Shown here: positions 1-64,000 of the stretch, in pieces | Layout of the letters: every line of letters begins with the position of its first letter | How positions within the stretch are numbered: the stretch's first letter is position 1 | Virus record (IMG/VR): IMGVR_UViG_3300009008_000022 | Coordinates: 17,459-81,458 of that record | Strand: one strand, 5' to 3' | Length of the DNA stretch: 64,000 bases | Source: a virus | The notes under the pieces: model-generated | What the model was told of the DNA's origin: nothing | The model's database searches: none | Seen by the model: the letters and a program-made list of their open reading frames with translations, nothing else | Position numbers and translations under genes: made by a program

Positions 1-2
1 GA

Positions 3-1331
3 CGGGACCGGAGCGAGGCGCGGCTAACCTACCGCCTCAACATCGAGCTGGAGATCGTAGGCGCGGCCGAGAAGGCTAAATTCCTGGCTCCAGGGAAAAC
101 CGCGCTGCAAAAAATCAAGGACATGATCGCGGACGGCCGCAAGTACGCCAACATGCTGTCCGCCCAGGTGGACGAGCTAACCGCGGTGGCGGGGGAGCTG
201 AAAGGCGAGATTGCCAAGATCAGCGGCATCATCGACAGCGCGGGTCAACTGGTGAGCGCGTGCAACGATTTTATTACTGGCGTCAAGTCGTTTGTCGATA
301 TTCCGGCCGGCACCGTGAGCAGCCTGACCGATCTCGTTGACGAGGCCGGCGCCCTGGCGGCCAACGTGACAGATTGGGATGCTCAGTATGAGGCGTTTCA
401 ATCCATGGGGGATCAGATCGACGGGCTCAGCGCGACGTTTGAAGGCCACTTTGACGAGGGGCTAGACGCCAAGACGGCCGCGGTGGACAACGTAGCCACC
501 CGCAGCCAGGGGCTTAATCAGTCCTCGTGGAAGAAAGCCAAGGCAGCCAAGGATGCAGCCGCGAGCAGCGGCGGCGCCATGAGCAGCGCGAGCGCCTACG
601 GCAGCGAGTTTAAGCCGTCCGACTATGACAAGCTGAAAGCCGAAACCGGCGCCGGCAGTAGCGCCGGGTACAACGCTTTCGCAGAGCACACCGTGAAGCA
701 GGGCGATACGCTGCAATCAATCGCAGCTCAGCACATGGGCTCGCCGTCGAGCTGGATCGACGTGGCCCTGGCGAACGGGCTCAGACCGCCCTACGTCACG
801 CAGGGCGCCAGGGTGCCCAACGCCGTGCGGCCTGGGGATCCGATTCTAATCCCGATCCATAACCCGGCCGCCGCAGCGGACGTGAGCAGCACCGGCAACC
901 CCGCCCAGGGCGCGAGCCAGATCGAGGATCAGCTCGGCGTTGACTTACTGCTGGTCCGCCTGGACACCGGAAAATACGGGTGGGCCGTGGACAGCCAGCA
1001 CGGATCCGAGAGCATTCGGCGCGTGAGAGGTGCAAAGAATCTCAGTCAAGCTCTGGCGAAGCGGGTGCGTACTGAACAGGGCACAAACGTGTCGTTTCCA
1101 GAGGTGGGGCTACCTCGACTGATCGGTGAGAGCATCTTTGGCGGCGCGGACAGCGGCAGCGCCTACGCCATGGCGAGCTACGAGCTGCACCGGCAAATTG
1201 AGGCAGAGGACCGGATTCAGCGCGTAGCAAACATGACCTTTACAGTGGACAAGGACGCACTCACGGCCGTGATTTATGCTGTGCCCGTGGGGTATGATAC
1301 CTCCAGAGCAATAAACGTCACGCTAACCTAA
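3..1331 (+). CDS. Baseplate/tail protein with LysM domain and C-terminal gp25/GPW-like wedge domain (5'-partial)
   Basis: Frame is open from the window start. LysM motif HTVKQGDTLQSIAAQHMG..WIDVALANGL. C-terminal 'NLSQALAKRVRTEQG...EDRIQRV' resembles gp25-like proteins. Lies directly upstream of baseplate J. Confidence 0.75.
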   Translation, partial: RDRSEARLTYRLNIELEIVGAAEKAKFLAPGKTALQKIKDMIADGRKYANMLSAQVDELTAVAGELKGEIAKISGIIDSAGQLVSACNDFITGVKSFVDIPAGTVSSLTDLVDEAGALAANVTDWDAQYEAFQSMGDQIDGLSATFEGHFDEGLDAKTAAVDNVATRSQGLNQSSWKKAKAAKDAAASSGGAMSSASAYGSEFKPSDYDKLKAETGAGSSAGYNAFAEHTVKQGDTLQSIAAQHMGSPSSWIDVALANGLRPPYVTQGARVPNAVRPGDPILIPIHNPAAAADVSSTGNPAQGASQIEDQLGVDLLLVRLDTGKYGWAVDSQHGSESIRRVRGAKNLSQALAKRVRTEQGTNVSFPEVGLPRLIGESIFGGADSGSAYAMASYELHRQIEAEDRIQRVANMTFTVDKDALTAVIYAVPVGYDTSRAINVTLT

Positions 1332-1341
1332 CGGGTGATTC

Positions 1342-2733
1342 ATGCCGTTTTCAATTCAGCGCATGGCAGAGATTTACGACGGGATGCGCAACCGCGTGGT
1401 GGCGCGCAGCACGTTGACAGACCTAACCCCCACCAGCGACGTGGCGATAATGCTTGCGGCCGTCGCGCGAGGCATCGAGAAGGCTTACCTGGAGATGGTG
1501 CGCCTGCTGGATAGCGTGGATATGTCCAAGGCCCGCGGCCAGGATCTTGACGAGTGGGGCAAGAGAATGAATCCCACGTCAATCAGTCGCCAGAGCCCGC
1601 AGACCGCCACGTCTACCGTTGTGTTTGGGCGCACCGGCACCACCGGCACAGTGACCATTCCCATCGGCACCACGGTGCAAGCTCCGGCGGCCGGTAAGAA
1701 CGGCGAGGATCTTGTTTTCGCCTCCACCGCGGCCGGCAGCATTGCGAACGGCAGCTCCACAAGCGCCGCGGTAGCCGTCAAGGCAGCGGCGGCCGGCGCG
1801 GAATACAATGTCTCGGCTGGCGCGATCAGCACCTTCCAAAACAAACCGTCCGGTGTGGAGACAGTGACCAACGCCAGCGCAGTAACCAACGGCAGCGACG
1901 AGGAGAAAGACGACGCCTACCGGCGGCGAATGCTGGCCCGAATGCTGAGCTTGCCCCGATCCACCATGACGGCAATCAAGGGCGCGCTGTTGGGCGTGAC
2001 CGATGGTGCCACCGCCAAAACGATCCGCCAGGTAACGGCAATCGAGGACAAATACAACCCTGGCAACGTCGAGATTTACATTGACGACGGCAACGGCACC
2101 GCCGAGTCAACGGCCACTGTCACCAGCCAGGGAGTGCTCACCGCGGTAGGTGGAGAGGTTGACTTTCCCCTGCCCCACAAGCCGATCAAGCCTGGCACGA
2201 CGTTCAACCTGTACCGGGATTGGGGCGCCGGCCCCAGCCTCATGGCGACGACGGAATACACGTTGCACTTGCCCAGCGGCAAGGTGCTGCTGGACTCGAC
2301 GCTCTACCCAAGCGGGTTGACCGCAAGCCACGTCATCACCGCGGATTACACCTACTACACCGGCCTGGTGGCGCTGGCTCAAAAGGTGGTGGACGGTGAT
2401 CCGCTTGATCGTGCCAACTATCCCGGCTATCGCGCGGCCGGCATTAGCGCCCAGGTGAAGGTGCCTCAGATTCAATCCCAGACGGTAATGATCCTGCTTA
2501 CCGTCAAGGTCGGGTTTGACCAGGCGACCGCCATAGCCGCGGTGAGCACCGCGGTGCAAGCCTACATTAACGGCCTGGGCATCGGTGACGACGTGATCCA
2601 CTCCGAGATCGTGGAGCGCAGCATGGCGGTGTCGGGCGTGTACGACGCCAAGGTTTTTCTGCCATCGGCAAACGTCGTCATTTCGAGCGAGCAGCTTGCG
2701 CGGGTGGCAGCCAGCCAGGTGACGGTGATCTAG
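1342..2733 (+). CDS. Baseplate J-like (gp47/JayE) wedge protein
   Basis: ARGQDLDEWG, TVTIPIGTTV, VTNASAVTNGSDEEKDDAYRRR and C-terminal YINGLGIGDDV...VSGVYD are typical baseplate J motifs. Confidence 0.9.
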   Translation: MPFSIQRMAEIYDGMRNRVVARSTLTDLTPTSDVAIMLAAVARGIEKAYLEMVRLLDSVDMSKARGQDLDEWGKRMNPTSISRQSPQTATSTVVFGRTGTTGTVTIPIGTTVQAPAAGKNGEDLVFASTAAGSIANGSSTSAAVAVKAAAAGAEYNVSAGAISTFQNKPSGVETVTNASAVTNGSDEEKDDAYRRRMLARMLSLPRSTMTAIKGALLGVTDGATAKTIRQVTAIEDKYNPGNVEIYIDDGNGTAESTATVTSQGVLTAVGGEVDFPLPHKPIKPGTTFNLYRDWGAGPSLMATTEYTLHLPSGKVLLDSTLYPSGLTASHVITADYTYYTGLVALAQKVVDGDPLDRANYPGYRAAGISAQVKVPQIQSQTVMILLTVKVGFDQATAIAAVSTAVQAYINGLGIGDDVIHSEIVERSMAVSGVYDAKVFLPSANVVISSEQLARVAASQVTVI

Positions 2734-3137
2734 TGACCATCACGATCAACTCTGTAACGCCGGACGTTCTGCCCATGCACGGCGGAATGCAGCTTGAGAT
2801 TCAAACGCCGCCCGCCGGCCTGGCGGCTGGCGTGGATTACGCGATCCACATCGGCCCCACCGGCACCACCGCGGACCTGGCTTGCTACTCCGGCGTTCCC
2901 GGCCAGGGCGCGGTGTGTCGCAGCTCGGACGGGGAGACAATCCTTTGCATTGCGCCCCCCATGGCCCGCGGCGCGCTTGTTCTGTCGATCCACGGCAACG
3001 GTGACAGCGGCACCTCCGCGGTGACAGCTCACGAGGAAAGCCACCTTGATACCGTGTGGGATATGCGCCAGCACTATCCGCCCTGGTACGACACCGGGCC
3101 GCGGAGGCTGGACGTTGAGCCCAGGCAGGACGGCTAA
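2733..3137 (+). CDS. Small Ig-like (IPT/TIG-like) virion protein
   Basis: N-terminus ITINSVTPDVLPMHGGMQLEI resembles an IPT/TIG start; translationally coupled to baseplate J. Confidence 0.5.
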   Translation: MTITINSVTPDVLPMHGGMQLEIQTPPAGLAAGVDYAIHIGPTGTTADLACYSGVPGQGAVCRSSDGETILCIAPPMARGALVLSIHGNGDSGTSAVTAHEESHLDTVWDMRQHYPPWYDTGPRRLDVEPRQDG

Positions 3138-3140
3138 CCC

Positions 3141-5114
3141 ATGGTGGCAACACTCCGCAACCCGTTTCGGGCAGCTCTGAAGGCCGTAGGCGAGGCGCTA
3201 GGCGACCTGGCAGGAAAGCCCGTCACCCGATTAAAAGCTCCCCACGCCGTTGGAGCGACGACGCTGGACGTTGAATCGGTGTACCGGTTCAACACGGCCG
3301 GATCTCTGTGGGTTGGGGACGAGCCACGCGCGACGGCTTACACCGGCGTGGTCGCTACGGCCAACGGGCAGCAGTTCACCGGGTGCACGCCGCTGACCAG
3401 GGCGCACCGCGAGGACACTGAGGTGGCGGACGCCAATCGGGCGTTTAGCGCCCTGGATCGGTGCTGGCGGGCTCTGCATGTTGCCTACGCGCTAGGGCGC
3501 GACCTGGATCGGGTGGGCGGCAACCAGGGGATTCATCGGCCGCGCGGCGTGGGGGATACGATCTACCGTGCCATGATCGAGGTTTTGTCTTACCTGCCCA
3601 GGGCGCCGGTGTATTCGCTAGAGGTGTTTCTGGCCGCTGTTTACCCTGGCGGCGGCTGGACGATCTTTGAAGATCTGCAAAACAGCCCGTCCGAAGTGTT
3701 CATTACCGCCCCTGGCTACCTGGGCACCGCCGGACAGGGGCGGTCCTACATGGGGCACCGCGAAGCCGTTACCAGCTCCACCACTACCTCGATCACGCTG
3801 GCCGATGATCCCGCCCTGGTGCGGTCGGTCAAGCTGGTTCCGGTGCAGCACGCGCTGGCAATGGACGATCTGCCCAGCGCCGAAGGCTGGACGTTTGACG
3901 CGGACACCACCGGCCTTGAAGCAACCTATTTCAATATCGCCACCGGCAAGCTCCACCATGCCCAGACGGCCGGTGACGCGCACGGCGGGCGCTACCTCGT
4001 GCAGCCTGCCCCTTCCAGCTCCCCAGGAAAGTTTCGGTTTGAGGTTTACTGGATGGTGGACACCATTTCCACGGCCAACGGCTACCCGTGGAAGTTGATC
4101 TTTGAGGACGGCGAGCGCGAAATGGGGCTTATCTGGAATGCTACGCACGTCGCCCTGGGCCAGAGCAACGACACCGCCCTGGGCACGCCGGTAGCCTGGA
4201 CTCCGGGGTCAACCATCTGGCATCACATGGTGCTAGAGCGCGAAGGAAACGAGGTGCGCGGGTGGGTTGACGGCCAGCTCATAGCGCAGTACGCGCCAGC
4301 CAGCTTTAACGCCAGCTCTAACCGCATGGCTCAGTTTGGCTACTGGAACAACGGCGGCAATCAGAATTGGTCTGTGCTCTGGGATAACCTGACCCTGTAC
4401 GTCACTGAGGACACCGAGTATTGGAACCTGAAAGGCGAGCAGGGGCAGACCAGCTCTGGCTCTGACAACTTCACCGACTCGACTGCCAACCCGTTCGTTG
4501 CCGGTGACGCAAACAAGCTCATCCGGGTGGTGGACGAAAACACCGCCGGCTCGAAAGTCAACGGCCTGTGGAAAATCCTAGCTCACGTCAACCCCAGCAC
4601 CGTGCAGCTCGGCGGGATAACGCGGATCAACGGATACACGTCGGTACTCAACCCCACGAGCTTTTACTCCAGCGACCCCGTGTTTACGCCGTTCGACGTG
4701 ACCAAGATCATCACGGTGGCGACTGGCCCCAACGCTGGCCCGCATACCATCACGGCCTGGGTTAGCGAGCACGAGGTGGTTTGCGCTGGCAGCTCGTTTG
4801 TCACCGACACCGACACGTCATGGTCCTTTGACCCTGCATTCGCCACGCAAGGCGCGCTGAATTGGGAGCTGATAGCGGCCGGTGACGAGGCCGGCGGCGT
4901 GCTTACGCTGCGCGAGGGGCTGCCAGAGGCAAACTCCGCGGTGGTGGTGGATTACGCCGTGGTTAAATCAGCAGAGCTAATGAAGGATGAAAACATCGTC
5001 GCTCACACGGATCAGCGCCCACTGGCCCTGTGGGGTGTGGATCAGTGGATACAGGATCTTGCCGCTGACATTACCGCGGCCGGCGTGATAGCGACCTGGA
5101 AGCGGCGCTACTAG
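3141..5114 (+). CDS. Baseplate wedge/tail protein with internal ConA/LamG-like lectin domain
   Basis: N-terminal 'GRDLDRVGGNQGIHRPRGVGDTIYRAMI' (tail I-like); WHHMVLEREGNEVRGWVDG LamG-like strand motif; C-terminal ITAAGV. Confidence 0.65.
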   Translation: MVATLRNPFRAALKAVGEALGDLAGKPVTRLKAPHAVGATTLDVESVYRFNTAGSLWVGDEPRATAYTGVVATANGQQFTGCTPLTRAHREDTEVADANRAFSALDRCWRALHVAYALGRDLDRVGGNQGIHRPRGVGDTIYRAMIEVLSYLPRAPVYSLEVFLAAVYPGGGWTIFEDLQNSPSEVFITAPGYLGTAGQGRSYMGHREAVTSSTTTSITLADDPALVRSVKLVPVQHALAMDDLPSAEGWTFDADTTGLEATYFNIATGKLHHAQTAGDAHGGRYLVQPAPSSSPGKFRFEVYWMVDTISTANGYPWKLIFEDGEREMGLIWNATHVALGQSNDTALGTPVAWTPGSTIWHHMVLEREGNEVRGWVDGQLIAQYAPASFNASSNRMAQFGYWNNGGNQNWSVLWDNLTLYVTEDTEYWNLKGEQGQTSSGSDNFTDSTANPFVAGDANKLIRVVDENTAGSKVNGLWKILAHVNPSTVQLGGITRINGYTSVLNPTSFYSSDPVFTPFDVTKIITVATGPNAGPHTITAWVSEHEVVCAGSSFVTDTDTSWSFDPAFATQGALNWELIAAGDEAGGVLTLREGLPEANSAVVVDYAVVKSAELMKDENIVAHTDQRPLALWGVDQWIQDLAADITAAGVIATWKRRY

Positions 5115-5123
5115 GAGCAGGCA

Positions 5124-6812
5124 ATGAAGCTGGTTAAATGGACCCCGAACGAGCGCGTTGATCTGCCGGATCAAGAGGCCGGCATGGGCGGCCTGGCGCT
5201 GAAAGATCTGTTGCGCGTTAGCCGGCTGCGCATTCTGCCGGTGGGCCGCAACGGCGGCCAGGCCGGCACCGAAGCGCGGATCTTTGATGGATTCGATCTT
5301 TACGGCGCCGCGGGCGCGCTGGTTTACCTTCGCCGCGGCTCAGGGATCTTCCCGATCACGGTGGAGGGCGCGGTGCAGCTCGGCCTGGTCATGGGCGAGG
5401 TGGGCGACAGCTTCAAGACGATTGACTGCTCCGGCTTCAGCGACGGTGATCATGCCGTGTATGTCCGCGGTCGGTTTGTGGCGAGCACGCGCGAAAATCG
5501 CGTGCTGGTAGACGCCAGCGGTAACGAGTATGTGAGCCACGTTGACACGCGGTCTGAACTGACATGGGAGTACGTTGCGCAGGAGTGGGCCGCAGCTTCG
5601 CCTGGCGCGGAGTACGTCAAGGTTGGAAAGATCACAACCACGTCGGGCGCCGTGACAGCGACAGAGGATTATCGGCACTTCTTTTTCGAGGGCGACGGGG
5701 CAGCCGGAGCTGGACAGTGGGCCGCGGAATGGGGCGGCGGCGCCAATGACCGCAACGCAGACCGCGCCGCCTACGGGATCAAGGACTTGCACAAGTTCGT
5801 GCAGTTCACCCGCACGCAGTTTCAAAGCATCCTGGGCTCCGGCAAGAAGTATTGGGAGATCCCCGACCCCGATCTGACCGACTTAGCCGCAGAGCACAAT
5901 ACCAACGGCACGCACGGCAACGTCAACGCCGATCAGGTGGACATCGGCACGCCTGGCACGCATGAGTACCGGATCATGGCCGGCAGCGACGGCAGCGAGC
6001 GGTGGACGTTCTTTCGCTGCCTGGACGCTGCCAACCAGGGCGACATGGTGCTCACGCATGACAAGAGCGAAGTTTATGCTCGCGTAAGCATTCACCCCAA
6101 AGGGAACGGCAGCTCGCTTTCCAATGGCGATAACGGCGAGTTTTACGTCGGAGAGGACGGAGTAGGCGGCCCGCGCTACGGCTTCCGCGCTACGAAGGTG
6201 GGCGCCACGCAGACAGCTTACGCCCTGGGCAACCTGGCCGGATCTCCGGCCGTGCTGATTAACGAGGGTACCGGCTACGGCGCGTCAGCTCGCGGGATGG
6301 TGCTGCAAGAGGGCAGTTACCATCTGCCCGCGAAAACCAAGATGATCAGCTCGCCCACCATTGACTACTTGCCCAGCACAACCAACTGGACAAAGGGACT
6401 CAGGACACCGGGCGTACCGTCGATTTACATGGGCAGCCATGGCAACGGCACCGAAGTAGCCTATCTCCAGTCAAAGGAATTTCCATCGGATTGCACGTTG
6501 AACTATGTGCTGGTCAACCTGGCAATCAGTGGCGCGACCCCCACCACGCCGCTGACCGTCGCGGTTTACCGCTGTCGCAAGGGCGCCGGTGCGACAATCT
6601 CCCGCACGCTGCTACAGTCAGCTACCTACGCCCTGTCAACCACCGCAGGGGATACTCTCATGATCCTGACCACGGGGAGCAGTATGCTTGCCGAGACAGA
6701 CTGGATCGTGCTGGAGATAACTCCGGCCGATGCGGCATCAAGTGTCACCACGCACGTTGACACCGTGATCGATCTGAATTGCACCTTTAACGAGGCAAGC
6801 AAGTACGCATAA
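5124..6812 (+). CDS. Tail fibre / receptor-binding protein
   Basis: Follows the baseplate genes; 562 aa, Gly/Thr-rich and beta-rich. Confidence 0.6.
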   Translation: MKLVKWTPNERVDLPDQEAGMGGLALKDLLRVSRLRILPVGRNGGQAGTEARIFDGFDLYGAAGALVYLRRGSGIFPITVEGAVQLGLVMGEVGDSFKTIDCSGFSDGDHAVYVRGRFVASTRENRVLVDASGNEYVSHVDTRSELTWEYVAQEWAAASPGAEYVKVGKITTTSGAVTATEDYRHFFFEGDGAAGAGQWAAEWGGGANDRNADRAAYGIKDLHKFVQFTRTQFQSILGSGKKYWEIPDPDLTDLAAEHNTNGTHGNVNADQVDIGTPGTHEYRIMAGSDGSERWTFFRCLDAANQGDMVLTHDKSEVYARVSIHPKGNGSSLSNGDNGEFYVGEDGVGGPRYGFRATKVGATQTAYALGNLAGSPAVLINEGTGYGASARGMVLQEGSYHLPAKTKMISSPTIDYLPSTTNWTKGLRTPGVPSIYMGSHGNGTEVAYLQSKEFPSDCTLNYVLVNLAISGATPTTPLTVAVYRCRKGAGATISRTLLQSATYALSTTAGDTLMILTTGSSMLAETDWIVLEITPADAASSVTTHVDTVIDLNCTFNEASKYA

Positions 6813-6831
6813 CCAACCGAAAGAGGGCGCC

Positions 6832-7107
6832 ATGAGTGAAGAAAACCCAACCAACAAACCCCCACCGCCAGAGCTGCGCCAGGTGACACCTGGGATGCAG
6901 GAGCTTGCCCAGGTCGAGGGCGTGCGGATCATGATGGACAGGTGCGCTCACAGTTTCGCGCTGGGCATTAACTCGCCGGTTGGTCTGGTGACGCAGGAGT
7001 TAGCCGGAGAGGCGCTGTGCCGGCTAGGGGTGGAACTGATACGACAGAGCGGATACGTCCACGACTTTACGCGCCGCGTTGATCCGCCGCCTCCATCAGA
7101 AGGATAA
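6832..7107 (+). CDS. Hypothetical protein
   Basis: ORF with an AGAGGG RBS after the tail-fibre gene. Confidence 0.5.
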   Translation: MSEENPTNKPPPPELRQVTPGMQELAQVEGVRIMMDRCAHSFALGINSPVGLVTQELAGEALCRLGVELIRQSGYVHDFTRRVDPPPPSEG

Positions 7108-7252
7108 CCGCCATGTTGGCTCGGCTCCGGTGCTCTTGATCGGCCAGAGCTTGAATCCGTACTGACAGATCCACCGGAACAGTGATCGTCAACCGCGTGG
7201 TTTGCGGTGCGGGTGGTGGTGCGGTTTTTTTGGGCTTTCTCGCTGGTTTCAT
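7067..7252 (-). CDS. Ribbon-helix-helix (Arc/CopG-like) transcription regulator
   Basis: TRLTITVPVDLSVRIQALADQEHRSRANMAVILL fits the RHH pattern; AAGGA RBS before the ATG at 7252. Confidence 0.75.
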   Translation of the reverse strand: MKPARKPKKTAPPPAPQTTRLTITVPVDLSVRIQALADQEHRSRANMAVILLMEAADQRGA

Positions 7253-7296
7253 AGCGTCGTCCTTTTTCAACAGCTTGCCGTTGCAGCGGGGCGGTG

Positions 7297-8022
7297 TCAA
7301 GTGCTGCTATCGTCGGCAAACAGCGCGCCCTGGTCACGGTGGCGCTTGACCACCACGATCCTGGCGGTGGGGCCGATCTTGTCGGCCAGCCGATGCGCCT
7401 TGTCCGGTATGTTGGCCGCGTCCGCGATTACCAGATCCACGCCGGTCGGCATGAAGGCTTCAAATATCCCGCGGGTGTAAAGCGCCTGGCCGTCTACCAG
7501 GCCGCGGTAAATCTCCCGGTGCGCCAGGTAGACCATGGTTTTTCCCACCTCAAACCCGTTGGGGATCGCGGGCAGTTTGCGCGACACGCCCATTTCGGCC
7601 GCTTCGGCTGAGAACTTCTCCGGCGTGGGGTAGTGCGAGCTGCCGATCCAGATCAGACCGTGCTTGCCCAGGGGCGGGTTGCCCACCGGACAGGTACAGC
7701 ATTCCGGCCGGTGTGCCTCGGGCGCCTCGGTGTCAATGCCGGCCTGGGCGGCGGTTGCCTCGACGCAGCGCGTGGGCGCTCCCTGGAACAGCTTGAACGG
7801 CTCAATCCACGTCCAGCTCCGGGTGGGCTTAATGCCCTGGGAGCAGCACGGGCACACGTCCAGATCCCAGGGCAGGGCGCCGCAGTCCTCCCCGTGCGAC
7901 GGGCCTACCAAGTAGATCCCAACGCCGCTTTTGTCGGGCTTGCGGTAGCCGCAGCCACGGGCCTTTTCAATGCTCGTGACAACCTGGCGAACCACCTCTT
8001 GATCGAGTGTTTCCATTCTCAT
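7297..8022 (-). CDS. Conserved-type phage hypothetical protein (Cys-containing)
   Basis: GGGAGG RBS before the ATG at 8022; RGCGYRK and CPCC motifs; ends with QGALF. Confidence 0.65.
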   Translation of the reverse strand: MRMETLDQEVVRQVVTSIEKARGCGYRKPDKSGVGIYLVGPSHGEDCGALPWDLDVCPCCSQGIKPTRSWTWIEPFKLFQGAPTRCVEATAAQAGIDTEAPEAHRPECCTCPVGNPPLGKHGLIWIGSSHYPTPEKFSAEAAEMGVSRKLPAIPNGFEVGKTMVYLAHREIYRGLVDGQALYTRGIFEAFMPTGVDLVIADAANIPDKAHRLADKIGPTARIVVVKRHRDQGALFADDSST

Positions 8023-8027
8023 CCTCC

Positions 8028-8243
8028 CTAAAATGTGGGCTTTGGGTTGCACTTGCCAGGCGGCAGCGGTACGGGCTTTCTCGCTCGCTCCCACCGCTTT
8101 GGAACGAATCCCCCTTGGCACAGCCAGCGGTCCAGGTGCTCTACCTTTTCGGCTAACTGCTCGGCGTCCGCGTCCGCGTCCGGCTCTGACAGGATCAGGT
8201 TTGCAAGCTCCAGCATTTCTTCCAGCGCGCGATCCGGGTCCAT
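8028..8243 (-). CDS. Small phage hypothetical protein (MDPD...LDRWL..GGF.P..W type)
   Basis: Coupled ORF in the leftward operon; the motif is common in phage early genes. Confidence 0.6.
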   Translation of the reverse strand: MDPDRALEEMLELANLILSEPDADADAEQLAEKVEHLDRWLCQGGFVPKRWERARKPVPLPPGKCNPKPTF

Positions 8244-8458
8244 TAGCGGCACCACTGAGCTGGCGGCGGGTCCGGCCACACCACGCTGTGCTGCATGAAC
8301 ATCACGAAGGCGAGCCTGCCCAGGCAAAAATCCTTGCCCTGGAAACAGTTGGCCGGTCCCCAATGACCCTGCCCAGGGCGAAGCCAGAGAACAGAGATCG
8401 GGCCAATGTCGAACAGGTGGCGCCAGAGGCGGAAGCTGCGAAAGATTGGTTTCAGCAT
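8243..8458 (-). CDS. Hypothetical protein
   Basis: GAGGAG RBS; coupled stop/start. Confidence 0.45.
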   Translation of the reverse strand: MLKPIFRSFRLWRHLFDIGPISVLWLRPGQGHWGPANCFQGKDFCLGRLAFVMFMQHSVVWPDPPPAQWCR

Positions 8459-9222
8459 CGTGTCTCCTCGATTAATTCGGCCAGGCGGCCGGTTGGGCTG
8501 CTTCCAAGCCAGGCGGCCAGAATCCGCCGGCCGGACTGGTAGATCTCCCACTTGGTTCCGGCGCTCATGTCCGGCCTGGCGCCGCTGATCTCCTCGATAG
8601 CGGCGGCGTACAGATCGTGAAAAGCTGGACCGTGAATCTGATCCTTGGGCACTTTGCCGCCGTTGGCTCTGAAGTGCGCCGAGTGCGCCAGCTCATGCAC
8701 GGCCAGGTTGAGGTTTTCGACCGCGCCGTCGTCGGCTGCTGTGATGCGCAGGGCAACCTCCCACCTTCCGCCGAATCCGGTGCCATGGTGCCCGTCCGGG
8801 TCACGCCAGCTTCGCCGTGTATAGCTCATCCGAAAGGCGGGCGGGTCAAACCGTCGCCGGCCGTTGTGGTGTCGGCGCCAGAAGGCGCCCTCCCAGGCGG
8901 CCAGGTGGCACAGGTGACGCGCTACAGCTTCCCACATGACAAGGGGACGCTTGCGTGCCGCGGCGGCCTCTTGCGCGGCCTGGCGCTGCTTGGCTGCGCT
9001 CTTGCGCTTGCCTTTCTGCTGAGCTGCGCGCCGCTCTGCCTTGGCTGCGCGCTGGCGCTCCAGGGCGGGGCAAGTGCGCTCTACCAGTTTTCCGGTTGCC
9101 TCGGAGCACGGCAGGCAGTACCGCCGCACGTCCAGCTTGCGCGGCCGGCTTGGAGCCAGAACGCCCGCGTTACACCGGGGGCATTTCCACCGCTTCAAGG
9201 GCTGCTTTTTTGCCTGTTTCAT
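8452..9222 (-). CDS. SprT-like zinc metalloprotease-domain protein with N-terminal Zn ribbon
   Basis: HELAH (HExxH) plus downstream HGPAF; CPRC...CLPC at the N-terminus. Confidence 0.7.
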   Translation of the reverse strand: MKQAKKQPLKRWKCPRCNAGVLAPSRPRKLDVRRYCLPCSEATGKLVERTCPALERQRAAKAERRAAQQKGKRKSAAKQRQAAQEAAAARKRPLVMWEAVARHLCHLAAWEGAFWRRHHNGRRRFDPPAFRMSYTRRSWRDPDGHHGTGFGGRWEVALRITAADDGAVENLNLAVHELAHSAHFRANGGKVPKDQIHGPAFHDLYAAAIEEISGARPDMSAGTKWEIYQSGRRILAAWLGSSPTGRLAELIEETRC

Positions 9223-9250
9223 CTGTAATTCCCCTTGGTTGTTATAACCC

Positions 9251-9279
9251 ATTATATCACAGATGTTTGCAGCAGTCAA
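9251..9279 (-). promoter_or_regulatory. sigma70-type promoter (TTGACT-17-TATAAT) with operator in spacer
   Basis: Near-consensus -35/-10 on the minus strand upstream of the SprT-like gene. Confidence 0.8.
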
Positions 9280-9299
9280 ATGCACGGTGCAGCGCCTTG

Positions 9300-9590
9300 C
9301 TACGCCCACCACGGATCGGCCGCCCAGGCTTGCCAGGCGGCCAGGCTTGCGTCGTCCATATATTTCAGGCGGTCCAGGTTCCAGCCGTGATAGGCATTCC
9401 AAACGTACAAGATGAAACGGGCCACCGCTTCGCTGCCGTGTGTTGGCTCCGGCCCGTCGAGCCACTTGAGCAGTAGCTCCACGTTCCACGGGTCCGCCCA
9501 GGGCTTGTCTCGCGCGCAGGGGAACGTCTTACACAGCTCAGTCATGCGCAGCTCTAGCGGAAAGATTGCTTTCAGTTCTGCCGGTGTCAT
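9300..9590 (-). CDS. Hypothetical protein (Trp-rich)
   Basis: GGAGG RBS; part of the leftward operon. Confidence 0.6.
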   Translation of the reverse strand: MTPAELKAIFPLELRMTELCKTFPCARDKPWADPWNVELLLKWLDGPEPTHGSEAVARFILYVWNAYHGWNLDRLKYMDDASLAAWQAWAADPWWA

Positions 9591-9599
9591 GGTGCCTCC

Positions 9600-9908
9600 C
9601 TATCCGGTGAAGTAGATCGAAGCGCAGGCCAGGGCTTCGGCGTGGCCGCCCTTCATTGCGGTGTCGCGACCATCCCACCCGTCGCGGTATTTCCAGGCGC
9701 CGTCTGGGTAGCGCAACATGGAGGGGCCGAAACCCTCGAAGTTGCAGCTCACGAACCAGATCTCTTGCCCGTCCTCGGTTTCCATGCGCGTGTAAACCGC
9801 CTCGTTAGCAAAGCTCGGATCTTCTGACCAATGCTCCGCGGCGTTCTTGAGCAGCGCCAGATGCACCTCCCGCACGTCCGCGGGCATGTTTTCAGTTGGG
9901 GCGCTCAT
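9600..9908 (-). CDS. Hypothetical protein
   Basis: GGAG RBS; coupled ORF. Confidence 0.55.
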   Translation of the reverse strand: MSAPTENMPADVREVHLALLKNAAEHWSEDPSFANEAVYTRMETEDGQEIWFVSCNFEGFGPSMLRYPDGAWKYRDGWDGRDTAMKGGHAEALACASIYFTG

Positions 9909-10213
9909 TCGTTGTCTCCAGTGGTGCCTTCCGGCACGATGATCAGTTCATCCAGCGCCCCGCACGTACACCGGCCAGCCACCTCGTTAATTCTCAGATT
10001 GCGCTTCAGGTATCGGCGGTCACTGTCAGCCCACCGCTTCTTCAGCGCCTCCCGCTCTGCTACCGCATAGTGCGCCTGTCGGATGAAGTACCAGACCGCC
10101 TCGCGAATGGTCTTGAACGGGATCAGCGCCTCTGGAGACATGACGGCCAGGACTATTTCCTCTAGTTCGGCCAGCGCCGCCTCAGCCTCAACCTGGACGG
10201 ATTCAACGCTCAT
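9905..10213 (-). CDS. Hypothetical protein
   Basis: AAGGAG RBS; coupled ORF. Confidence 0.55.
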   Translation of the reverse strand: MSVESVQVEAEAALAELEEIVLAVMSPEALIPFKTIREAVWYFIRQAHYAVAEREALKKRWADSDRRYLKRNLRINEVAGRCTCGALDELIIVPEGTTGDNE

Positions 10214-10535
10214 CGCCTGTGTCTCCTTGGGTGCTATTCAGCAACAGGATCCAACCAAACTGCTCGCACGCCACGCAGCAGACCACCCCAACGGGACGGC
10301 CGCCCATCCGATAGTCGAGCGTTAGCAGCTCGCCGCATTGCTCAGCTCGGCACACCGGGCACGGGTCCGCCCAGGGCGAACGGCCGGTGACGCTAACCTT
10401 GGCGCCGCCCAGCTCCGGCGGCAGAGTGACCCAATCCGGCCGATCTGCAATGACCATGGAGGGCGCTCCGATCTCCTCGGTGGCATCCATCACGATCTGG
10501 TTTGGCAGTCTCCCGCCCGTGTAAGTTTTTTTCAT
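10203..10535 (-). CDS. Hypothetical Zn-finger protein
   Basis: CPVC...CCVAC; GAGGAG RBS. Confidence 0.55.
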   Translation of the reverse strand: MKKTYTGGRLPNQIVMDATEEIGAPSMVIADRPDWVTLPPELGGAKVSVTGRSPWADPCPVCRAEQCGELLTLDYRMGGRPVGVVCCVACEQFGWILLLNSTQGDTGDER

Positions 10536-10891
10536 GCTGACAACTCCTCTTTTTGGGCTTTCACCATGCGGTCAATTTCCTCGTCCAGCCCCGCGCGCAC
10601 CACGCGGCTGGCGTGATAGGTTTTGCGCAGGTAGATGCTCACCGCGAGCTGCACCGACAGCTTGTCCTCCGGCCGCCAGGGCACCATGATCACCCAATGC
10701 AGGTTGCGGGCGCGGTAGACGATCCGTGGCCGGCTGGTTTCGGACAGGCCCGTCACCAGCAGTCCGTCACCCTCAGCCAGCTCCATGCTGGTTTCGGCGC
10801 TCCAATCCTCCACAAGATCGGCCAGCCGATCCTGATTGCCGGTGACGCAGCGCAAATCAGCGGTGATCCAGTCCACCAGGCGGGGCTTCAT
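10532..10891 (-). CDS. Hypothetical protein
   Basis: AAGGAG RBS; overlaps the SNF2 stop (ATGA). Confidence 0.55.
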   Translation of the reverse strand: MKPRLVDWITADLRCVTGNQDRLADLVEDWSAETSMELAEGDGLLVTGLSETSRPRIVYRARNLHWVIMVPWRPEDKLSVQLAVSIYLRKTYHASRVVRAGLDEEIDRMVKAQKEELSA

Positions 10892-12948
10892 GCTGTTTTC
10901 TCCTTGGGGTCCAGGCTTAGCGCCTCCCAGATATGCGGCCCAAGCTGGCGCCGGTAGGTGCGCGCCAGGCGCGTGCACAGCCAAACCTGCCCATCGGTGA
11001 GCTTGCCGGCCGCGGCAACAGAGGCCAATTCGTGCCCGATCCGGGTGTCGATCTTGTTAAATCCGGCGCCGTCCTCGGTCTGGGCGCCGTCGCACCGGCC
11101 GGCCAGGGTCATAACAGCCTCACCGGCGGCCTGACGCTGCGCCTCAGAGGCTTTCGGGTATTGCCGGGGGCGTTGGGGCCGCTTGCGGCCAGAGGGCGAC
11201 ACAGGCTCGGTGATGAGGGGCGCGGCGGTGTCGTTGTCCAGGGCCTTGTCCGCCCATGCCTGTTTTTGCACCAGCGCCTTAGCCATTTTGGAGTCCAGGC
11301 TGCCGTCGAACACGAGGTGTTGCACCAGCACGGCGTTTTCCTGCCCGATGCGGTGGGCGCGGTCCTCTGCCTGGCTCATGTCGCCAGGGGTCCAGGCCAA
11401 CTCGACAAACAGCACCGTGCTCGCCGCGGTGAGCGTGATCCCCACCCCGGCGGCCTTGATCTGGCCCACGAACACCCGCACGTCCGGGTCATTCTGGAAC
11501 CGGTCGATTGATACCTGGCGCGCGTCCATGCCCATCCGGCCGTCCAGCTTCACGGCCTGGGCGCCGAAGTGCTCCATGAGCGCGTCGATTACGTCATGGT
11601 GGTGGGCAAAAACGATGAGCTTGTCCTCTGTCGCTTCCAGCGCGTCGTCAATGTGCCCGGTGGCCGCCTCGACCTTTGCCAGCGCCAGTTTGTGCCGCGC
11701 CTGGGAGATCTCGGTAAACGCGAGCTGCATACCGTCCTTCAAGCGCGCCACCGCGGCCTGATAGGCGTCCTCGTTACCCGCCGCCGCGGCCAGTTCCAAA
11801 TCATCCCTGATTGCGTCGAGCTTATCCTCGTGGGCGGCCCATGCGCGCTGCTCCTGCTCCACCAGGCCGGAGCTGCCATTGGGCGGCAGTTCGATAACCT
11901 GGCGGCGCTTGGGCGGCAGCTCGGTTAAAACGTCGGCTTTCAGCCGGCGCACCATGACCGTGGCGCGGAGCTTTTCTTGCAGCTCGGGCAGGTTGCTGGC
12001 GCCGTCCATGTCCCAGCCCCACCGGGTTTGCTGGGCGTTGCAGTACCGCTTGGCGAAGGTGAAGAAGTTGCGCCAGGTGTCCGGGTCCAGGGCGTTGATC
12101 AGCGGAAACATCTCTTTCGGCCGGTTGAGCATCGGCGTTCCGGTGAGCAGCACCACGCGGCCGGCGCGGTGCACCAGGCCGTCTTTCGCTGCGATCTTCT
12201 TTCGTGGCTTGGCGGTGCGGCCGAAGCAGGCGACGGTGCGCTTGGCTTCGGGATTCTTGCAGTAGTGCGCCTCGTCCATGACCAGCAAATCCCACTCGCG
12301 AGCCATGAGCGAGTCAAACACCTCGGACTTGAGCAGCCGCTCGTAGTTGACGATAACCAGGGTGGCCGCGGCCGGAACCGGCGCGGTTTCCTCCACGACG
12401 TAAGGCGCCCAATGATCATCGGTGAGCCAGCGACCCGCCTCGCGGAACCAGTTGATGCGCAGGCTGGCCGGCACCACGATCAGGGCGGTGCGCGCGTCGG
12501 GGTCCGCGTTGAGGATCCCAAGCGCCTGGATCGTCTTTCCCAGGCCCATTTCATCACCGATCAAGGTGGCGCGGCGGCCCATGGCGTAGGCGATACCAGC
12601 GCGCTGATACGGCAGGTAGTCGTAGCCCTCCGGCGCGGGAATGTCCAAGTCGGTGGCGTCGGTGGCACGGGACGCCTCCACCGCGGCGGTGTGCTCGCCC
12701 AGGGCGGCGCGGGCACCATCGTCGGCATACTCGCTCAGGCGCGCGGCCTTGGCCGTGTCGGGGGTCCACCAGTGACCACCGGGCACGCCAGCCTCGCACG
12801 CCTTGCAGGGGTACTTTTTGCCGCGCCACTCCCGCTCGCCCGCGCAGCCCTTGGGGTGCCACCAGAAGCCGGCGTTTTTAACGGTTGCCTTTTCTTCAAA
12901 GTCGGACTCGGCGTAGAAGGCGCCGCCCTTGTGTAGTAGCAGCATCAT
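10888..12948 (-). CDS. SNF2-family (SMARCAL1/HARP-like) helicase
   Basis: LIGDEMGLGKT, DEAH, LTGTP, VRRLKADV, GVGITLTAA, QAEDRAHRIGQ. Confidence 0.95.
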   Translation of the reverse strand: MMLLLHKGGAFYAESDFEEKATVKNAGFWWHPKGCAGEREWRGKKYPCKACEAGVPGGHWWTPDTAKAARLSEYADDGARAALGEHTAAVEASRATDATDLDIPAPEGYDYLPYQRAGIAYAMGRRATLIGDEMGLGKTIQALGILNADPDARTALIVVPASLRINWFREAGRWLTDDHWAPYVVEETAPVPAAATLVIVNYERLLKSEVFDSLMAREWDLLVMDEAHYCKNPEAKRTVACFGRTAKPRKKIAAKDGLVHRAGRVVLLTGTPMLNRPKEMFPLINALDPDTWRNFFTFAKRYCNAQQTRWGWDMDGASNLPELQEKLRATVMVRRLKADVLTELPPKRRQVIELPPNGSSGLVEQEQRAWAAHEDKLDAIRDDLELAAAAGNEDAYQAAVARLKDGMQLAFTEISQARHKLALAKVEAATGHIDDALEATEDKLIVFAHHHDVIDALMEHFGAQAVKLDGRMGMDARQVSIDRFQNDPDVRVFVGQIKAAGVGITLTAASTVLFVELAWTPGDMSQAEDRAHRIGQENAVLVQHLVFDGSLDSKMAKALVQKQAWADKALDNDTAAPLITEPVSPSGRKRPQRPRQYPKASEAQRQAAGEAVMTLAGRCDGAQTEDGAGFNKIDTRIGHELASVAAAGKLTDGQVWLCTRLARTYRRQLGPHIWEALSLDPKEKTA

Positions 12949-13133
12949 TCCACCTCGGTCGGGTCCAGCTCGGACAGCTCGGTAACGTAGGTGTTCATGT
13001 TGCCCTGGCTCAGCTCATGGGCGAGCGCGCTTGCGTCGTCGGTGCCCATCTCCTCTAGGTGGTCCGCCAGATCCAACATGGCCGTGAGCAGCTTGTGGGC
13101 CGCGGATTGAACATCTCCGAACAGATCTTCCAT
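12945..13133 (-). CDS. Small acidic hypothetical protein
   Basis: AGGAG RBS; coupled to SNF2. Confidence 0.5.
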   Translation of the reverse strand: MEDLFGDVQSAAHKLLTAMLDLADHLEEMGTDDASALAHELSQGNMNTYVTELSELDPTEVE

Positions 13134-13145
13134 GGTTCGTGTCTC

Positions 13146-13532
13146 CTAGACGTTGGGGAAGGAAAGTTGCTGTGCTCCGGCCGTGCTGCGCTTGGGGCGC
13201 TTACGCACCGCCTGGCCGCCCTTGATGGTGTGGCAGTCGCCACAGAGCCAGTCGTCGCCCACCTTGCGCCAGTCCTCTGCATAAGCGGCATGGTCCGCCT
13301 GGCCGCAGTCGGGGCAAACGGCGTCAACCGGCGGGTAGTAGGCGGCAACTCGCCCTGGCGCGGGGTAGTAGCCGACAGAGTAAATCGACTCATCCTTGAT
13401 CTCGGTGTCGCGCTGGCCGTTGGGGTGCTCCCAGATAATCGCCTGGTAGACGCGGCCGTGCACGGCGGCCTTGCCGCGGTAGACGATCTCCCGCGGTGGC
13501 CCTGGCGCTACTTCGCTGATTCGCCGGCCCAT
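13146..13532 (-). CDS. Hypothetical Zn-finger protein ending in a clamp-binding-like motif (QQLSF)
   Basis: CPDC...CGDC; C-terminal QQLSFPNV. Confidence 0.55.
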   Translation of the reverse strand: MGRRISEVAPGPPREIVYRGKAAVHGRVYQAIIWEHPNGQRDTEIKDESIYSVGYYPAPGRVAAYYPPVDAVCPDCGQADHAAYAEDWRKVGDDWLCGDCHTIKGGQAVRKRPKRSTAGAQQLSFPNV

Positions 13533-13843
13533 TAGCGCACCACCTTTTGAGCCCAGGCTGACAGGGGCGCGGCCGGAGCTTCGCCGCGGCGGTTGGCCTG
13601 GTAGTAGGCGCGCAGCTCAGCCTCGCGGCGCCAAACCGTGTTGCGGACGTGATCGTAGCTCTCGCCGGCCGGCTGATCTTCGGCGCCCTCGGTCCAGGCC
13701 GCGTCCCGCTTCGCGTGGCTCAGTCGGATGGTGGCGCCGTCGCCGTAGTTGGCGACCAAGCAAGCGGCGTCCTCGACGTGCTTACAGGCGGCAACATAGC
13801 GGCCTTCAGGGTTGAACACCTTGTATCTCGGAGCTGCTGCCAT
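13532..13843 (-). CDS. Phage hypothetical protein
   Basis: GGGAGG RBS; first gene after the leftward promoter. Confidence 0.6.
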   Translation of the reverse strand: MAAAPRYKVFNPEGRYVAACKHVEDAACLVANYGDGATIRLSHAKRDAAWTEGAEDQPAGESYDHVRNTVWRREAELRAYYQANRRGEAPAAPLSAWAQKVVR

Positions 13844-13876
13844 TTTGAGCCTCCCTTGCTCTGTCCTTTCACCCAC

Positions 13877-13947
13877 AATCTAATTGCTGCATTGTGCTGT
13901 GTCAAGGTGCAATGTGATGTTGACAGCAGCTCTGGCGTGGCTACATT
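13877..13947. promoter_or_regulatory. Divergent sigma70 promoter pair (minus: TTGACA-17-TAGATT at 13877-13905; plus: TTGACA-16-TACATT at 13920-13947)
   Basis: AT-rich switch region between the leftward and rightward operons. Confidence 0.75.
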
Positions 13948-13977
13948 GTGGTTGAGGGGAAAGCCAAGGAGGCGAGG

Positions 13978-14298
13978 ATGAAAACCAAAACGGTCGGAGC
14001 AACGGATTACTACAACGCGCTGCCCAACTGGAAGCCCTGGAAAGACGGCGACGGCAACCCGGCGGCCTGGGCTGAGCTGGCCTGGAGCGGCGACGGCGAG
14101 CCCCCCGCCCTGGGCGAGCGGGTGAACATCAACTTCAACGGCCTGGGCGACGGCGAGGTGGAGGGCTACTTCGGGGAGCACGGCTTCCTCGGGGTGCTGG
14201 TCAAGCTGGACCGGCCGCCGGCCTGGTACACCCGGCAGAACGGCGCGGACGCGCCCGCTTACGCCTTCGGCGCCGAGTGCGCGCCGCCCACCAACTAG
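13978..14298 (+). CDS. Hypothetical protein
   Basis: AGGAGG RBS; strong GC3 codon bias. Confidence 0.6.
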   Translation: MKTKTVGATDYYNALPNWKPWKDGDGNPAAWAELAWSGDGEPPALGERVNINFNGLGDGEVEGYFGEHGFLGVLVKLDRPPAWYTRQNGADAPAYAFGAECAPPTN

Positions 14299-14310
14299 GG
14301 AGGTGACAAA

Positions 14311-14853
14311 GTGACCGCTTACAAGCTCGACAAGGTGCCGGAGGCCGCTTCGGTGCTCTGGATTCTCGGTGACGATCAGGACGCGGAGATCGGCGTGTGC
14401 AAGCTGGCGGCGTTCCTGGCGGACAACGAATCCATGGAGCCGGCCGAACTTTGGGCGCTGGCTTCCCTGGAGCCGGGGCAGCTCCACACCGGCGGCGGCG
14501 GCGCGGCGCCCATCTGGCGCGTGCTCCGGCTGACGGATGAGTCAGAGTGCATGGGAGTGACCACCTGGCCCACGGTGGCCCTGGTGGACGACAGCGCCGA
14601 AACGCGGTGGGTTTACCGCGGGTGGGATAGCGGCGGCGACGACATGGAGTTTTACCAGGGCTACGGCGACCGGCTGTCTTACCCTGACTGGTCAGACGAC
14701 GCGGCGGTCAAGACCTGGGCGCGCACGCTGGCCGCCCAGCTCGCCGGAGCCGGAGAGGCTATCTGGCTCGCCAAGATTAGAACCTGCCCCACTTGCGGGA
14801 TGCACTACACGCCGGCCACCGGAACCTGCCCCCACGGCCAGCGCAGCAAGTAG
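14311..14853 (+). CDS. Hypothetical protein
   Basis: GGAGGT RBS; C-terminal CPTC...CPH. Confidence 0.55.
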   Translation: MTAYKLDKVPEAASVLWILGDDQDAEIGVCKLAAFLADNESMEPAELWALASLEPGQLHTGGGGAAPIWRVLRLTDESECMGVTTWPTVALVDDSAETRWVYRGWDSGGDDMEFYQGYGDRLSYPDWSDDAAVKTWARTLAAQLAGAGEAIWLAKIRTCPTCGMHYTPATGTCPHGQRSK

Positions 14854-14857
14854 CCGC

Positions 14858-14886
14858 TTGACACTCCAGATTGCATCACCTATAAA
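14858..14886 (+). promoter_or_regulatory. sigma70 promoter TTGACA-17-TATAAA
   Basis: Near-perfect consensus in the intergenic gap. Confidence 0.8.
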
Positions 14887-14975
14887 TTGAATCCAGGCGC
14901 GCTGGCGCGGCTACCCATTGCCCCCCCCTCGATGGACCCGCCGCCCTAGCGCGCCATTTTCATAAGGGGCACGCC

Positions 14976-15443
14976 ATGACTCACATCCGAAACACAGAGC
15001 ATTTGATCGCCTGGCTTGAAGCCAGCGGATACCGCAATATCGTGCTGGCGGTGGGCGACCTGTTGAACGTGCTGCCGGACTGGCAACGGATCGTCGCGGC
15101 AGAGGCCATGGGCGCGCACGCAGGCCGCTTGCCGGACGGCCCGCGGCCGGACGTTGACAGCCTGGACGGTGCCGCCCTGGGCGAGCTGCTGCGCAACCTG
15201 GCGGTGGACGGCTATCTGTGCCTGCCCGTGGATTACCTGGCCGGCCTGGACATGGATCGGCTGGCCGCGCTGCAAGAGGCGGTGTTTGCGTATCGCGAGT
15301 ATCGGCAGGCCATGTTTAAGCCGACTGTTTGGGAGGTTTGCGGCTGCGACGATCCTACTCGCTGCCCCATGTGCGACGGCCGCGGAGAGGTGGAGGTTTG
15401 CGTGGAGCTGAGCGAAGCTGAGCAAGAGCTGGCCCGCGGATAA
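14976..15443 (+). CDS. Hypothetical protein with C-terminal Zn-binding motif
   Basis: CGC...CPMCDGRG; AAGGGG RBS. Confidence 0.55.
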   Translation: MTHIRNTEHLIAWLEASGYRNIVLAVGDLLNVLPDWQRIVAAEAMGAHAGRLPDGPRPDVDSLDGAALGELLRNLAVDGYLCLPVDYLAGLDMDRLAALQEAVFAYREYRQAMFKPTVWEVCGCDDPTRCPMCDGRGEVEVCVELSEAEQELARG

Positions 15444-15554
15444 CTGTCCACAAGGCCGCGCATTCTAGCACTTCCCCGTCGAGAAAGCCTGTTGACAACC
15501 TGTTGACTTAAAAAAACTTGCCAACGGTTGCCAGCCTTTGCTAGTTTGGCCGGC

Positions 15555-15737
15555 ATGGCAATTTCAATCTCGTTATCCATTCCCGAAGATCTCAAAAAGA
15601 AGCTCGACGCAGCCCACGCCGCGGCGGTGAAAGACTTGCCGGACGGCGCCACACTTTCATGGTCCGCGTTCGTGTGCTCCCACTTGCGTGACTCTCTGGG
15701 CAACGGTCACAAGGCCAAAAAACGCACCGCAAAATAG
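15555..15737 (+). CDS. Small RHH-like regulator
   Basis: ISISLSIPEDLKKKLD...SWSAFV (beta-alpha-alpha) directly upstream of the initiator. Confidence 0.5.
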   Translation: MAISISLSIPEDLKKKLDAAHAAAVKDLPDGATLSWSAFVCSHLRDSLGNGHKAKKRTAK

Positions 15738-15746
15738 GGGGGAGTC

Positions 15747-16598
15747 ATGGCAAAGAAACGTCCGGCGTTTCAGTTCTACCCTGGCGACTGGCGGCGCGAT
15801 CTGAGCTTGCAAAGCTGCTCGCTCATGGCTCGTGGGCTTTGGTTTGAGATCATGTGCCTGGCCCATGACGGCAAGCCGTATGGGCACCTGAAAGTCAACG
15901 GCCACGCGATCAAGGTGGAACAGCTCGCGCGCATGGTGGGCGAAGGGCTGGACAACGTGCGCGCCGGCCTGGCCGAGCTGGAGAATGCCGGGGTGTTTTC
16001 GCGCGCCGATGATGGAACGATCTACAGCCGGCGCATGGTGCGGGATGAGAAAACCAGGGAGGCGCGACGGCTGGCCGGCTTGAAGGGCGGCAACCCTGCT
16101 TTGCTTAACCAAGGGGATAACCCGCGGGATAAGCAATCCGTAGCAGATGCAGATGCAAATGCAGAAAGCAAGGGAGGGGGTGCAGGGGGAGGGAAGCCGA
16201 AACCCTGGGAGGATGAAGCCTGGCCCGGTCACGCGCTGGTCAAGCTCTGGTTTGAGGGACACCCGTATTTTGCCGGCAATGGGGGGCGGGTGACAGAGCC
16301 CGTGCGAAAGCGCGTGGTCAAGGCGGTGGACGGGCTGCTCCGGCTAGATGAGCGCGACCCGGAGCAAGTGTTCCTGATGTTTCGCTGGATATTCAGGGAT
16401 GCGCCGCGCGGAGACTGGCAAGGGTGGGCGGCCGTCATGCGCAACCCGCAGAAGCTCCGCGAGCTGAGCAAGGACGGGATCAGTCGATATTGGGACGTGA
16501 TTAAAGACCAGATGGATAACCCGCGGAAGCCGAGCGGGGGCGGCCGGCGCCACGAGCCGACCATGGAGGAACTGCGCCGTTCCTGGGAGGGTGAATGA
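15747..16598 (+). CDS. Replication initiator (DUF1376/YdaU-like N-terminus), with internal iteron/origin segment
   Basis: PAFQFYPGDW...ARGLWFEIMC..H...IYSRRMVRD; followed by a DnaC-like loader (lambdoid O-P arrangement). Confidence 0.8.
   Translation: MAKKRPAFQFYPGDWRRDLSLQSCSLMARGLWFEIMCLAHDGKPYGHLKVNGHAIKVEQLARMVGEGLDNVRAGLAELENAGVFSRADDGTIYSRRMVRDEKTREARRLAGLKGGNPALLNQGDNPRDKQSVADADANAESKGGGAGGGKPKPWEDEAWPGHALVKLWFEGHPYFAGNGGRVTEPVRKRVVKAVDGLLRLDERDPEQVFLMFRWIFRDAPRGDWQGWAAVMRNPQKLRELSKDGISRYWDVIKDQMDNPRKPSGGGRRHEPTMEELRRSWEGE
16085..16200 (+). repeat. Putative replication origin iterons inside the initiator gene (12-bp period GCTTAACC/GGATAACC/GGATAAGC, then GCAGAT repeats and a G-rich tract)
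   Basis: Direct repeats in the linker region of the initiator, as in lambdoid origins. Confidence 0.55.
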
Positions 16599-17368
16599 GC
16601 GACGATAAGCGCATAACGGCAGAGGAAGCGCAGCGCCAGTTAGACCAAGCCAGGGAGAACGCTGGAGTGTCTAGCGAGCCCGCGCCAATCTCCGAGCTGG
16701 TAACGCCGGACAAGGTAGGCCGCGGCCGGCCGCCGGCATTCGGGGAAGTGGTGCCGGTTTACCGCACGCGCGTTCCCTGGGAAGAAAGCGAGATCAAGCG
16801 CGCGGAGCAGAGCGGGGACGGTGACAAGATCCGCGCGGCCAAACTGCGCACCATGATCCGCGCGAAGGGCATACCGCCGCGGCTGGCCCGCGCCCTGGTG
16901 GACGGCAAGAATGAGCACGGCGAGCCGTTAGACAAGCGCGAACAGGACAAGCGCGTGTGGGCAGCTCTGAAAGGCGGGCGCAGTCCGATTGCCCTGTATG
17001 GTCCGCCTGGCACCGGCAAGAGCTTAACCGCGGCGCGCGTGGTGGCTAAGAATCGACGCGCGGTCTGGATTCGTGGCTACGACGTTAGCCGAGCCAAGCG
17101 GGAGGAGATCGACGCCTGGCGCGCGGCCGATATGCTGGTGATCGATGAGATCGGCCGCGGCGCGGAGTGGGCCGGCCGGGAATCAGAGGAGCTTGTGCAC
17201 CACCGCTGCGATTACATGCTGCTCACGATCCTGATAACCAATTTCGAGCAACCAAGCGGGTGGATCATGCGACGGGCCAGGGCGTATGGGGAGCTGATCG
17301 GGTGCGATCACTTCTACTGCCCTGGAGTGACCCCAGCCGACAGAGGTAAGGGCGAGAGTAAGAAATGA
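16595..17368 (+). CDS. DnaC/IstB-like AAA+ helicase loader
   Basis: Walker A GPPGTGKS, Walker B LVIDEIG, TILITN. Confidence 0.85.
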   Translation: MSDDKRITAEEAQRQLDQARENAGVSSEPAPISELVTPDKVGRGRPPAFGEVVPVYRTRVPWEESEIKRAEQSGDGDKIRAAKLRTMIRAKGIPPRLARALVDGKNEHGEPLDKREQDKRVWAALKGGRSPIALYGPPGTGKSLTAARVVAKNRRAVWIRGYDVSRAKREEIDAWRAADMLVIDEIGRGAEWAGRESEELVHHRCDYMLLTILITNFEQPSGWIMRRARAYGELIGCDHFYCPGVTPADRGKGESKK

Positions 17369-17727
17369 GCATTTACACCTACAAGGCGCAGTCAACCAGG
17401 GTGGTAGACGGCGATACGATTGATTTTAGGGTGGATCTCGGCTTTGGGGTTTACATGGCGTTGCGCGTCCGCCTCCGCGGCGTTGACACGCCAGAGCTGC
17501 GCAGCCGCAACGCCGCGGAGCGCGCCCACGCGCAAGAGGCCGCCGCCCTGGTGCGCGCCGAGCTGGACAGCCGGCCGGACGTGACGCTGAAAACCTACAA
17601 GGACCGCACCGGCAAATACGGCCGCTATCTGGCGGACGTGATCTTCAGCAACGGTGACAGCCTGGTAGAGATGCTGATCGCAGAGGGCATGGAAAAACGC
17701 GACGTTTACCCGGAGCCCGCGGAGTGA
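17365..17727 (+). CDS. Thermonuclease (SNase-like)
   Basis: RVVDGDT, RLRGVDTPE, GKYGRYLA. Confidence 0.9.
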   Translation: MSIYTYKAQSTRVVDGDTIDFRVDLGFGVYMALRVRLRGVDTPELRSRNAAERAHAQEAAALVRAELDSRPDVTLKTYKDRTGKYGRYLADVIFSNGDSLVEMLIAEGMEKRDVYPEPAE

Positions 17728-17729
17728 GT

Positions 17730-18530
17730 TTACTTGAGGTTGAGCCCCACGGCGGAAAGCCAGGTGCCGGCATGGGTCTGGACCTGGCCGCTGGCCTGAT
17801 CGGGACACCGGAAGTTGATCTCCAGCGTGTCACCGTTCGATACATAAATCGCCCGCTGCATCATGTAGGTTTCCGCCGAGCCGGCCAGCCTCATGCGCGA
17901 GAACAGATCCGGCGCAGCTCCGTTGTGAGAGATACCCATCTGGTAGTTATTTACCTGGCTGGACCCGCCGAAAAAGTGGACCGTGATCAGCGCCCAGCAC
18001 GGATCTGTGCCCTGGTAGGTCAGCGTTGCGTTTTTGGTTCCGCCATGCGTGAACAGATCGCTATCCACCGCGGTGCAAACCAGGCTGCCGGAGTCGTCAA
18101 GGGCGTACCAAGTGTTTTGGGTGGTCAGGGTCAGCGACCCGTCCGTTGTGACCTGGAACGCGCCGGAGACAACCTCTTGAGCCTTGTCAATGCGCAGGAA
18201 CAGATCGGTGGCGTTGAAAGCAATCCCCACCCGTTGCTGGTTTGCTGGCGCGGTGGTAGTCAGCGCGCCGGACGTGCCCAGGAAATAGTTGTCGTCAAAG
18301 GTCATGCCCGTGGAGAAACCCTCAAACAGCCCACGGGTCTGGACCCTGCACGTTGTGGAGTCGATCACCTCGCAGACCAGGCCAAAAACCCGGTGTCCGC
18401 TGCCGGCGCTGGCCGGCGCCACCTTGCCCGCCGCCACGAGGTAAACGGCGTCCTTAACCGCAACGGCGTCGGTGTCGTTCGTGCATTGATCGATGCAAAA
18501 GCTGTTGAGCTGCTTTCTCGTGATAGCCAT
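17730..18530 (-). CDS. Virion decoration/fibre-like protein (capsid-cement-like N-domain plus jelly-roll/C1q-like C-domain), inverted
   Basis: DAVYL..AGKV.PA....G.V...T.G.....YFL...GALTTTAP...QRVGIA pattern; beta-rich C-terminus. Confidence 0.55.
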   Translation of the reverse strand: MAITRKQLNSFCIDQCTNDTDAVAVKDAVYLVAAGKVAPASAGSGHRVFGLVCEVIDSTTCRVQTRGLFEGFSTGMTFDDNYFLGTSGALTTTAPANQQRVGIAFNATDLFLRIDKAQEVVSGAFQVTTDGSLTLTTQNTWYALDDSGSLVCTAVDSDLFTHGGTKNATLTYQGTDPCWALITVHFFGGSSQVNNYQMGISHNGAAPDLFSRMRLAGSAETYMMQRAIYVSNGDTLEINFRCPDQASGQVQTHAGTWLSAVGLNLK

Positions 18531-18547
18531 GGGCGGAATTGTACCAG

Positions 18548-18883
18548 ATGAGGCGAGCTGCAAAAGTGGACGGGAACCAGTCGCAGATCGTGGCCGATCT
18601 CCGGCGGTGCTACCTGTCGGTGTGGCCCACGCACCAGTTAGGGAAGGGGTTTCCTGATATTGCGGTGGGCTACCAGGGCCGCAACTACCTGTTTGAGATC
18701 AAAGACCCTGCCCAGGAGCCAGCTCGACGCCGGCTTACCGAGGATGAGGCCGATTGGCACCTTGCATGGAGAGGCCAGGTGCACGTCATTGAAACGTCGC
18801 GGGACGCCATGATTATCCTGGGCATGGTGAAGGGTACGCCGGACGATTTAGCCCGGATCAAATCGCAGCAAATTAAATCTTGA
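18548..18883 (+). CDS. VRR-NUC-type endonuclease / Holliday junction resolvase
   Basis: RAAKVDGNQ, GFPDIAVG, FEIKD, LTEDE..W...WRG. Confidence 0.8.
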   Translation: MRRAAKVDGNQSQIVADLRRCYLSVWPTHQLGKGFPDIAVGYQGRNYLFEIKDPAQEPARRRLTEDEADWHLAWRGQVHVIETSRDAMIILGMVKGTPDDLARIKSQQIKS

Positions 18884-18909
18884 CGCTGCAATATGCTGTG
18901 AACTATAAC
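18880..18909 (+). promoter_or_regulatory. sigma70 promoter TTGACG-18-TATAAC with operator
   Basis: Upstream of recT; contains GCTGCAATATGCTGTG. Confidence 0.7.
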
Positions 18910-18937
18910 CAACGGTATGTCAAAGCCATGGGAGGGC

Positions 18938-19834
18938 ATGATGCCACCGAGGAAAAGCGCGAAGAAGGCTGTAAGCCAGGAGCTTGCGCCGCGAGAGAAT
19001 CAGCAGCTTTCACAAGAACAGCGCGGTGGTTCTGCCGCGTTTATGTCCATTCTTTCCAAGCACAAGGGGAAGATCGCAGAGGCCGCCGGCAAGTCCATGG
19101 ACACCGACCGGTTGATCAAGATCGCCATGATGGCGAGCAGCCGTAACCCGCAGCTCTTGCAATGCACGCCGCTGTCCATGCTGGCCGCGGTGATCGACGC
19201 GGCGTTTCTCCAGCTTGAGCCGGTCGGCGCCCTGGCCCACGCCTACCTCGTGCCGTACCGCAATCGCAAGGCGGGAGGCTGGGAGGTACAGCTCCAGATC
19301 GGCTACAAGGGCATGATGGCCCTGGCGGTGCGGGCCGGCATTCGTACCGTGATCGCGGAGGTGATCCGTGAGGGCGAAGTGCTGGAGTACCAGATCGGCA
19401 GCGGCGCCGATGATCACTTCAAGCACGTTCCCGGCATGTACGACAGCAACCCGCCGCCCATCATCGGCGCCTGGGCAAAGGCAATCTGGCCGGACGGAAC
19501 CACTTTGCTGCGCGTGATCGACCTGGCCGAGATCAACAAGGCCAAGCAGAACAGCCAGAGCGGGCGCAAGGGTTTTGGCCCGTGGAAAGACCACTACGAG
19601 GCCATGGTGCGCAAGACCGCGGTGCGCCGCCTGTGCACGTTCCTTCCGCAAACCACCCTGGCAGCCCAGGCCGCTTCAATCGAGGAGTCCCAGGAGCAGT
19701 ACGGCCGTGACCACGCCTCTTTCTCCGACCTGATCGGTGACGGCAGCAGCGTGATGGACATGGAGCCGGAGCCGGAGCCTGGCACCGATGGCGGTGAGCC
19801 GCCGCGGGAGCGCGAGCCTGGGGAGGATGGTTAG
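18938..19834 (+). CDS. recT: RecT-family single-strand annealing recombinase
   Basis: NPQLLQCTPLS, AYLVPY, QLQIGYKGM, GPWKDHYEAMVRKTAVRRL. Confidence 0.92.
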   Translation: MMPPRKSAKKAVSQELAPRENQQLSQEQRGGSAAFMSILSKHKGKIAEAAGKSMDTDRLIKIAMMASSRNPQLLQCTPLSMLAAVIDAAFLQLEPVGALAHAYLVPYRNRKAGGWEVQLQIGYKGMMALAVRAGIRTVIAEVIREGEVLEYQIGSGADDHFKHVPGMYDSNPPPIIGAWAKAIWPDGTTLLRVIDLAEINKAKQNSQSGRKGFGPWKDHYEAMVRKTAVRRLCTFLPQTTLAAQAASIEESQEQYGRDHASFSDLIGDGSSVMDMEPEPEPGTDGGEPPREREPGEDG

Positions 19835-19836
19835 CC

Positions 19837-20094
19837 ATGGCAACGCTGATACAGGTGGACGGCGTGCGGGTTGACGTGCTGGGGGAGGGCGAAAACGGCG
19901 CGCTAACCAATGAGCAAATCCAGGGGTTGATCGGCGGCTACTACGCCCACACCTACTTGGACGCGAATCGGCTGGCGCTCTATGACGAGGAAGGCAACTT
20001 GAAAAAGCTGCCGGTCAACATGGCTGCATCGGAGATCGTTGGGTATCAGGTGGTTGGCCCGGTGCTGCTCGTTTCAATCAAGGAGATGCGCTGA
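19837..20094 (+). CDS. DUF3846-like protein
   Basis: QGLIGGY...DEEGNLKKLPVN..AS...VVGPVLL. Confidence 0.7.
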   Translation: MATLIQVDGVRVDVLGEGENGALTNEQIQGLIGGYYAHTYLDANRLALYDEEGNLKKLPVNMAASEIVGYQVVGPVLLVSIKEMR

Positions 20095-20766
20095 ATGCCT
20101 GCCATTGTCTACATGAACGAGGCAGGGGAGCGCGTGCCGAGCGTTACCACGGTGCTGTCGGGCAACCTGGCTTGGAACAAGCGCCAGCTCATGATCTGGG
20201 CAAACAAGCTGGGCTTGAGCGGTCAAGACCTGTGGAGCGACGACAAGACCGAGGCCACGGTGGGCACCGTCGCGCACGCCTACGTTACCGATGATGCGGC
20301 CGGTGATCCGCTGGACGTGGATCACATCACGCAAGGCAACTGGCCGGCGCTGAGCGAGGAACAGCTCGCCAAGGTGCGGTACTGCTGCAAGGCGTGGTTG
20401 CTCTGGAAGGAAATGCACGGGTTTGAAACCGTGGCCGATGAGTGCTCGCTGGTCAGCGAAACACACCAGTTTGGCGGCACGCTGGACCTTGCCATGGTGC
20501 AGGGGCGCCGGATGATCTGCGACCTGAAAACCGGCAAGGGCGTCTACCGGGACATGCTGCTCCAAATCGCAGCTTACGGAATGCTGTGGAACGAAACCCA
20601 CCCCAATGAGCCCGTCGAGGGGTACGCGCTGCTGCTGCTGGGCAAGTACGACGGCGCGTTTCACTACCACGTTTGGCCGGAGCTGGAGCTGGAAAAGCTC
20701 GCGTTCATTCATTGCCTGGAGCTTCACAAGATCCATCAAACGATCAAGCAACAGAGGGGAATCTAA
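20095..20766 (+). CDS. PD-(D/E)XK exonuclease (Cas4/RecB-like), probable RecT partner
   Basis: PSVTTVL, GTVAH, FGGTLDL, DLKTGK, QIAAY. Confidence 0.85.
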   Translation: MPAIVYMNEAGERVPSVTTVLSGNLAWNKRQLMIWANKLGLSGQDLWSDDKTEATVGTVAHAYVTDDAAGDPLDVDHITQGNWPALSEEQLAKVRYCCKAWLLWKEMHGFETVADECSLVSETHQFGGTLDLAMVQGRRMICDLKTGKGVYRDMLLQIAAYGMLWNETHPNEPVEGYALLLLGKYDGAFHYHVWPELELEKLAFIHCLELHKIHQTIKQQRGI

Positions 20767-21422
20767 TGTCAGACCGCGAGTGCTTTTGCTTGAAACACCC
20801 GCCGATGCCTGGCCTGGCGAAGAATCACGACTTTTACCGCACGCCGCAGGAAACCACGACGCTGTTGATCGACGGTAGCCCACCGGACCCTGCCAGCCTG
20901 CTAATCGAGCCGAGCGCGGGAGAGGGCCATATTTGCCGCGCGCTGGAGTGGCACGGCTACGTCGTCAGCCTGGCGGTGGAGCTGCGAGCGGAGGAGCGGG
21001 AACGGCTGGAGCAAGACGCGGTGACGGTGATCATTGGCGACTGGCTCAACCTCGTGCGCCAGGATTCGTTTCGCGACGATCTTCAAGTGCAAATGACGGA
21101 CGCCGGGATCTCTATCGTGGGCAACCCGCCGTGGTCCTTGGCTTGCCAGTTTATCCAGGCGTGCCTGTCGCTTAACCCGGATTATTTAGCCCTGCTGTTG
21201 CCCTGGCAGCTCCCCGCCAGGCCGCCGAGCAAAAAGACCCGCGCCGCGGAGCGTGACGCCTGGGAGGTGGTGTTCTCAGGGCACCAGCCCACCGGGCTGC
21301 ATCCGGTGCCCAGGCCGAGCTTCACCATGGACGGCAAGTCGGGCGTGAGTGAGTGCGGGTGGTTCGTTTGGCAGAAGGGCCAGAGCCGGGTCAACCTGCA
21401 ACCTTGGATGGAGGGCAAGTAG
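20766..21422 (+). CDS. DNA adenine methyltransferase
   Basis: DFYRTP, EPSAGEG (motif I), IVGNPPW (motif IV). Confidence 0.85.
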   Translation: MSDRECFCLKHPPMPGLAKNHDFYRTPQETTTLLIDGSPPDPASLLIEPSAGEGHICRALEWHGYVVSLAVELRAEERERLEQDAVTVIIGDWLNLVRQDSFRDDLQVQMTDAGISIVGNPPWSLACQFIQACLSLNPDYLALLLPWQLPARPPSKKTRAAERDAWEVVFSGHQPTGLHPVPRPSFTMDGKSGVSECGWFVWQKGQSRVNLQPWMEGK

Positions 21423-21424
21423 CC

Positions 21425-21973
21425 ATGCCGGAGCAGATGAGCTTTTTTGACCAGCCGCCGGCCCGTGACACGCTGCAAGAGGCGCGGGACAAGGTGCGCG
21501 ACGGGCTAGAGGACGGTGTTGAATGCCCGTGCTGTAAGCAGCTCTGCAAGCTGTACGCGCGGAACATGAACAGCGCAAGGGCCAGGGCGCTGATCTGGCT
21601 GGTAAACAAGCATGAGCTGGCCCTGTTGAGGCGATCTCCGCATTCAATCGCCCATGGTCAGACGTGTTGGACGCATATCAGGACCGAGGCGCCGAAATGG
21701 CTAATCGCCCTGGGCGGCGAGTTTGCGAAGCTGCGCTATTGGGGATTCATCACCGAACGGCCCAACGACGACAAGCGCAAGCGCACGTCCGGCTACTGGA
21801 AGCCAACGCAGGCCGGCCGGGACTTTGCGCACGGCCGCGCCATGGCAATCAAAACCTTCTACGTTTTCGACGGGGAGGTACAGCGCGCCTCGACTGAGCT
21901 AATCAGCGTGCGCGCCGCCCTGGGCGAGCAGTTTGACTACCAGGAGCTAATGAATGGCAAAGACAGCGTATAG
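21425..21973 (+). CDS. Phage hypothetical protein (CPCC, wHTH-like), N-terminal EQMSFF
   Basis: GGAGGG RBS; coupled ORF. Confidence 0.55.
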   Translation: MPEQMSFFDQPPARDTLQEARDKVRDGLEDGVECPCCKQLCKLYARNMNSARARALIWLVNKHELALLRRSPHSIAHGQTCWTHIRTEAPKWLIALGGEFAKLRYWGFITERPNDDKRKRTSGYWKPTQAGRDFAHGRAMAIKTFYVFDGEVQRASTELISVRAALGEQFDYQELMNGKDSV

Positions 21974-22169
21974 CGGCGACCTGGACGCGCTTGCTTGCGC
22001 GTGCGGACAACCGGACTGCCCAGAACAGGTGTACTTTCACAGCCGGTGCCACCCCAAGGCGCCAACGTGGGCGCGGTACGACAAAAAGACGCGGACCATC
22101 ACCATCGAATGCAGCGTGTGCAAGCAGGAGTTGATCGTCGCGTCGGTGGCGGTCAGCCGTGAGAACTAG
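21954..22169 (+). CDS. Small Cys/His-rich protein
   Basis: CACGQPDC...HSRCH...CSVC. Confidence 0.5.
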   Translation: MAKTAYSGDLDALACACGQPDCPEQVYFHSRCHPKAPTWARYDKKTRTITIECSVCKQELIVASVAVSREN

Positions 22170-22184
22170 GGCCACACGGCCAAC

Positions 22185-23690
22185 ATGGAGGGCGCCATGG
22201 GAAACGATCCACTGACTATCAAGTCGTTAGAAATTTCAAACATCAAAGCGGTGCGCCACTTTCGGCTGGTAGGCCGGCCGGGAGTGACCGAGATTGCAGG
22301 CGACAACGGTGTGGGCAAGACCACGATCTTGAGCGTGCCGCGCTGGCTCATGGAGGGCAAAAAAGCCCTGGGCAAAATGCCGATCACGCAGGGCAAGCAG
22401 CACGGCGCCGCGCGCATGGACCTGGGCGAGTATGTGATCACTCTCCAGCTCACCGAGGGCAAGCCGCCGCGGTGGGAGATCCGCAGCGCGGACGGTGGCA
22501 AGTACCCGCTGAAAACTACCAAGGGGTTTTTGTCCGCCTGGACCTTTGACCCCCTGGCGTTTGCCAACATGCCCGCCAAGGATCAGGAGCGGACCTTTCG
22601 CGAGTTTGCCGGCGAGGAGTGGTGCGCGGAGCTGGACCGCTTGCAGGATGAAATGGAGGCCGCGGTTGCCAAGCGTACCGGCGCGTTCCACGACAAAAAA
22701 GCCCTGGGCAACCCGGAAGTGCCGGTCGAGGAAGTTGAGCCGGTGGACACCGCCGCCCTGGCCGACGAACTGCGCCAGATCGAGGACTGGAACGATTCTC
22801 AGGATCAGGTTGATGCGCAGCGCGTGGAGTTGTTTGCCGCCGCTGAGCAGGCAGAGCGGGAGGCAGAGCGCAAGGTCGAGACTGCCACGCGAGAGGCAGA
22901 GCTGAGCGAAGCCCAGGCCGAGGAGTTGGCCGAGACAGCACGCCTGGAAGTGGGCGACCTGGAGCGGAAGATCCAGAACCTACAAGCCAAGCTCAAGGGC
23001 GCTGAGCGCCGGCATGAACAGTCGGTTGACAACCTGGCCGCGGTGCGTATGCGGTTGCAGGGCGAGGTGCACGCCGCACGCGAGGCCGCCACGGAGGAAC
23101 TGAGGGAGGCGCGAGATGCCGCCGCCGCCGCGCCGCGCGGAGCCGAGCGCCGGGATCCCGCGCCGGTGTTGGAGCAGCTTGACCAGGCCGGAGAGGCGCA
23201 GCTCCGCTATGTGGAGTATGAGCAGGCGTTGCAGGCGGTGGAGCGGGCGAACCTGGCCGCACAGCGCCACAAGGCAGCCGACAGCAAGGTCAAGTCGCTC
23301 AAGGGCCAGGTGGAAAAGCACTACCAGGGCGCCGATCTGCCCGTCGAGGGGATTGAACTGCGCGCCGATGGCATTTGGGTTGACGGACTGCCGTTTACCG
23401 AGCTGGCGCGAAGCCGGCAGATCCAGGTGAGCCTTGAGGTGGGCATGGCGCTTAACCCGCGGTTGCGGTGTGTGTTTGTGGACGACGCCGAAGCCCTGGG
23501 AGATACCCTGTACCGGGAGATCGAGGCCACCGCGGTGGAGCGCGGGTATCAGGTGCTCATGGCGACGGTGGGCAAGGGCCACACCGACGACGCGATCATG
23601 ATCGAGGTGCAAGAGCCCGACGACGACGACGATGAGCTGAGCCCGGTTGACGTGGCCGGTGATCATGGCGTGATTGAGGTGCCGGAGTGA
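22185..23690 (+). CDS. SMC/Rad50-like ABC ATPase with coiled coil
   Basis: Walker A GDNGVGKT, long coiled coil, Walker B VFVDDAE. Confidence 0.8.
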   Translation: MEGAMGNDPLTIKSLEISNIKAVRHFRLVGRPGVTEIAGDNGVGKTTILSVPRWLMEGKKALGKMPITQGKQHGAARMDLGEYVITLQLTEGKPPRWEIRSADGGKYPLKTTKGFLSAWTFDPLAFANMPAKDQERTFREFAGEEWCAELDRLQDEMEAAVAKRTGAFHDKKALGNPEVPVEEVEPVDTAALADELRQIEDWNDSQDQVDAQRVELFAAAEQAEREAERKVETATREAELSEAQAEELAETARLEVGDLERKIQNLQAKLKGAERRHEQSVDNLAAVRMRLQGEVHAAREAATEELREARDAAAAAPRGAERRDPAPVLEQLDQAGEAQLRYVEYEQALQAVERANLAAQRHKAADSKVKSLKGQVEKHYQGADLPVEGIELRADGIWVDGLPFTELARSRQIQVSLEVGMALNPRLRCVFVDDAEALGDTLYREIEATAVERGYQVLMATVGKGHTDDAIMIEVQEPDDDDDELSPVDVAGDHGVIEVPE

Positions 23691-23923
23691 GCAACCCCAC
23701 GGTGCTGGAGATGGTGAAAGCGGCGTTGATAGGCGGCGGTTATGACGGCCTGGTAGCATCGGCTGGCGAGTGCGCCTGCATCGTTACCGACCTGGCGCCG
23801 TGCGGTGAGATACAGGATAGCTGCATTGCGGGCTACCTGGCGCCCTGCCCCGATGATTGCCGGGATCATGACTTTCATATCGTGGTTAAAAAACCGATCT
23901 ATGTGGAAAAGTCGAAGCTGTAG
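23687..23923 (+). CDS. Small Cys-rich phage protein
   Basis: GYDGL...ECAC...LAPC...C..GY. Confidence 0.55.
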   Translation: MSNPTVLEMVKAALIGGGYDGLVASAGECACIVTDLAPCGEIQDSCIAGYLAPCPDDCRDHDFHIVVKKPIYVEKSKL

Positions 23924-23925
23924 CC

Positions 23926-24519
23926 ATGCCCCACCGATCCGACAAAAAATGGTCCGCCTTGCTGGCAGAGGCGCGTGAGCTGGGGTTGCATTATCTCGGC
24001 AACGACATAGCCGAGCTGCGCAACATCGTGGACCAGGAGCGCGCGGTGCGCGAGGGCAAGCCTGACTGCTACAGCCAGAGCTACAGCCGGACAGACCCGC
24101 GGTGCGGACGGTGCGAGGCTTCGCAGGACTGCTCAGGGCTCATGCTCCGGCCGCAAATCGGCCTGTTTGACGTGCCGGAAATGATCGGGTGCGACTGGTG
24201 CGACGGCGACCTGATCATGGAGCTGACAGACGACACCGGAGCGGTGATAGACCGCGCTTGCAGCTCGCCGGATTGCCATAACACGGCCCGTAACCAGCGC
24301 CGCCGCCGGACGGTGACAAAGTTTCTCAAGAGCAAGCCCACCGGCGCAGACCTGGCGGCGTTGCGCGAAGATCTCTGGGTAACGCTAGACAACCTGGCCG
24401 CGGTGCTGCAAGTGGACCGCGCCAGGCTTAAATCAGCCATTGCCAGGCCGGATGATCGGCTGAGCAAGGAAACGCGGGAGGCGTTTATAAAGTGGGTCAA
24501 GCGGACGACGATCTTATAA
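23926..24519 (+). CDS. Zn-finger plus C-terminal HTH protein
   Basis: Several CxxC pairs; LAALREDLWVTLDNLAAVLQVD is HTH-like. Confidence 0.5.
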   Translation: MPHRSDKKWSALLAEARELGLHYLGNDIAELRNIVDQERAVREGKPDCYSQSYSRTDPRCGRCEASQDCSGLMLRPQIGLFDVPEMIGCDWCDGDLIMELTDDTGAVIDRACSSPDCHNTARNQRRRRTVTKFLKSKPTGADLAALREDLWVTLDNLAAVLQVDRARLKSAIARPDDRLSKETREAFIKWVKRTTIL

Positions 24520-24530
24520 TCACCCCAGGA

Positions 24531-24809
24531 ATGGGGGAGGCAGACGTGCTGAATTGGCTGGACGCTAAGCTGGCAGAGTTTGACGAGCTGGTAGACCGGC
24601 GGCCGGCCGATAACATGCCGATCAACGTCAACGCCGCGCGCTTGTGGCGCCACAAGATGATCCTGCTTTACGGTCGGATGGTGGGCGCGATTGAATCCCT
24701 GGCGACCTTTGGACACTTGGCGCCCAGGGCGGCCGAGATGATGAACCACCGGATCAAGGGCGCGACGTACCGACACATAGCCCGACACCTAACAGGAGCG
24801 GATCAGTGA
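24531..24809 (+). CDS. Hypothetical protein
   Basis: ORF in the operon; start uncertain. Confidence 0.5.
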   Translation: MGEADVLNWLDAKLAEFDELVDRRPADNMPINVNAARLWRHKMILLYGRMVGAIESLATFGHLAPRAAEMMNHRIKGATYRHIARHLTGADQ

Positions 24810-25168
24810 GCAAGAAAAAGAGCGTGAGAAAGGCCAAGTGGCACCGCCTGACTGAAATGGTCATGGTGGACGGCGAGATCGTGAGCGTGGGAGAGGATCA
24901 GGATCCCGTGCTGGTCAGCGAAAAGCTCTACACCGCGGACGGTGAGCCGGTGCTGCTCGTGGCGCGTGTGCCCATGGGCGCGGTGGCGCCGGGGCACCTG
25001 GAGATGCTGCGCCAGTTGATCAACGCCTCAATCAATGCCGACGACGGGGTAGAAACCCTGATCACTGACTCCGCGGTGGAGATGATGAAGCTGGCGCCGA
25101 TGAGCGACATTGACGCCAGGCGACTGATTGACCAGCTCCGGCGGCGCGAGCAAGAACAGGGCGCGTGA
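24806..25168 (+). CDS. Hypothetical protein
   Basis: AGGAG RBS; coupled. Confidence 0.55.
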   Translation: MSKKKSVRKAKWHRLTEMVMVDGEIVSVGEDQDPVLVSEKLYTADGEPVLLVARVPMGAVAPGHLEMLRQLINASINADDGVETLITDSAVEMMKLAPMSDIDARRLIDQLRRREQEQGA

Positions 25169-25181
25169 TAGGATCGAACCA

Positions 25182-25664
25182 ATGACCGACGACAAAGACA
25201 ACGTGCCTGTGCCGCCAGATCTTGAGCTGGACCCGAAAGAGGAAGCGGCAATCAAGGAAGCCCACCGGCTGTTTGAGCTGTGGCAGGAGCGCCGTGCGAA
25301 GCGTGAAAAGTCCGGCGTAAGGCTGCCACCTGGCGGTGCGGTGACGTGTCACCCGGTCGAGCTGGCCTATTGGGCGCTCAGGGTGGAACTACACGAGGAG
25401 CTGTGCTCTAAGCTCAACCTGCCAGGCCATGCGGTAAGCGTGGTGCTTGAGGCGAGCGGTAACGGCGTGGTTCCGCGGGTGGATTACCAGATCCCAAAGA
25501 GCTGGATCGCGCCGGCCGCGGCTGGAGATACCGAGGGTAAAAACCGGGCGTATATCCAGCAGCAGACCGTCCTTCTCAGTGACCAGGCCAGCCGGATCTA
25601 CAACCATCGGTTGCAGGAGCTTGGAAAGTGGCAGACGACAACGGCGACGGCGACAAACGAGTAA
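25182..25664 (+). CDS. Hypothetical protein
   Basis: AGGA RBS. Confidence 0.55.
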   Translation: MTDDKDNVPVPPDLELDPKEEAAIKEAHRLFELWQERRAKREKSGVRLPPGGAVTCHPVELAYWALRVELHEELCSKLNLPGHAVSVVLEASGNGVVPRVDYQIPKSWIAPAAAGDTEGKNRAYIQQQTVLLSDQASRIYNHRLQELGKWQTTTATATNE

Positions 25665-26335
25665 CTGTCACCCTGCCCGCGGCGCCGGAGAAAGAAACCG
25701 CCCTGGTGGACCGCGTAGCAGACCAGATCGAGGCGGTGGAGCCTGGCGACACCGAGGTGCACCTCGACGTGATGGTGCTCAGGGCGCAGATCGCTTACAT
25801 GACGGATTCAGAGCGCCGGCCGCCGGACGCTTTCTACCCCGTGGTAGCGCGCCACATGACGATTACGGCCTACTACCACCGGGTAAGGGATGGTCGCTGG
25901 AGAGAGGCCAGGGAACAGCTCTGGGCCAGGGCGCAGCGCCGGTTGGTAGAGCGCCTGTCCGGCCAAGTGGTAGAGCAGCGCGTGCGGGAGATGGAACAGC
26001 TTACCAGCTTGCGGGAGCACTACCTGGACCTGATCACGCCGGACGAGGTTGAAGTGGTAAACGAGGACACCGGCCTGGTGGAGCGCCACCGGCGATTCAA
26101 GGTCGAGCCCAAGTCGCTGGGGGAGGCGGTGCGGAGCTTCAAGGATCTGACCCTTCTGTTGGAAATGACCCGACGAAACGTGTTTGGCGAGCTGGATAAC
26201 CACGTTCCCGCGGTGGAGATGCAAAACGCGGAGGAAGCCGGCGGTGCCGGGGACTACTTCTCCCAGGATGAGCTGGCAGAGTTGGCGCATGGGCTGCTCA
26301 AGCGCCGAAGTGGGCTGGACGATGGCAACAACTAA
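25628..26335 (+). CDS. Helical protein, possible terminase small subunit-like
   Basis: W..AR...coiled-coil architecture resembles TerS-like proteins, but it is not adjacent to TerL, so the call is tentative. Confidence 0.35.
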   Translation: MADDNGDGDKRVTVTLPAAPEKETALVDRVADQIEAVEPGDTEVHLDVMVLRAQIAYMTDSERRPPDAFYPVVARHMTITAYYHRVRDGRWREAREQLWARAQRRLVERLSGQVVEQRVREMEQLTSLREHYLDLITPDEVEVVNEDTGLVERHRRFKVEPKSLGEAVRSFKDLTLLLEMTRRNVFGELDNHVPAVEMQNAEEAGGAGDYFSQDELAELAHGLLKRRSGLDDGNN

Positions 26336-26540
26336 CCAGGCCGGAGACATGGTGAGCTGTCAGCGGTGCGGCGTAGGTGGGCGCCTGTGGAGCGGGCCGT
26401 TCCTTCGCGGTGCGGCGGTGCGCGTTGAAACCGGAAATGACGCGCTGGTCATTCACCTGTGCTCAGGGTGCCGGGAGCGACTTTTCAACTGGCTTAACGG
26501 TGAGCAGAACGGCTACGGGATGGTGCACTAATGGGGAGCC

Positions 26541-26867
26541 ATGCCGGTTGATAGGCCAGGGATAAACGAGCTGCTACCTGTCCGCCCCTGTACGGTGACG
26601 CGCAACCGCTGGCGGCGCCTGCTAACCACCATGGGGCCAAACTGGACGCCGCTTAAAAAGCGCCTGCATCACCGCACGGTCTGGGCGCTGAAACGGCACG
26701 GATTGATAGAGTACAAGTCCGGCTACCACTTGGTAATGGTACGCCTAACCCCGCGCGGGGTAGCAGTACGGGACCGCTGGCTAGAACTTGATGCCTGGCG
26801 GTTAGACAAGCGCATGAAACGAAAGTATCCAGGCCGGGAGAACAGAAGGCCGAAGATTCAAATCTGA
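26541..26867 (+). CDS. Basic wHTH-like hypothetical protein
   Basis: TVWALKRHGLIE....VRLTPRG. Confidence 0.5.
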   Translation: MPVDRPGINELLPVRPCTVTRNRWRRLLTTMGPNWTPLKKRLHHRTVWALKRHGLIEYKSGYHLVMVRLTPRGVAVRDRWLELDAWRLDKRMKRKYPGRENRRPKIQI

Positions 26868-26868
26868 A

Positions 26869-27978
26869 GTGATAAAACTGGAGGGCGCCAAAATGACTGT
26901 ACTTTCCGATGCCGTGAAACTCGCGGCTACGTTTTCTGACACGAAAAGCCCACACGAGGGATACCGCGGCGTGCAGCTCCGGCCGGATGGCCTGTCGGCT
27001 ATTTGCAACGGCCGCGCGGTGACGGTGCGGCTGGACTTGGGAGAGGTGGAGGGCGTAGCCAACGCGACCGATCTCAAGCGCGCGGTGTCCGCCCTGGGCG
27101 ACGACGTAGAGCTAGAGGTTGACGGCAACATGCTGTCGGTCATTCGCGACGGTGGGCGCGGTGTGCTGTCTCTGCCCCTGCTGTCTCTGGCTCATGCGGT
27201 CAAGGTGCCGGAGCCGCCGGAGGATGCGACCTGGCACGAGGTGGAAGGGTGGGAGGCGGTCAAGCGCGCCTCGTGGTGCACAGGGTCCGACGTTAGCCGC
27301 CCCTGGCTTTGCGCGGTGCACCTTAGCCCGCTGGGCTGGGTTGAGGCGACAGACGGCCACGCGGGCGTGCGGGTGCGACTCGGTGACGTGCTGGAGGACA
27401 GCGGCGAAGTGGTGGCGGACCTGTCCAGCGTGTTTGGCTCTGGGATCTTGGTCCGGCCGGACGTGCTAGGCGGTGGGGAGTCGAGCAAGGCGCAGATCAC
27501 GAGGGAGAAAGATTGGCTATTCGTGCGCGGCCTGGGCGACGGCGGTGTGAGGGGAATCAAGGTGGTGGACAGCAAGTTCCCGGCGGTCCAGCGCGTGTTT
27601 GAGGATCCGCGCGACTATCCCACCGTGAGCGTTGATCCCGCGGAGCTGCTAGACGTGGCGCGGGAGGCCGCGGTGGTGGGCGGCCCGGTGTCGCTGGGGT
27701 TGGAGGCGGGCATGGACATTTTGCACGTCGAATGCGAGGGGCCAGGGACCGAGGCGGGGCATTACAAGGGCGAGGTTGGCGTGGTGGGCATGGCCGGAGA
27801 TCACGAATTGGGGTGGGTTGCCCTGGAATCGCGCCTGCTGATCTCGGCTATCCAGGCGGCCGGAGAGGAAGTGATCAGGGTGGGCTTTAAGCTGGTGCCC
27901 AACGGATCACTTGAGCCGGTTTATCTGTCAGACGACAGCGGCGAATATGAGGCCGTGATCATGCCGATGAGAATGTAA
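26869..27978 (+). CDS. dnaN: Phage-encoded DNA polymerase III beta sliding clamp
   Basis: About 369 aa; SRPWLCAVHL, EATDGH, KFPAVQRV and C-terminal YEAVIMPMRM match DnaN hallmarks. Confidence 0.88.
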   Translation: MIKLEGAKMTVLSDAVKLAATFSDTKSPHEGYRGVQLRPDGLSAICNGRAVTVRLDLGEVEGVANATDLKRAVSALGDDVELEVDGNMLSVIRDGGRGVLSLPLLSLAHAVKVPEPPEDATWHEVEGWEAVKRASWCTGSDVSRPWLCAVHLSPLGWVEATDGHAGVRVRLGDVLEDSGEVVADLSSVFGSGILVRPDVLGGGESSKAQITREKDWLFVRGLGDGGVRGIKVVDSKFPAVQRVFEDPRDYPTVSVDPAELLDVAREAAVVGGPVSLGLEAGMDILHVECEGPGTEAGHYKGEVGVVGMAGDHELGWVALESRLLISAIQAAGEEVIRVGFKLVPNGSLEPVYLSDDSGEYEAVIMPMRM

Positions 27979-27980
27979 CC

Positions 27981-28544
27981 ATGGGCGCTCAATACCAGTG
28001 GAACAAAGAGGTGCGGGGGATGCTCGTTAATTGGGACACGATAGCGGCGCCCGCGTTGGGGAAGTTGCCCGCGGTGGTGGTGAAAGCGGGGGAGTTTGAA
28101 AGGATGCGTCCGGCCGTGTGGATGCACCACGACGGCCGGAGGCCAGAGTACGAAATAAGCCCACCGATGGCTGACACGGCGTGGGCTTTGGCGAAGTGCC
28201 AAGGATCGCAGGTTTTGCTGTCAATCGTTATGGGCTACGCCTACGGCAGAAGGCACAGCCACAGCCGTTCTCCCGTGTGGCGCAAACTCCAGATTGGCGC
28301 GTCCGCGGCCTGGGAGCGGGACCAGCGGCAATCTCCCGCGGGGCATGTGGCCTGGTACTGGAACGGTAACGCGCGTCATGTTCTGCCCCCTGTCCCTGGT
28401 TTGCGGTCGGAGTCTTACAAGCTGGAGACTGATCCCATGGTTGCCTATGCCGATGCCGTGGCCGCCGCGGTGCGCTATTGGGAGGGCGTGCTCAGCGAAT
28501 ACAGGATCGAGCTGGGGCCGAGCGCAGCAAAGGAACTGGTGTAA
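27981..28544 (+). CDS. Hypothetical protein
   Basis: ORF in the operon. Confidence 0.55.
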   Translation: MGAQYQWNKEVRGMLVNWDTIAAPALGKLPAVVVKAGEFERMRPAVWMHHDGRRPEYEISPPMADTAWALAKCQGSQVLLSIVMGYAYGRRHSHSRSPVWRKLQIGASAAWERDQRQSPAGHVAWYWNGNARHVLPPVPGLRSESYKLETDPMVAYADAVAAAVRYWEGVLSEYRIELGPSAAKELV

Positions 28545-28546
28545 CC

Positions 28547-29092
28547 ATGGGCTTTCCAATAGTCGAAGGGCCGGAGGTGGAGCTGGTGCCCATGGAGCTG
28601 TTCCAGGCCGCCATGGTGGGCGTTTACCGCCGCCTGGACGCCATGCGCAAGAATCGAAAGGACAAGGAACGGGACGCCGGCAAGTGTGACCATCTGTCGT
28701 TCTGGCAAAACGAGATCGAAGGGGCCGCGGGCGAGGCCGTGGTATCCAAGTACCTGGGCCTGTATTGGAGCGGTTCCCCTGGCGAGCTGTTCAAGCCGGA
28801 CGCTGGCGGTTGCGAGGTTAAAACCACGCCGTATGAGTACGGCCGCCTGCTGATCAGGGACCGTGAAGCGAAGGAACGGCCGGACAAGATCCAAAAGCCG
28901 TGGATTCTGGTGACTGGCGGCTATGGCAGGTATGTAATCCGCGGCTGGCTCTGGCCCGAGCCGTATGTATCGGAGGGCAAGAGCAGCCCGTACTGGTGCG
29001 CGCCGGACGGCGTACAGTATTGCTGGGCGCTACCTCAAGACAAACTCAGCCCGATCTCCGAGCTGCCGAAAGACGAAACCCTGGTGCTGTGA
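28547..29092 (+). CDS. PD-(D/E)XK nuclease-like phage protein
   Basis: GAAGEAVV....PD.GGCEVKT pattern. Confidence 0.55.
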   Translation: MGFPIVEGPEVELVPMELFQAAMVGVYRRLDAMRKNRKDKERDAGKCDHLSFWQNEIEGAAGEAVVSKYLGLYWSGSPGELFKPDAGGCEVKTTPYEYGRLLIRDREAKERPDKIQKPWILVTGGYGRYVIRGWLWPEPYVSEGKSSPYWCAPDGVQYCWALPQDKLSPISELPKDETLVL

Positions 29093-29331
29093 TGCCTCGT
29101 TACCTCGTGTCAATTCAACCCGAATACAGCTTGGATCCAGAGGACGCCTTACACGTCACGATCAAGACGGTGGACCTGGGCAACAAGTGGACCGCTTACC
29201 ATGTAAGCCCCGAGGGGGAGGTGGGCTGGCGTGCGTTTGGAAAGACAGAGGCAGAGGCGGTGCTGGATCTGCTCCGGCGGGATGAGATACCCGACGTTCC
29301 CGAGCTGCCCACCGGTGAGTGGCCGGGATGA
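29092..29331 (+). CDS. Hypothetical protein
   Basis: Coupled TGATG start. Confidence 0.45.
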   Translation: MPRYLVSIQPEYSLDPEDALHVTIKTVDLGNKWTAYHVSPEGEVGWRAFGKTEAEAVLDLLRRDEIPDVPELPTGEWPG

Positions 29332-29822
29332 GCACGCTACAGCTCGTGCTGATTCTGGCGCTGGCCCTGGCCCAACCTGCCAGGCCGGTGGACACCGGAA
29401 TAGCGAGCTTGTATCGCCCCTGGCGCAAGGGTCCGCTTGTTCCCTACGCGAGCTATCCAGGCCGGCCGAAAGTGGCGCCGAAGCCAAGCGATCTAGTCTG
29501 TGCTGCTCGCTACCGCTACGGCCGCCACCGGATCAGGTTTGGCACGGTGCTGCGCCTCGTGAGCGTGACCAGGGCGGGCAAGGTGCGCGGGATAGGGCTT
29601 TGCATGGTGCTGGATCGCGGCCCCTACGGCACTTGTGAGCCGTCGCCAGGCCACAAGGGGCGAAGGTGCCCAGAGGGGTATAAATGGGGCGTGAACGTCA
29701 AAGCGGCGCCGCCTGGTGGGTGGTATCGCGGCGTGGTGGACGCAACGCCGGACGTGCACAAAATGATGCGCAGCTCCGGCTGGACGCGCGTTAGAATGGA
29801 AATTCTCAAGGCGGGAAAATGA
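29328..29822 (+). CDS. Secreted RlpA-like (DPBB) lytic transglycosylase-fold protein
   Basis: Signal peptide; TGIASLY, CAAR...FGTVLR, VLDRGPY, VVDAT. Confidence 0.7.
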   Translation: MSTLQLVLILALALAQPARPVDTGIASLYRPWRKGPLVPYASYPGRPKVAPKPSDLVCAARYRYGRHRIRFGTVLRLVSVTRAGKVRGIGLCMVLDRGPYGTCEPSPGHKGRRCPEGYKWGVNVKAAPPGGWYRGVVDATPDVHKMMRSSGWTRVRMEILKAGK

Positions 29823-30080
29823 ACGGCGTTACCTGGCATTGGTCAAACGTAAATCAGGCGTGGTTGATCCTGTGGAACGAAACCCTGTTGGCGGTCAAGA
29901 ACACGGCAGCGGAGCGCGACGATTACTTGCGCGAGCTGGGGATCGAGTCCCGGTGAGCTGGCGACTGTCAATCAGTGGGCCTTACCGGCGGCAAGGTTGC
30001 AGTCCGGCCGCGGCAAGCAGGGCCGCCGCGGTGTGTCTCGCCCTGGCCGCCATGATCGCGCTGTACTGGTGCGGGGGAGG

Positions 30081-30629
30081 ATGAAAATGGTTCTGTACTT
30101 CATTGGCAACGCAGCTCAGTTTGACCTGTTAGACGCCATGGCAAAGGGGCTGTTCAAGCCAGGAGAAAAGCAAGTCTGGGGCGCGCGGTGCCTTGAGGTG
30201 GAGCCGAGCCATAAGAAGGCAATGATCGGCTACGGGATGCTCCTGGGCTTCACCGTGACGGATGAGGCCGGAGATCTGCTGACCGACGCCGGCCACCCCA
30301 TGTGGCGCAGCAAGCTCGACGAGAGCCCGTCCGAGGGCAAGTGCAAGTGCTCCGGGTGCTCCCAATTTGAGGCGCCCGCTATCGGGTACGGCGAAGGCGA
30401 GCCGCCCGATGAGGTGGTGGAGGTGTCTTATGCGGTTATGGATCTATTGCGGAGCATGGACACTCCCTACGACGTTGGAATCAGCGCGCTGCTTTCGATT
30501 GTCGTTACCGCGCTTGCCAGGCCAGGACACACCCCCGAGCTGGTTCAACAGCTCCACGATGCGATTGATCGGGCGTTTGATGAGGCCGCCCCATGCCACC
30601 CCGCGCGGCCTGCCGGTGAAGCGAACTAG
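30081..30629 (+). CDS. Hypothetical protein
   Basis: GGAGG RBS. Confidence 0.5.
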   Translation: MKMVLYFIGNAAQFDLLDAMAKGLFKPGEKQVWGARCLEVEPSHKKAMIGYGMLLGFTVTDEAGDLLTDAGHPMWRSKLDESPSEGKCKCSGCSQFEAPAIGYGEGEPPDEVVEVSYAVMDLLRSMDTPYDVGISALLSIVVTALARPGHTPELVQQLHDAIDRAFDEAAPCHPARPAGEAN

Positions 30630-30928
30630 GTTTAGCGGTACGCCGGCCGGGTCCATGGTGGACTCGCACCAGCCAAAGCTAGACCTGGACCCGTTCATGC
30701 GACGGGTACGCCGGTTGATCGGGTGGGCTATCCTGAAAGGCGCCACGCCGCATAGCTGCATTCTCGCCCTGGACGGAGTGCGCGCCGAGCTGGAGAAAAT
30801 GAACTGGCATTACAAGAGCAGATCCGCCGCGGTGGCGGACCTGCAATCCCACGACTGGCGCCGTCGCGCTTGACAGCAAATCACAGCCGATCAAATGTAG
30901 TCGCTGTAAATAACAGCGGAGATAGACC

Positions 30929-31162
30929 ATGGCAATGCTCAGCCTCACCCCGACACAGCTCGCACTTCTGGAAACCCTGGACGGCCGCCGGCTGACCCAC
31001 TACAAGGATGCTGCTATCGCCATCGGCAAGGACAACGGCCCGGTTATGCGGTCGCTGCGCAGCCTGGAGGACAAGGGGCTGGCCGTCGCCAACGCCGCGG
31101 GTGACAGCTTCAAGCGCACGTCCGCCGGAAGCTCCGAGATCAAGGTGCGGCTGCATAACTAG
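30929..31162 (+). CDS. Small winged-HTH (MarR-like) protein
   Basis: LTPTQLALLE...VMRSLRSLEDKGL; GGAG RBS; TTGACA at 30870. Confidence 0.65.
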   Translation: MAMLSLTPTQLALLETLDGRRLTHYKDAAIAIGKDNGPVMRSLRSLEDKGLAVANAAGDSFKRTSAGSSEIKVRLHN

Positions 31163-31163
31163 C

Positions 31164-31901
31164 ATGGGCGCAGCTCAAGACATACGGCTGCGCAGCTCCG
31201 AGGATCTAGCCGCCCTGGCAAACCCGAGCTGTAGGCGGTGCTACGGCCGCGGCTACACCGGCCGCAACGTGATCAACGGGGCGCTGCTCTGGTGTCGATG
31301 CGTGGTCAAGGCGGTGGAGGAAGGCAGGCAACCCACCGAAGAAGCGCGCCAGGCCGCCGCAGGCAAGCTCAAGCCGAGCGAGATAAACAAGGCCCGAGCC
31401 GAGCGCCTGTCCACCCTGGTGGAAGGGCTGGAAGCCAAGGCTGCGCAGTATGAGCGCGAAGTGGACGAGGAAACAGCCGACCTGGCCGCGGAGGTGGAGG
31501 ATCTAGCCATGGCCGCGGAGTGGATCGAGGCCGAAGCCAGCGCCATACATGCGGCCGGATCGTTGCTCGAAACCAAGGCGGCCGAGCTGCTGTTTGACGT
31601 GGTAGCAGCTCAGCAGCGAATCGAGGATGAGCGGCGGCTAATCCGGCAGCTTAAAGCGCAGGCGGTGGAGTGCGATACCGAGGGGGAGCGCAAGCGGCGT
31701 GAAGCCCAGGCTATGATCGATGAGTCCCGATACAATGGGGCGCACGCGCAGCTCGCGAGAGGCCAGCGCGACATGAGCCGGCAGAGCCGTAAGAAGCTAC
31801 GCAAGGCAACCGAAGCCCGACGACGGGCGGACAAACTGCGCAAGCGGCTGCATGGCCTGCAAGCGCGCATAGATGGAGGGCAAGAGAATGGATCGGATTA
31901 A
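31164..31901 (+). CDS. Zn-finger plus coiled-coil protein
   Basis: CRRCYGRG...CRCV followed by a long heptad-rich region. Confidence 0.55.
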   Translation: MGAAQDIRLRSSEDLAALANPSCRRCYGRGYTGRNVINGALLWCRCVVKAVEEGRQPTEEARQAAAGKLKPSEINKARAERLSTLVEGLEAKAAQYEREVDEETADLAAEVEDLAMAAEWIEAEASAIHAAGSLLETKAAELLFDVVAAQQRIEDERRLIRQLKAQAVECDTEGERKRREAQAMIDESRYNGAHAQLARGQRDMSRQSRKKLRKATEARRRADKLRKRLHGLQARIDGGQENGSD

Positions 31902-32124
31902 CAACATTCTGAAAGGCGACAGCGCCGCGGGCAAGACCATCACCTCGACGCTGCCGAAGCCGGACGTTGACAAGCTGGACGCGCTGTGCCGGCAGCTTAG
32001 CGTGCGGCGGTCGGAGTTTATCAAGGCGGCCGTGATGGACTCGGCGGACAAGATCGCGACCGAGCGCGGCGGGTGGGATGCGGTTGTCGCCGCGGACATG
32101 CCCGAGCCAGGCGACGACGAGTGA
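31888..32124 (+). CDS. CopG/RHH regulator
   Basis: TITSTLPKPDVDKLDALCRQLSVRRSEFIKAAV. Confidence 0.7.
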   Translation: MDRINNILKGDSAAGKTITSTLPKPDVDKLDALCRQLSVRRSEFIKAAVMDSADKIATERGGWDAVVAADMPEPGDDE

Positions 32125-33164
32125 GCAAGCTACCGCAGAGCCAGGCCGCGGCGCGTGACTTGCTGGAGGTGATGCGAGCCGCCAGCAAACCGATCCTTGC
32201 CGCCAACGGCATACGGGAGTCGCCAGGCCGGCGCGTGACAACCTGGGAGGACGGCCGTGGGCCGGCTGGCATGGCGTACCACTGGACCGGCGGCTGGAGC
32301 TGGAAAGGGGCGGCCAACTGGCTTAACTTCCCCTGGACAATCATCAAGGGCGGCGAGACAGAGCCAGGCAACCGTGGCAGCTCTGCTCAAGTACTGATCA
32401 TGGACCGGGATTGCATCGGGGACGCCTGGCCCGCCGAGCTGCGCAGCCTGTTTCCTGTGCCCACCCTGATCCTGTCACCCTGGACCGCTTCAACGTGGTG
32501 CACGAATTGGGTAAACAAGCTATGCGTCGGGGTGGAGCTGCGCAACAGTGGCCCCTGGCGCAAGGGCGAAACCCACCTGGGCAAAGCGCCCATGATGGCT
32601 TACGGGCAGCAATTCGAGCCGTACACGCAAGAGCAGATGATCAGCGCGATCAACCTTGGGCGCCTCGTGCGACAGTGGCGCGGTGACAAGCTGGATCCCA
32701 AGTGGATCGTCGGGCATTCCATGATCTCGATCAACAAAGCCGACCCTGGCCCGCTGTGCCCCATGCACCGCATGAGGTGGGCAATCTGGGATACCAAAGA
32801 TCCGGCCGAATACTGGTGGGTCCAGCGGCTACCCGAGGCGCCCTCAAACGAGGGCGTAGATGAGCCTGTCGCCCTGGGCGACGATGATCGCAACGGGCCG
32901 GACCTGTCGGAAATGATCCTGGTACATGACAAGTTTGTCGGCCTGGACGATCCAGGGTTTGCCACCGAGGCGCTATGGTGGCTGGGCTGGCAGGTTGGGC
33001 CGGAGCAGTTGCCACCGGCCGCGCTGAAAGAGTTTGTCTCCTACTACCAGCGCCACACCCGGTGCACTAAGAACAAAACGCTCCACCTGAAGGTTGACGG
33101 CGTACCAGGGCCGAAAACGTGCGCCAGCATGGACGCCAGGCTACGGCGCCTTGGGTTGCGGTAG
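32121..33164 (+). CDS. Endolysin: N-acetylmuramoyl-L-alanine amidase (Amidase_2) with C-terminal PG-binding domain
   Basis: YHWTG, N..CVGVEL, YTQEQ, IVGHS...KADPG, LKVDGVPGPKT. Confidence 0.88.
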   Translation: MSKLPQSQAAARDLLEVMRAASKPILAANGIRESPGRRVTTWEDGRGPAGMAYHWTGGWSWKGAANWLNFPWTIIKGGETEPGNRGSSAQVLIMDRDCIGDAWPAELRSLFPVPTLILSPWTASTWCTNWVNKLCVGVELRNSGPWRKGETHLGKAPMMAYGQQFEPYTQEQMISAINLGRLVRQWRGDKLDPKWIVGHSMISINKADPGPLCPMHRMRWAIWDTKDPAEYWWVQRLPEAPSNEGVDEPVALGDDDRNGPDLSEMILVHDKFVGLDDPGFATEALWWLGWQVGPEQLPPAALKEFVSYYQRHTRCTKNKTLHLKVDGVPGPKTCASMDARLRRLGLR

Positions 33165-33194
33165 CCCGTCGAGAACAGGTATCGTCGTGGGGCT

Positions 33195-33584
33195 ATGACA
33201 AATGACATTCCGAGCAGACTAGCGAAGCTAGAGCAGAGACAGGAGCACGTCGAAAAACAGACCGCAGAGCATGATGCTACAATGAATCAGCTCGCGCATT
33301 GGAGGGCGTCAACGGAGGGGCAATGCGCAGAGCACGGGGCGCGGATAACGGAGATTCTAGGGCGGGTGGGCGAAGTGGAGGCGCTAGTGGAGCGGTTCAA
33401 GGGCGCACGGATTATGCTGGTGCTGATCTTCACAGCTCTGATGAGCATGATCGGGATGATGTTTTCCGCATACCAAATCTACCGCGAGAAGCCCAAGTCA
33501 CCGGCTGCGCCGGCTGTTCAGCGTGTACCTTCACCCCGCGTATCACAGACAGCTCCACCTCAACCCAAAGTGAGGCGAAAATGA
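33195..33584 (+). CDS. Coiled-coil plus single-TM protein (holin/antiholin-like)
   Basis: N-terminal coiled coil, one TM helix; follows the endolysin. Confidence 0.55.
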   Translation: MTNDIPSRLAKLEQRQEHVEKQTAEHDATMNQLAHWRASTEGQCAEHGARITEILGRVGEVEALVERFKGARIMLVLIFTALMSMIGMMFSAYQIYREKPKSPAAPAVQRVPSPRVSQTAPPQPKVRRK

Positions 33585-33829
33585 CAGAGAAGAAAAGCAG
33601 CCCCGGCTACAAAACAACGGAGTTTTGGCTCAGCCTGATCGTGGTGGTTCTGGGCGCGTTCATGGCGTCGGGCATGGTTCCCGGCGACCACGTTGCGATC
33701 AAGGTCGGCGGCATGGTGATGGCGGTGCTTTCCGGCATGGGTTACACGGCTGGCCGGAGCAAGATCAAGGCCGCGGCCGAGGTGAGCAACGGCAAGCATC
33801 CCCCCGTGGCAAAGGATGGTGAAAAATGA
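33581..33829 (+). CDS. Holin (2 TM)
   Basis: PGYKTTEFWL followed by two TM helices and GYTAGRSKIK. Confidence 0.7.
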   Translation: MTEKKSSPGYKTTEFWLSLIVVVLGAFMASGMVPGDHVAIKVGGMVMAVLSGMGYTAGRSKIKAAAEVSNGKHPPVAKDGEK

Positions 33830-34299
33830 GGCGGCCCCTGCAAGCAGCCGGCGCCCTGGTGCTGGCCCTGATTCTCTCCATGACCGTTGCCTGTGGCACG
33901 TCAACGCTCAAGAAGATCCACATGGCGAATGAAGGCGTGGCAGCTCTAACCAGGGCGGTTATCCCCGCCTGGGATCAAGCCTGCCAGGACAAGGCGAGCG
34001 AGTGCAACACGACGGCCAAGGCCGAGCTGGGCAAGTGCAAGGCCGGAGCTGCCGATGAGGCGGCCACCGCGGCGTGCGTCGAGGCGGCCAAGTCCGGCGC
34101 CCTGGCGTGCATCAAGCCGTGCAAGGAAGCCCGAGCGGCCTACTACAAGGCGGCCAACGGCGCCCACGTTGCGTGCGCGTCCGCGGCCGTGCTGGCGACC
34201 CTGGAAAAAGAGGACGCCGCGATTGCCAAGCTATCCACCGCCCTGGGCGCGCTCAAGACAGCTCAGGAGCTTGCTACCAAGGCCGGACTGATCAAGTAG
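33826..34299 (+). CDS. Cys-rich lipoprotein (spanin-like candidate)
   Basis: Lipobox LSMTVAC after a hydrophobic leader; helical Ala/Cys-rich body; in the lysis cassette. Confidence 0.55.
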   Translation: MRRPLQAAGALVLALILSMTVACGTSTLKKIHMANEGVAALTRAVIPAWDQACQDKASECNTTAKAELGKCKAGAADEAATAACVEAAKSGALACIKPCKEARAAYYKAANGAHVACASAAVLATLEKEDAAIAKLSTALGALKTAQELATKAGLIK

Positions 34300-34432
34300 C
34301 TGGCCTAACCAAATGACGTGGATCCCCTGCCATTGCGGTGAGTACTGGTGCACGGTGCACAAGTGCCACACTTTTGAGTGCTCGTGTCCGCCGATAGAAG
34401 AATGGGAAACAGACCCTTACCGGGAGGTTGAA

Positions 34433-34633
34433 ATGGATTGGTCAAGCATCATCGGAACAGGTATCGGCGCGCTGGCTCAGGCCGCGGTCGGTTTCGCCAA
34501 GTCGGCGTTTGGCGTGGACGTAAAAGCGGACGACGTGATCAAGGCGGCCAACGGTTACATTGCAGCCAATACCAGCGCCCAGGCCGAAGCTGACAAGGCA
34601 GACGACGCAACCGCCACCGAAGGTCTGGAGTAG
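34433..34633 (+). CDS. Small hydrophobic hypothetical protein (the ORF may start at 34313)
   Basis: GGGAGG RBS before the ATG at 34433. Confidence 0.45.
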   Translation: MDWSSIIGTGIGALAQAAVGFAKSAFGVDVKADDVIKAANGYIAANTSAQAEADKADDATATEGLE

Positions 34634-34642
34634 CCCGCCGCA

Positions 34643-34957
34643 ATGCCGATCCGTGAGTACAAATGCCGGCGGTGCGGCCTGGTGAGTGAGCACCTCATCC
34701 TGTCCAGCTCAGACCGGCCGGAGGAGTGCCCCGGCTGCCCTGGGCTACCGGACGCGCTAGAGCTGGTGACGATAAGCCGGAGCAGCTTTGTCATGGGGCG
34801 GCCCAACGTGGGCAAGGTCTACACGTCCGACGCGCAGATGGAAGCGGAGCACGGCGCGGACTGGCGCGAAACACCCGGCAGTCGAGCCATGACGGACGGC
34901 AACCCCATACCAGAGCGGCAGCATTTTGACCAAAAGGCGAAAGCTAGGGCAGAATGA
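34643..34957 (+). CDS. FmdB-family zinc-ribbon protein
   Basis: MPIREYKCRRCG...ECPGC. Confidence 0.8.
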   Translation: MPIREYKCRRCGLVSEHLILSSSDRPEECPGCPGLPDALELVTISRSSFVMGRPNVGKVYTSDAQMEAEHGADWRETPGSRAMTDGNPIPERQHFDQKAKARAE

Positions 34958-34961
34958 TCGT

Positions 34962-35486
34962 ATGCCCGACGACGACGCCCCAAAGCCCCTGCCCCCGTCC
35001 GCCCGTTGGATTAACTACGCCAAGGCCGCGGCCATCTTGATCCCCGTCATTTACGCCGTCTACCAGGGCCACACCGGCAAGGAATCGGCGGACAAAAACA
35101 CCGCGAAGGTGGGAGAGGCATGGGGACTGCTCCAGCCCACCGTCAACACGCAGACCGACGCGCTACATGATCTGTTTGAAAGGGTCCGGCGCCTGGAGAG
35201 CGCAGCCATGGCCGGTATGGGCATGGGAGGCATGGACTTGCCGCGGCCGGCGCGTGTGGTGGTGGAGGAATACAAGCCGAAGCCCAAAAAACCCAGGGTT
35301 AAAAAGCCAAAGCGGCGCCCAAGGCCAGGGGAGCCGGTAGCAGCCAGCCCCATGAGCCGGACGCCGCCCCCACCGAAGCCGGCGCCCAGGCCGGACGCCG
35401 GAGCACCGCCAACTCGCAAGTTCAAGCTGCGCAAGTTGCCAACCAACCTCACGGCCCAACAGCGTGCGCCAGCAGCCAGTTTATAG
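34962..35486 (+). CDS. Membrane-anchored protein with Pro/Lys-rich tail
   Basis: One TM helix, coiled coil, PKPK-rich C-terminus. Confidence 0.55.
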   Translation: MPDDDAPKPLPPSARWINYAKAAAILIPVIYAVYQGHTGKESADKNTAKVGEAWGLLQPTVNTQTDALHDLFERVRRLESAAMAGMGMGGMDLPRPARVVVEEYKPKPKKPRVKKPKRRPRPGEPVAASPMSRTPPPPKPAPRPDAGAPPTRKFKLRKLPTNLTAQQRAPAASL

Positions 35487-35626
35487 ACCGCCACCGGTTG
35501 CCCCTGCCACGCCTGGCGAGCCCACCTGGCACAAGTGCACAGCCTGTGGGGGGCTGACCCTGGACCCGCGGCCTGGCACCTACTCCTGCCCCCGATGCGA
35601 CGGTACAATGGCAGAGGTGCCCGAGG

Positions 35627-37393
35627 ATGAGATCAACCCGCAAGCTGCCGAATAACTGCCTACGCAGGCACGATCCACCGGTACGCACGCCCGTTGTGGG
35701 CGGCCAAGTCCAGCGGTCGCTCAAGGACGTAATCAGCGAGATCAAGGATCAGGGCGAGCTGCAATCTTCGCTCACGTCCGCCACAACTCAGGCCGCGCTG
35801 CATGAGCACATGCTCGTGGCGAGCTGCGCTTACTTCGCAGAGGCGACGATCAGCGGTCCTAACGAGGAGCCTTACAACGGCCGGTTTCTAATCGCAAAGC
35901 ACCACCTGGCATGGGATGAGGCGCTGCTCAGCAACAAGAAGCTCTGCATTCAGGCAGCTCGTGACCACGGCAAGAGCCACTTTTGGGCGGTCGCTTTCCC
36001 AATCTGGCTTGGCGGGTGGCGAATGCCTGGCGGCCTGGGCTATATGTTCAGCGCGAGCCAGGAGCTTGCCGAGGAAAAGCTGGAGCTGGTCAAGCGCGAG
36101 ATCAAACAGAACGAGGCGCTGCATTGGCTGATACCCGAGAGCGGTGAGCGGTACTGGTCAAAGCGGGAGATCCGGCTGAGCACCGGAACCATCATCCGAG
36201 CCCGCGGTTGGGGCGTCCGCGTCCGAGGCGGCCACCCTCAGTGGATCATTGCAGACGACGTGTTAGACGACGACTGCTTGTATTCGGAAACCATCCGGCG
36301 CCGGTCGGTTGAGTACTTCTTCAGCGTGCCCGTCAACATGGTGGTGCCGAACGGCTGGCTCGTCGTGGTCGGTACGCCGTTTCACTTCGCGGACCTGTAC
36401 CACAAGATCGCGGAAACCGGGAAATACGCCTGCTTAACTTTTGCCGCCCTGGACGGCGAAGATCCGCTATTCCCGCAGCGGTACAACGCAGCTCGCTTGC
36501 AGGACAAACGAGAGGAGATCGGAGAGATCCGGTTTGCTCGCGAGTTTCTGTGCCGGCCGCTATCCGATGAGGCGTCCCTGTTTCCGTCGCACCTGTTTGA
36601 AGGTGACGAGGTGCGCGTGCCGTACCGCCTGGGCATGGGCGCGGACCATTGGGAGGAGCGAAACATGCTCCGGTACACCGGCGTTGACCTGGCCTTTTCC
36701 GCCGAGACTGGCGCGGACTACACCGTGATCATCACGATTGCAGTAGACCCGCACGGCAACCGGTGGCTGGCAAACATGCGCAGGGGCCGCGGTTGGGGCT
36801 ATTCCAGGCAGATCCAGGAGATGAAAGAGGAGTACGCGCTCATGCGGCCTGATATGTTCCACATCGAGGCCAATCAGGCTCAGCGCATCCTGGGCGATTC
36901 AATCGCAGCTCAGTCCATTTTGCCCGTCCGGCTTTTCTTCACGGCCGGCGCTCAGCCCAAAAAGCCCTGGACCCGCGGCATGACCAGCATTACCGCAGGC
37001 AAGCACAGCCTGGACCGCGGCGTACCGAGCTTGAGGCTGGCATTCGAGCGCAAGAAGTGGCGGATCCCGCGCGGTGACGCGCACGCCATTGACATGACCG
37101 ACACCTGGATCGCGGAGTTTAATTGCATTGCCTACGAAAACGGCAAGGTTGAGTCCGTGGGCGAGCATGACGATTGCGTGATGGCTACTTGGATGGCGGA
37201 CACCGCAGCTCGCATGGGCGAAGGTGTTACGATGGTATTCGGAGGAGAGGAAGCAGAGCCGGAAAATGTTGATCCAGACGCGCCCGAAGCGGAGGATCTA
37301 GACTACTTCGGGCTAGGTGAGTACGATGCTGGGGAGGAACAACCCCCGCAGTACAACCTGGGAAGCCTGATCGGAGACAGAACAGGAGAGTGA
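35627..37393 (+). CDS. terL: Terminase large subunit
   Basis: AARDHGKS (Walker A), VRGGHP..IIADD (Walker B), VVGTP, FAREFLC, GVDLA, HDDCVMA nuclease motifs. Confidence 0.95.
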   Translation: MRSTRKLPNNCLRRHDPPVRTPVVGGQVQRSLKDVISEIKDQGELQSSLTSATTQAALHEHMLVASCAYFAEATISGPNEEPYNGRFLIAKHHLAWDEALLSNKKLCIQAARDHGKSHFWAVAFPIWLGGWRMPGGLGYMFSASQELAEEKLELVKREIKQNEALHWLIPESGERYWSKREIRLSTGTIIRARGWGVRVRGGHPQWIIADDVLDDDCLYSETIRRRSVEYFFSVPVNMVVPNGWLVVVGTPFHFADLYHKIAETGKYACLTFAALDGEDPLFPQRYNAARLQDKREEIGEIRFAREFLCRPLSDEASLFPSHLFEGDEVRVPYRLGMGADHWEERNMLRYTGVDLAFSAETGADYTVIITIAVDPHGNRWLANMRRGRGWGYSRQIQEMKEEYALMRPDMFHIEANQAQRILGDSIAAQSILPVRLFFTAGAQPKKPWTRGMTSITAGKHSLDRGVPSLRLAFERKKWRIPRGDAHAIDMTDTWIAEFNCIAYENGKVESVGEHDDCVMATWMADTAARMGEGVTMVFGGEEAEPENVDPDAPEAEDLDYFGLGEYDAGEEQPPQYNLGSLIGDRTGE

Positions 37394-37397
37394 CACC

Positions 37398-37976
37398 ATG
37401 AGTAATCGCAGCGTATCGACCCCCGACCGCGCCGGCAAAACGCCGTCCGAGATCGCCAATCGCAACAGCAAGCTCTGCCAGGATCTTGAGGCGCTGCGCA
37501 CCTTCATGCGCAACCATATCCAGGGCGGCTACCTCAAGGCGCCGACTACCAGCAGCGCGCAGCTCACCGGCAGCGGCAACACCACGTTCAATGTGAACTA
37601 CGAGTCCGGCCTGGCCGTGGTCGATGGCGTGGCCGCCAGCGTGCCCCTGAAGGCGGACCTGTCGATCCATGCCGGCAGCAACATCGGTTGGGCAGCTCTG
37701 ACAACCAAGTCGTGCGTGGCGGCCGTGGTTGCCAAGTCCGTTTCCGGCGTGATCACCCTGGTGGCGGTCAAGGGGACCGTGGACCTGGACGCCGACGCCG
37801 TTGGCCCGACCGACGCCGTGATCCAGGCGGCCGTGGGCGCTGGCAACCCGTGGGTCAAGGTGGGGGAAACCACCCTGGAGCGCACCGCGGACACCACCGT
37901 GGTCCAGACCTACGACAATACCAAGCGGCCGATCCTGTGCGTCAACGAGGACAGCCAGCTTGGGGACTGGAGCTAG
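37398..37976 (+). CDS. Probable virion structural protein
   Basis: AGGAG RBS; strongly biased codons; Val/Ala/Thr-rich beta protein after TerL. Confidence 0.55.
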   Translation: MSNRSVSTPDRAGKTPSEIANRNSKLCQDLEALRTFMRNHIQGGYLKAPTTSSAQLTGSGNTTFNVNYESGLAVVDGVAASVPLKADLSIHAGSNIGWAALTTKSCVAAVVAKSVSGVITLVAVKGTVDLDADAVGPTDAVIQAAVGAGNPWVKVGETTLERTADTTVVQTYDNTKRPILCVNEDSQLGDWS

Positions 37977-37988
37977 AGCCCCGATACA

Positions 37989-38067
37989 GGGCACCGGCCG
38001 GCGCTAAACCGGCCGCGAATGGCGCCCTCCAAGCGCGGCCCAATGGCCCGGCCGGCGCCCTGCTTTT
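37989..38067 (+). terminator. GC-rich stem-loop followed by TGCTTTT (possible terminator)
   Basis: GGGCACCGGCCGG ... CCGGCCGGCGCCC inverted arms after the stop at 37976. Confidence 0.4.
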
Positions 38068-38110
38068 GGAGCTGGATCGCGCATGGGCTACCCTGTTTCG
38101 CGTAGGTGGT

Positions 38111-38366
38111 TTTGCTTAACCACCACCTTAACTAGCAGCTTAACTAGGTGCTGTCCCTGCCACCTGGACGCGAGCCGTCCGCCCCCGTCATTTTTGTCCG
38201 TCCGAAGCGGTGGAATTGTCCACCGATACGGTAAAGGTGCGAGATGATTGGGGGCGGCCTGTCGTTTTGCTTAACCTATGGCTTAACTAGCAACTTATCC
38301 AATTCGTAGCAGATGCAGATGCAGATGAAGATCTGTTTTTAAGGGGGGGTGCAGGGGGGGAAACCG
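38111..38366 (+). repeat. Non-coding iteron cluster homologous to the origin segment of the initiator gene
   Basis: Two triplets of 12-bp-period (G/C/A)CTTA(A/T)C repeats, then GTAGCAGATGCAGATGCA and GGGGGTGCAGGGGG, colinear with 16101-16196. Confidence 0.75.
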
Positions 38367-38381
38367 GGAGAAGGATCCGCC

Positions 38382-41300
38382 ATGCCTATTTGGCTAAAAC
38401 AACCGCCGCAGCCCGCGCCGATAATCCAGGCGAACAGCGCCTTGCTCACCATGCGCCAGGCAGAGCGCACGCCACCGGCCAGCCGCGGTGAGTTTGGGAA
38501 CATGAAGCAGGCCAACAGTGTGCGTGACGTGCTGGACGGGCTAGGTCTGGGGATGGATCTTGAGCGCGCCCTGGGCGAGCGCGTTGAGCAATGGCTGGCC
38601 TGTCGTACCCAGGTTGAGATCATGGAGCGCGCACGGCACGATCTGGCCGGAGCTGTGGCGGATCCCTACGTCCGGCGCGAGATCATGGGCCGCGCCATGA
38701 ACCTGTGGCTGCGCACCGTGCAACCGGCCGAGCGGGCGCCGAACCATGGGACCATGATCATCAAGGCCCAGGCTGCGCAGTTCGCACCGGACAACCGGCG
38801 GCGGTGGGGAGGTGGGAAGCCCTACGGCGGGCAACGTCCGCCCTTGAGCCGGACGGTGACAGGACAGCCGAGCGGTGGAGGGTGGGAGGAAGTAAAGAAC
38901 AGCGCCCATGGAGGTTGGCGCAGGCCGGACGGCCGCGGTGGTTACGAATATTGGTATCCAGGGCAGGGCGGCCCCGGTGGCGGCCCTGGGGGAGCTGGGG
39001 GCGAAGCCAAGCCTCACCCGAATGAGGGCCAGGGCAAGGGCGATCCAAAGCCACCTGGCGTAAGGTGGGCACCTGTGCCGCACCATGCGCCGGGAACATT
39101 CCGCCGGCCAGCCGAAGATCATTCCGCGGGCGGGCCAGCTCACGCTTCACGCATGGAGGCGCAAGGGATTGCCTCAGAGCCGCACCGCGGGGCAGCGGAG
39201 GGGGAGAGTCAAGGCAACGAAACCCAGGGCGACAAGCCCGCAGAATCAGGAAAGGACTCCGGCATCCCGCCAGAGCTGCAAGCGCAGCTCGCCCAGGCCA
39301 TTGAAGCCTACGGTATGGACGCGGTGAAAAAGGGGCTGGGGAGCGTGACAGAGGCCGCGGCGAAGGCGGCCGATGAGCAGTACCAGGCCAAGGCCGCGGA
39401 GCTGGGGAAACATGAGACAGTCCAGGCCGCGGTAAAAGAGCACTTCGGCGGCAAGCTGCGCAGCAAGCCGAGCGAGCAAGAGGTTAAACAGCTCGCAAAA
39501 AAGCTGGGCAACGATCCCGAGATCCGCAAGCTGGCTGAAACGGCCATGCAGGGCGCCGATGGTGCGGTGGTGGACGCGATAGCCCAGGCCGCGGTGGACG
39601 CAGCCCCCAAGGCCGATCCTGGCCTGGCTAAAAAGCTCCTGGTAGGCGCCAAGGTCGCAGCCAAGGCAGCTCTGCCGAGCGCGGCGTTTGGTTTCGTGGA
39701 CAACTTCATGCTGTACCTGGCAGGGGCGAGCATTGACACCATGATCGCAGCCATGGGTTTCGGCGCCGCGGTGGTGGCCGGCCTGGGCAACGCAATCAGT
39801 GATTCAGTGGGCGAAGCCGTGGCTGACAAGATGGAGCGTTTCCTCGACAAACTGCCAGGGCTGAAAGAGGACGAGAAGGATGTTCTGACCCCGGAGCAGC
39901 GTCAGAAGATCGAGAGCAAGGCTAAGGTCGCGGGCGTGTTTGTTGGCGCGATCATCGGCATGTGCCCGTTGCTGGTAGGGATCGGGTTTGGGGGAGCGCC
40001 AGCCGCCAAGTCAGAACGGCTGGTATTTGCCGGCGGCCGGTTGCTGCTCAAGAGCGAGCCGGACCCGTTGCCCGCCCTGGACGGAGCGCCCGAGCTGGTG
40101 TTTGTCATGGTGGACACCGAGCCGCGCGACGGCCTGTTTCTGGTCAAGGGAGCGGGGCACAAGTACCTCAGACGGATCCGCAACCCGAGCCCACCGCCCA
40201 ACTGGCGCTATCTGTACAAGTACCCAACCAGGAAGGGTTTGGTACACGACGATCACCTCGTTGAAGGGGCGAAATTCAAGGGCAAACACGGCGACCTGGA
40301 GGGCCACTTTGAAGTAACCGGAGTGGTCAAAAAGAAGGGCAAGCACGTTATCGCGCTGAAGCACGACGAGTCCGGCAAAACGATCTACGTTCACCGCAAG
40401 GACATTCAGGGAATGCTCACCCGCTATCACAAGGATGCGGGCACGCATAAGGAGCCGCGCAAGCGCAAGCCCAGGGCGCCCAGGGCGCCGGCTAAGAGCT
40501 TTCCCGAGCCGGACAAGAGCAAGGCAACCGAGGGCACCTACAGCGGCGAGCTGCCGAAGATCGGGCTCAGGGACACTCACGCATGGGAGGAGATGAAAGG
40601 CTTTGCTGACGATGAGCAAGCCGCGCGGGAATTGCTGGCGAGCTGGGACACGCACGGCCAGGAGTACGGCCTGATACCGCAGCCCAACGGGGTGATGATT
40701 ATGCGCCGGACAGCTCGCACCGGCAGCAAGGCGGTGAAAGAGGGCGCGTCTACCGTGGTGGCGTTCAAGGGCGACGGCAAGATAGAGCGCCAGCAAGGCG
40801 AGTACATGGTCATGGAAATGAGCGAGCTGATCCCGAGCCACAAGCCAGGGAGCTTTGCGCCGGACCCGCGCTACCCCGATGGTGTTCAGGAGCGCGTTTA
40901 CCACGACGATCCAAACGAGCGCGCGAAGGTGGAGGAGATCGCCCGCGGCCTGGATCCTTTTTTCGTGATCAACACCAATAACGACGGCGTTGGAGGGCCG
41001 CCCGTGATCACTCCAGACGGGATCGTGCTAGGCGGCAACGGTCGCACCATGGGGATCATGACGGCATACACGCACTACCCGGAGAGCGGGCAGAAGTACA
41101 AGGATCACCTGGCAAGCCAGGCCAGCGACTTTGGTTTCAGCTCGCATGACATTCAGGGCATGAGCCAGCCGGTGCTAGTGCGGCGCGTGGCGGTGGACGC
41201 GAATAACACGCAGAAGGCTCGCATGTGGGCGCGCGTGCTGAATGAGCCGTTGACGCAGGGCATGGACCCGCGCACCGAGGAAGTTGCGGTCGCGAAGAAC

Positions 41301-42332
41301 CACATGAACGAGCGCGTGATCGCCGCCCTGGTGGCCGGCATGAAAGAGGGCGAGACAATCCACGCCTTTTTGAGCGGGGCACATAGCCGTGAGTTTGTGG
41401 ACGGGTTGAAGCTGGCCGGCATCATCGACCGGTACAACGAAAGCAAGTATCGCCACGTTGACGCCACGGCCGGAGCTGACAAGCAAGGGCTGCTTAACGA
41501 GGAAGGGATCATGAGGATCCAGCGCGTGCTAATCGCCTCGCTTATCCCTGATTCTCGGCTGCTCAAGCGTATGCCGAAAAACATGATCACAGCTCTGGCC
41601 GGCAGCGTGCCGCACCTGTACCGCGCCCAGGCCGCCGGTTGGGATCTGTCCGGCGCGCTGGCCGCGGCGGCGGACGCCTGGCTTGACGCGAAACACCGGG
41701 AGTACAAGACAGCCGCCGCCTACCTCAAGGCCACCGAAATGGACTACGGCGACGGCGATAACAAGATGGCGCCGTTGATGAAAGATCAGGCCGCGGAGTT
41801 TATGTTTCGGATCCTGTTCAAACCGCAGGCCACCGCGACGGCCACAAAGATGCGCGAGCTGGCAAACCGCGCGGGAATGGCGAAGCAAGCCCGAGAGGAG
41901 CAGGACAGCGGCGGCATGTTTGCCATGCTGGGCGAAACCGCGGACGCGCCAGAGCCGGAGAAGTTGACCGACGCGCTTGATACGATCTGGGGTATCACGG
42001 CAGAGGGGCGCGGCCGGCGCCAGGCGGAAAAGGACGCGGCCAGGGCGGAACAGCTCAAGGCGTACCAGGCGCGAGCCGATGAAATGGGAATGCACGTCGA
42101 GCAGTACGAGGCTTACCAGGATTGGGCCGCGGAGGACAAGAAGTGGCAGGACCGGCAGAACAAGCGCAAGCGCAAGGCGCGCAAGCCGGACCCGAGGCCG
42201 GAGAAGCCGCCGATCATCCAAGGGCTGAGAGTGGGACACCGGGAGCACAACATGGGGCTATTCCGCGAGCACGATGCGAAGCGACGGCGCGAGCAGATGA
42301 AAGACGACAGCCGGGAGCGGGAGGCAAGTTAA
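38382..42332 (+). CDS. Giant modular protein A: GW/EYWYP module, TMEM65-like membrane domain, HKY..WRY module, DdrB-like ParB domain
   Basis: FGFVDN...AGLGNAISD..G...LTPEQ...GAIIGMCPL (39669-39980); PSH...Q.R.Y...GPPVI..DGIVLGGNGRT (about 40800-41700). Confidence 0.8.
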   Translation: MPIWLKQPPQPAPIIQANSALLTMRQAERTPPASRGEFGNMKQANSVRDVLDGLGLGMDLERALGERVEQWLACRTQVEIMERARHDLAGAVADPYVRREIMGRAMNLWLRTVQPAERAPNHGTMIIKAQAAQFAPDNRRRWGGGKPYGGQRPPLSRTVTGQPSGGGWEEVKNSAHGGWRRPDGRGGYEYWYPGQGGPGGGPGGAGGEAKPHPNEGQGKGDPKPPGVRWAPVPHHAPGTFRRPAEDHSAGGPAHASRMEAQGIASEPHRGAAEGESQGNETQGDKPAESGKDSGIPPELQAQLAQAIEAYGMDAVKKGLGSVTEAAAKAADEQYQAKAAELGKHETVQAAVKEHFGGKLRSKPSEQEVKQLAKKLGNDPEIRKLAETAMQGADGAVVDAIAQAAVDAAPKADPGLAKKLLVGAKVAAKAALPSAAFGFVDNFMLYLAGASIDTMIAAMGFGAAVVAGLGNAISDSVGEAVADKMERFLDKLPGLKEDEKDVLTPEQRQKIESKAKVAGVFVGAIIGMCPLLVGIGFGGAPAAKSERLVFAGGRLLLKSEPDPLPALDGAPELVFVMVDTEPRDGLFLVKGAGHKYLRRIRNPSPPPNWRYLYKYPTRKGLVHDDHLVEGAKFKGKHGDLEGHFEVTGVVKKKGKHVIALKHDESGKTIYVHRKDIQGMLTRYHKDAGTHKEPRKRKPRAPRAPAKSFPEPDKSKATEGTYSGELPKIGLRDTHAWEEMKGFADDEQAARELLASWDTHGQEYGLIPQPNGVMIMRRTARTGSKAVKEGASTVVAFKGDGKIERQQGEYMVMEMSELIPSHKPGSFAPDPRYPDGVQERVYHDDPNERAKVEEIARGLDPFFVINTNNDGVGGPPVITPDGIVLGGNGRTMGIMTAYTHYPESGQKYKDHLASQASDFGFSSHDIQGMSQPVLVRRVAVDANNTQKARMWARVLNEPLTQGMDPRTEEVAVAKNHMNERVIAALVAGMKEGETIHAFLSGAHSREFVDGLKLAGIIDRYNESKYRHVDATAGADKQGLLNEEGIMRIQRVLIASLIPDSRLLKRMPKNMITALAGSVPHLYRAQAAGWDLSGALAAAADAWLDAKHREYKTAAAYLKATEMDYGDGDNKMAPLMKDQAAEFMFRILFKPQATATATKMRELANRAGMAKQAREEQDSGGMFAMLGETADAPEPEKLTDALDTIWGITAEGRGRRQAEKDAARAEQLKAYQARADEMGMHVEQYEAYQDWAAEDKKWQDRQNKRKRKARKPDPRPEKPPIIQGLRVGHREHNMGLFREHDAKRRREQMKDDSREREAS

Positions 42333-44725
42333 TGGCGAAGGCAGAGAAGAAGGGCGCCGCCGCGGCCGGAGTCCGGTACGTCATGGACTGCCTGCTGGTG
42401 GAGGCCAAATTCGAGGTACAAGGGGCGGTGCACCTGTCCATGATTAAGGACCGGAGCGTGAGCGTTAAAACCTCAGAGATCGTCGCGCGCCTCAAGAAGT
42501 TCGCCCAGGCCAAGCTGGAGCTGGACCCGCGGTTTCGCGCCGGTTGGGGCAGCTCGCCAGTGACCGATGAGCAGCTACACGCAATCGTCGGGCCGTTGGT
42601 TGAAATGCGGGCCGGAAAGATCGTCAAGGGCGGTGAGCGGATCTGGTGCCAGGGAGGGCCAGCTCCGCGCCCTTTCGTTAAGGGCGAGCGGCCGTCCGGC
42701 GCAGGCTGGCAGGCCGTACCAAATACCAAATTTGGCGGGTACAGGCGCCGCGGCAAGGGCGGCAAGTGGGAGTATTGGTATCCCGAAAAGCACGCCAAGT
42801 TGGGCCATGGGTTTGAAGCTGAGCATGTGGAGCTGCGCGAAAAGCGCGACCGCGTTGCGGCCGACATAGAGCGCCGCGGCCTGGGGGTGGAGTACGAAAC
42901 GAGCCCAGGCCGGTATCTGGTTGTCATGCCGGACCCGTCGCACGCGGGCAAGGTCCGCACGCAGAGCTACGATGAGCACGGATTCTCTGGGCACCGCACC
43001 TATGACGATCTGCCAGCTCTGGCCGCGGACGTTGCCAAGTGGGAGTACAACGGGATCAAGCCAGCTCAGGCCGGCACGCTAGACAAGCTCGCCCAGGGCG
43101 AGCCATGGCGCCAGGCCGCCCTTCACCAGCAAGCGTTAAGGGAGATCGAAAGCCTGGAGAGGCAGGGGCAGGACGTGAGCGAGCTACACGCGGTCCTAGC
43201 TCGCAAAGGGTCAGAGGCGCTACTGGCGCACCTGGGCAAGTCGGAGGCGCCGCGGTTGCTCGCCCTGGGCGACCGGTTGGTCAAGGCTGGCGTTGGAGCG
43301 GAGCGGCAACAGATCATGTTTGCAGCTCGCCAGCGCAAGCAGTACCCGCCAGGTTACAAGCCGGAGCACAAGGTCAAGGGAAAGACGGTCAAGGTCCACA
43401 CTAACGGCTGGCAGGCTATCCCCAAGGGGCACAAGGGAGGCTATCGGCGCCGGACCCGCGGCGGGTGGGAGTACTGGTATCCAGACCATCACGCGCGGCC
43501 TGGGCTACACGCACCGAGCGTGGAGCCGCACGGCGGCACGTTGGCCGAAGCGGTGGAGCTGCGCGAAAAGCACGGCGTGCCGATCCATGTAAGCTGTGGC
43601 GCTGGGGTGGACAGTACCGGTTTGCTGGTAGGCATGTATCAGCAGGGGATCCGGCCGGATGCGGTTGTGTTTGCGGACGTGGGGAACGAAAACCCGCGCA
43701 CTTATATGTTCCTTCCCCACCTGGACGCATGGCTGAGATCGGTTGGCTTCCCGCCCCTAACCGTGGTGCGAAACAAGCCGACCGTTAGCGCCTCAGAAAT
43801 GGTGAGAGAGGCGCGCGGAAAGACTTACGCCACGTTGGAACAGAACGTGGTGCTGCATGAAACCCTGCCGTCAATCTCACTGGCCGGTGGCCGCGGTTGC
43901 AGCCAGAAGTGGAAACACCAGCCTCAAGAAGCCTGGGCAAACCAGCGCGAGGATTGCCAGTCGGCATGGGAGCAGGGCTTCAAGGTCACGAAGCTAATCG
44001 GCTACAGCTCTGACCCGGCGGACAAGCGCCGGCCGGATATGCCGGACGATGAGAAGTATCACTATCAGTACCCGTTGCGTGAATGGGGGTGGGATCGGGA
44101 GCGGTGCAAGAAAGAGATCGCCGCGGCCGGTATGCCCGTACCAGTCAAGAGCGCGTGCTGGTTTTGCACAGCGACCAAGCCGCACGAGCTGCGCCGCATA
44201 GTGAGCGAGTACCCCGACATCGGCCGCCGGATAATCCAGATGGAGGCCGCCGCGGAGGACAACCTACGCAAGATCCGCGGCCTGTGGGGCACACCGGTGA
44301 AGGGGGCCAGGGGCGCGCTAAAGAAGCCGGGAACAATGGCAGAGTGGATCATCGGGGAGGAGTTGCTGCCGGAGTTTAAGGGCCAGGATATTGTTGACCC
44401 GTGGTGGCGCCAATCAGGCCAGGTGACGCCCGGTAACGAGCACTTCAAGGTGGCGGACGTGATGCACCTTGTAGACGCGCCACCGCCGCCGGTGAGCCCG
44501 CTTGAGGATCTAAGCGGCCTGGCTCCGGTGGACACCGACGAGCTGCGCGAGCAGAGCAAGGCGCGAAAGCGAGGTGGTGCGGTTCAGACCAGCTTGTTTA
44601 AGAGCGCGCCCAGGGCGACGATGAGGGACGGAGATCAAAAGTTCTGGGCAGCCATGGCATTGATCCAGGCGTTTGATCAATTCGACAGCATGGGCAAGGA
44701 CGGCAAGCGGCATGGATCTGAATGA
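42332..44725 (+). CDS. Modular protein B: two GW/EYWYP modules plus a PAPS-reductase-like PP-loop domain
   Basis: SCGAGVDS, FADVG.E, CSQKWK, IGY, YPLREWGW.R..C, PVKSACWFC. Start coupled by TAATG at 42332. Confidence 0.8.
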   Translation: MAKAEKKGAAAAGVRYVMDCLLVEAKFEVQGAVHLSMIKDRSVSVKTSEIVARLKKFAQAKLELDPRFRAGWGSSPVTDEQLHAIVGPLVEMRAGKIVKGGERIWCQGGPAPRPFVKGERPSGAGWQAVPNTKFGGYRRRGKGGKWEYWYPEKHAKLGHGFEAEHVELREKRDRVAADIERRGLGVEYETSPGRYLVVMPDPSHAGKVRTQSYDEHGFSGHRTYDDLPALAADVAKWEYNGIKPAQAGTLDKLAQGEPWRQAALHQQALREIESLERQGQDVSELHAVLARKGSEALLAHLGKSEAPRLLALGDRLVKAGVGAERQQIMFAARQRKQYPPGYKPEHKVKGKTVKVHTNGWQAIPKGHKGGYRRRTRGGWEYWYPDHHARPGLHAPSVEPHGGTLAEAVELREKHGVPIHVSCGAGVDSTGLLVGMYQQGIRPDAVVFADVGNENPRTYMFLPHLDAWLRSVGFPPLTVVRNKPTVSASEMVREARGKTYATLEQNVVLHETLPSISLAGGRGCSQKWKHQPQEAWANQREDCQSAWEQGFKVTKLIGYSSDPADKRRPDMPDDEKYHYQYPLREWGWDRERCKKEIAAAGMPVPVKSACWFCTATKPHELRRIVSEYPDIGRRIIQMEAAAEDNLRKIRGLWGTPVKGARGALKKPGTMAEWIIGEELLPEFKGQDIVDPWWRQSGQVTPGNEHFKVADVMHLVDAPPPPVSPLEDLSGLAPVDTDELREQSKARKRGGAVQTSLFKSAPRATMRDGDQKFWAAMALIQAFDQFDSMGKDGKRHGSE

Positions 44726-47700
44726 CCTGTTACAGCGAGGGTTGAGAAAGGCGGAACAGCTCGATCTGTTTGGGCCGGAGCAACTAACCTCAGACAGAGG
44801 GCCACGAGACACCGTGAAGCCGGCCACGCCGCGCCGAGTTGGTAAGCCAGGCCGCGGCAAGCGCCGCAAGAGCAAGCGCGTTATACCGCCGCACCAGGGC
44901 CACATGACGCCACCTGGCAAGGGTTGGCAGGCTATCCCGCGGGGCAAGAAGGGCGGTTTCAGACGCAAGGGCAGCAACGGCAAGTGGGAGTACTGGTATC
45001 CCAACAGGGGAATCACTCCCAGCCCGCACCATAAAGACATTCCCGACAGGCCCGATCCGGCGAAGGATCCGAAGGGCGCGCTGGCATGGTGGGGGATGCG
45101 CCTTTATGAAGGCACCGTCAACGACGAGGGGTTTTGGCAGGACCACCGGAGGACAACCGGAGCCAGGCCGCGGGTTTACAGCTTGAGTTGGGATTATGGC
45201 CGAATGAGCCTGGCCCTGTTTGATGCAGTCGAGGGCATACCTCAACAGCAAAGGGCCGCCATTTTGGAGCCGACGCGGGAGCGAGCGCACTTCCCCCGCG
45301 ATCAGTTCACCGACATGGCCGAAAGCTATCGCCGGTTGGAGGAATACCAAGTCGCGGTGCGATTGAATGCCGAGCGCCGGCCGGCCGCCCCCGTCGAGGA
45401 CGTTGACGCCGCGGTGGACAGCCTGCAAGGGGTGGAGCCGGAGTCCGCCCAGGGCGCCGACGTGCCGCACCTGGAAGTTGAGGAGTACGACGGCCGCGAG
45501 GGCGATCCAAACCACCTTACGCGCAAGGAAACCGGCCGCGTAACGCCGCAAAGCCTGGCTCACTTAAAGGGGGCCAGGAAAGAGCACGGCTACATGCGCT
45601 GGCACGACGGCAGCGCCATTGGAGCGAAGGATCCAGGGGAATACTTCGGCAGATATACCAGGGAAAAGTGGGAGGCGTTTGTTGCCGACATTAAAGCGCG
45701 CGGCGTTCAGGATCCGGTTTTCATCGTTAGGAACCCAGAGCCAGGCACGCGGCACGATCCGGCTGGAACGTGGGTGTATGAGGGCAATCACCGCATAGCC
45801 GCGGCATTGGAGGCGGGGGTTAAAACGATCCCGGTAGAGATCCGCTACTTCGGCCACACTGAGCGCGACGGCCAGGCTGCGCCAGGGTGGGATCGTATGC
45901 CCGAGAGTGAGCCCGCCCAGGGCGAGCCACACGAGCCGGGGCCGGATACGTTTCACGGCAAACTTACGGCGCTACGGGCCGAGGCTGAAAGGCTGGACTT
46001 GCCCACGGCCGCCAGGCTGCTTAACCCGGAAGGCTGGCCCACGGACGATGAGAAGTTGGGCAGCGTGCTAATGGACGCCACCGCGGAGCTGGGCGGGTTG
46101 CTAGTAGGGGAGGATACGCCGGACAACCGCCGCCGCCGTGAGCTGCTAATCGAGGGGATCAAGGTCTGGACCAAGGATGGCGAGTACGAGCCGATCACGT
46201 CCCTGCATACCAGCCGCGAGGATCTTCAACGGCTGGGGTTTAGGACCATTGCCAAGTTCACTGATCTGAAAAAGCTGGGCTACCGTATCGTTCAGTGGGC
46301 GCGCGTGGTGGGCGAGGTGTACGGCGACAACAAGGACATGGCCGGTTGGGAGATCGTTCACGAGTATGACCCGATGCACCCCGACGCGGGCAGCGGCGCA
46401 GGGCTGGCCGGCAAGCGTGATCACAAGACGGGTGACGGGTTGGGCTATTGGGAGGCTCCAGCGCCCGGTGATGCGCCAGGGATGAGCCCCGAGGCGGTGC
46501 GCTACACGGCGCCGGCCGGACCCGCGACAAGCAAGGTCCATGAGCTGTTGACGGGGGAAGCTACGCGCTTGACGTTGCCAGGCGTAGACATGAAGGGCAC
46601 CAGCGTGCGCAAGCGCGGTGTTAATCCGGCCGATGCAATGGACCGCGGAAGGGCAGAGCGGGACAAGGCCAGGCGGGCGCAGACCAGCCTGGGGTTTGAC
46701 TACTCCGGCGACAGCCCGCACCACCAGGCAGAGCGCGCCAGGGAGCTTAGTATGGGGGCGGCCTGGGCGATCCTTAACCCGGATTTTGAACATACCTCGA
46801 CCGACGTTAAGCGCGTCCGGCAGCAGCTCGCAGATGATGCGGTTGAGCTGGCGAAGCTACAGGCCAGCGAGCCGGATAGCGAGGCAACGCGCGAGCTGGC
46901 TGAAATGCAGAAGCTCCGGCGGGCCGCGTTGCGCACGGTGAAGCCCAAAGGCAAGCGAGCCGCGGCGCTGACAGCTCGTGGGGAGAGTAAAAAAAAAGAT
47001 CCGGCCGCCGGGATTTATGAGCGGGTAGCCCAGGCATCGGGAAGTTCCGCAGCTTGGATGGTGCAAAGCAAGGCCCGCGAGGTTGCTCATATGCAGCCTG
47101 GCGACCACTTTATGAAGCCAGGCGGGATTTACGCGACCGCGGCCAAGATCACGTCAACCCATGTGATCGATACCCTGGGCAAAAAGCACACGCTGGCGTC
47201 CCTGTTTGGGCTGAAGCTGAAGGATAAGGATCTGGTAACGCTGGCCCTGGCGGAAGGCGCCAAAGAGCCGCCGCCCAAGCGCGGACCAAACCCGGATTGG
47301 GTAGCCGGCTGGGAGCGCATGAAGCCAGGCGACAGCTTCACCTTGCCAGCCGATCCGCGAGGGCTGAGCTACCACGGGCCAGTGTTGGCCGGAGCGCGCG
47401 AGTACAAGGTTACAAGGCGGGTGGGAGATCGGACCTTTGAGGTGGAATTTCAGCACCCGGAAGGGCCAATAACCGAGGCCGAAGCCAGGGCGGCGCATGT
47501 AGACCACAAGGGGCGCCCGCGCGGGAACAGCGGCCTGGCCTACCATGGGCAGAAGTTCCGAGCTGAGATCAGCCGTTACCATGATGGATCGTGGGGCGTT
47601 GATCTCCTCGACCCTAACCCCACGTCTTACATTTCAGCTCACCCGGACGGCGGTGGAGCGGCGCCCACTGAGCAGAACAATGGAGGGCACGAGGGGATCG

Positions 47701-49601
47701 AAGTGGACCCGGTGATTCATCATCGGTCGGCGCCGATGCTGCGCGCCATGGCCGGACAGAAGGCCAAAATGCCGGAGCCGGGAAGCATCACCGTCAACCT
47801 GGCAGAGCTGGCGAAGAAAACCGGAGCAGACTACCACGACAACCTAACCCTGGCGGCCAGCGTTGCTCAGGCTTTCTTGACGGGTAGCGACAACCTGCCC
47901 GTGATCCTGCCGATGCTGATTAAGCATGTGAAAAAGGATCAGGCCGCGATTGATGAAGGCCGGGAGAAGTGGGACAGCCTGCCCGCGGCGCTCAAATACG
48001 ACTACGCCAAGATGGCAGAGTTGCACGAGCGGCGCCGATCCGTACTGGATCAGGTTGAACCAGGGTGGGACCGTATGCCGGACAGCGAGGGCGGCGAAAG
48101 CCCTGGCGACAAGATGATGCGCATGACGCGCGAGGGTCCGAAGCTCACCGCGGAGGGGCTGTCTCCCGGCGGGCCGGAGCCAGCGCCGGCCGAGGTGGAG
48201 GCGAAACGCAAGGCGCTGCTAGACCGCGCGAAGGATCTGGAGCGGCGCTCTGACAGAGAGTTTGAGCAGGCGCGCGGCATAATCCAGCACCATACCGGGC
48301 AGCCTATCCAGGCGAGCGGGCACCATTCCAGGGGCCGGCACATGCGCGAGCTGGAGCGGCACGACGAGAAAGCCGCCCGAGCAATTCGGACGCAGAAGCA
48401 GGCCGAAGCTCTACGCGCCCGCGCTGAGCGGGTGGAGGATGAGCTGCGCGGTGCGCGCAAGGCGTCCGCCGGCAAGCCGGAGGCCAGCGGCGACAGATGG
48501 ATCCGCCTGGGCGAAGGGACCACGCGCCGGCAAGCCATGCGGGCAGCTCGCAAGGGCGACTTTGGACCGCCGGTGGGCAGGCAGGTTCAAAACGCGATCT
48601 GCATTGCCCTGGACGTAAACGGCCGGTGGTGGGTTGGGGAGCGCGGCACCTTGGAGGGCGGCAGCTCCGGCGGACACCCGCTTAGGCTTATCGCCTATAC
48701 AACGCCGAAGAAGGGCGCGAAGTGGGAGCCCACGGTGGGCAAGTATTCCGCCCGATCAATGGACGAGGCAGAGGAAACCGCCCGCAGTTATTTTGCCAGC
48801 CTGGCAGACGGCACCCGAGAGGTGACGATACCGGACAGCGACAAGATCAATCAGCCGCCGATAGACCTGGAGCACGACGGGTGGACCGCGGAGTCATGGC
48901 AGGCGTTCCGCCAGGGCGAGCTGGACGGCCAAGCCGAAGCGAAGCGGAAAGCAGAGGCAGAGCGCCAGGCCAGGGTTGAGGCGCAGGAGCGGCGAGAGGC
49001 CGAGGCAAGAGCCAAGCGCGAAGCGGAGGTTAAAAAGCGACAGCAGGAACAGGAGCGCAAGCGCCAGAAGCGGGTTGAGTCCGGCAAGCCAGCGCGGGCA
49101 TTGTGGGAGGGATTGCAGCCTGGCGATAAGTTCCAGTTTCCCCCCATGGGCGCCTATGGGGACTATGACCCGCACGTTTACGTTGTGAAAGCGGTGGGCC
49201 GAAGTGAGATAAGCGGGGAGCCGGAGATCGTTATCCGGCGGCACCGCGCCCGTAAAACCATGACGGCCACGATGGATGAGTTTGGGCATGTTTCCGCCAT
49301 TCCCGAGGGAAAGCAGAGCTGGCTGAGCCGAAGCCTGGGCAGGCCGGAGCCGTTTGAAAAGCCGAAGCCCGAGCCGGCCGGCACCATGGGGCCAGGCGCG
49401 CACCCTTACACCGCGGAGCTGCAAGCCAAACTGAAAGAGCTGGAGGCAATCTATCAAAAGCACAAGATCAAGGGGCCGAAGGCCGACCGCGTTATGGCGG
49501 CGTTTCGCGAGGTGGTGGTGGAGGTGTCTAACCTTCCGGCCGACGCGGACGTGGGCACGGCCAACAGCTTTTCCACACGAGCCCCGCGGTCCAGGGCGTA
49601 A
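44712..49601 (+). CDS. Giant modular protein C: GW/EYWYP module, ParB/Srx domain, DUF3560-like domain (continues in frame into D)
   Basis: DIKARGVQDPV...EGNHRIAAALEAG.KTIPV (45650-45860); GQPIQASGHHSRGRHMR (48200-48450). Confidence 0.75.
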   Translation: MDLNDLLQRGLRKAEQLDLFGPEQLTSDRGPRDTVKPATPRRVGKPGRGKRRKSKRVIPPHQGHMTPPGKGWQAIPRGKKGGFRRKGSNGKWEYWYPNRGITPSPHHKDIPDRPDPAKDPKGALAWWGMRLYEGTVNDEGFWQDHRRTTGARPRVYSLSWDYGRMSLALFDAVEGIPQQQRAAILEPTRERAHFPRDQFTDMAESYRRLEEYQVAVRLNAERRPAAPVEDVDAAVDSLQGVEPESAQGADVPHLEVEEYDGREGDPNHLTRKETGRVTPQSLAHLKGARKEHGYMRWHDGSAIGAKDPGEYFGRYTREKWEAFVADIKARGVQDPVFIVRNPEPGTRHDPAGTWVYEGNHRIAAALEAGVKTIPVEIRYFGHTERDGQAAPGWDRMPESEPAQGEPHEPGPDTFHGKLTALRAEAERLDLPTAARLLNPEGWPTDDEKLGSVLMDATAELGGLLVGEDTPDNRRRRELLIEGIKVWTKDGEYEPITSLHTSREDLQRLGFRTIAKFTDLKKLGYRIVQWARVVGEVYGDNKDMAGWEIVHEYDPMHPDAGSGAGLAGKRDHKTGDGLGYWEAPAPGDAPGMSPEAVRYTAPAGPATSKVHELLTGEATRLTLPGVDMKGTSVRKRGVNPADAMDRGRAERDKARRAQTSLGFDYSGDSPHHQAERARELSMGAAWAILNPDFEHTSTDVKRVRQQLADDAVELAKLQASEPDSEATRELAEMQKLRRAALRTVKPKGKRAAALTARGESKKKDPAAGIYERVAQASGSSAAWMVQSKAREVAHMQPGDHFMKPGGIYATAAKITSTHVIDTLGKKHTLASLFGLKLKDKDLVTLALAEGAKEPPPKRGPNPDWVAGWERMKPGDSFTLPADPRGLSYHGPVLAGAREYKVTRRVGDRTFEVEFQHPEGPITEAEARAAHVDHKGRPRGNSGLAYHGQKFRAEISRYHDGSWGVDLLDPNPTSYISAHPDGGGAAPTEQNNGGHEGIEVDPVIHHRSAPMLRAMAGQKAKMPEPGSITVNLAELAKKTGADYHDNLTLAASVAQAFLTGSDNLPVILPMLIKHVKKDQAAIDEGREKWDSLPAALKYDYAKMAELHERRRSVLDQVEPGWDRMPDSEGGESPGDKMMRMTREGPKLTAEGLSPGGPEPAPAEVEAKRKALLDRAKDLERRSDREFEQARGIIQHHTGQPIQASGHHSRGRHMRELERHDEKAARAIRTQKQAEALRARAERVEDELRGARKASAGKPEASGDRWIRLGEGTTRRQAMRAARKGDFGPPVGRQVQNAICIALDVNGRWWVGERGTLEGGSSGGHPLRLIAYTTPKKGAKWEPTVGKYSARSMDEAEETARSYFASLADGTREVTIPDSDKINQPPIDLEHDGWTAESWQAFRQGELDGQAEAKRKAEAERQARVEAQERREAEARAKREAEVKKRQQEQERKRQKRVESGKPARALWEGLQPGDKFQFPPMGAYGDYDPHVYVVKAVGRSEISGEPEIVIRRHRARKTMTATMDEFGHVSAIPEGKQSWLSRSLGRPEPFEKPKPEPAGTMGPGAHPYTAELQAKLKELEAIYQKHKIKGPKADRVMAAFREVVVEVSNLPADADVGTANSFSTRAPRSRA

Positions 49602-49628
49602 ACGGCCGCATGGAAGATCAACGAATAC

Positions 49629-52205
49629 ATGCGCGAGCTGGCGCAGCGGCGCACGGCCGCCAAGCGCAAGGCGGCGAAGAAAGCGGCGGCGCAACGGGAG
49701 GTAGAAGGCAAGGCCACCGAGGGCACCGCGCCCGCGGAGCTGGAGAGCACCGAGCCGTCCGAGTTGATGCGCAAGCCTGCTTACAAGGCGGCGCTGGACC
49801 TTCACGAGCATGTTAGCGAGCGGCGTATCCTCGACAGCTACACGATAGAGGACTATCCGATCTCCCGGCACCACCGCGGCGCGGTCAAGGTGTGGGTACA
49901 GCACCGGCCAGGCTACGGATGGCGCCTCATGCGGCAAACCTCGAAACCCTACGGAGGGTGGGCCAAGCCGAAAAATTGGGGCACCTACTCCCACAGCCCG
50001 ATTTACATCGTGGAGCCCAAGCCAGGATCCGATGAGCGCGGGATCGTGCTGCGCATACACGAGGAGTGGCACGCTGGCGCTACGCTGAGCACCATCACGG
50101 GCACACAGGTTATGGGCTGGTCAAACGACGACAGGGGAGGCAGCAACGACAATTCGCCCGACGTGAAGCTCGCCCACGAGATCAACGCCCTGGCGCGGTC
50201 CAGGCGCGTGGCCGAAGCGGCAGAGGTGGCGCCGGAGCAGGTAGCAGCTCAACAGGCAGAGAACCAGGAGCGCGCTATCGAGGCCGTAACCAGCAAGTTT
50301 GAGCGCGGCCTGGCGGAAGCGCGTCACCGGTTGGATCAGGTGCGCGGCACGGCAGACCCGAACCGGTTGGGCAGCCAGAAACGCCGGAGCTACGAAACGG
50401 CGTTGAGGATCCTGTCAGACTACGGCGTTGACTCCAGCACGGGCGAGATCAGCTCATGGGGCAAGTTGGGCAAGTGGGCCGCCAAGCTCGCCAGGTGGAC
50501 ACCGGACGCGCCCGCGCTGCCGGATAACGTCAACGCGCCCGCCCAGGGCGACCGGCCGAAAACCGGACCCGAGCGCATGGCAGAGCTGAAACGGATGCAG
50601 GATAACAAGCCCACGCCGCGGTTGACGCCGCACCAGCGGGCCATGGGCCAGTTCAATACGCCGCACCCGATTGCCTATCGCATGGCAGAGCTGGCCGGCG
50701 TGAAGGGAAAGACGGTGCTGGACCCGACCGCGGGAGAGGGCCGGCTGTTGCAGTACGCGCGTGAGCAAGGCGCGGACAAGGCGCACGGGTTTGAGATCGA
50801 CAGCAGCTTGACCGACTACGCCAGCCAGCACGGCGTATTGCACGCCGATTTTATGAGCGTGCCAGCGGCCAAAAACCAGGCGGACGTGGTGCTGCTAAAC
50901 CCGCCGTTTACGACTCGCGGCGGGCCGGATACCGCGGGGATCATGCGCAAGGCGCTGCATGATTGCTGGACCGGCGAAGGCCGCGCGGTGGTACTTCTGC
51001 CGGCTGGCCCGAGCGGGGAGAAGTTGATCGCGCCGTACCGCGATATGGTGGTAGATGAACATGATCTAGCTGACGATGCGTTCAGGCGCGAGGGAACTAG
51101 CGTGCGGTCCAGGCTGTATGTGCTGGAGAAGGAATCAACCGCCAAGTCCGAGCGGCTGATCTTGGAGGGCGAGCCGATGGAAAAATGGGATGGCTACCTA
51201 CTTCACAAGGGGCAGCGCCGGCCACCTGGCGCCGGCTGGCAGCCTGCACCCCACAGCAAAAAGGGCTACTGGCGAAAGCGTGGCCCTGGCAACCGTTGGG
51301 TGTACTGGAATCCAGCTCACGGCGTGCACCAGGAAGGCGGCGACCTGTTTAACCGCGGTGGTACAGAGGAAGTGGGCCGGCTGAAGCCAGAGGATAGCCA
51401 GCGCGAGGCAGAGCACCACGAGGCCATGACCGAGGTTATCCAGGCGCGCGAGCTGGCGAAGCGGACCAAGGCCAGGTTTGGCAACGGCAGCCACAGTGAG
51501 CGGGTAGCCGCGGCCCTGTCGCGTGGGGATCACGAGGCGGTGACGCGCACGCATAGCGCGGAGGCGGCGCACGCTACCACCACGGCAGAGCTGGACAAGA
51601 TTAAGGGCCAGATCGCGCGGAGCCGGGACATACACCGGATCCACGAGCTGCAAGACAAAGCACGGCGGATAGCCGCGGCCGGAACGGCGCTCATGCACCA
51701 CTACGAAACCCGCCAGGCCAGCCTGTTTGACGAGGACACTTCGATCCCCGAGGTGAAGCGGCTGAGCCGCGCGGAGCTGCATGATCATTCCGAGTCGTTG
51801 ATGGAGATTGAGCGGGCTGCGCAGCGCCACCACCGCAAGGGCAACGAGGACCAGGCCACCGCGGAGATCCGGCGTTTGGCCGATGCAAAAGACAAGCTCA
51901 AGGCAGAACTGCCGAAAGGTGAGTTTCAGAAGGTTCTGGATCGGTTTCAGGAAACCGTAGCGCGCGAGCAGCGCGAGCGGTGGAAGCGGCAACGCGAAGC
52001 CGGCAAGGGCAAGCGCAAGAAGGCGCCGCCGGTGGCGGACATGAGCCAGTCGAGCCTGGCCCTGGGCGGCAAGGGAGACAAGGGCGGCCAGCGCGAGGCG
52101 AAGTTGGAGCACGGCGGAAAGAAGCCGAAGCAAGCCAGGGCAACCCAGGGCAGCCTGTTCACCGATGGCGACCTGGGCGGCACCGGCCGGTTGCCGGGGT
52201 TTTAA
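49629..52205 (+). CDS. Modular protein D: N6-adenine methyltransferase plus GW module (probably the C-terminal part of protein C)
   Basis: QFNTP, VLDPTAGEG, FEID, VLLNPPF (50640-51135). Same frame as C after a single TAA; no evident RBS. Confidence 0.8.
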   Translation: MRELAQRRTAAKRKAAKKAAAQREVEGKATEGTAPAELESTEPSELMRKPAYKAALDLHEHVSERRILDSYTIEDYPISRHHRGAVKVWVQHRPGYGWRLMRQTSKPYGGWAKPKNWGTYSHSPIYIVEPKPGSDERGIVLRIHEEWHAGATLSTITGTQVMGWSNDDRGGSNDNSPDVKLAHEINALARSRRVAEAAEVAPEQVAAQQAENQERAIEAVTSKFERGLAEARHRLDQVRGTADPNRLGSQKRRSYETALRILSDYGVDSSTGEISSWGKLGKWAAKLARWTPDAPALPDNVNAPAQGDRPKTGPERMAELKRMQDNKPTPRLTPHQRAMGQFNTPHPIAYRMAELAGVKGKTVLDPTAGEGRLLQYAREQGADKAHGFEIDSSLTDYASQHGVLHADFMSVPAAKNQADVVLLNPPFTTRGGPDTAGIMRKALHDCWTGEGRAVVLLPAGPSGEKLIAPYRDMVVDEHDLADDAFRREGTSVRSRLYVLEKESTAKSERLILEGEPMEKWDGYLLHKGQRRPPGAGWQPAPHSKKGYWRKRGPGNRWVYWNPAHGVHQEGGDLFNRGGTEEVGRLKPEDSQREAEHHEAMTEVIQARELAKRTKARFGNGSHSERVAAALSRGDHEAVTRTHSAEAAHATTTAELDKIKGQIARSRDIHRIHELQDKARRIAAAGTALMHHYETRQASLFDEDTSIPEVKRLSRAELHDHSESLMEIERAAQRHHRKGNEDQATAEIRRLADAKDKLKAELPKGEFQKVLDRFQETVAREQRERWKRQREAGKGKRKKAPPVADMSQSSLALGGKGDKGGQREAKLEHGGKKPKQARATQGSLFTDGDLGGTGRLPGF

Positions 52206-55200
52206 GTGGGCCAGCAACAGCAACTTGGATTTGACTTTGGCGGCGAAAAAAAGCGCGTCAAGGTACTGAGCGCAGGCGGCGGCCTTGACTCCTGGGCAAT
52301 GTGGCTCAGGGCCAAGGCGCGCGGGGAGCTGCCGGATCTGGTTATTTTTGCGGACGTGGGAGATCCCGAGGGCAAGCACCCCGCGGAGTGGCCGAGCACC
52401 TACCAGCACTTGAGGGAGGTATTCCGGCCGGATGTTGAGGCGCAAGGCGTTGAGTTTAAGTGGCTGACCGCCGAGGACATACCCGTTCGATCCCACCGAA
52501 AGAGCTGCAAGAGTTGCGGGGAGCAGCACCCGGAGGGGTTTGACAGCCTGTATGCCTATCTCCGGCACATGCGAAACCTGCCAACTGGCTCGTCAAAAAT
52601 GTGCACCAGCGCGGGCAAGGTGGAGCGGATCGGCCAGTGGGTTGAGGACCGATACCCCGACGTAGACGAGATCGAAATGTGGATCGGGTACGGCGCAGAG
52701 GAAACCGGCCGCCTGAAGAAAAACAGGTACGCCCAGGGCCAGGGGCGGCGCGTCAACCGATACCCGTTGATTGAAGAAAAGCTCTGTCGGGAAAAAGAGC
52801 TGGTGATTGCCATGGCGAGCGGGCACCCCGTGCCGCGCAAGAGCGCGTGCGTTTACTGCCCGATGAGCAGCCGCGGTGACTTTCTCACGCTGCTTAAAGA
52901 GCAGCCCAAGATGTTCCAAATGACGCTGGACATGGAGGAAAACTCAAAGCTAACCGAAGCCCGACGCAAGCGATTGCGCTACTCCGGCACCGGCGAGCAT
53001 ATGCCGAACTTGCTTGAGTGGGTCACGAACACCGGCCGGTACGAATTTACGCCAACCGGACGCCGGACCAAGCCGTATATCTCCAGCCGAGACAAAGAGG
53101 ATTGCCCCTGTTGCGGGAACAAGAAAGCCAGCAAGGCGACAGGCTCAGACTACGCGCACGCTGGCACCGGCCGCGAGATCCCGGTTGACGTTACAGAGCT
53201 GGACGCGCCAGGGCACGTCATTGCGATCCATGTGGACAAAAAGACAGGCGAGCCATACGTCGATCACAAGCTCAATATCCCTTACATGGAGGAAGCCCAC
53301 GGCCCGATCACGCCGGAAACGCCGATCATAAACTACGGAACCAAGCCGATAGTGGGCCTGGAAACCACGTTTACGCCCCACATCCTGTACGTTGGCCCAC
53401 GGGGCGGCCGGTGGGCAGACCCGAAACACCGGATACATTGGGATCCGAAGGTGCACGGAACGGTGACAAGTCAAACCAGGCGGATAAAGAAAGCCGAGGT
53501 GATGCTCAAGGGCGGCAAGTTTCCAATCGGGACAATCCGCACCTGGCGGGACGGCAAGCGGTATAGAAAGGTCAGAGAGGGCCAGTGGCAAGAGGTAGCG
53601 CCAGCTCGCCAGGCACAGCAGCTCGATCTGTTTGCGGCCATGGATTCGCGCGTTACCGAAAAGGACCGCGAGCCGATTTGCAGCCGGCCGCCGCCGGTCA
53701 GTGTGCCACCGGAGATCAAAGACGCCCTGGACCGCGGCGGATACCTGATTATCAACAGCTCCGGCGGCAAGGACTCGCACGCGCTGACCTACGCCCTGGC
53801 GACCTGTCCCGAGCTGGCGGCCTACAAGGACCGCATGATCGTCTATCACGCGGACCTGGGCAGGGCCGAGTGGCCGGGAGCTGGTGCCAAGGCAGAGGAG
53901 ATCGCCAAGCAGTTCGGGTTGCCGTTCGTGAAGGTCAAGCGGGACGCGAGTATCAACCGGGAGACAGGCAAGCGGGAGGTGTGGGAAGGCGACATGCTAA
54001 CCCACATGGAGGAGCGGGCAGCCTGGCCTAGCATGACAACGCGAATTTGCACGTCCGCCTTAAAGACAGGCCCGATCTGGAAAGCCCTACGGCGCCGGTT
54101 TTCCAAGGAAGGCGTGCCGATTGTTTCCGCCCTGGGCGTGAGAAGGCAAGAGGGCGAAGGCGACAAGGTAAACGCGGGCAGCCGGTGGTTTGCAGAGGAG
54201 TGGCACCAGGGCGGCGACTTTGGAACAAAATCAGTCAAGGAGCCGGTGCGCCTTGAGGTGCGCGAGGTATCTCACGAGCTGGCGCCCTGGCCTAGCCCGA
54301 GCAAAAAGGATCTCCGCGCGGTGAAGCGGGGGACAGTAAACCGGTCTGTCAAGCGGGAAGCCTACGAATGGAATCCCCTTGTGGATTGGGATCTGTCGCA
54401 CGTTTGGGGGGCCACGCGCGAGTCCGGCGTGGATCGGCATTACGCCTACGATCTGGGGTCCAGCCGGTTGAGCTGCTTGTGGTGTCCGTTGTCCAGCCAG
54501 GCGGACAAGGTAGCCGCAGCCAAGGCCCACCCGGAGATATTGCGCCAGTGGCTTGACGCTGAGAACAAAATGCGCGCCACGCATGAGCAGCGCCGAGGAT
54601 TTTGGGCAGAGCACATAGACCGCGGCCAGGTTGAGGGCGGCATGGAAGTAACAGAGCCGAAAGACGGCGGTGTGCCCCTGTATGCGTTCGACGCGGCCAG
54701 AATGAGCCAGGCCGAGATCGTGGATATGAAGCGCAACGGGGGGAAGTACAGCAAGAAGCGCGGGACCGTCGAGATCCCCAAGCGATACCTCAAGCCGTTT
54801 CTGGAGTACGGCACGAAGGGCAACCAGGGCGAGAGCTTGCTTGCCTTAATGGCCCGGTTAGGCGTCACGCTGGAGAAGGCAGCCAGCGATCCGGCATTCG
54901 TGCGAGAGTTGGTCAAGCGAGCACGCGAGCACGGCCGCCAGATGGACCGCTACCAGCTCGCAGTCGAGCGGGTGATAGAGGTTAAGGACCGCGTTGCAAG
55001 GGCCAACGGCGCCACCAGAGAGCGCCTGTTGCGGCTGTATCAGCGGGAGATGGATCAGCTTGCCGGCATTGGCGCGCAGCTCAAGGGCTCGCACCCGTTC
55101 CCCTCGTCCGGCGAGGGCATAGCCAGGGAGCAGGCCGCGCGTAAGTCGCTGCTGGACCGCGGCCAGGCCGTAGCAGCTCGCATGGAGGAACGGATGGAGA

Positions 55201-57104
55201 AGGCGCGCAAGGCGCCAGAGAATCAGCTTGGGTTTGACTTTAGCAGCCATGAGCCGAAGCCGGCAGCCAAGGCAGCCAGAGCGGCCAAGCCGACCGGCGG
55301 CGAGTCGCACGCGCAGCTCTTAGGCATGGGCTGGCGCCCGATTGAGCACCCGCGGGGAGGCAAGCACGGCTACTTTAAGATCGTGGGCGGCAAGAGGCGG
55401 TATTACTACCCTGACTTTGTGCCACACGGGCACCACGGGCACCGGCCGCCGCCAACCGCCACAGACGGAGAGGAGTTGTTTAGGACCAAAGCCGCGCGCT
55501 GGTATGAGGATAAAAACGGCGTGCTGTTGGTAGTAGATCGCGATCCTTTCTATGATCCACCGCGCGGTTACGGCGTTTATCGGGCGAAGCCGATACCCCA
55601 CAAGGACACGCACCAGCTCAGACGACACCGGGGATTCTCTTTTCACCCCACGGCCGGAGAGGCGCAACACGCCCTGTCAATAAAAGCCGAGCGCGAGGGG
55701 TGGCGACACGTTCCCATGGACGAAATAAAAGAGGCGGCGGAAGCCAGGGCAAGGCCAGCGCCGAAGCCGAAGCCGAAGCCGGCGCCAGAGCCAGAGCCCC
55801 GGCAGGCCAGCCTTGCTTTTTCTCCAGGCGAAACGGTGGAGGTTGCACAGGCGACCTTTACGCCCAAGCGGGTGGGCAACACCATAGCCGCGGTGCGCGG
55901 TGAGGTGTTTCACGCCCTGGGCACGTCCGGCAATCAGTGGGAGGCGTTGATCCCGGTGGACTACGCCGATGATGGCAAGGGCGGTGCGTTCCCGGTTTAC
56001 AAGATGCCGAGCGGGTATCAGCTCGTTGACACGCACCTGAGATCGGCACACGCGGCGGGGGTGGACGGCACGAGCTGTCAGATATGCGGGACGCGGATCA
56101 AGAATGTTTGCCATATCGTGCACCACGACAAACGGATCCGGTTGGAGGTGGGCAGCGAGTGTGTTCAGAAGTTTTCCAACGCGGAAATGCCACAGCAGGC
56201 CCAGGCCGCGATCAAACTGCTCAAGATCAAGATCAAGCCGGAGGAGTTGCCCCACATTAACGAGCTGGCAGAGCGCGGCGTACCGATGGACGTGGCCGTT
56301 GTTCGCGCCAGGGCGCGCAGCGCGGCCGGCCGAGCTTGGGACAAGAAGCACAGCCCGCCCACCGCGGAGCAGGAACAGTGGTGGAGCACCATCGGCCAGG
56401 GCCAGCTAGAGGAAGCGCGCCGCGGCAAGCGTGGGGGCGGCTATGTGGCGGATCACCTGTATGAGCGGCTAATGCACCCGGCGCACGACGCACCAGGCAG
56501 CGGGCACAACGGCCTGGGCTGGCACAATTCCAGTTGGTCACGCACCAACCGCGGCGGCCGGTGGGAGTTGCACGAGGGGCTAACGCTGGCGGAAAACTAC
56601 GATGAGGCCCGCGCCGCGGCCATGGAAGCCAGAGAGGAGAAGGCCGCGATCAAGGCTTATCCCGAGCTGATCAAGTGGGCCACGATCCTGAAAGAAACCC
56701 GCGGTCACAAGCTCACCGATGCGCAGCGCGCGGAGATCCGCCAGGCGCACGACGCCGCTACAAAGTCCGGCGAAACCAGAGTGCCAGCCCAGACGGACCA
56801 TGATCGGCTAGTGGGCCTAAACGCCGTGGCAAAGCGCCGCGCCCAAGTGGCCTGGGATGATGAGCACGAATACCCGCGCCGTACCAATGAGGCCAAGGCC
56901 GCGCGAAACGCCTTGGAGGACTACTTTGAAGCGCAGGATAAGCTCCGGTCCTACACCGACTATGGCTATAGCCCGCCGGACGCCTTGAAGTATCGAGCCA
57001 GCGGCGAGTCAATCACGCGGTTTAGATACCTCGACGCGCTAGGGCCGAATGAGCGAGAATACTACCGGCAACGCTTGAAAGAGGCTGGTTTGGAGCTGAA
57101 ATGA
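52206..57104 (+). CDS. Giant modular protein E: two PAPS-reductase-like PP-loop domains, small W-rich modules, Zn-finger
   Basis: SAGGGLDS...KSACVYCP (52254-53030); SSGGKDS..HADLG..CTSALK..GVRRQE..RLSCLWCP (53740-54580); CQICG...VGSECV. Confidence 0.82.
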   Translation: MGQQQQLGFDFGGEKKRVKVLSAGGGLDSWAMWLRAKARGELPDLVIFADVGDPEGKHPAEWPSTYQHLREVFRPDVEAQGVEFKWLTAEDIPVRSHRKSCKSCGEQHPEGFDSLYAYLRHMRNLPTGSSKMCTSAGKVERIGQWVEDRYPDVDEIEMWIGYGAEETGRLKKNRYAQGQGRRVNRYPLIEEKLCREKELVIAMASGHPVPRKSACVYCPMSSRGDFLTLLKEQPKMFQMTLDMEENSKLTEARRKRLRYSGTGEHMPNLLEWVTNTGRYEFTPTGRRTKPYISSRDKEDCPCCGNKKASKATGSDYAHAGTGREIPVDVTELDAPGHVIAIHVDKKTGEPYVDHKLNIPYMEEAHGPITPETPIINYGTKPIVGLETTFTPHILYVGPRGGRWADPKHRIHWDPKVHGTVTSQTRRIKKAEVMLKGGKFPIGTIRTWRDGKRYRKVREGQWQEVAPARQAQQLDLFAAMDSRVTEKDREPICSRPPPVSVPPEIKDALDRGGYLIINSSGGKDSHALTYALATCPELAAYKDRMIVYHADLGRAEWPGAGAKAEEIAKQFGLPFVKVKRDASINRETGKREVWEGDMLTHMEERAAWPSMTTRICTSALKTGPIWKALRRRFSKEGVPIVSALGVRRQEGEGDKVNAGSRWFAEEWHQGGDFGTKSVKEPVRLEVREVSHELAPWPSPSKKDLRAVKRGTVNRSVKREAYEWNPLVDWDLSHVWGATRESGVDRHYAYDLGSSRLSCLWCPLSSQADKVAAAKAHPEILRQWLDAENKMRATHEQRRGFWAEHIDRGQVEGGMEVTEPKDGGVPLYAFDAARMSQAEIVDMKRNGGKYSKKRGTVEIPKRYLKPFLEYGTKGNQGESLLALMARLGVTLEKAASDPAFVRELVKRAREHGRQMDRYQLAVERVIEVKDRVARANGATRERLLRLYQREMDQLAGIGAQLKGSHPFPSSGEGIAREQAARKSLLDRGQAVAARMEERMEKARKAPENQLGFDFSSHEPKPAAKAARAAKPTGGESHAQLLGMGWRPIEHPRGGKHGYFKIVGGKRRYYYPDFVPHGHHGHRPPPTATDGEELFRTKAARWYEDKNGVLLVVDRDPFYDPPRGYGVYRAKPIPHKDTHQLRRHRGFSFHPTAGEAQHALSIKAEREGWRHVPMDEIKEAAEARARPAPKPKPKPAPEPEPRQASLAFSPGETVEVAQATFTPKRVGNTIAAVRGEVFHALGTSGNQWEALIPVDYADDGKGGAFPVYKMPSGYQLVDTHLRSAHAAGVDGTSCQICGTRIKNVCHIVHHDKRIRLEVGSECVQKFSNAEMPQQAQAAIKLLKIKIKPEELPHINELAERGVPMDVAVVRARARSAAGRAWDKKHSPPTAEQEQWWSTIGQGQLEEARRGKRGGGYVADHLYERLMHPAHDAPGSGHNGLGWHNSSWSRTNRGGRWELHEGLTLAENYDEARAAAMEAREEKAAIKAYPELIKWATILKETRGHKLTDAQRAEIRQAHDAATKSGETRVPAQTDHDRLVGLNAVAKRRAQVAWDDEHEYPRRTNEAKAARNALEDYFEAQDKLRSYTDYGYSPPDALKYRASGESITRFRYLDALGPNEREYYRQRLKEAGLELK

Positions 57105-60100
57105 GCAAGATAGACGATCTGGTAGCACGCGGGGAGGAACGGCTGAGCAAGATGATGCAGCTTGGCTTGTTTGACAACCTGGGCGGATCGTCGGGAGCTG
57201 GGGAGCATTTGCCCGACTCCCATACCAGCAAGCCGAAGCGCGAAGCGCGCCACCAGGGCGAAACCAAGCCGGACAAGCCGAAGCGCCCGCCAGGGCCGGA
57301 CCTGAGCACGATTCACGAGGTTGACGCCCACCGCGACAGCGCGCAGCAACACCGCGCGCACGCGCACCGCGCCAAGCTATCCGGTGACGCGGAGCTGTCA
57401 GACCTTCACCGCGCCGCGGCATTTCGGGCGGATCTCGTGGCAACGTACCTGGACGCTGGCAAGCCGGCCGCGGAGGTTGAAACCGCCAAGCAATCCGTTG
57501 CGGAGGCGGTAGACACCATCGGCCGGTTAGAGGCGAGCCGTAAAGCCGAGGCCGAGCATGAGCGCCAGCGCCAGCACCGCGAGAAGCAGATCAGCGGCGC
57601 CAGGGGGCACGCTTCTGCTCTGGTCAGCGCCGGCAAGGCCACGCCGGAGGGGCTGCGCGTGCTGGCCCGTGGAATGGAGGATAGGGGCTGGAAACACGCC
57701 GCGAAGGAATACCACCGCGCCGCAGACCAGTTGCAAGGCGCGCAGGCTACGGTGAGCCAGGCGCAGCTCGCAACAATGCTGGACGAGGTTACTGAGCGCC
57801 GGCCTGGCGGGCGGGTGGTTAAGCCAGGGACAACGCCGGAGCAAGCGGCGAAAGCTGCCGATGCCCTGGAGTCAATGCTGGACGCTAACCCGGTAGAGAA
57901 GCGCACAAGGGCGGACGGCAGCAAAAACTGGCAAGAGACAAACCAGCACGCCGTACTGCGAGTTATCGTTGAAAAGCTCAGGGAGCACGCAAGCCCAGGG
58001 CCAGAGGTCGCAGAGGCAGCCAAGCCGGCCGCGGCGCCAGCTCCGGCCAGCAAGCACCACGCTGGCGAGCCGCCCCCCGGTGGAGGTTGGCGCCGGACCA
58101 CGAAAGGGTGGGCCAGAGGCCGCGGCCAGCGTTACGAATGGAAGCCGGTGGAGTGGTGGAAAGAGGGAGAGGGGAAAGCCAAGCCAGCGGCCAAAAAGAA
58201 GCCCAAGCCACAGAGGGAGAGGCCCGATGTTCGACCCGAAGAAAATGATCAGCCCCGAGCCGCCCGAGCTGCCGGAGCACCTGAAGCTAAACCCGAGCCC
58301 GAGTCTGAGGTATCAGGTAGACGGCCTGGACGATCTGCCGGAGGACGAGCAACAGCAGATCCTAGCCATGATGCGGACGCCGGAGAAGCCGAGCACACCG
58401 CGCCCGACCTAGCCGCCCTGGAGGCCGGCGCCCAGGCGCAGCAAGGCAAGCGCCAGCCGACCGGCAAGAAAAGCGGCCCGTCTATCCAGCTTGAGGCGGA
58501 CCTGTTGCCGCCGATCCCAGATGAGGCGCGGATCAGGCCGGACATTGCACCGTTCCCTGTGCCGCAGGGGCCGATCAAGGATCTGTACCCGCACCAGCGA
58601 GAGGCCGCGGAGCGGATCCTGGCGAGCTGGCGCGAGCGGGACGGCTGCCTGATTGCCGATGAGGCCGGCCTGGGCAAGACGCTATCCGGCGTTGCCGCCA
58701 TGATGCAGCGCGGAGGGCGCCGGAACCTGATCGTGGTGCCTACCAAGGGCAAACGCGGCCTAATGCGCCAGTGGCAGGATGAAGGGCTGGCCCTGTACGG
58801 AGTCCGCGGCAAAGGGAAGGATGAGCTGGACCCGGAGATCGATGGAACATGGCTCATTGGCTACAATGATCTGTATGAATCCGTGGCCGCCGAGGATGAG
58901 TTTGACGACTGGCACGTCGTTGACACCGACGCGGTTGAGGAGATCCTGAATCGCTACACGCACCGCCGTGCGCAATGGTGGAGCGCCGGCCTGGCCGACA
59001 GGGCAGCCGAAGCGATCAAGGATGAGATCGAGTGGCAGGAATGGGGCACCCGCAAGAACAAAGAGGAGATCGCAGAGCTGCGCCGGAATTGGGCCGATGC
59101 GGTTGAGATCGCGAAGCGGATCGAAAAGCGTTACCAGGGGGATTACCCGGACGGTCTGCCACAGCGAGTCATGTTCCAGGGAATGTCAGAGCTGGCGACA
59201 GAGGTGCAAGAGGACCGTCGCGCAGCTCAGCGGGAGAAGCTGAAAGGAAAGCGGACGCGGCGGTTGCGCAAGGCTCTGTTTGACGGCCAATTTGACACGA
59301 TCTTGTTTGATGAGTGTCACGGCATGGTCAACCAGAAAACCACCACCGCCAAGGCGGGCAAGCTGCTACAGGACCAGGCCGGCAAGGTGCTTTACATGAG
59401 CGCCACGCCTTACACCTACATTCGGGACATGAGCTACCTCAAGCGCCTGGGGTTGTTTGAGCCGGAATTTAACGAGGACAAGAACAGGCTGGAAACCTCA
59501 GACGAGGCGTTTATCCGGTGGGTTGTTTCTCTGGGCGGCGAGCCGTCCGAGGGGTGGGTTGCAGACCCGAAAACGCCCAAGGCCAAGGTCGCGGTGGCGG
59601 CCAAGATGCACACCGAAGGGTCCAGAATCAAGCGCGTGACCAGCCTTGAAGGCACGCGATCCATGTTCCACATGATGCCGCAAGAATCTCTGTCGGAGGA
59701 CGCGCAGAAAACGCTGGAGATCGGCGGCAAGGTGTTTGGGATCATGGAGCGGTATTGGAGGAGCCTGGCCGGCGCGCACTACAAGAACTGGAGCCGGCAG
59801 TACTTGGAGACACAGAAGGTAGACGCCGCGGTTGCCATTGCGCGGCGCGAGCTGGAGAAAAACCCCAACGCTCAGATCGCGTTCTTCACCTCGTTCAAGG
59901 AATCGGACCACGGCCATATCCGCAACGCGCCGGACGGGATCCGGCGCCTGGCGGAACGGGCCGCAGAGGATCCCGAAAAGTACTTTTGGTTCGACCCCGC
60001 CCAGGCCGCGGAGGACATAGCCGAGATAGAGGCGCTGATACCGCAGCTCCCGCCCGTGCTGCGCGGGCCGGACGGTGAAAACGAGGCGATAGTTGACCGC

Positions 60101-63100
60101 CTGACCCGAGAGTTTGGAGGGCCGAAGAAGGTCGCTCAGATCCACGGCCGGACCAGCAAAAAGCCGGAGGTTGAACAGGCCCGTTACCAGAGCGGAGAGG
60201 CCAAGGTCGCGGTCTGCACCATGAGCAAGGGCGGCACCGGGATCAGCCTGCACGACAAGGTTGGCAATGCGCCGCGGATCCAGATCAACCTGTCCCTGCC
60301 CTGGACGGGCAATGAGTTTGATCAGGTTAAGGGCCGGTCGCACCGCCTGGGCAGCAAGAGCAACACAGACATTCACTGGATGGTGGGCGACCACCCGACC
60401 GAGCAGCACAACGCCGCGATTTGTGGCAAGCGCCTACAGGCCGCGGGCAGCCTCACGATTGGCAACCAGGATCTTGCCCAGGACAGCGCGCACCTGGCGG
60501 ACTTTGACGAGGGGGACGGCGCCGGCGCGGATCTGACCGACGATCCCGCCGAAGCCTATCGGATCTCGCACGGCACAGACCGAATGATCCGAGAGGGAGA
60601 GGGCACCGACGAAGGCAAGGAGCAGCGGTGGCACTTTCGGAAAGTGGCCGAGCGACACCGGGCAGGCGGCGACGTTGTTGGGGAGGTGACAGAGCACTTG
60701 GAAGCGCAGCGCAAGCGCAAGACAGAGCTGGAAGCGCGCCGAGCATCCGAGCAGCTAAAGCAGGCCGCCGGCATTAACACGCATTGGGATCCGACCGCGC
60801 ATGTTTGGGTATTGGATCGTAACTCGCTGAATTGGAGCCAGAGCGAAGCCCTGGATCGGTTTATCGCGCGCAAGACAACCAACGCGCGGAGCTTGTTTTA
60901 CCTGCATGAAACCCACATTGACGCCCACAGTATGCCCGCCCTGGCGAAGATCATGGAGGCGGACAAGCATCCGGTGGATATGCGGGACGTGGTGCAAAAA
61001 GCGGTGAAGGCAGAGCGCGCGATCATTGACACGATGCGCGGAGCCACCCGCAGGCGTGACATACGAATGGAGCCGGTAATTAACGGCGACGGGGATCTGG
61101 AGTTTCACCTGTCCGGCAACAGCTTTGCGTATCAGCACGGCATGGAGGCGGCCGGCGCCAGCCTGGTAGACATGGGCGACGGCGACGTGCGGCGCTGGAC
61201 GTGGGTTGTACCGGAGCAGGCCGCGGCCAACGTGATGGAAAATTTCGAGCGGGTTGACCAGGAGCGCGACTACCCGCACCGCTTGAACACCTACGGCCGC
61301 GCCAGGATCGATGAATACAGGGAGATGCACGGCATGGATAAGTCAGAACGGCTAGAGGCTCTGTTTGCGAGGGGCAACGCCTTGCGCAAGGGCGAGAGTC
61401 CTCCGAGTGGATTCACGCAGATCACGGGCAGCGCCAAGGGCGGCTGGCACAAGAAAGAGGGGAACCATTACGTCTACTGGTATCCCGGCCAGGGCGTTGT
61501 CAGTTCGCGCCACAGCAGCGACGTGCACGCGGATCACTCCAAATTGCCGGAGGGGTTTAACAAGATGCCCCTGGAGGACCGCGCGGAAATGACCGCGCAT
61601 TGGGATCACGTCCGGCAAAACCTGGCAGAGTACAAGCCGCGCACCTACCACGGCGATACGCAGGCGGCCGTGGTGGAACATCTGGAGGACATGCGCCGAG
61701 CTGGCAACCTCGTGCCGTCGAATGCTGCCCTGGCAAAGAAGATGATGCTCACGCAGCTCAAGCACGGCCGCGCCGCGGGGATCCCTGAGCCCGCCCTGGC
61801 GAAGCTCATGGAAGAAAACGTCCGCAAGCTCTGTATGCAAGAGGTGGAGAGCGTTGGGCGCACCCTGGGAGATCACGGCGTGCGCCACCTGGCGAAAAAC
61901 GCCGAGCAGACCGACCGGATCTTTGACGCGGTAGTCGCGGGAGGCGGCCAGATCACGCCCATGGAGCGGTTCATGGCCCATCAGGTGCACATCGATCACG
62001 ACATGGGCTACACCATCGGCGCGATTGCCAAGGGCGGGTTTGCCGTTGCGGACAAGTACCACCCGCAGGCCAGCGCCGTGCTGGTGAGGCAGCAGGCGGA
62101 CAAGTACAAGGCGCTGTTTGGCGACAAGTACCAGGCGTTTCACCAGGCCGTGCTAACCCACAGCCGCAGCGGCGTGGACTGGAAAAACGATCCGTTTACC
62201 AGCGCGATCCGGCTGGCCGATAACACTCACCTGTTTGCGGACAAACTGCCCGAGGTGTTGATGGACTCCCGCCTGGGCTCCGAGGTGATGGTAAAGATCA
62301 AGCTGGCCGCCGAGCTGATCCCGCCCACCGTGGAGGTGCGAAAAACCGACCCGAAAACCGGAAAGGTCAAGGTGAAAATGAAGCGCACCGAGCAAGATAA
62401 GGCGCGCTTTAATGCCCTGATTGGGAGCATTCGAGGCCAGATGCACGCCGCGGTGGACGGCAATTCGGAGCTGCCAAAGTCGATCAAGGCTGCGCTGAAA
62501 AAGGCCATCGGTGAGATCGGGGAGCTTACGCCCAAGTTTCTGGTGTCGCGCCTGGCGGGACGTGATCCACAGTTCCGGTTTGAGGGCGGCGACATGCACG
62601 TCACGATCCAGCAGAGCGCAGCTCGTGAAACCATCGGGCAAGTGTTTGGCGACGATCAGCCCGACAAGCAGTTCCGCAAACTGCTGGAGGACTACGACAC
62701 GAGCCCCGAATCGGCGTTTGACGCCAAGCCGCCGCCGCCGCATGTCCAGGTGGGCAAGGACGGCAACGGGCTGTTTTTCCAGTGGCAGAGCGGGGAGTCC
62801 GAAAACCAATCCCACCCCGTTGAACAGCGCCACCGGGAAGTGATGGAGCGCGTTAAGGGGGAGTTTGAAAGGGTCAAGGCCATGCCGGCGGGCAAGGCAA
62901 AGCAGGCCGCCCTGGACAAGTTCTTTGCGACGGACGTTGCCAAGGCGCTGCGCCAAATCTGGACGCTGATCAAGGCGGACAAGGCGCGCGAGGATGAGCA
63001 AGAGCAGGAGCCGCCCAAGGGCAAGGGCGAGGCCCCACCGGACAAGCCGGAGGGCGAGGAGCCGCCGCCAGAGGGCGAGGATGAACAGGATCCGCTGGCG

Positions 63101-63727
63101 TCAGAGGACGGCGAGCCTGACCAGGGCGAAGGGGAGGACGGCGGCGAAGGGGAGGCGGAAGGTACGCTTCACACCACGCCGGCCGATGCAGCGAAGCTCA
63201 TAGAGCGCCAGTTTCCACAGGTGAGCGTGCACGAAACAGCGGACGGTGAAGGGTTGCACCTGTACGGCCAGGGCGCCGATCAAGCGGTCCATATGATGCT
63301 GAAAGAGGGGTGGGCGGTGAGCCAGGGCAGCGACGGGTCCATGACCATCCGGCCGCCTGGCGCCACCATTCCAGAGCACGAGCGGTGGGATAACACGCAC
63401 CACCCGCACGCCCAGGACCAGGGGCCGGAGATGGAGGATGAACAGGAGCAAGGGCCGCCGAATGGACAGCCGCGGCCAGCGCCAGGTAGTATGGGCAAAA
63501 GCTACGCTACGGCGGATTGGCACCAGTCCAGAGCCGATTATCTGTCCAGGTTAGGCGGCGAGATGATGTTTAAGAGCGAATATCACGGGTTTGTGAGCCA
63601 GCTCGATCATCTTATTGGCGCCCACCGCAACGCCGCGGAACAGCTCGCCAACGGAAATAGCCGAGAGGCGCGGTACTCCAGTTTCCATGCGCTAACCCTG
63701 GACCGCAAAACCATTCGGAGCAAATGA
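57101..63727 (+). CDS. Giant modular protein F: Strawberry-notch-like SF2 helicase plus HD phosphohydrolase domain plus GW modules
   Basis: ADEAGLGKT, FDECH, MSATP, GGTGISLHD, QVKGRSHRLG (58580-60470); DHGVRH...HDMGY...H...H...LADN (61860-62240). Confidence 0.85.
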   Translation: MSKIDDLVARGEERLSKMMQLGLFDNLGGSSGAGEHLPDSHTSKPKREARHQGETKPDKPKRPPGPDLSTIHEVDAHRDSAQQHRAHAHRAKLSGDAELSDLHRAAAFRADLVATYLDAGKPAAEVETAKQSVAEAVDTIGRLEASRKAEAEHERQRQHREKQISGARGHASALVSAGKATPEGLRVLARGMEDRGWKHAAKEYHRAADQLQGAQATVSQAQLATMLDEVTERRPGGRVVKPGTTPEQAAKAADALESMLDANPVEKRTRADGSKNWQETNQHAVLRVIVEKLREHASPGPEVAEAAKPAAAPAPASKHHAGEPPPGGGWRRTTKGWARGRGQRYEWKPVEWWKEGEGKAKPAAKKKPKPQRERPDVRPEENDQPRAARAAGAPEAKPEPESEVSGRRPGRSAGGRATADPSHDADAGEAEHTAPDLAALEAGAQAQQGKRQPTGKKSGPSIQLEADLLPPIPDEARIRPDIAPFPVPQGPIKDLYPHQREAAERILASWRERDGCLIADEAGLGKTLSGVAAMMQRGGRRNLIVVPTKGKRGLMRQWQDEGLALYGVRGKGKDELDPEIDGTWLIGYNDLYESVAAEDEFDDWHVVDTDAVEEILNRYTHRRAQWWSAGLADRAAEAIKDEIEWQEWGTRKNKEEIAELRRNWADAVEIAKRIEKRYQGDYPDGLPQRVMFQGMSELATEVQEDRRAAQREKLKGKRTRRLRKALFDGQFDTILFDECHGMVNQKTTTAKAGKLLQDQAGKVLYMSATPYTYIRDMSYLKRLGLFEPEFNEDKNRLETSDEAFIRWVVSLGGEPSEGWVADPKTPKAKVAVAAKMHTEGSRIKRVTSLEGTRSMFHMMPQESLSEDAQKTLEIGGKVFGIMERYWRSLAGAHYKNWSRQYLETQKVDAAVAIARRELEKNPNAQIAFFTSFKESDHGHIRNAPDGIRRLAERAAEDPEKYFWFDPAQAAEDIAEIEALIPQLPPVLRGPDGENEAIVDRLTREFGGPKKVAQIHGRTSKKPEVEQARYQSGEAKVAVCTMSKGGTGISLHDKVGNAPRIQINLSLPWTGNEFDQVKGRSHRLGSKSNTDIHWMVGDHPTEQHNAAICGKRLQAAGSLTIGNQDLAQDSAHLADFDEGDGAGADLTDDPAEAYRISHGTDRMIREGEGTDEGKEQRWHFRKVAERHRAGGDVVGEVTEHLEAQRKRKTELEARRASEQLKQAAGINTHWDPTAHVWVLDRNSLNWSQSEALDRFIARKTTNARSLFYLHETHIDAHSMPALAKIMEADKHPVDMRDVVQKAVKAERAIIDTMRGATRRRDIRMEPVINGDGDLEFHLSGNSFAYQHGMEAAGASLVDMGDGDVRRWTWVVPEQAAANVMENFERVDQERDYPHRLNTYGRARIDEYREMHGMDKSERLEALFARGNALRKGESPPSGFTQITGSAKGGWHKKEGNHYVYWYPGQGVVSSRHSSDVHADHSKLPEGFNKMPLEDRAEMTAHWDHVRQNLAEYKPRTYHGDTQAAVVEHLEDMRRAGNLVPSNAALAKKMMLTQLKHGRAAGIPEPALAKLMEENVRKLCMQEVESVGRTLGDHGVRHLAKNAEQTDRIFDAVVAGGGQITPMERFMAHQVHIDHDMGYTIGAIAKGGFAVADKYHPQASAVLVRQQADKYKALFGDKYQAFHQAVLTHSRSGVDWKNDPFTSAIRLADNTHLFADKLPEVLMDSRLGSEVMVKIKLAAELIPPTVEVRKTDPKTGKVKVKMKRTEQDKARFNALIGSIRGQMHAAVDGNSELPKSIKAALKKAIGEIGELTPKFLVSRLAGRDPQFRFEGGDMHVTIQQSAARETIGQVFGDDQPDKQFRKLLEDYDTSPESAFDAKPPPPHVQVGKDGNGLFFQWQSGESENQSHPVEQRHREVMERVKGEFERVKAMPAGKAKQAALDKFFATDVAKALRQIWTLIKADKAREDEQEQEPPKGKGEAPPDKPEGEEPPPEGEDEQDPLASEDGEPDQGEGEDGGEGEAEGTLHTTPADAAKLIERQFPQVSVHETADGEGLHLYGQGADQAVHMMLKEGWAVSQGSDGSMTIRPPGATIPEHERWDNTHHPHAQDQGPEMEDEQEQGPPNGQPRPAPGSMGKSYATADWHQSRADYLSRLGGEMMFKSEYHGFVSQLDHLIGAHRNAAEQLANGNSREARYSSFHALTLDRKTIRSK

Positions 63728-64000
63728 TGAGCCACGAGCGACGGCGCGAGGAGCTGCTAGAGAAGGCGCGGCAAAACCGATCTGACAAGCAGCTCAGCCT
63801 GTTTGGGGTGGCCGCGGTAAACGAGGGGGAGACAGGCGACCTGTTTAGCCAGGGCGCCGGCCGCGGCCTGAGCGCGCCGAAGCCCAAAGCCAAGCCCAAG
63901 CCCAAGCCCAAAGCCGAGCCCAAGCCCAAAGCCGGAAAAATGACCGTCACCCTGGCGGCAGCTCCAAACCACGACTTTGGCGCCGGATCTCCAGAGGCCA
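63724..64000 (+). CDS. Next modular protein G (3'-partial)
   Basis: Coupled ATGATG start; LLEKA, KQLSLF, PKPKAK linker; open to the window end. Confidence 0.65.
   Translation, partial: MMSHERRREELLEKARQNRSDKQLSLFGVAAVNEGETGDLFSQGAGRGLSAPKPKAKPKPKPKAEPKPKAGKMTVTLAAAPNHDFGAGSPEA

Follow-up and report, generated by a model that had tools for sequence, protein, structure and literature searches.

What are the giant composite proteins encoded behind the terminase of an uncultured marine myovirus, and what purpose is served by the short elements that recur in nearly all of them? The stretch of DNA analysed here (the window, 64,000 nucleotides) belongs to an 81-kb contig of which effector genes make up ~30%. 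The sequence is present in marine metagenome DNA runs only, a search for a cultured relative found none, and positions 44001-64000 are free of indels in two independent metagenome runs. After terL, six complete ORFs (797-2208 aa) and one cut ORF form an array of more than 25 kb. They overlap or abut (junctions A to G are overlaps of 1, 14, 4 and 4 nt, one abutment and one 27-nt gap), in keeping with a preliminary description of at least seven tandem, mostly coupled ORFs. The contig terminates inside the array, within a KPKPKP-coding repeat common to position ~55780, and the window consequently lacks genes for the portal, protease, scaffold and major capsid protein (MCP). Such arrays are probably under-counted, because they break metagenome assemblies. 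The features concerned are as follows.

26869-27978, + strand: sliding clamp (DnaN-like; phrog_947, E 1.2e-24, full length), candidate partner of the Q..LF peptides.
35627-37393, + strand: terL, large terminase and start of the head operon (phrog_38, E 5.6e-54); 51% identical to terL of relative G006.
37398-37976, + strand: conserved 192-aa ORF linked to the array; its counterparts within the G006 array and in G002 are 43% and 47% identical.
38106-38331: non-coding repeat pair just 5' of the array, a copy of the 16100-16165 segment (replisome-organiser gene); repeats D2 (77%) and D4 (81%).
38382(38349)-42332, + strand: polyvalent protein A; beta module 38826-38978, TMEM65-like membrane domain 39666-39974, KSERL 40008-40022, ddrB-ParB 40785-41189.
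42332-44725, + strand: polyvalent protein B; beta modules 42668-42820 and 43385-43522, PAPS-reductase-like domain 43565-44278, C-terminal QTSLF 44585-44599.
44712-49601, + strand: polyvalent protein C; N-terminal LRKAEQLDLFG 44757-44771, beta module 44895-45041, ParB-like domain 45654-45845, DUF3560 48198-48551.
49629-52205, + strand: polyvalent protein D; N6-MTase 50634-51155, KSERL 51144-51158, beta module 51204-51344, QASLF 51714-51728, C-terminal QGSLF 52146-52160.
52206-57104, + strand: polyvalent protein E; N-terminal QLGFDF variant 52218-52235, PAPS-reductase 1 52248-53126, second tag type GPRGGRWAD..H.I.W 53379-53465, QLDLF 53619-53633, PAPS-reductase 2 53748-54488, divergent beta module 55323-55430, KPKPKP linker near 55780.
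57101-63727, + strand: polyvalent protein F; N-terminal QLGLF 57158-57172, beta module 58058-58186, Strawberry-notch helicase 58580-60508, KSERL 61340-61354, beta module 61397-61534, conserved HD-motif cargo 61523-62980.
63724-64000, + strand: polyvalent protein G, cut by the contig end; N-terminal QLSLFG 63790-63804, GDLF, KPKPKP linker.

Most of the cargo named in the preliminary description is borne out by profile searches, which place TMEM65 (E 3.7e-16) and ddrB-ParB (PF18763, E 3.9e-21) domains in A, a ParB-like domain (phrog_4715, E 6.8e-7) and DUF3560 (E 2.7e-6) in C, an N6-MTase (phrog_9133, E 7.8e-19) in D, a Strawberry-notch helicase (AAA_34, E 8e-14; Helicase_C_4, E 4e-11) in F, and three PAPS-reductase-like domains (phrog_424), one in B (1.2e-25) and two in E (8.8e-49). 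Two earlier assignments do not stand as worded. The proposed HD hydrolase of F has conserved H, HD and D motifs only, its region having no PDB match and the whole-protein Pfam scan of F listing no HD family, and the gene after terL, described as structural, matches no Pfam or PHROG family. At least two unrelated effector domains occupy a single polypeptide in A (TMEM65 and ddrB-ParB), C (ParB-like and DUF3560) and F (Strawberry-notch helicase and HD-motif cargo); E has its two PAPS-reductase domains, and B and D have one recognised domain each.

Comparison of gene order with five related viral contigs (G001, G002, G003, G004 and G006; GC 48-67%) places the array inside the head-morphogenesis operon. 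In these relatives the order is terL, polyvalent proteins, portal, InPase polyvalent protein, prohead protease, scaffold and MCP, so that the head genes expected downstream are indeed present after or around the arrays (portal, protease, scaffold and MCP genes adjoin them in G001, G002, G004 and G006), and the ddrB-ParB region of A is 34-37% identical to the first post-terL gene of G002, G003 and G006. Polyvalent proteins accordingly flank the portal, with ddrB-ParB found here (PF18763, in A) and InPase, LPD1 and ART-PolyVal (PF18823, PF18796, PF18760) in relatives that carry the beta module. These diagnostic families originate in the study of polyvalent proteins (Iyer, Burroughs, Anand, de Souza, & Aravind, 2017; PMC5512222), and by domain content and context, as read from sequence, the array proteins are polyvalent proteins of that type. 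Shared with the published class are giant fusions of unrelated effectors (ddrB-ParB, InPase, MTase, SNF2 / Strawberry-notch helicase, ART, LPDs), genes that adjoin the portal-terminase packaging genes, and predicted packaging and delivery. The present system differs in the grouping of at least seven genes into a single array of more than 25 kb, which in relatives brackets the portal; in its PAPS-reductase-like and TMEM65 cargo, undiscussed in PMC5512222; and in that A-G yielded no zincin-like MPTase domain, which has been put forward as the autoprocessing device of polyvalent proteins. It also carries a repeated adaptor that is absent from Pfam and unmentioned in the text of PMC5512222, where the words 'clamp', 'linker' and 'tandem' do not occur; as far as checked, the earlier view of the shared tag organisation as undescribed seems correct.

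The most conspicuous part of this adaptor is a basic, aromatic beta module of ~35-40 aa with the consensus PPGxGW...GGYRRR...WEYWYP. It corresponds to the W/Y/G-rich module of ~30 aa first noticed by eye, and it is real: seven strong copies (i-E 5e-12 to 6e-24) all lie within the array, none was found elsewhere in six frames of the 81-kb contig, and E carries a further, divergent copy. Among 1.84e9 representatives its profile recovers 368 metagenomic proteins at E<=1e-3 and 60 at E<=1e-10, mostly giant, with 1-6 copies each. AlphaFold models the module as a three-stranded beta-meander (core pLDDT about 80-90). It has no Pfam match, and no structural precedent was found with Foldseek (best E 1.4), VIA-align (Z <=2.8, with a likeness to single propeller blades) or PDB sequences (compositional matches only, E 0.05); WW and SH3-like peptide-binding mini-domains may be leads to its identity. 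Some positions are taken by an alternative tag, GP[YF]IGPRGGKWAD..HTIPW.

The tags are linked to the cargo that lies downstream of them. Homology blocks start at modules in 31% of cases against 11% at random, and block ends show no such link, which upholds the earlier idea of cassette construction. The same cargo is found at differing positions in different proteins, and the MTase block of D stops at residue 501, just before KSERL, where the relative P0015 ends.

A second element is the peptide Q-x-[GS]-L-F-G, about 13-fold enriched in the window and 8- to 50-fold in module-bearing relatives. The QLxLF motifs reported at the outset proved genuine: seven Q..LF are observed in the window (QLDLF twice, QLGLF, QLSLF, QTSLF, QASLF and QGSLF) against 0.53 expected, a count reached by 0 of 2000 shuffles, and with the QLGFDF variant of E included, six of eight motifs are no more than 50 aa from an ORF end. 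Across 150 module proteins there are 79 Q..LF against 9.5 expected and 37 QL.LF against 0.7, and Q stands at -2 in 27 of 33 GLFG and all 15 SLFG. The peptide also keeps company with the module: 15% of modules have a Q..LF in the 60 aa upstream of them, compared with 1.3% of random windows. The peptide is located in disordered, P/A/K-rich linker (pLDDT <50; AlphaFold models the linkers at low confidence). Some copies form tandem runs or close the protein at its very C-terminus, as in P0020 (..QRTLF), an arrangement that fits a docking peptide and does not indicate its partner.

One candidate partner is the beta module. In other systems, GLFG-type peptides within disordered linkers stick together, and here the same proteins carry both peptide and small beta domain, often as multiple copies; the peptides might bind beta modules of other copies, so that the proteins condense into a portal-anchored inner body or bolus and the tags are idle after injection. 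Giant phages do hold ejection proteins in a bolus (PMC5694885). However, AlphaFold does not dock the peptide onto the module, showing no contact in cis, only 15% of modules have a Q..LF close by, and no structural precedent was found for the module. Self-assembly of this kind is considered very unlikely.

Alternatively, the peptides may be true beta-sliding-clamp-binding motifs that load DNA-acting enzymes onto clamps bound to DNA, whether host DnaN (after injection) or phage DnaN (in replication). This is compatible with packaging, and is judged possible if rather doubtful. The Q is truly conserved, and Q1, L4 and F5 fit the bacterial clamp-binding consensus of the QLSLF / QLDLF type (PMC12309361), a motif that transposases of mobile elements also employ (PMC4549789). 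As in clamp binders, the Q-x-x-L-F pentapeptide lies in exposed terminal or linker segments, at N- or C-termini or in low-confidence AlphaFold linkers. The cargo is almost wholly DNA-acting, the window encodes a DnaN-like clamp, and in G004 a DnaN homologue stands immediately 5' of terL. On the other hand, DnaN occurs in two of six records (G000 and G004) and is absent from G006, which is 87% complete and has modules, whereas the partial array of G004, which has DnaN, contains no Q..LF. The near-fixed G after F and the conserved upstream L-L-K-A are not known features of clamp motifs, many copies per protein in head-operon genes are a further difference from the bacterial motif, and no replication protein of the contig has a clear motif, the sole candidate being an unannotated ORF ending QGALF. 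Clamp docking is thus an unproven reading of a motif resemblance.

The third element concerns processing. The K-[S/A/G] linker sites of the preliminary description fared unevenly, the dipeptide being at chance in the window array (149 against 149.7 expected) and more specific forms standing out. KSERL occurs three times against about 0.013 expected, and of 204 module copies 50% have h.?K[AGS] (hydrophobic-x-K-[AGS]) upstream, compared with 10% at random, the regular expressions for these K motifs having been picked after inspection of the data. In G006, [DE]L.K[AS] is found 10 times in head and array proteins, where 0.85 would be expected, and never in the remaining 22 kaa of protein (Fisher 2e-6). 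The sites include the MCP N-terminus and the scaffold, which carry the motif in G001 as well; the protease C-terminus has [DE]L.K[AS] in G001 and VEKM in G006. A K-[AS] motif common to MCP, scaffold and protease supports cutting by the prohead protease as far as the relatives are concerned. In the window's own array the motif is unenriched (1 against 0.78 expected), and the argument is borrowed from relatives because the window lacks the head genes themselves. The idea of protease processing therefore gains indirect support from the relatives and none from K-[S/A/G] frequency in the window.

The same observations bear on whether the proteins enter the head at all. They could instead be late-expressed cytoplasmic enzymes for DNA modification and anti-defence that act on replicating phage DNA, with head-operon position reflecting transcription timing and the tags acting as solubility modules or flexible linkers. 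For the MTase, PAPS-reductase-like and ParB-like domains a role in modifying phage DNA prior to packaging is conceivable, and no above-chance promoter or terminator signal is present inside the array. Set against this are the retention, in five contigs, of arrays that flank the portal gene and precede the protease, the K motif common to MCP, scaffold and protease, and a TMEM65-like membrane domain ill-suited to a DNA-modification enzyme; an unpackaged role is regarded as unlikely.

Opinion inclines, by a little, to an array of head-packaged, protease-cut and injected polyvalent effectors with a portable adaptor, in which the shared tag set probably directs each enzyme's head loading, cutting and use on DNA. 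Before each cargo domain the adaptor would comprise up to three elements: hydrophobic-x-K-[A/G/S], Q-x-[G/S]-L-F-G, and the beta-meander or the alternative GP[YF]IGPRGGKWAD tag. The proteins would be produced late, alongside head proteins, and incorporated into the prohead, where the prohead protease would cleave after the K of h-x-K-[AGS], as suggested for the capsid protein, scaffold and protease of relatives. Each freed cargo unit would retain the Q..LF peptide and beta module at its new N-terminus. At infection the units would exit with the DNA, the ParB-like, MTase, helicase, PAPS-reductase-like and HD-like enzymes acting on the incoming DNA and the TMEM65-like unit at the membrane, and the kept tags may serve for docking, whether within the head or, in the host, on DNA or the clamp. 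Experimental precedents for polyvalent proteins in virions are phi24B gp47 (bioRxiv 10.64898/2026.04.10.717836) and P1 DdrB (cited in PMC5512222).

A parallel in cargo is the P1 Dar system (DarB, DdrB, DarA, Hdf), in which an MTase-helicase and a DdrB-type ParB protein that protect incoming DNA are head-packed, part-processed by protease and injected. The protein types are similar, but sequence similarity is limited to the cargo domains. P1 spreads the genes over separate operons, DarA/Hdf and a DarB N-terminal signal give incorporation its order, and no shared repeated tag is known in P1. The proposed logic, in which ejected head-internal proteins pair a short targeting element with a site for the prohead protease, is that of the T4 internal proteins and Alt (capsid-targeting sequence and gp21 cleavage) and of the phiKZ/SPN3US ejection proteins. 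There the cleavage motif is LxE or AxE, whereas here it would be h-x-K-[AGS]; and the T4 targeting peptide is N-terminal to the cut and removed, whereas the tags here lie downstream of the putative cut and would remain on the cargo.

How polyvalent and ejected proteins are chosen, cut and targeted in the host is little known beyond T4 and P1, and this lineage supplies a sequence-defined recurrent adaptor. Should the tags direct packaging, capsids could be loaded with foreign proteins by means of them; should they bind the clamp, a new phage route to seize the cell's DNA hub at entry would be revealed. The boldest version, held to be improbable, is that this marine myovirus clade uses a universal portable address label (protease site, then beta-clamp-binding peptide, then tiny basic beta module). 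After cleavage and injection, enzymes such as ParB-like, MTase, helicase, topoisomerase, PAPS-reductase-like and HD proteins would be loaded on the host sliding clamp, and hence on DNA, within seconds of entry, and new cargo would be gained by recombination behind the label. Were this true, these would be the first virion-delivered proteins to hijack the sliding clamp, and the array a natural plug-and-play system for protein packaging and delivery.

The array consists of seven plus-strand ORFs, A to G, that come after the terminase gene terL and a 192-aa ORF:

35627-37393, terL
37398-37976, 192-aa ORF between terL and the array
38382-42332, plus strand, ORF A
42332-44725, plus strand, ORF B
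44712-49601, plus strand, ORF C
49629-52205, plus strand, ORF D
52206-57104, plus strand, ORF E
57101-63727, plus strand, ORF F
63724 to the contig end, plus strand, ORF G (incomplete)

Neighbouring ORFs overlap at four junctions (by 1, 14, 4 and 4 nt), abut at one and are separated by 27 nt at another, and because independent contigs from two runs carry no indels over 44001-64000, the ORF breaks are not sequencing error where those contigs cover. Nearly all of the cargo domains named in the preliminary description were recovered by profile searches, the exception being the HD hydrolase, which is represented by motifs only. These motifs (GDHG.RH, DHDMGY and RLADNTH, in F) are conserved, and the block that carries them recurs at 44-54% identity in at least eight other proteins; a PDB search with the C-terminal cargo of F gave no match. 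The 192-aa ORF had been called structural, a label that is unsupported since the protein is without a family match. An ORF within the array of the related viral contig G006 matches it at 43% identity, and the C-terminal part of an ORF upstream of terL in another relative, G002, at 47%. A non-coding, AT-richer element is doubled just upstream of the array (38106-38142 and 38261-38331; TTTGCTTAACC...CTTAACTAGCA.CTTA, then GCAGATGCAGATGCA). It shares 77% identity with a segment of the replisome-organiser gene (16100-16165) and may be an origin- or iteron-like site or a regulatory site heading the array.

The window (bases 17459-81458) belongs to a linear viral contig of 81,458 bp that lacks a terminal repeat and is 61% complete (CheckV). 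Its sequence is present at ~5x depth in two marine-metagenome runs of one study, with no RNA run among those listed. The contig starts with head-decoration, adaptor, tail-sheath and baseplate genes, and the phage is therefore a myovirus. The window also holds an amidase gene and a replication module of SNF2-type helicase, replisome organiser, DnaC-like loader, RecT and DnaN-like clamp. Its terL is only 28% identical to that of any cultured phage, and against 50,697 phage records neither the array (megablast, cultured phages) nor the tag region (tblastn) found a match. The contig terminates in KPKPKP-coding repeat DNA (63876-63911) that is also present in E at 55780; metagenome contigs connect the two repeats, and depth there rises from ~5 to 21-51. 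The assembly of G006 (98.8 kb, 87% complete, terL 51% identical to that of the window) is likewise broken inside its array, so that such arrays probably fragment assemblies as a routine.

The W/Y/G-rich module of the preliminary description is real. All-against-all BLAST and HMM analysis identified seven strong copies of a beta module of ~40 aa, with the consensus PPGxGW(Q)xIPxGxKGG(Y/F)RRRxGxGWEYWYP (one copy each in A, C and D, two each in B and F), and none outside the array in six frames of the contig. E has one divergent copy together with a second tag type, GP(Y/F)IGPRGGKWAD..HTIPW, which recurs 14 times among relatives. A seven-copy profile run against 1.84 billion representative proteins matched 368 at E<=1e-3, of which 60 reached E<=1e-10; these proteins are mostly giant (up to 3298 aa), carry one to six copies apiece and, where a source name is given, are all metagenome or MAG-bin entries named 'hypothetical protein'. 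AlphaFold, run with 26 natural copies, gave a three-stranded beta-meander with core pLDDT ~80 (80-90 in a second run), to which no fold was assigned by Foldseek, by VIA-align or by a profile run against PDB sequences; fold and family searching in the ESM Atlas yielded nothing usable. A WW-like identity is a lead only.

A degenerate nucleotide pattern for the module retrieved true relatives from IMG/VR (G001-G005, then G006; GC 48-67%), and this pattern, a narrow one, when applied to 185k prokaryote genomes gave 37 loci with no true module and no prophage host. Portal, prohead protease and capsid genes, which the preliminary description would look for downstream, are present in these relatives, where the arrays lie on both sides of the portal and precede protease and capsid genes; the window itself ends inside its array. 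The operon order, which holds in all relatives with enough context, is terL, a ddrB-ParB polyvalent protein, further polyvalents, an HD-motif polyvalent, portal, an InPase polyvalent, in some cases a Strawberry-notch (Sno) helicase polyvalent, prohead protease, scaffold and major capsid protein (MCP). In 34 module proteins, Pfam searches detected SNF2, Strawberry-notch helicase, InPase, ddrB-ParB, LPD1, ART-PolyVal, Zeta toxin, N6-MTase, PAPS-reductase, SAM lyase and topoisomerase IB, as well as two further cases of TMEM65. The array proteins are polyvalent proteins as described by Iyer et al. (2017; PMC5512222). InPase and ddrB-ParB have been reported in polyvalent proteins of the phage type only, and P1 DdrB is a polyvalent protein shown in virions (PMC5512222); virion presence is established for others, for example phi24B gp47. 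One polyvalent protein of the relative G004 (1-1806, minus strand) combines InPase, a topoisomerase IB core and two beta modules; the catalytic core is of eukaryotic type (PF01028, E 5.9e-14), and the pairing of InPase with topoisomerase IB recurs in several metagenomic matches.

That the cargo is built from cassettes is borne out by the arrangement of homology blocks, which recur at differing positions among proteins with 32-54% identity. Of 373 clustered block starts, 31% fall in the interval from -15 to +70 aa around the beginning of a module; random placement gave 11%, and at most 15.5% in any of 300 trials. Block ends show no excess at modules (10.5% versus 10.6%). The tag therefore moves together with its downstream cargo.

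The K-[S/A/G] linker sites survive in part. Generic enrichment of the dipeptide is rejected, as the window count is at chance (149 versus 149.7 expected), but a positional element is upheld. KSERL occurs three times (~0.013 expected), always at a cargo boundary; in D the MTase homology block stops at residue 501, right before KSERL, where the relative protein P0015 ends. Of 204 module copies among relatives, 50% have a hydrophobic-(x)-K-[AGS] element in the 14 residues upstream (10% of random windows), and this element also immediately precedes the GPRGGKW tag.

The proposal that the prohead protease cuts after this lysine draws on the head genes of relatives, where protease and MCP share a segment at the following loci:

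G001 (L015) 5504-8790 and G006 83243-86681, ~60-aa segment, KAL.AGQ.IN.P...GEGFPLR.ESLE

In both contigs the MCP N-terminus (..L-[KR]-K-A-L..AGQ.IN.P..GEGFPLR.ESLE) is homologous to a segment of the protease C-terminus, G001 protease and G006 MCP being 51% identical over it, and the segment probably serves the two proteins for targeting or cleavage. Searches of PDB and Pfam with the relatives' protease, MCP and scaffold returned nothing. The scaffolds of both contigs have several DL.K[AS] sites. In the G006 head and array proteins (8.2 kaa), [DE]L.K[AS] occurs 10 times against a shuffle expectation of 0.85 (the MCP N-terminus has one, the scaffold three and polyvalents six, e.g., LLDLIKAEQLS), compared with none in its other proteins (22 kaa; Fisher 2e-6), the K-motif patterns having been picked after inspection of the data. 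This distribution lends indirect but coherent support to cutting after K, and ..LDLIKAEQLGLFG.. is a candidate cleavage sequence with the cut placed after K. The window's own array, whose contig stretch is missing protease, scaffold and MCP, has the pattern at chance (1 versus 0.78).

The recurrent QLxLF motif proved robust. In an unbiased count of gapped four-of-five patterns across the array, QL.LF and Q.SLF rank just below the module motifs and a KPKP linker, and Q..LF occurs seven times against 0.53 expected, a count attained in 0 of 2000 shuffles. In an independent test, the 150 top-ranking module proteins, 160 kaa in all, gave 79 Q..LF against 9.5 expected and 37 QL.LF against 0.7; Q stands at -2 in 27/33 GLFG and 15/15 SLFG, and is thus truly selected. 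The motif lies within 25 residues of the start of C, F and G (E has the N-terminal variant QLGFDF), at the ends of B and D, and at residue 472 of E between two PAPS-reductase domains. In extended form the consensus reads h-x-x-L-(L/I)-K-A-(E or R-K-P-x-P-G)-Q-(L/M)-(G/S)-L-F-G, followed by a P/A/K-rich linker and often, 6-36 residues downstream, by the beta module. Since some copies form the final residues of a protein or stand in tandem runs, a docking peptide would fit better than a cleavage site.

The partner could be the sliding clamp, a reading that is either a live rival or complementary and that we consider less likely than not. The peptide agrees with the clamp-binding consensus (PMC12309361), motifs of this type are used by mobile elements (PMC4549789), and DnaN-like genes are present in the window and directly before terL in G004:

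window 26869-27978, DnaN-like clamp
G004 (L017) 11204-12328, minus strand, DnaN-like clamp (phrog_947, E 2.2e-18)

However, G006 has no DnaN, and the partial array of G004 has no Q..LF. AlphaFold gave no docking of the peptide on the module, leaving it at pLDDT below 50 without module contact. PDB and Pfam searches with the window's DnaN-like protein found nothing. The position of the G004 gene, immediately upstream of terL, is unusual for a replication gene. A further clamp-motif-like terminus is seen in the early/replication block:

window 7297-8121, minus strand, unannotated 274-aa ORF

It ends in ..RDQGALFADDSST (QGALF) and has no family or PDB match. By our own reasoning, the size involved led us to reject the idea that a DNA-bound clamp ferries cargo through the portal.

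Collectively, the array and its tags are real and exceed chance, and their core is already known, namely phage polyvalent proteins within the head operon. The beta module has no Pfam family, even at E<=5, and the text of PMC5512222 contains none of 'clamp', 'linker', 'tandem', 'PAPS' or 'TMEM65'. The feature for which we could find no description in the literature, as the preliminary description had supposed, is a conserved three-part adaptor common to a multi-gene array across the clade.

What the first reader, a model, noticed from the sequence alone, without database searches (positions are those of the whole stretch)
38868..61486. Repeated ~30-aa module P-x-G-x-GW-x6-8-GG-[YWF]-RR-x5-7-[WY]EYWYP in every giant protein
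Seen copies: A 38868-38960 (PSGGGWEEVKNSAHGGWRRPDGRGGYEYWYP); B 42692-42784 and 43406-43483; C 44910-45002; D 51222-51314; E 55329-55412; F 58070-58148 (degenerate) and 61388-61486. Other small basic/aromatic modules sit at equivalent positions: HKYLRR..WRYLY (A, about 40146), VGPRGGRWAD and FPIGTIRTWRDGKRYRK (E, 53385-53598). Several copies start just after an hxK[GA] site (FVKG, LHKG, LRKG). Inference: a small beta-meander that binds DNA or the capsid interior and acts as a packaging or co-ejection tag for each processed fragment, functionally like the T4 capsid-targeting sequence.
Basis: partly seen in the sequence, partly recalled or inferred. Interest (0 to 1): 0.8.

Follow-up and report, generated by a model that had tools for sequence, protein, structure and literature searches.

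The report
Conserved header domain on phage cargo proteins
Six giant multi-enzyme proteins encoded next to the head genes of an uncultured phage all carry the same small, basic, aromatic-rich ~35-residue domain; it is unnamed in Pfam, occurs in hundreds of related phage protein clusters, and probably marks each enzyme cassette as cargo that is packed into the capsid, cut apart and injected with the DNA.

Summary
All eight claimed copies are in frame at the stated coordinates, and every one of the six giant ORFs has at least one. A profile built only from foreign proteins recovers seven copies (i-E 1e-16 to 3e-6). The F copy at 58061-58168 is degenerate.

The module (PPxG[WFY]xPIPx[GS][KR][KH]GG[YFW]R[KR][RK]...[WY]xYWYP) matches 400 protein clusters, mostly large proteins with 1-6 copies. 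These carry the phage 'polyvalent protein' repertoire: ddrB-ParB, InPase, LPD1, ART-PolyVal, SAM lyase, TopoIB, DarB-like MTase-helicase. It has no Pfam match and no significant fold match. AlphaFold2 predicts a 3-4-stranded beta-meander (core pLDDT 83-93) behind a disordered leader.

In seven genomes the module ORFs lie in the TerL-portal-protease-capsid block. Among 185,579 prokaryote genomes it was found only on one phage-like MAG contig.

About half the copies follow a hydrophobic-x-K-[AGS] site 4-10 residues upstream (~5% expected). The same site sits near the N-terminus of the capsid protein in five of these phages. A QLxLFG motif often lies between site and module.

Best reading: a new header domain of capsid-packaged cargo cassettes, probably a DNA or capsid-interior handle. 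Its function is inferred, not shown. The scan has noted analogous but sequence-unrelated tags on other phage DNA.

The parts
38349..42332 (+). Giant ORF A (1327 aa): module, TMEM65-like domain, ddrB-ParB
42332..44725 (+). Giant ORF B (797 aa from the ATG that overlaps A's stop): two modules, PAPS-reductase-like domain
44712..49601 (+). Giant ORF C (1629 aa from ATG 44712): composite header, module, ParB-like domain, DUF3560
49629..52205 (+). Giant ORF D (858 aa): methyltransferase, module
52206..57104 (+). Giant ORF E (1632 aa): two PAPS-reductase-like domains, second-type header, module
57101..63727 (+). Giant ORF F (2208 aa): degenerate module, Sbno/SNF2-type helicase, module
38859..38963 (+). 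Module copy in A (no strict hxK[AGS] upstream)
   Evidence: independent profile i-E 1.7e-9
42680..42787 (+). Module copy B1, preceded by FVKG
   Evidence: i-E 1.1e-16; AF2 core pLDDT 83-93
43385..43486 (+). Module copy B2; a QxxMF motif lies at 43307; the PAPS-reductase-like domain starts 27 aa downstream
   Evidence: i-E 2.2e-15
44898..45020 (+). Module copy in C, including the predicted fourth strand (RGIT)
   Evidence: i-E 2.3e-16
51213..51317 (+). Module copy in D, preceded by LHKG
   Evidence: i-E 1e-13
55305..55415 (+). Module copy in E (divergent); a QLGFDF motif lies at 55224
   Evidence: i-E 2.7e-6
58061..58168 (+). Degenerate module copy in F
   Evidence: found only by the self-trained profile (28 bits); missed by the independent profile
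61388..61489 (+). Module copy F2, preceded by LRKG
   Evidence: i-E 8e-16
39042..39119 (+). Possible front-half remnant of a module in A (PPGVRWAPVP..GTFRR)
   Evidence: E 6.5, not significant; by eye only
49899..49991 (+). Possible remnant in D (PGYGW...GGW)
   Evidence: not significant; by eye only
40140..40256 (+). LVKG followed by GHKYLRR..WRYLYKYP..GLVH: possible divergent back half of the module
   Evidence: by eye; not found by either profile
53388..53441 (+). Second-type header module (Y-V-G-P-R-G-G-R-W-A-D-P-x-H-x-I-x-W)
   Evidence: same motif in 13 foreign proteins, 12 directly after hxK[AGS]; also at the N-terminus of the G002 module protein
44712..44774 (+). Composite header at the N-terminus of C: hydrophobic leader ending in LRKA, then EQLDLFG; the module follows about 40 aa later
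35627..37393 (+). Large terminase, directly upstream of the giant-gene array
   Evidence: phrog_38, E 5.6e-54

Best explanation
The module is a previously unnamed, independently folding domain of about 35-40 residues. It is a three- to four-stranded antiparallel beta-meander, strongly basic (mean net charge +4.2 over 32 residues) and aromatic (5.6 W/Y/F). It forms the first folded element of individual enzyme cassettes in phage 'polyvalent' proteins, the large multi-enzyme proteins encoded among the head genes and thought to be packed into the capsid and injected with the DNA.

It belongs to a composite header with four parts: (1) a disordered hydrophobic leader ending in hydrophobic-x-K-[AGS], (2) often a QLxLFG motif, (3) a short basic or proline-rich linker, and (4) the module. 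A His/acid-rich helix or a fourth strand follows, and then the enzyme.

Inferred steps, none shown. The giants enter the procapsid. The head-maturation protease cuts after the K, at the same short site that these phages' capsid proteins carry near residue 25-30. Each released enzyme then begins with the module.

My preferred role for the module is a nucleic-acid handle. It would hold each fragment on the packaged DNA, so that the fragment leaves with the DNA and acts on it in cis, as P1 DarB does. Initial loading into the DNA-free procapsid would then depend on the leader or another contact, not on the module.
For: Reality and breadth:
- 400 cluster representatives at E<=1e-3 and 59 at E<=1e-10. 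They are mostly large proteins (up to 3298 aa); in 77 of the best 150 hits 2-6 stretches pass i-E<0.01.
- Nearly invariant G, W/F/Y, P-I-P, GG, R, Y-W-Y-P.

Cargo repertoire:
- The window has ddrB-ParB, methyltransferase, PAPS reductase and Sbno helicase.
- Homologs have InPase, LPD1, ART-PolyVal, TopoIB, SAM lyase, RadC and a DarB-like MTase+SNF2 pair.
- In P0004 modules precede the ART domain and the MTase-helicase pair.

Head-gene context:
- The window runs TerL, then six translationally coupled giants, then the contig end; the contig begins inside the capsid gene.
- Module ORFs lie within about 10 kb of the portal on the same strand in G002, G014, G015, G016 and G017. In G007 five of ten copies do; the other five lie on the opposite strand, 8-20 kb upstream.
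- In the MAG contig the modules lie 8-20 kb upstream of the capsid gene.
- G002 encodes a head-maturation protease between the giants and the capsid gene (phrog_1028, E 4e-50).

Phage restriction:
- An exact DNA pattern for the module gives 21 IMG/VR contigs and 0 of 185,579 prokaryote genomes.
- A second pattern gives one true hit, a 98.8-kb MAG contig with five modules and a capsid homolog.

Site and leader:
- hxK[AGS] lies 4-10 aa before the module in 123 of 262 internal and 22 of 37 near-N-terminal copies (about 5% expected). Twelve proteins start directly at the module.
- 12 of 13 copies of a different small header also follow the site.
- Five capsid proteins (32-74% identical) all carry L-[RN]-K-A about 25-30 residues from the Met and 0-1 other sites in about 450 aa.
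- The leader is predicted disordered (pLDDT <55) and the core confident (83-93).

Nucleic-acid handle:
- Charge and aromatic content are far above the protein background of +0.5 and 2.1.
- Small proteins consist of leader + module + poly-lysine tail: P0134 (91 aa), P0177, P0194, P0078.
- The cargo enzymes act on DNA.
- QLxLF clamp-binding-like motifs are enriched (161 against 35 shuffled), and 54 of 311 modules have one within 50 aa upstream (10.7 expected).
- The best PDB sequence match is the Tyr/Arg hairpin CDR-H3 of the RNA-binding Fab BL3-6 (E 0.03, analogy only).
Against: - No experiment or virion proteome exists for any module-bearing phage, so packaging, cleavage and binding are all inferred.
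- No cultured phage relative was found, although those tblastn searches were probably blinded by the low-complexity filter.
- Half of the copies lack the strict site, and the site motif is not enriched overall in the six giants.
- G002 has only one module among several large multi-domain proteins in its head block, so the module is not obligatory for such proteins.
- The capsid-protein site could be conserved for structural reasons among homologs.
[quoted passage not shown] It was not seen there. This favours a virion-specific partner over plain DNA binding.
- The fold is too small for a significant structural match.
Confidence: 0.45

Rival explanations
1. The module is the true capsid-targeting domain. 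It docks each giant onto a procapsid protein (scaffold, inner capsid surface or portal) before DNA enters, and several copies per polypeptide raise avidity.
For: - Loading must occur in a DNA-free procapsid, so some protein-protein contact is required.
- The module is restricted to phages and absent from cellular and conjugative-element DNA.
- Most carriers share homologous portal, terminase and capsid genes, so a conserved partner is available.
- 49 of 311 copies (16%) lie within 30 aa of the protein N-terminus, as with the N-terminal signals of T4 IPIII and P1 DarB (PMC9024508).
Against: - Most copies are internal. One signal per polypeptide should suffice, yet up to six occur.
- G007 has ten modules but no detectable homolog of the capsid or terminase genes used by the others.
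- Small leader+module+poly-K proteins have no cargo to target.
- The short leader ahead of the cut site looks more like a T4-type targeting peptide.
Confidence: 0.25
2. The module works only after injection. Together with the adjacent QLxLFG motif it tethers each enzyme to DNA or to the sliding clamp (host or phage-encoded), or to another conserved host hub.
For: - QLxLF-type motifs match the published clamp-binding consensus and are 4.6-fold enriched. They are often placed as K-A-E-Q-L-x-L-F-G just ahead of the module.
- The phage encodes its own clamp-like processivity factor (26869-27978).
- The cargo enzymes are DNA-acting.
Against: - Only 17% of modules have such a motif within 50 aa.
- Conjugative-element polyvalent proteins face the same host task but lack the module.
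- No clamp binding has been tested.
Confidence: 0.15
3. The module has no ligand. It would be a structural punctuation mark in long disordered linkers, such as a folding nucleus, a solubility element, or an exosite that presents the neighbouring site to the protease.
For: - It sits between low-complexity A/K/E/P-rich linkers.
- The site lies at a fixed distance of 5-8 residues upstream.
Against: - Near-invariance of solvent-exposed Arg, Lys, Trp and Tyr in a 35-residue sheet across 400 clusters argues for a conserved ligand.
- The capsid protein carries the site without a module.
- Twelve proteins have the module without a leader.
Confidence: 0.1

Closest known systems
Phage/prophage polyvalent proteins (Iyer, Burroughs, Anand, de Souza, Aravind 2017, PMC5512222), with P1 DarB and DdrB as prototypes
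   Same: They are large proteins that string together disparate enzymes (ddrB-ParB, MTase-helicase, InPase, ART, LPD1). They are encoded beside portal and terminase genes and are predicted to be packaged and injected. The paper predicts processing into units.
   Different: - The main text of that paper names no such ~35-aa module, and its LPD alignments could not be read here.
- Pfam, which holds many LPD families, has no match.
- No zincin-like MPTase domain was detected in the six giants. Processing would therefore fall to the head-maturation protease.
T4 capsid-targeting sequence of IPI-III and Alt; P1 DarB N-terminal 30-residue signal (PMC9024508)
   Same: A short N-terminal element marks proteins for incorporation into the procapsid. 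In T4 it ends at a hydrophobic-x-charged cleavage site of the prohead protease. The cargo is injected and counters host defence.
   Different: - There is no sequence similarity.
- The T4 signal is an unfolded ~10-residue peptide that is removed. This module is a folded domain downstream of the putative cut and would be retained.
- It recurs internally, up to six times per protein.
- The putative site has K where T4 has E.
WW domain (and other single-sheet aromatic mini-domains such as choline-binding repeats and propeller blades)
   Same: - About 35 residues with a three-stranded antiparallel sheet.
- It opens with P-x-G-W. An aromatic residue lies 11 residues after the first Trp.
- A second Trp lies near a terminal Pro.
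- WW domains appear among the weak Foldseek rows (TM about 0.45).
   Different: - No Pfam WW match at E<=10 and no WW protein in the PDB profile search.
- Foldseek E is about 3.
- The W-to-P spacing differs: W-Y-P here against W-x-x-P.
- The module is strongly basic.
- The resemblance is one of architecture only.

Membership tests
Polyvalent proteins (Iyer et al. 2017) | Two or more domains of disparate biochemical activity in one polypeptide | tested here: met
   A has TMEM65 + ddrB-ParB. C has ParB-like + DUF3560. E has two PAPS-reductase-like domains. F has a Sbno/SNF2 helicase plus long unassigned regions.
Polyvalent proteins (Iyer et al. 2017) | Signature polyvalent-only domains (ddrB-ParB, InPase, LPD, ART-PolyVal) | tested here: met
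   ddrB-ParB in A (E 3.9e-21). InPase, LPD1 and ART-PolyVal in module-bearing homologs.
Polyvalent proteins (Iyer et al. 2017) | Phage type: encoded in the neighbourhood of portal/terminase head genes | tested here: met
Polyvalent proteins (Iyer et al. 2017) | Packaged in the virion and injected | not testable with these tools
   No virion proteome is available, and no cultured relative was found.
T4-type capsid-targeting sequence | Short N-terminal peptide removed at a prohead-protease site | tested here: not met
   The module is a folded domain, mostly internal (262 of 311 copies), and lies downstream of the putative site. The leader ahead of it fits this feature better, but cleavage is untested.
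T4-type capsid-targeting sequence | Sufficient to direct a foreign protein into the capsid | not testable with these tools
   Needs a fusion experiment.
WW domain (Pfam PF00397) | Match to the family profile | tested here: not met
   No Pfam hit for seven module segments at E<=10. No WW protein among the PDB profile hits at E<=10.
WW domain (Pfam PF00397) | Three-stranded sheet superposable on solved WW domains | tested here: inconclusive
   Foldseek rows for ITCH, NEDD4L and Fe65 WW domains have E about 3 and TM 0.43-0.45. VIA best Z is 2.9, to propeller blades, and there is no match for model 2.
Beta-clamp-binding motif (for the adjacent QLxLFG element) | Pentapeptide matching QL[SD]LF / QxxLF in a flexible region | tested here: met
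   161 matches against 35 in shuffles. The commonest forms are QLGLFG, QMGLFG and QLSLFG.
Beta-clamp-binding motif (for the adjacent QLxLFG element) | Binds the sliding clamp | not testable with these tools
   No complex prediction or assay is available.

The most novel reading that the evidence does not exclude
The leader/cut site, the QLxLFG motif and the beta-module together form a modular 'address label'. It would let uncultured ~70-105-kb myoviruses fuse arbitrary anti-defence enzymes into polyproteins, load them into the procapsid, and have the head protease cut them apart. Each enzyme would then be delivered already clamped to the injected DNA, through a DNA-binding mini-domain plus an N-terminal clamp-binding peptide exposed by the cut. 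Searching for the label would list the injected arsenal of a whole phage lineage.
Probability: 0.2. Interest if true: 0.8.

Novelty: new variant of a known kind. Interest (0 to 1): 0.6.

Why it matters
Capsid-packaged, injected proteins are a phage's first move against host defence, but they are hard to recognise from sequence. Only a few targeting signals are known (T4 CTS, P1 DarB N30), and they do not generalise.

A conserved, easily searched header domain with an adjacent candidate protease site would do three things. It would flag cargo cassettes in hundreds of uncultured phages. It would define the boundaries of the mature enzymes, many of which have no annotation. It would also offer a portable handle for loading foreign proteins into capsids.

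It also makes the 2017 polyvalent-protein hypothesis directly testable. That hypothesis says these proteins are packaged, processed into units, and act on the incoming DNA.

Tried and rejected
- The search for related loci with the eight-copy alignment failed because no stretch was conserved enough. The 17-base EYWYP pattern gave 32 loci, and only 16 were true on profile check.
- tblastn of single modules against 50,697 phage records and 72,556 plasmids gave nothing even at E<=10. That implies the low-complexity filter masked the query, so I treat these as uninformative, not as absence.
- Megablast of 22 kb against the phage records found no match. tblastn of whole protein B found only PAPS-reductase homologs.
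- ESM Atlas gave no usable hit.
- Fold searches: Foldseek PDB had no hit at E<=1e-3. VIA wide gave best Z 2.9 for model 1 and none for model 2. BFVD gave one probable true instance, an uncultured-phage Zeta-toxin protein (prob 0.99, 38% identity), and otherwise noise.
- WW-domain membership is rejected on profile evidence.
- Recombination-hotspot idea: the copies share only 49-67% nucleotide identity, with many synonymous differences. Conservation is therefore at the protein level.
- Fixed-stoichiometry assembly (propeller-like) is rejected because copy number per genome ranges from 1 to 10 or more.
- Global enrichment of hxK[AGS] in the six giants is rejected: 34 observed against 35 expected.
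- A literature search for the motif string found nothing relevant. The supplements of PMC5512222 are not held, so identity with one of its unnamed LPDs cannot be excluded.
One search was a mistyped query.

Full report
**1. Setting**

The window is the last 64 kb of an 81,458-bp IMG/VR viral contig (CheckV 61% complete). The contig starts inside the C-terminus of a major capsid protein. It continues through head-decoration, adaptor, sheath and baseplate genes, which mark it as a myovirus, and then replication genes.

The window then holds the large terminase (35627-37393), a 192-aa ORF, and six giant ORFs A-F that run to the contig end. The six are translationally coupled: the stop and start codons overlap at A/B and E/F, B and C overlap by 14 nt, and D and E abut. 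On the circular map the giants therefore lie between terminase and the missing portal/protease region ahead of the capsid gene.

Pfam and PHROGs find ddrB-ParB, a TMEM65-like domain, DUF3560, a ParB-like domain, an N6-methyltransferase, three PAPS-reductase-like domains and a Sbno/SNF2-type helicase. This is the repertoire of phage 'polyvalent proteins' (PMC5512222).

**2. The observation**

All eight stretches translate in frame to the quoted peptides.
- A profile of the eight copies hits nothing else in the six-frame translation of the window; the next best hit has E 0.34.
- An independent profile from 307 foreign instances, with the window's proteins excluded, recovers seven copies at i-E 1e-16 to 2.7e-6.
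- The F copy at 58061-58168 is degenerate and rests on the self-trained profile alone.
- Copies share 49-67% nucleotide identity with many synonymous changes, so the selection is on the peptide.

**3. Breadth and consensus**

The eight-copy profile scored against 1.84 billion cluster representatives gives 400 proteins at E<=1e-3 and 59 at E<=1e-10. They are mostly large proteins (up to 3298 aa); in 77 of the best 150 hits 2-6 stretches pass i-E<0.01.

Over 244 instances the pattern is P-P-[GP]-x-G-[WFY]-x-P-I-P-x-[GS]-[KR]-[KH]-G-G-[YFW]-R-[KR]-[RK]-x(1-2)-G-G-x-[WYF]-x-Y-W-Y-P-[GD]-x-G. A His/acid-rich A/E/K/P segment follows.

Mean net charge is +4.2 and there are 5.6 aromatic residues per 32 residues. 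The whole-protein background is +0.5 and 2.1.

**4. Is it known?**
- No Pfam family matches the module alone at E<=10 or overlaps it in full-length hits.
- PHROG matches cover other parts of the proteins.
- The main text of PMC5512222 does not describe it, and its supplements are not held.
- A full-text search for the motif found nothing relevant.
- The PDB profile search finds only the CDR-H3 (RQGYRRRSGRGFDYW) of the synthetic RNA-binding Fab BL3-6 at E 0.03. This is a chance compositional match. It is still a useful analogy, because it is a Tyr/Arg beta-hairpin selected to bind nucleic acid.

**5. Fold**

AlphaFold2 was run on 33- and 46-row alignments of window and IMG/VR copies.
- Model 1 has mean pLDDT 72 with the core at 80-84. 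It predicts four short strands.
- Model 2 (copy B1 with flanks) has its core hairpin at pLDDT 83-93. The upstream leader, including FVKG, is below 55. A short helix follows YWYP.
- The fold is therefore a three- or four-stranded antiparallel meander behind a disordered leader.
- No fold search is significant. WW domains, choline-binding repeats and propeller blades appear only as weak look-alikes.
- BFVD returns one probable true instance, in an uncultured-phage Zeta-toxin protein.

**6. What it travels with**

Precomputed Pfam domains on module-bearing proteins are InPase, LPD1, ddrB-ParB, ART-PolyVal, TopoIB, SAM lyase/DUF3293, DUF3560, Sbno and SNF2 helicases, PAPS reductase, methyltransferases and RadC.

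In P0004 (3034 aa) modules precede the ART domain and a DarB-like MTase-SNF2 pair. In P0020 and P0043 they flank SAM lyase.

Small proteins exist that are only leader + module + a poly-lysine or His-rich tail: P0134 (91 aa), P0177, P0194, P0078 and P0099.

**7. Genomic context and distribution**

| Genome | Size, completeness | Arrangement |
|---|---|---|
| G002 | 105 kb, 100% | TerL ... 1121-aa Zeta-toxin protein, portal, two ORFs, module protein, 2211-aa SNF2 giant, head-maturation protease (phrog_1028, E 4e-50), capsid |
| G014, G015, G016, G017 | all 100% | module ORFs within about 10 kb of the portal, same strand |
| G007 | 86% | ten copies: five just downstream of the portal, five on the opposite strand 8-20 kb upstream |

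Copies per genome range from 1 to 10 or more.

An exact DNA pattern for the commonest module spacing finds 21 IMG/VR contigs and none in 596 Gb of species-representative prokaryote genomes. A second pattern finds three loci, of which one is real. That locus is a 98.8-kb contig in a Planctomycetota MAG, carrying five modules in 1243- and 2705-aa ORFs upstream of a capsid homolog (50% identity). It is evidently a phage contig.

**8. The header around the module**

Position of the site:
- The motif hydrophobic-x-K-[AGS] ends 4-10 residues before the anchor glycine in 123 of 262 internal copies and 22 of 37 copies near an N-terminus. About 5% is expected.
- N-terminal examples read like M-x-x-I-L-x-L-A-D-L-V-K-[AGS].
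- Twelve proteins begin directly at the module, so the leader is not part of the fold.

A second header and a composite form:
- A different small header, GP[YF][IV]GP[KR]GG[KL][WY]ADPxHx[IV]xW, occurs in 13 foreign proteins and in window ORF E at 53388-53441. In 12 of the 13 foreign proteins it follows the same site.
- QxxLF motifs of the clamp-binding type are 4.6-fold enriched (161 against 35 shuffled).
- 54 of 311 modules have one within 50 residues upstream (10.7 expected).
- In 28 cases the site ends exactly one residue before the Q, as in L-L-K-A-E-Q-L-G-L-F-G.
- Window ORF C begins with exactly this composite header.

The site in other head proteins:
- The capsid proteins of five module-bearing phages (32-74% identical) all carry L-[RN]-K-A about 25-30 residues from the start. 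They have 0-1 other sites in about 450 residues.
- The G002 protease itself has five such sites.

Limits:
- The motif is not enriched overall in the six giants: 34 observed against 35 in shuffles.
- Only its placement is non-random.

**9. Reading**

The evidence supports a cargo-cassette header for capsid-associated polyvalent proteins. Cleavage after K by the head-maturation protease is a reasonable inference from the shared site but is unproven.

Loading happens before DNA enters, so any DNA-binding role cannot explain incorporation. The recurrence of the module at each cassette, its charge and exposed aromatics, the poly-K companions and the DNA-acting cargo point to a job needed by each fragment after processing. 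I favour a handle on the packaged DNA, for co-ejection and action in cis.

The rivals are procapsid docking, host-phase clamp/DNA tethering, and a ligand-free structural role. The strict restriction to phages argues for a virion-linked rather than a generic host-side function.

The T4-CTS analogy fits the leader better than the module. 'One tag per fragment' is too strong.

**10. Relation to earlier notes of this scan**

Analogous but sequence-unrelated tags on giant head-module proteins have been noted on other phage DNA. One of those notes describes an F-x-K-[SAG] site shared with head proteins. No other window shares this module's sequence.

Noticed in passing
window 53388-53441 (ORF E); L050:525-700 (G002 module protein N-terminus): A second small conserved header, GP[YF][IV]GP[KR]GG[KL][WY]ADPxH[TK][IV]x[WY], occurs in 13 foreign module-bearing proteins. 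In 12 of the 13 it directly follows hydrophobic-x-K-[AGS]. It has no Pfam match in the proteins scanned.
   Followed up: partly
window 44712-44774 (C), 52206-52250 (E), 57101-57180 (F), 55224 and 43307: Clamp-binding-like QLxLF(G) or QLGFDF motifs lie at the N-termini of giants C, E and F and ahead of modules. In homologs the composite form is hydrophobic leader, K-A-[EQT], then Q-L-x-L-F-G. The phage encodes its own clamp-like processivity factor at 26869-27978.
   Followed up: partly
L049:10660-12081 (G002), L051-L054 (capsid genes of G014-G017): All five capsid proteins carry L-[RN]-K-A about 25-30 residues from the Met and almost no other hydrophobic-x-K-[AGS] site. This is a candidate propeptide cut. 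The G002 head-maturation protease (L049:8691-9536) has five such sites.
   Followed up: partly
L056 (JALORE010000001.1, 98,765 bp, MAG Planctomycetota); G020:C436:15333-36449: This is the only hit in 185,579 prokaryote genomes. It is a phage-sized contig with five modules and a capsid homolog, binned in a Planctomycetota MAG. That is a possible host clue for this phage lineage.
   Followed up: partly
window 39669-39980 (ORF A, aa 440-542): A TMEM65-family membrane domain (Pfam E 3.7e-16) is embedded in giant A, with a weak PT-VENN pre-toxin match overlapping it. A membrane domain is unusual cargo for a packaged protein.
   Followed up: no
window 42330-42334, 44712-44725, 52203-52208, 57101-57104: The six giant genes are translationally coupled (overlapping or abutting stop and start codons). 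This suggests a single operon with fixed stoichiometry.
   Followed up: no
window 10888-12948 (- strand): A separate 685-aa helicase matches the same PHROG family (phrog_62, E 2.5e-105) as the helicase region of giant F. It is a stand-alone paralog outside the head block.
   Followed up: no
P0134, P0177, P0194, P0078 (foreign proteins): Small proteins consist of leader + module + a long poly-lysine tract and carry no enzyme domain. They may be histone-like internal proteins.
   Followed up: no

Follow-up and report, generated by a model that had tools for sequence, protein, structure and literature searches.

The window, by which we mean the whole stretch of 64,000 nucleotides that was analysed, carries on its forward strand a giant reading frame, ORF A, in which a TMEM65-family membrane core and a ddrB-like ParB domain are joined (Table 1). 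Because the large terminase subunit gene (terL) lies directly upstream, ORF A belongs to the head and packaging block. Its likely start is the ATG at 38382 rather than the GTG at 38349, which gives a protein of 1316 aa and matches the database version (P0003). Five further giant ORFs, B to F, extend almost to the end of the contig and form with ORF A a DarB-like polyvalent array. The contig is 61% complete and the portal, protease and capsid genes are not on it; a tail sheath gene on the same contig marks the phage as a contractile-tailed myovirus. The gene order in a relative that is 97% complete (G001) is terL, a ddrB-ParB giant, a TMEM65 giant, the portal, an InPase giant, a protein whose PHROG is annotated as 'released from the phage upon host infection', the head maturation protease, the scaffold and the major head protein.

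Table 1. Features of the ORF A locus, with positions counted within the window
Feature	Position	Strand	Details
Large terminase subunit (terL)	35627..37393	+	phrog_38, E 5.6e-54; directly upstream of ORF A
ORF A, giant polyvalent protein	38349..42332	+	1327 aa counted from GTG; TMEM65 and ddrB-ParB in one frame (Pfam)
Short tag motif of GW..GG.RR..YEYWYP type	38874..38960	+	recurs in giant proteins and relatives, directly after TMEM65 linkers
Helical soluble domain, ~110 aa	39264..39605	+	upstream-region alignment; AF2 pLDDT 80-95; N-terminal half of module
TMEM65-family core, residues 430-553	39636..40007	+	Pfam envelope 39666-39974
Helix 1	39666..39725	+	invariant F-G-F-x-D-N; Asp equivalent to human D132
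Helix 2	39762..39824	+	invariant G-x-G-N-x-x-S-D-x-x-G; Asp and Gly equivalent to human D167 and G170
Helix 3, most hydrophobic segment	39927..39995	+	invariant glycine zipper G-x3-G-x3-G..P and clade-specific G..F-G extension
K-S-E-R-L	40008..40022	+	adjoins last hydrophobic helix; 11 residues beyond Pfam envelope; K-S aligns with clade-wide F-G-K-[S/G] end
Linker with two more hydrophobic-K-[S/G] motifs (LLLKS, FLVKG)	40041..40151	+	
ddrB-like ParB domain	40785..41189	+	Pfam PF18763, E 3.9e-21; tblastn to P1/P7/D6 DdrB
Five giant ORFs B-F	42122..63727	+	PAPS-reductase, ParB-like/DUF3560, N6-methylase and Sbno/SNF2-helicase domains

The giant ORFs as a polyvalent array

The members of the Dar anti-restriction system of phage P1 are DarA, DarB, DdrA, DdrB and Hdf, as well as Ulx. 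DdrB and other Dar proteins of P1 lie inside the head and are ejected together with the DNA (PMC12810830). The ddrB-ParB domain of ORF A aligns by tblastn with DdrB of P1, P7 and D6 at 25-27% identity over about 300 aa (E 3e-8 to 3e-11), ORFs D and F jointly resemble DarB (methylase and helicase), and P1 is likewise a myovirus. On this homology to the internal Dar proteins, it is plausible that the virions contain the membrane module of ORF A and bring it into the host. P1 DdrB differs in having no TMEM65 domain: when the domain was compared by tblastn with 50,697 phage records, nothing matched even at E<=1, and the module is therefore absent from the sequenced isolates of that collection. Neither DarA_N nor DarA_C was matched in ORFs A-F, and no DarA or Hdf homologue was found in the window, the contig being incomplete.

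ORFs A to F are a polyvalent array as Iyer et al. 2017 (PMC5512222) use the term, having both the hub domain and the head-gene neighbourhood. ORF A is giant and multi-domain, with DdrB-ParB as the hub, it belongs to the terminase-portal block, and its neighbours carry N6-methylase, SNF2/Sbno helicase and ParB domains; the InPase, LPD1 and DarA_C domains found in relatives are also catalogued there (PMC5512222). The first-pass annotation had spoken of a domain embedded in a phage polyprotein. That the domain lies within a giant phage protein of several domains, encoded in the head and packaging block, holds, although polyvalent protein is the better term (PMC5512222). In that catalogue neither TMEM65 nor the word 'transmembrane' appears, so that the core would be a membrane module new to the polyvalent repertoire, and a membrane module in polyvalent proteins is described in none of the literature that we searched. 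The three helices of the TMEM65 core are the sole strongly hydrophobic segments in the approximately 8,500 residues of ORFs A-F, with a mean Kyte-Doolittle value (19-residue) of 2.39 as against 1.14 or less elsewhere in these ORFs.

The TMEM65-family core and its putative ion site

The region 39669-39980 on the forward strand translates without a stop, in frame within ORF A, to the peptide that the first-pass annotation had quoted and assigned to TMEM65. The assignment is borne out, as the Pfam TMEM65 profile (PF10507, gathering cut-off 25 bits) matches residues 440-542 of ORF A (nt 39666-39974) with 59.5 bits and E 3.7e-16, the excised piece alone with 64.8 bits and E 7.9e-18, and a six-frame search of the contig with 65 bits. 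In the alignments and hydropathy profile the three hydrophobic helices carry F-G-F-x-D-N, G-N-x-x-S-D-x-x-G and the G-x3-G-x3-G..P-L zipper in this order, and the AF2 model of the core is a confident three-helix one (pLDDT 89; helices 2-27, 29-38, 43-71 and 85-107). The 94-aa viral protein BFVD A0A2I7SAH6 superposes on the core with an rmsd of 2.1 A, a target-normalised TM-score of 0.85 and 35% identity. The phage domain is a genuine member of the TMEM65 family. Residues 306-553 of ORF A make up one module, in which the core follows a helical domain of about 110 aa; this upstream domain has no Pfam match, and the upstream-region alignment shows it to be conserved jointly with the core in the polyvalent clade. 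In the model of the whole module (256 residues) the helical domain is not packed against the core with confidence, and the core itself is of low confidence there because the alignment holds only 16 rows.

The resemblance to VIT1/CCC1 metal transporters that had also been proposed found no support, since the VIT1 Pfam profile found nothing in ORF A even at E<=1 and the structural matches, themselves not meaningful, include no VIT1 chain. Foldseek gave no match of the core model in the PDB at E<=0.001, the top VIA-align Z of 6.8 (Ctr1, rmsd 7.6 A) is at noise level for helical models, and the fold search with the 256-residue module reached a top Z of 5.6 with nothing usable. With the fold searches at noise, neither a VIT1/CCC1 link nor a new fold is claimed. 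A search of the solved structures by sequence with the domain gave nothing relevant, a PT-VENN match over the loop and helix 3 (17.4 bits, cut-off 20.3) was taken as chance, and a prediction of a two-copy complex of the core scored 0.20 and 0.17, below the mark, which speaks neither for oligomerisation nor against it.

On the alignment, F17, G18, D21, N22, G29, A47, G50, the zipper glycines G103 and G107, and P110 do not vary in any of the 16 clade members and vary little or not at all in 138 further members of the family; at N51, D55, G58 and the acidic position 66 conservation is almost complete, and G99 is invariant within the polyvalent clade and near-invariant outside it. D21 is present in all 154 aligned domains. 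TMEM65 resides in the mitochondrial inner membrane and is needed for Na+-dependent Ca2+ efflux, and mutagenesis of the human protein showed that D132, D167, G170 and E178 are necessary for activity (PMC12830682). These correspond to D21, D55, G58 and E66 of the phage domain, all four of which are kept, E66 being the acidic residue 11 positions past the Asp of helix 2. The mapping was made through the spacing 0, +35, +38 and +46 in animal-type members such as P0071, the human sequence lying outside the alignment; the set includes a cluster named TMEM65 by NCBI. The core shares with eukaryotic TMEM65 the three helices, the order of motifs and the four required positions, at 34-48% identity to algal and animal-type members. 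It differs in being an internal module of a 1327-aa phage protein, where the eukaryotic protein stands alone at about 240 aa and has a mitochondrial presequence and an acidic tail. Between helices 1 and 2 the phage core has one residue fewer, its helix 3 is extended by a clade-specific G..F-G-K-[S/G], and upstream it is joined to a helical domain of its own. Not being a free-standing mitochondrial protein with a presequence bears on orthology with the eukaryotic protein, and not on membership of the domain family.

The keeping of the residues that transport requires makes an effect of the phage core on ion flux plausible, and an inert anchor is disfavoured because the buried acidic and amide residues are kept. 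The core could still be a tether that conducts nothing and anchors cargo, or the ParB-bound incoming genome end, to the host inner membrane, its conserved polar residues serving helix packing or oligomerisation. The glycine zipper is a packing motif, any pathway through a three-helix protein requires oligomerisation, which is hypothetical here, and in 6 of the 12 scanned clade relatives, besides ORF A, TMEM65 is fused in cis to the DNA-binding ddrB-ParB. A tether would nevertheless leave unexplained why the Ca2+-handling residues of human TMEM65 persist across phage, viral and eukaryotic members (PMC12830682); moreover, a 109-kb relative has TMEM65 and ddrB-ParB on separate proteins, and the partners in other relatives are enzymes that need no membrane site. 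We regard an anchoring role of this kind as unlikely.

The polyvalent clade and its boundaries

The closest relatives of the domain are about 15 other giant phage proteins. The top 16 matches among 1.84 billion proteins are almost all 1251-3037 aa long, with the domain at varying positions, and the companion domains in relatives are ddrB-ParB, InPase, LPD1, DarA_C (in one relative, below its cut-off), N6-methylase with SNF2, Sbno helicase and DarB-like. In the phylogeny, the TMEM65 domains of the giant proteins form one clade (SH-aLRT support 99), apart from the stand-alone viral forms; this clade is distinct and occurs only inside giant phage proteins. The stand-alone forms (IMG/VR L001 and L007-L013, BFVD A0A2I7SAH6 and those of giant viruses) belong to the same Pfam family, but are single-gene proteins of 90-460 aa on contigs of 35-45% G+C, are without the F-G-K-[S/G] end and group apart from the polyvalent clade. 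Their existence, with no sign of packaging, would fit a giant protein, or a fragment of it, that is never packaged and acts in the producer cell, inserted into the membrane from the cytoplasm, on ion balance, superinfection exclusion or lysis timing, and co-translational insertion is the default fate for so hydrophobic a segment. The separation of the polyvalent clade from these very forms and the position of the domain within the head gene block, from terminase to portal and protease, speak against an action in the producer cell, to which we give a low probability.

Within the clade the domains have diverged to 41-57% identity; every signature residue is kept, and the clade has added conserved extensions of its own, namely the C-terminal F-G-K-[S/G] end and the conserved upstream helical domain. 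Polyvalent proteins readily accrete domains (PMC5512222), and the core might on that ground be a passenger, captured recently and without a role in this phage; with all signature residues retained at such divergence and new conserved extensions evolved, this seems highly improbable. The module is confined to a few phage lineages. Clade-specific peptide patterns found one partial match, in an archaeal MAG, among representative prokaryote genomes, the patterns being too narrow to show absence of the family.

It had also been claimed that the domain ends exactly at K-S-E-R-L. This motif does follow the domain, whereas the element conserved at this position is F-G-K-[S/G], which is common among the relatives; the residues after it vary and K-S-E-R-L itself is not conserved. 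The pattern coding for K-S-E-R-L occurs 3 times in the window, each time in frame in a giant ORF (A, D and F), as against 0.24 expected from shuffles. The clade-specific end is followed by recurring linker motifs, and the linker at 40041..40151 runs into a conserved G-A-G-H-K-Y..P-P-P-x-W-R-Y element. We regard the K-S-E-R-L/F-G-K-[S/G] boundary as a candidate processing site and the GW..GG.RR..YEYWYP-type motif as a candidate capsid-targeting or linker element. Processing is argued because three helices place the flanks of the domain on opposite sides of the membrane, yet cytoplasmic enzymes occur on both flanks: InPase upstream in some relatives, methylase and helicase downstream in others.

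Hydrophobic-K-[S/A/G] was considered as a general feature of cut sites. It occurs 7 times in ORF A against 4.1 expected, a count that 55 of 500 shuffles also reach; ORFs A, B and F show a weak enrichment and C-E none, and the motif was dropped in this general role and kept as a hypothesis for the C-terminal boundary of the domain. Pfam and profile searches of ORFs A-F found no peptidase family at E<=0.01 and no embedded zincin peptidase, which is frequent though not universal as the processing enzyme within polyvalent proteins, and searches for Peptidase_S78 and S77 on the contig and on G001 gave no match. G001 has a separate head maturation protease, found with PHROGs, whose C-terminal region shares G-E-G-F-x-L-R-x-E-S with the N-terminal region of the capsid protein of the same phage; this motif is unlike K-S-E-R-L.

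Proposed delivery into the host and what it would mean

Since a TMEM65 relative sits inside a giant head-block protein, a small ion-handling module is probably sent into the host by this phage group, along with the anti-restriction proteins. The reading that we favour as a whole, at a probability of about 45%, takes ORF A as polyvalent cargo of an uncultured, roughly 130-kb myovirus. Excised from this protein, the module would travel in the capsid, leave it by ejection and, once inserted in the host membrane, provide a pathway for cations. The analysis shows that the domain belongs to the family, how its clade is structured, which residues are conserved and what genes surround it; packaging, cleavage and transport are what we infer. 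The giant protein would be made late and loaded into the procapsid alongside the other Dar-like giants. Cleavage at linker sites, for example at the F-G-K-[S/G]/K-S-E-R-L boundary, would free the module from the DNA-binding ddrB-ParB part, and the freed module would be ejected together with the DNA, enter the host cytoplasmic membrane and oligomerise through its glycine zipper. Cations (Na+/Ca2+, possibly H+) would then be conducted or exchanged through the same buried Asp/Asn/Asp/Glu set as in mitochondrial TMEM65, and the resulting change in ion conditions where entry takes place, during the first minutes of an infection, would support the co-delivered anti-restriction payload. It may be noted that the three-helix hydrophobic core must somehow avoid the membrane of the producer cell before packaging, which counts against this reading.

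The oligomers could instead be part of the ejection machinery and form an inner-membrane conduit for the DNA and the other cargo proteins. The core is the only membrane-competent segment of the cargo array, its glycine zipper is extended, and the inner-membrane channel of myoviruses such as this one is generally poorly defined. However, the known activity of the family is the handling of small cations and the acidic site suits an ion site and not a wide DNA pore (PMC12830682); a conduit, besides, is needed by all phages, whereas the module occurs in few lineages. A conduit role thus appears very unlikely.

In its full form the favoured reading, a delivered cation pathway, implies that the capsids of a tailed-phage lineage contain a functional cation exchanger or channel of the TMEM65 type, which is cleaved from a polyvalent precursor and reaches the inner membrane of the host by injection, in company with the DNA and anti-restriction enzymes; we hold this to be possible, though rather doubtful. 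It would be the first integral-membrane module of a transporter family known as virion cargo. Polyvalent and Dar-type cargo has so far been described as soluble enzymes and DNA binders. With a conserved membrane module whose ion site is intact, what a capsid delivers during the first seconds of an infection would come to include manipulation of the host membrane and its ions; how a protein so hydrophobic stays packageable then becomes a question. For human TMEM65 it is debated whether the protein performs the exchange itself or regulates NCLX (PMC13483046, PMC10592617). For that field, in which autonomous ion transport by TMEM65 is disputed (PMC13483046), the phage core offers a clean object for reconstitution and structure: the core of about 120 residues, or the 250-residue module, has all the required residues and no mitochondrial partners and should express in bacteria. 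If the full form of the reading holds, the field would have in it a minimal relative, expressible in bacteria, of the mitochondrial Na+/Ca2+ exchanger under dispute.

The TMEM65 domain of ORF A and its surroundings

The first-pass annotation had quoted a peptide from ORF A as a TMEM65-like membrane domain, and we found this peptide to be the exact, stop-free translation of its stretch within the open frame of ORF A. A Pfam search placed TMEM65 (PF10507) at residues 440-542 (E 3.7e-16, 59.5 bits against a curated cut-off of 25) and a ddrB-like ParB domain (PF18763) at residues 813-947 (E 3.9e-21). The resemblance to VIT1 that had also been proposed was not recovered, as ORF A gave no VIT1 match in Pfam even at E<=1. 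The domain belongs to the TMEM65 family but is no orthologue of the mitochondrial protein, and ORF A belongs to the polyvalent proteins, carrying a DdrB-type module. By hydropathy, the three TMEM65-domain helices are the only strongly hydrophobic stretches across the six giant ORFs A-F, and a domain search of these ORFs found no peptidase. The conserved element K-G-A-G-H-K-Y..N-P-S-P-P-P-x-W-R-Y, which follows the linker and recurs in relatives P0009 and P0004, adds another short module to the stretch between TMEM65 and ddrB-ParB.

The window comes from an IMG/VR virus record of 81,458 bp (61% complete by CheckV), of which it makes up the right-hand 64 kb. The left 17 kb encode head-decoration, adaptor and tail-sheath proteins, and the phage is therefore contractile-tailed; isolates are only distantly related to it (<=29% identity). 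The large terminase immediately precedes ORF A, and the five giant ORFs downstream carry PAPS-reductase, ParB-like/DUF3560, N6-methylase and Strawberry-notch/SNF2 helicase domains. All along the array the giant ORFs lie close together or overlap, as would fit a single operon. In its longest frame, ORF B begins ~210 nt before ORF A ends, and its true start is therefore probably further downstream.

Coordinates of features in the window and in other contigs (L016, 109-kb relative; L015, Thermoproteota archaeon MAG)
Feature	Position	Remark
ORF A	38349-42332 (+)	1327 residues; database copy from ATG at 38382, 1316 residues
~28-aa tag	38874-38960	
Quoted TMEM65 peptide	39669-39980 (+)	
KSERL	40008-40022	directly after core
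K-G-A-G-H-K-Y element	40137-40226	
ORF B/ORF A overlap	42122-42332	
ORFs B-F	42122-63727 (+)	
~28-aa tag protein	L016:4534-6738	
G-E-G-F-x-L-R-x-E-S-[LM]-E proteins	L016:7049-7855; L016:9317-10750	
Partial match to helices 1-2	L015:6001-6180	37% identity

Relatives and conserved residues

With the 123-residue domain as query, a full HMMER search across 1.84 billion representative proteins returned 844 matches at E<=0.001, the best 16 of which are almost all 1251-3037 residues long and carry the domain at positions 183 to 1656. Pfam scans of the relatives gave as its partners ddrB-ParB (six relatives), InPase, LPD1, DarA_C (below its cut-off), N6-methylase with SNF2, Strawberry-notch helicase and DUF5661; the fusion partners of the module are thus shuffled between lineages. 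The maximum-likelihood tree, built from 154 domains, groups the 13 giants with three shorter proteins, probably fragments, in one clade (SH-aLRT 99), with unnamed metagenomic proteins and then algal and animal TMEM65 as nearest neighbours. The giant form lies in IMG/VR on contigs of 54-65% G+C (L003, L004/L005, L006), and stand-alone TMEM65-family proteins of 90-460 aa on viral contigs of 35-45% G+C. Among the latter, those of L007-L012 (287-463 aa, domain C-terminal) have P-P-x-V-K-D-[WF]-L and P-x-W-M-R-F-[LM]-D in common and form a separate viral lineage of the family. A metagenomic protein outside the clade (P0010, 546 aa, 2.4-kb contig) carries a pair of TMEM65 domains in tandem within a single chain. 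When 185,579 representative prokaryote genomes were scanned with peptide patterns specific to the clade, the archaeal contig L015 was the sole match, and the domain was absent from phage isolates in a collection of 50,697 records.

In the 109-kb relative (97% complete), terL is followed by a ddrB-ParB giant, a DUF5661+TMEM65 giant, portal and an InPase giant; next comes a protein matching a PHROG annotated 'released from the phage upon host infection', and then the head maturation protease, scaffold and major head protein. This order places the module inside the head-morphogenesis operon.

The predicted core is confident (AF2, pLDDT 89), with helices at 2-27, 29-38, 43-71 and 85-107. The dedicated phage clade is under strong constraint: in the alignment F17, G18, D21, N22, G29, A47, G50, G103, G107 and P110 do not vary in any of the 16/16 members, and vary little or not at all in 138 further members of the family. 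G99 is invariant within the clade and near-invariant outside, D33 is invariant within it and D or E elsewhere, and N51, D55, G58 and an acidic residue at position 66 are nearly invariant. In human TMEM65, mutagenesis showed a requirement for D132, D167, G170 and E178 (PMC12830682). The animal-type members of the alignment fit this spacing (one cluster in the set carries the NCBI name TMEM65), and by it the four residues map to D21, D55, G58 and E66.

Clade-specific ends and linkers

Two features are the clade's own. In the first, helix 3 runs on to G..F-G-K-[S/G]; G114 and G118 never vary and F117 is kept in 14/16 members, the same positions in non-clade members being varied and often charged. 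Secondly, an upstream helical domain of ~110 residues (predicted at pLDDT 80-95) is conserved together with the core. After K-[S/G], the relatives show recurring linker motifs (R-L-V-I, L-L-[FL]-K-[SAG], Q-L-x-L-F and a G-W..G-G..R-R..Y-E-Y-W-Y-P tag). The boundary in this phage reads A-A-K-S-E-R-L, and KSERL is also in-frame in ORFs D and F, giving three occurrences against 0.24 expected. Hydrophobic-K-[S/A/G] motifs are only weakly enriched.

The ~28-aa tag (G-W..I-P-G-G-K-K-G-G..R-R..Y-E-Y-W-Y-P type) also occurs in P0007, P0008, P0011 and L003, sits directly after the TMEM65 linker in several relatives, and is found in the 734-aa protein of the 109-kb relative that matches the 'released' PHROG; it appears to be a cargo or linker signal that these proteins have in common. 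Q-L-[SGD]-L-F-type motifs, similar to those that bind the beta clamp, are a recurrent feature of the linkers of P0006, P0013, P0016, P0018 and L004, 15-30 residues past the F-G-K-S end. In the 109-kb relative, the head maturation protease carries G-E-G-F-x-L-R-x-E-S-[LM]-E in its C-terminal region and the major head protein carries it in its N-terminal region; this motif, which differs from KSERL and F-G-K-S, could be an element that the protease itself recognises or cleaves.

Proposed action and relation to polyvalent proteins

What the analysis shows is the family membership, the constrained phage clade and the place in the head operon; the action set out here is inferred. The retention of the buried Asp/Asn/Asp/Glu argues for a working ion site and for a domain that would be more than a passive anchor. 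With an odd number of membrane helices, the flanks of the domain come to lie on either side of the membrane. As relatives carry cytoplasmic enzymes either upstream (InPase) or downstream (methylase/helicase) of the domain, the module would have to be cut free before insertion, or never insert while linked. For such a cut the K-[S/G] end peculiar to the clade stands out as the candidate site. The P1 Dar proteins, including DdrB, are internal head proteins co-ejected with DNA (PMC12810830), and the DdrB of P1, P7 and D6 can be aligned with the ddrB-ParB part of ORF A. By this analogy we propose that the module would be loaded into the capsid, ejected and inserted into the host inner membrane, where it may oligomerise via its glycine zipper and allow cation flux at the entry site. 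Weak points of this proposal are the slight enrichment of hydrophobic-K-[S/A/G] motifs, the negative peptidase search of ORFs A-F, the continuing debate on autonomous transport by TMEM65 (PMC13483046) and the producer cell, where the hydrophobic core would have to escape membrane insertion.

The ORF A locus has the same architecture as the polyvalent proteins of Iyer et al. 2017, whose modules include DdrB-ParB, InPase, methylase and SNF2. Neither TMEM65 nor the word 'transmembrane' appears anywhere in that paper, and in the literature searched no paper connects TMEM65 to phages or counts a membrane module among the domains of polyvalent proteins. Added here are the direct fusion of TMEM65 to ddrB-ParB, the F-G-K-[S/G] end as a clade-defining mark, the conserved helical domain upstream of the core and the residue-level match to the mutagenesis data.
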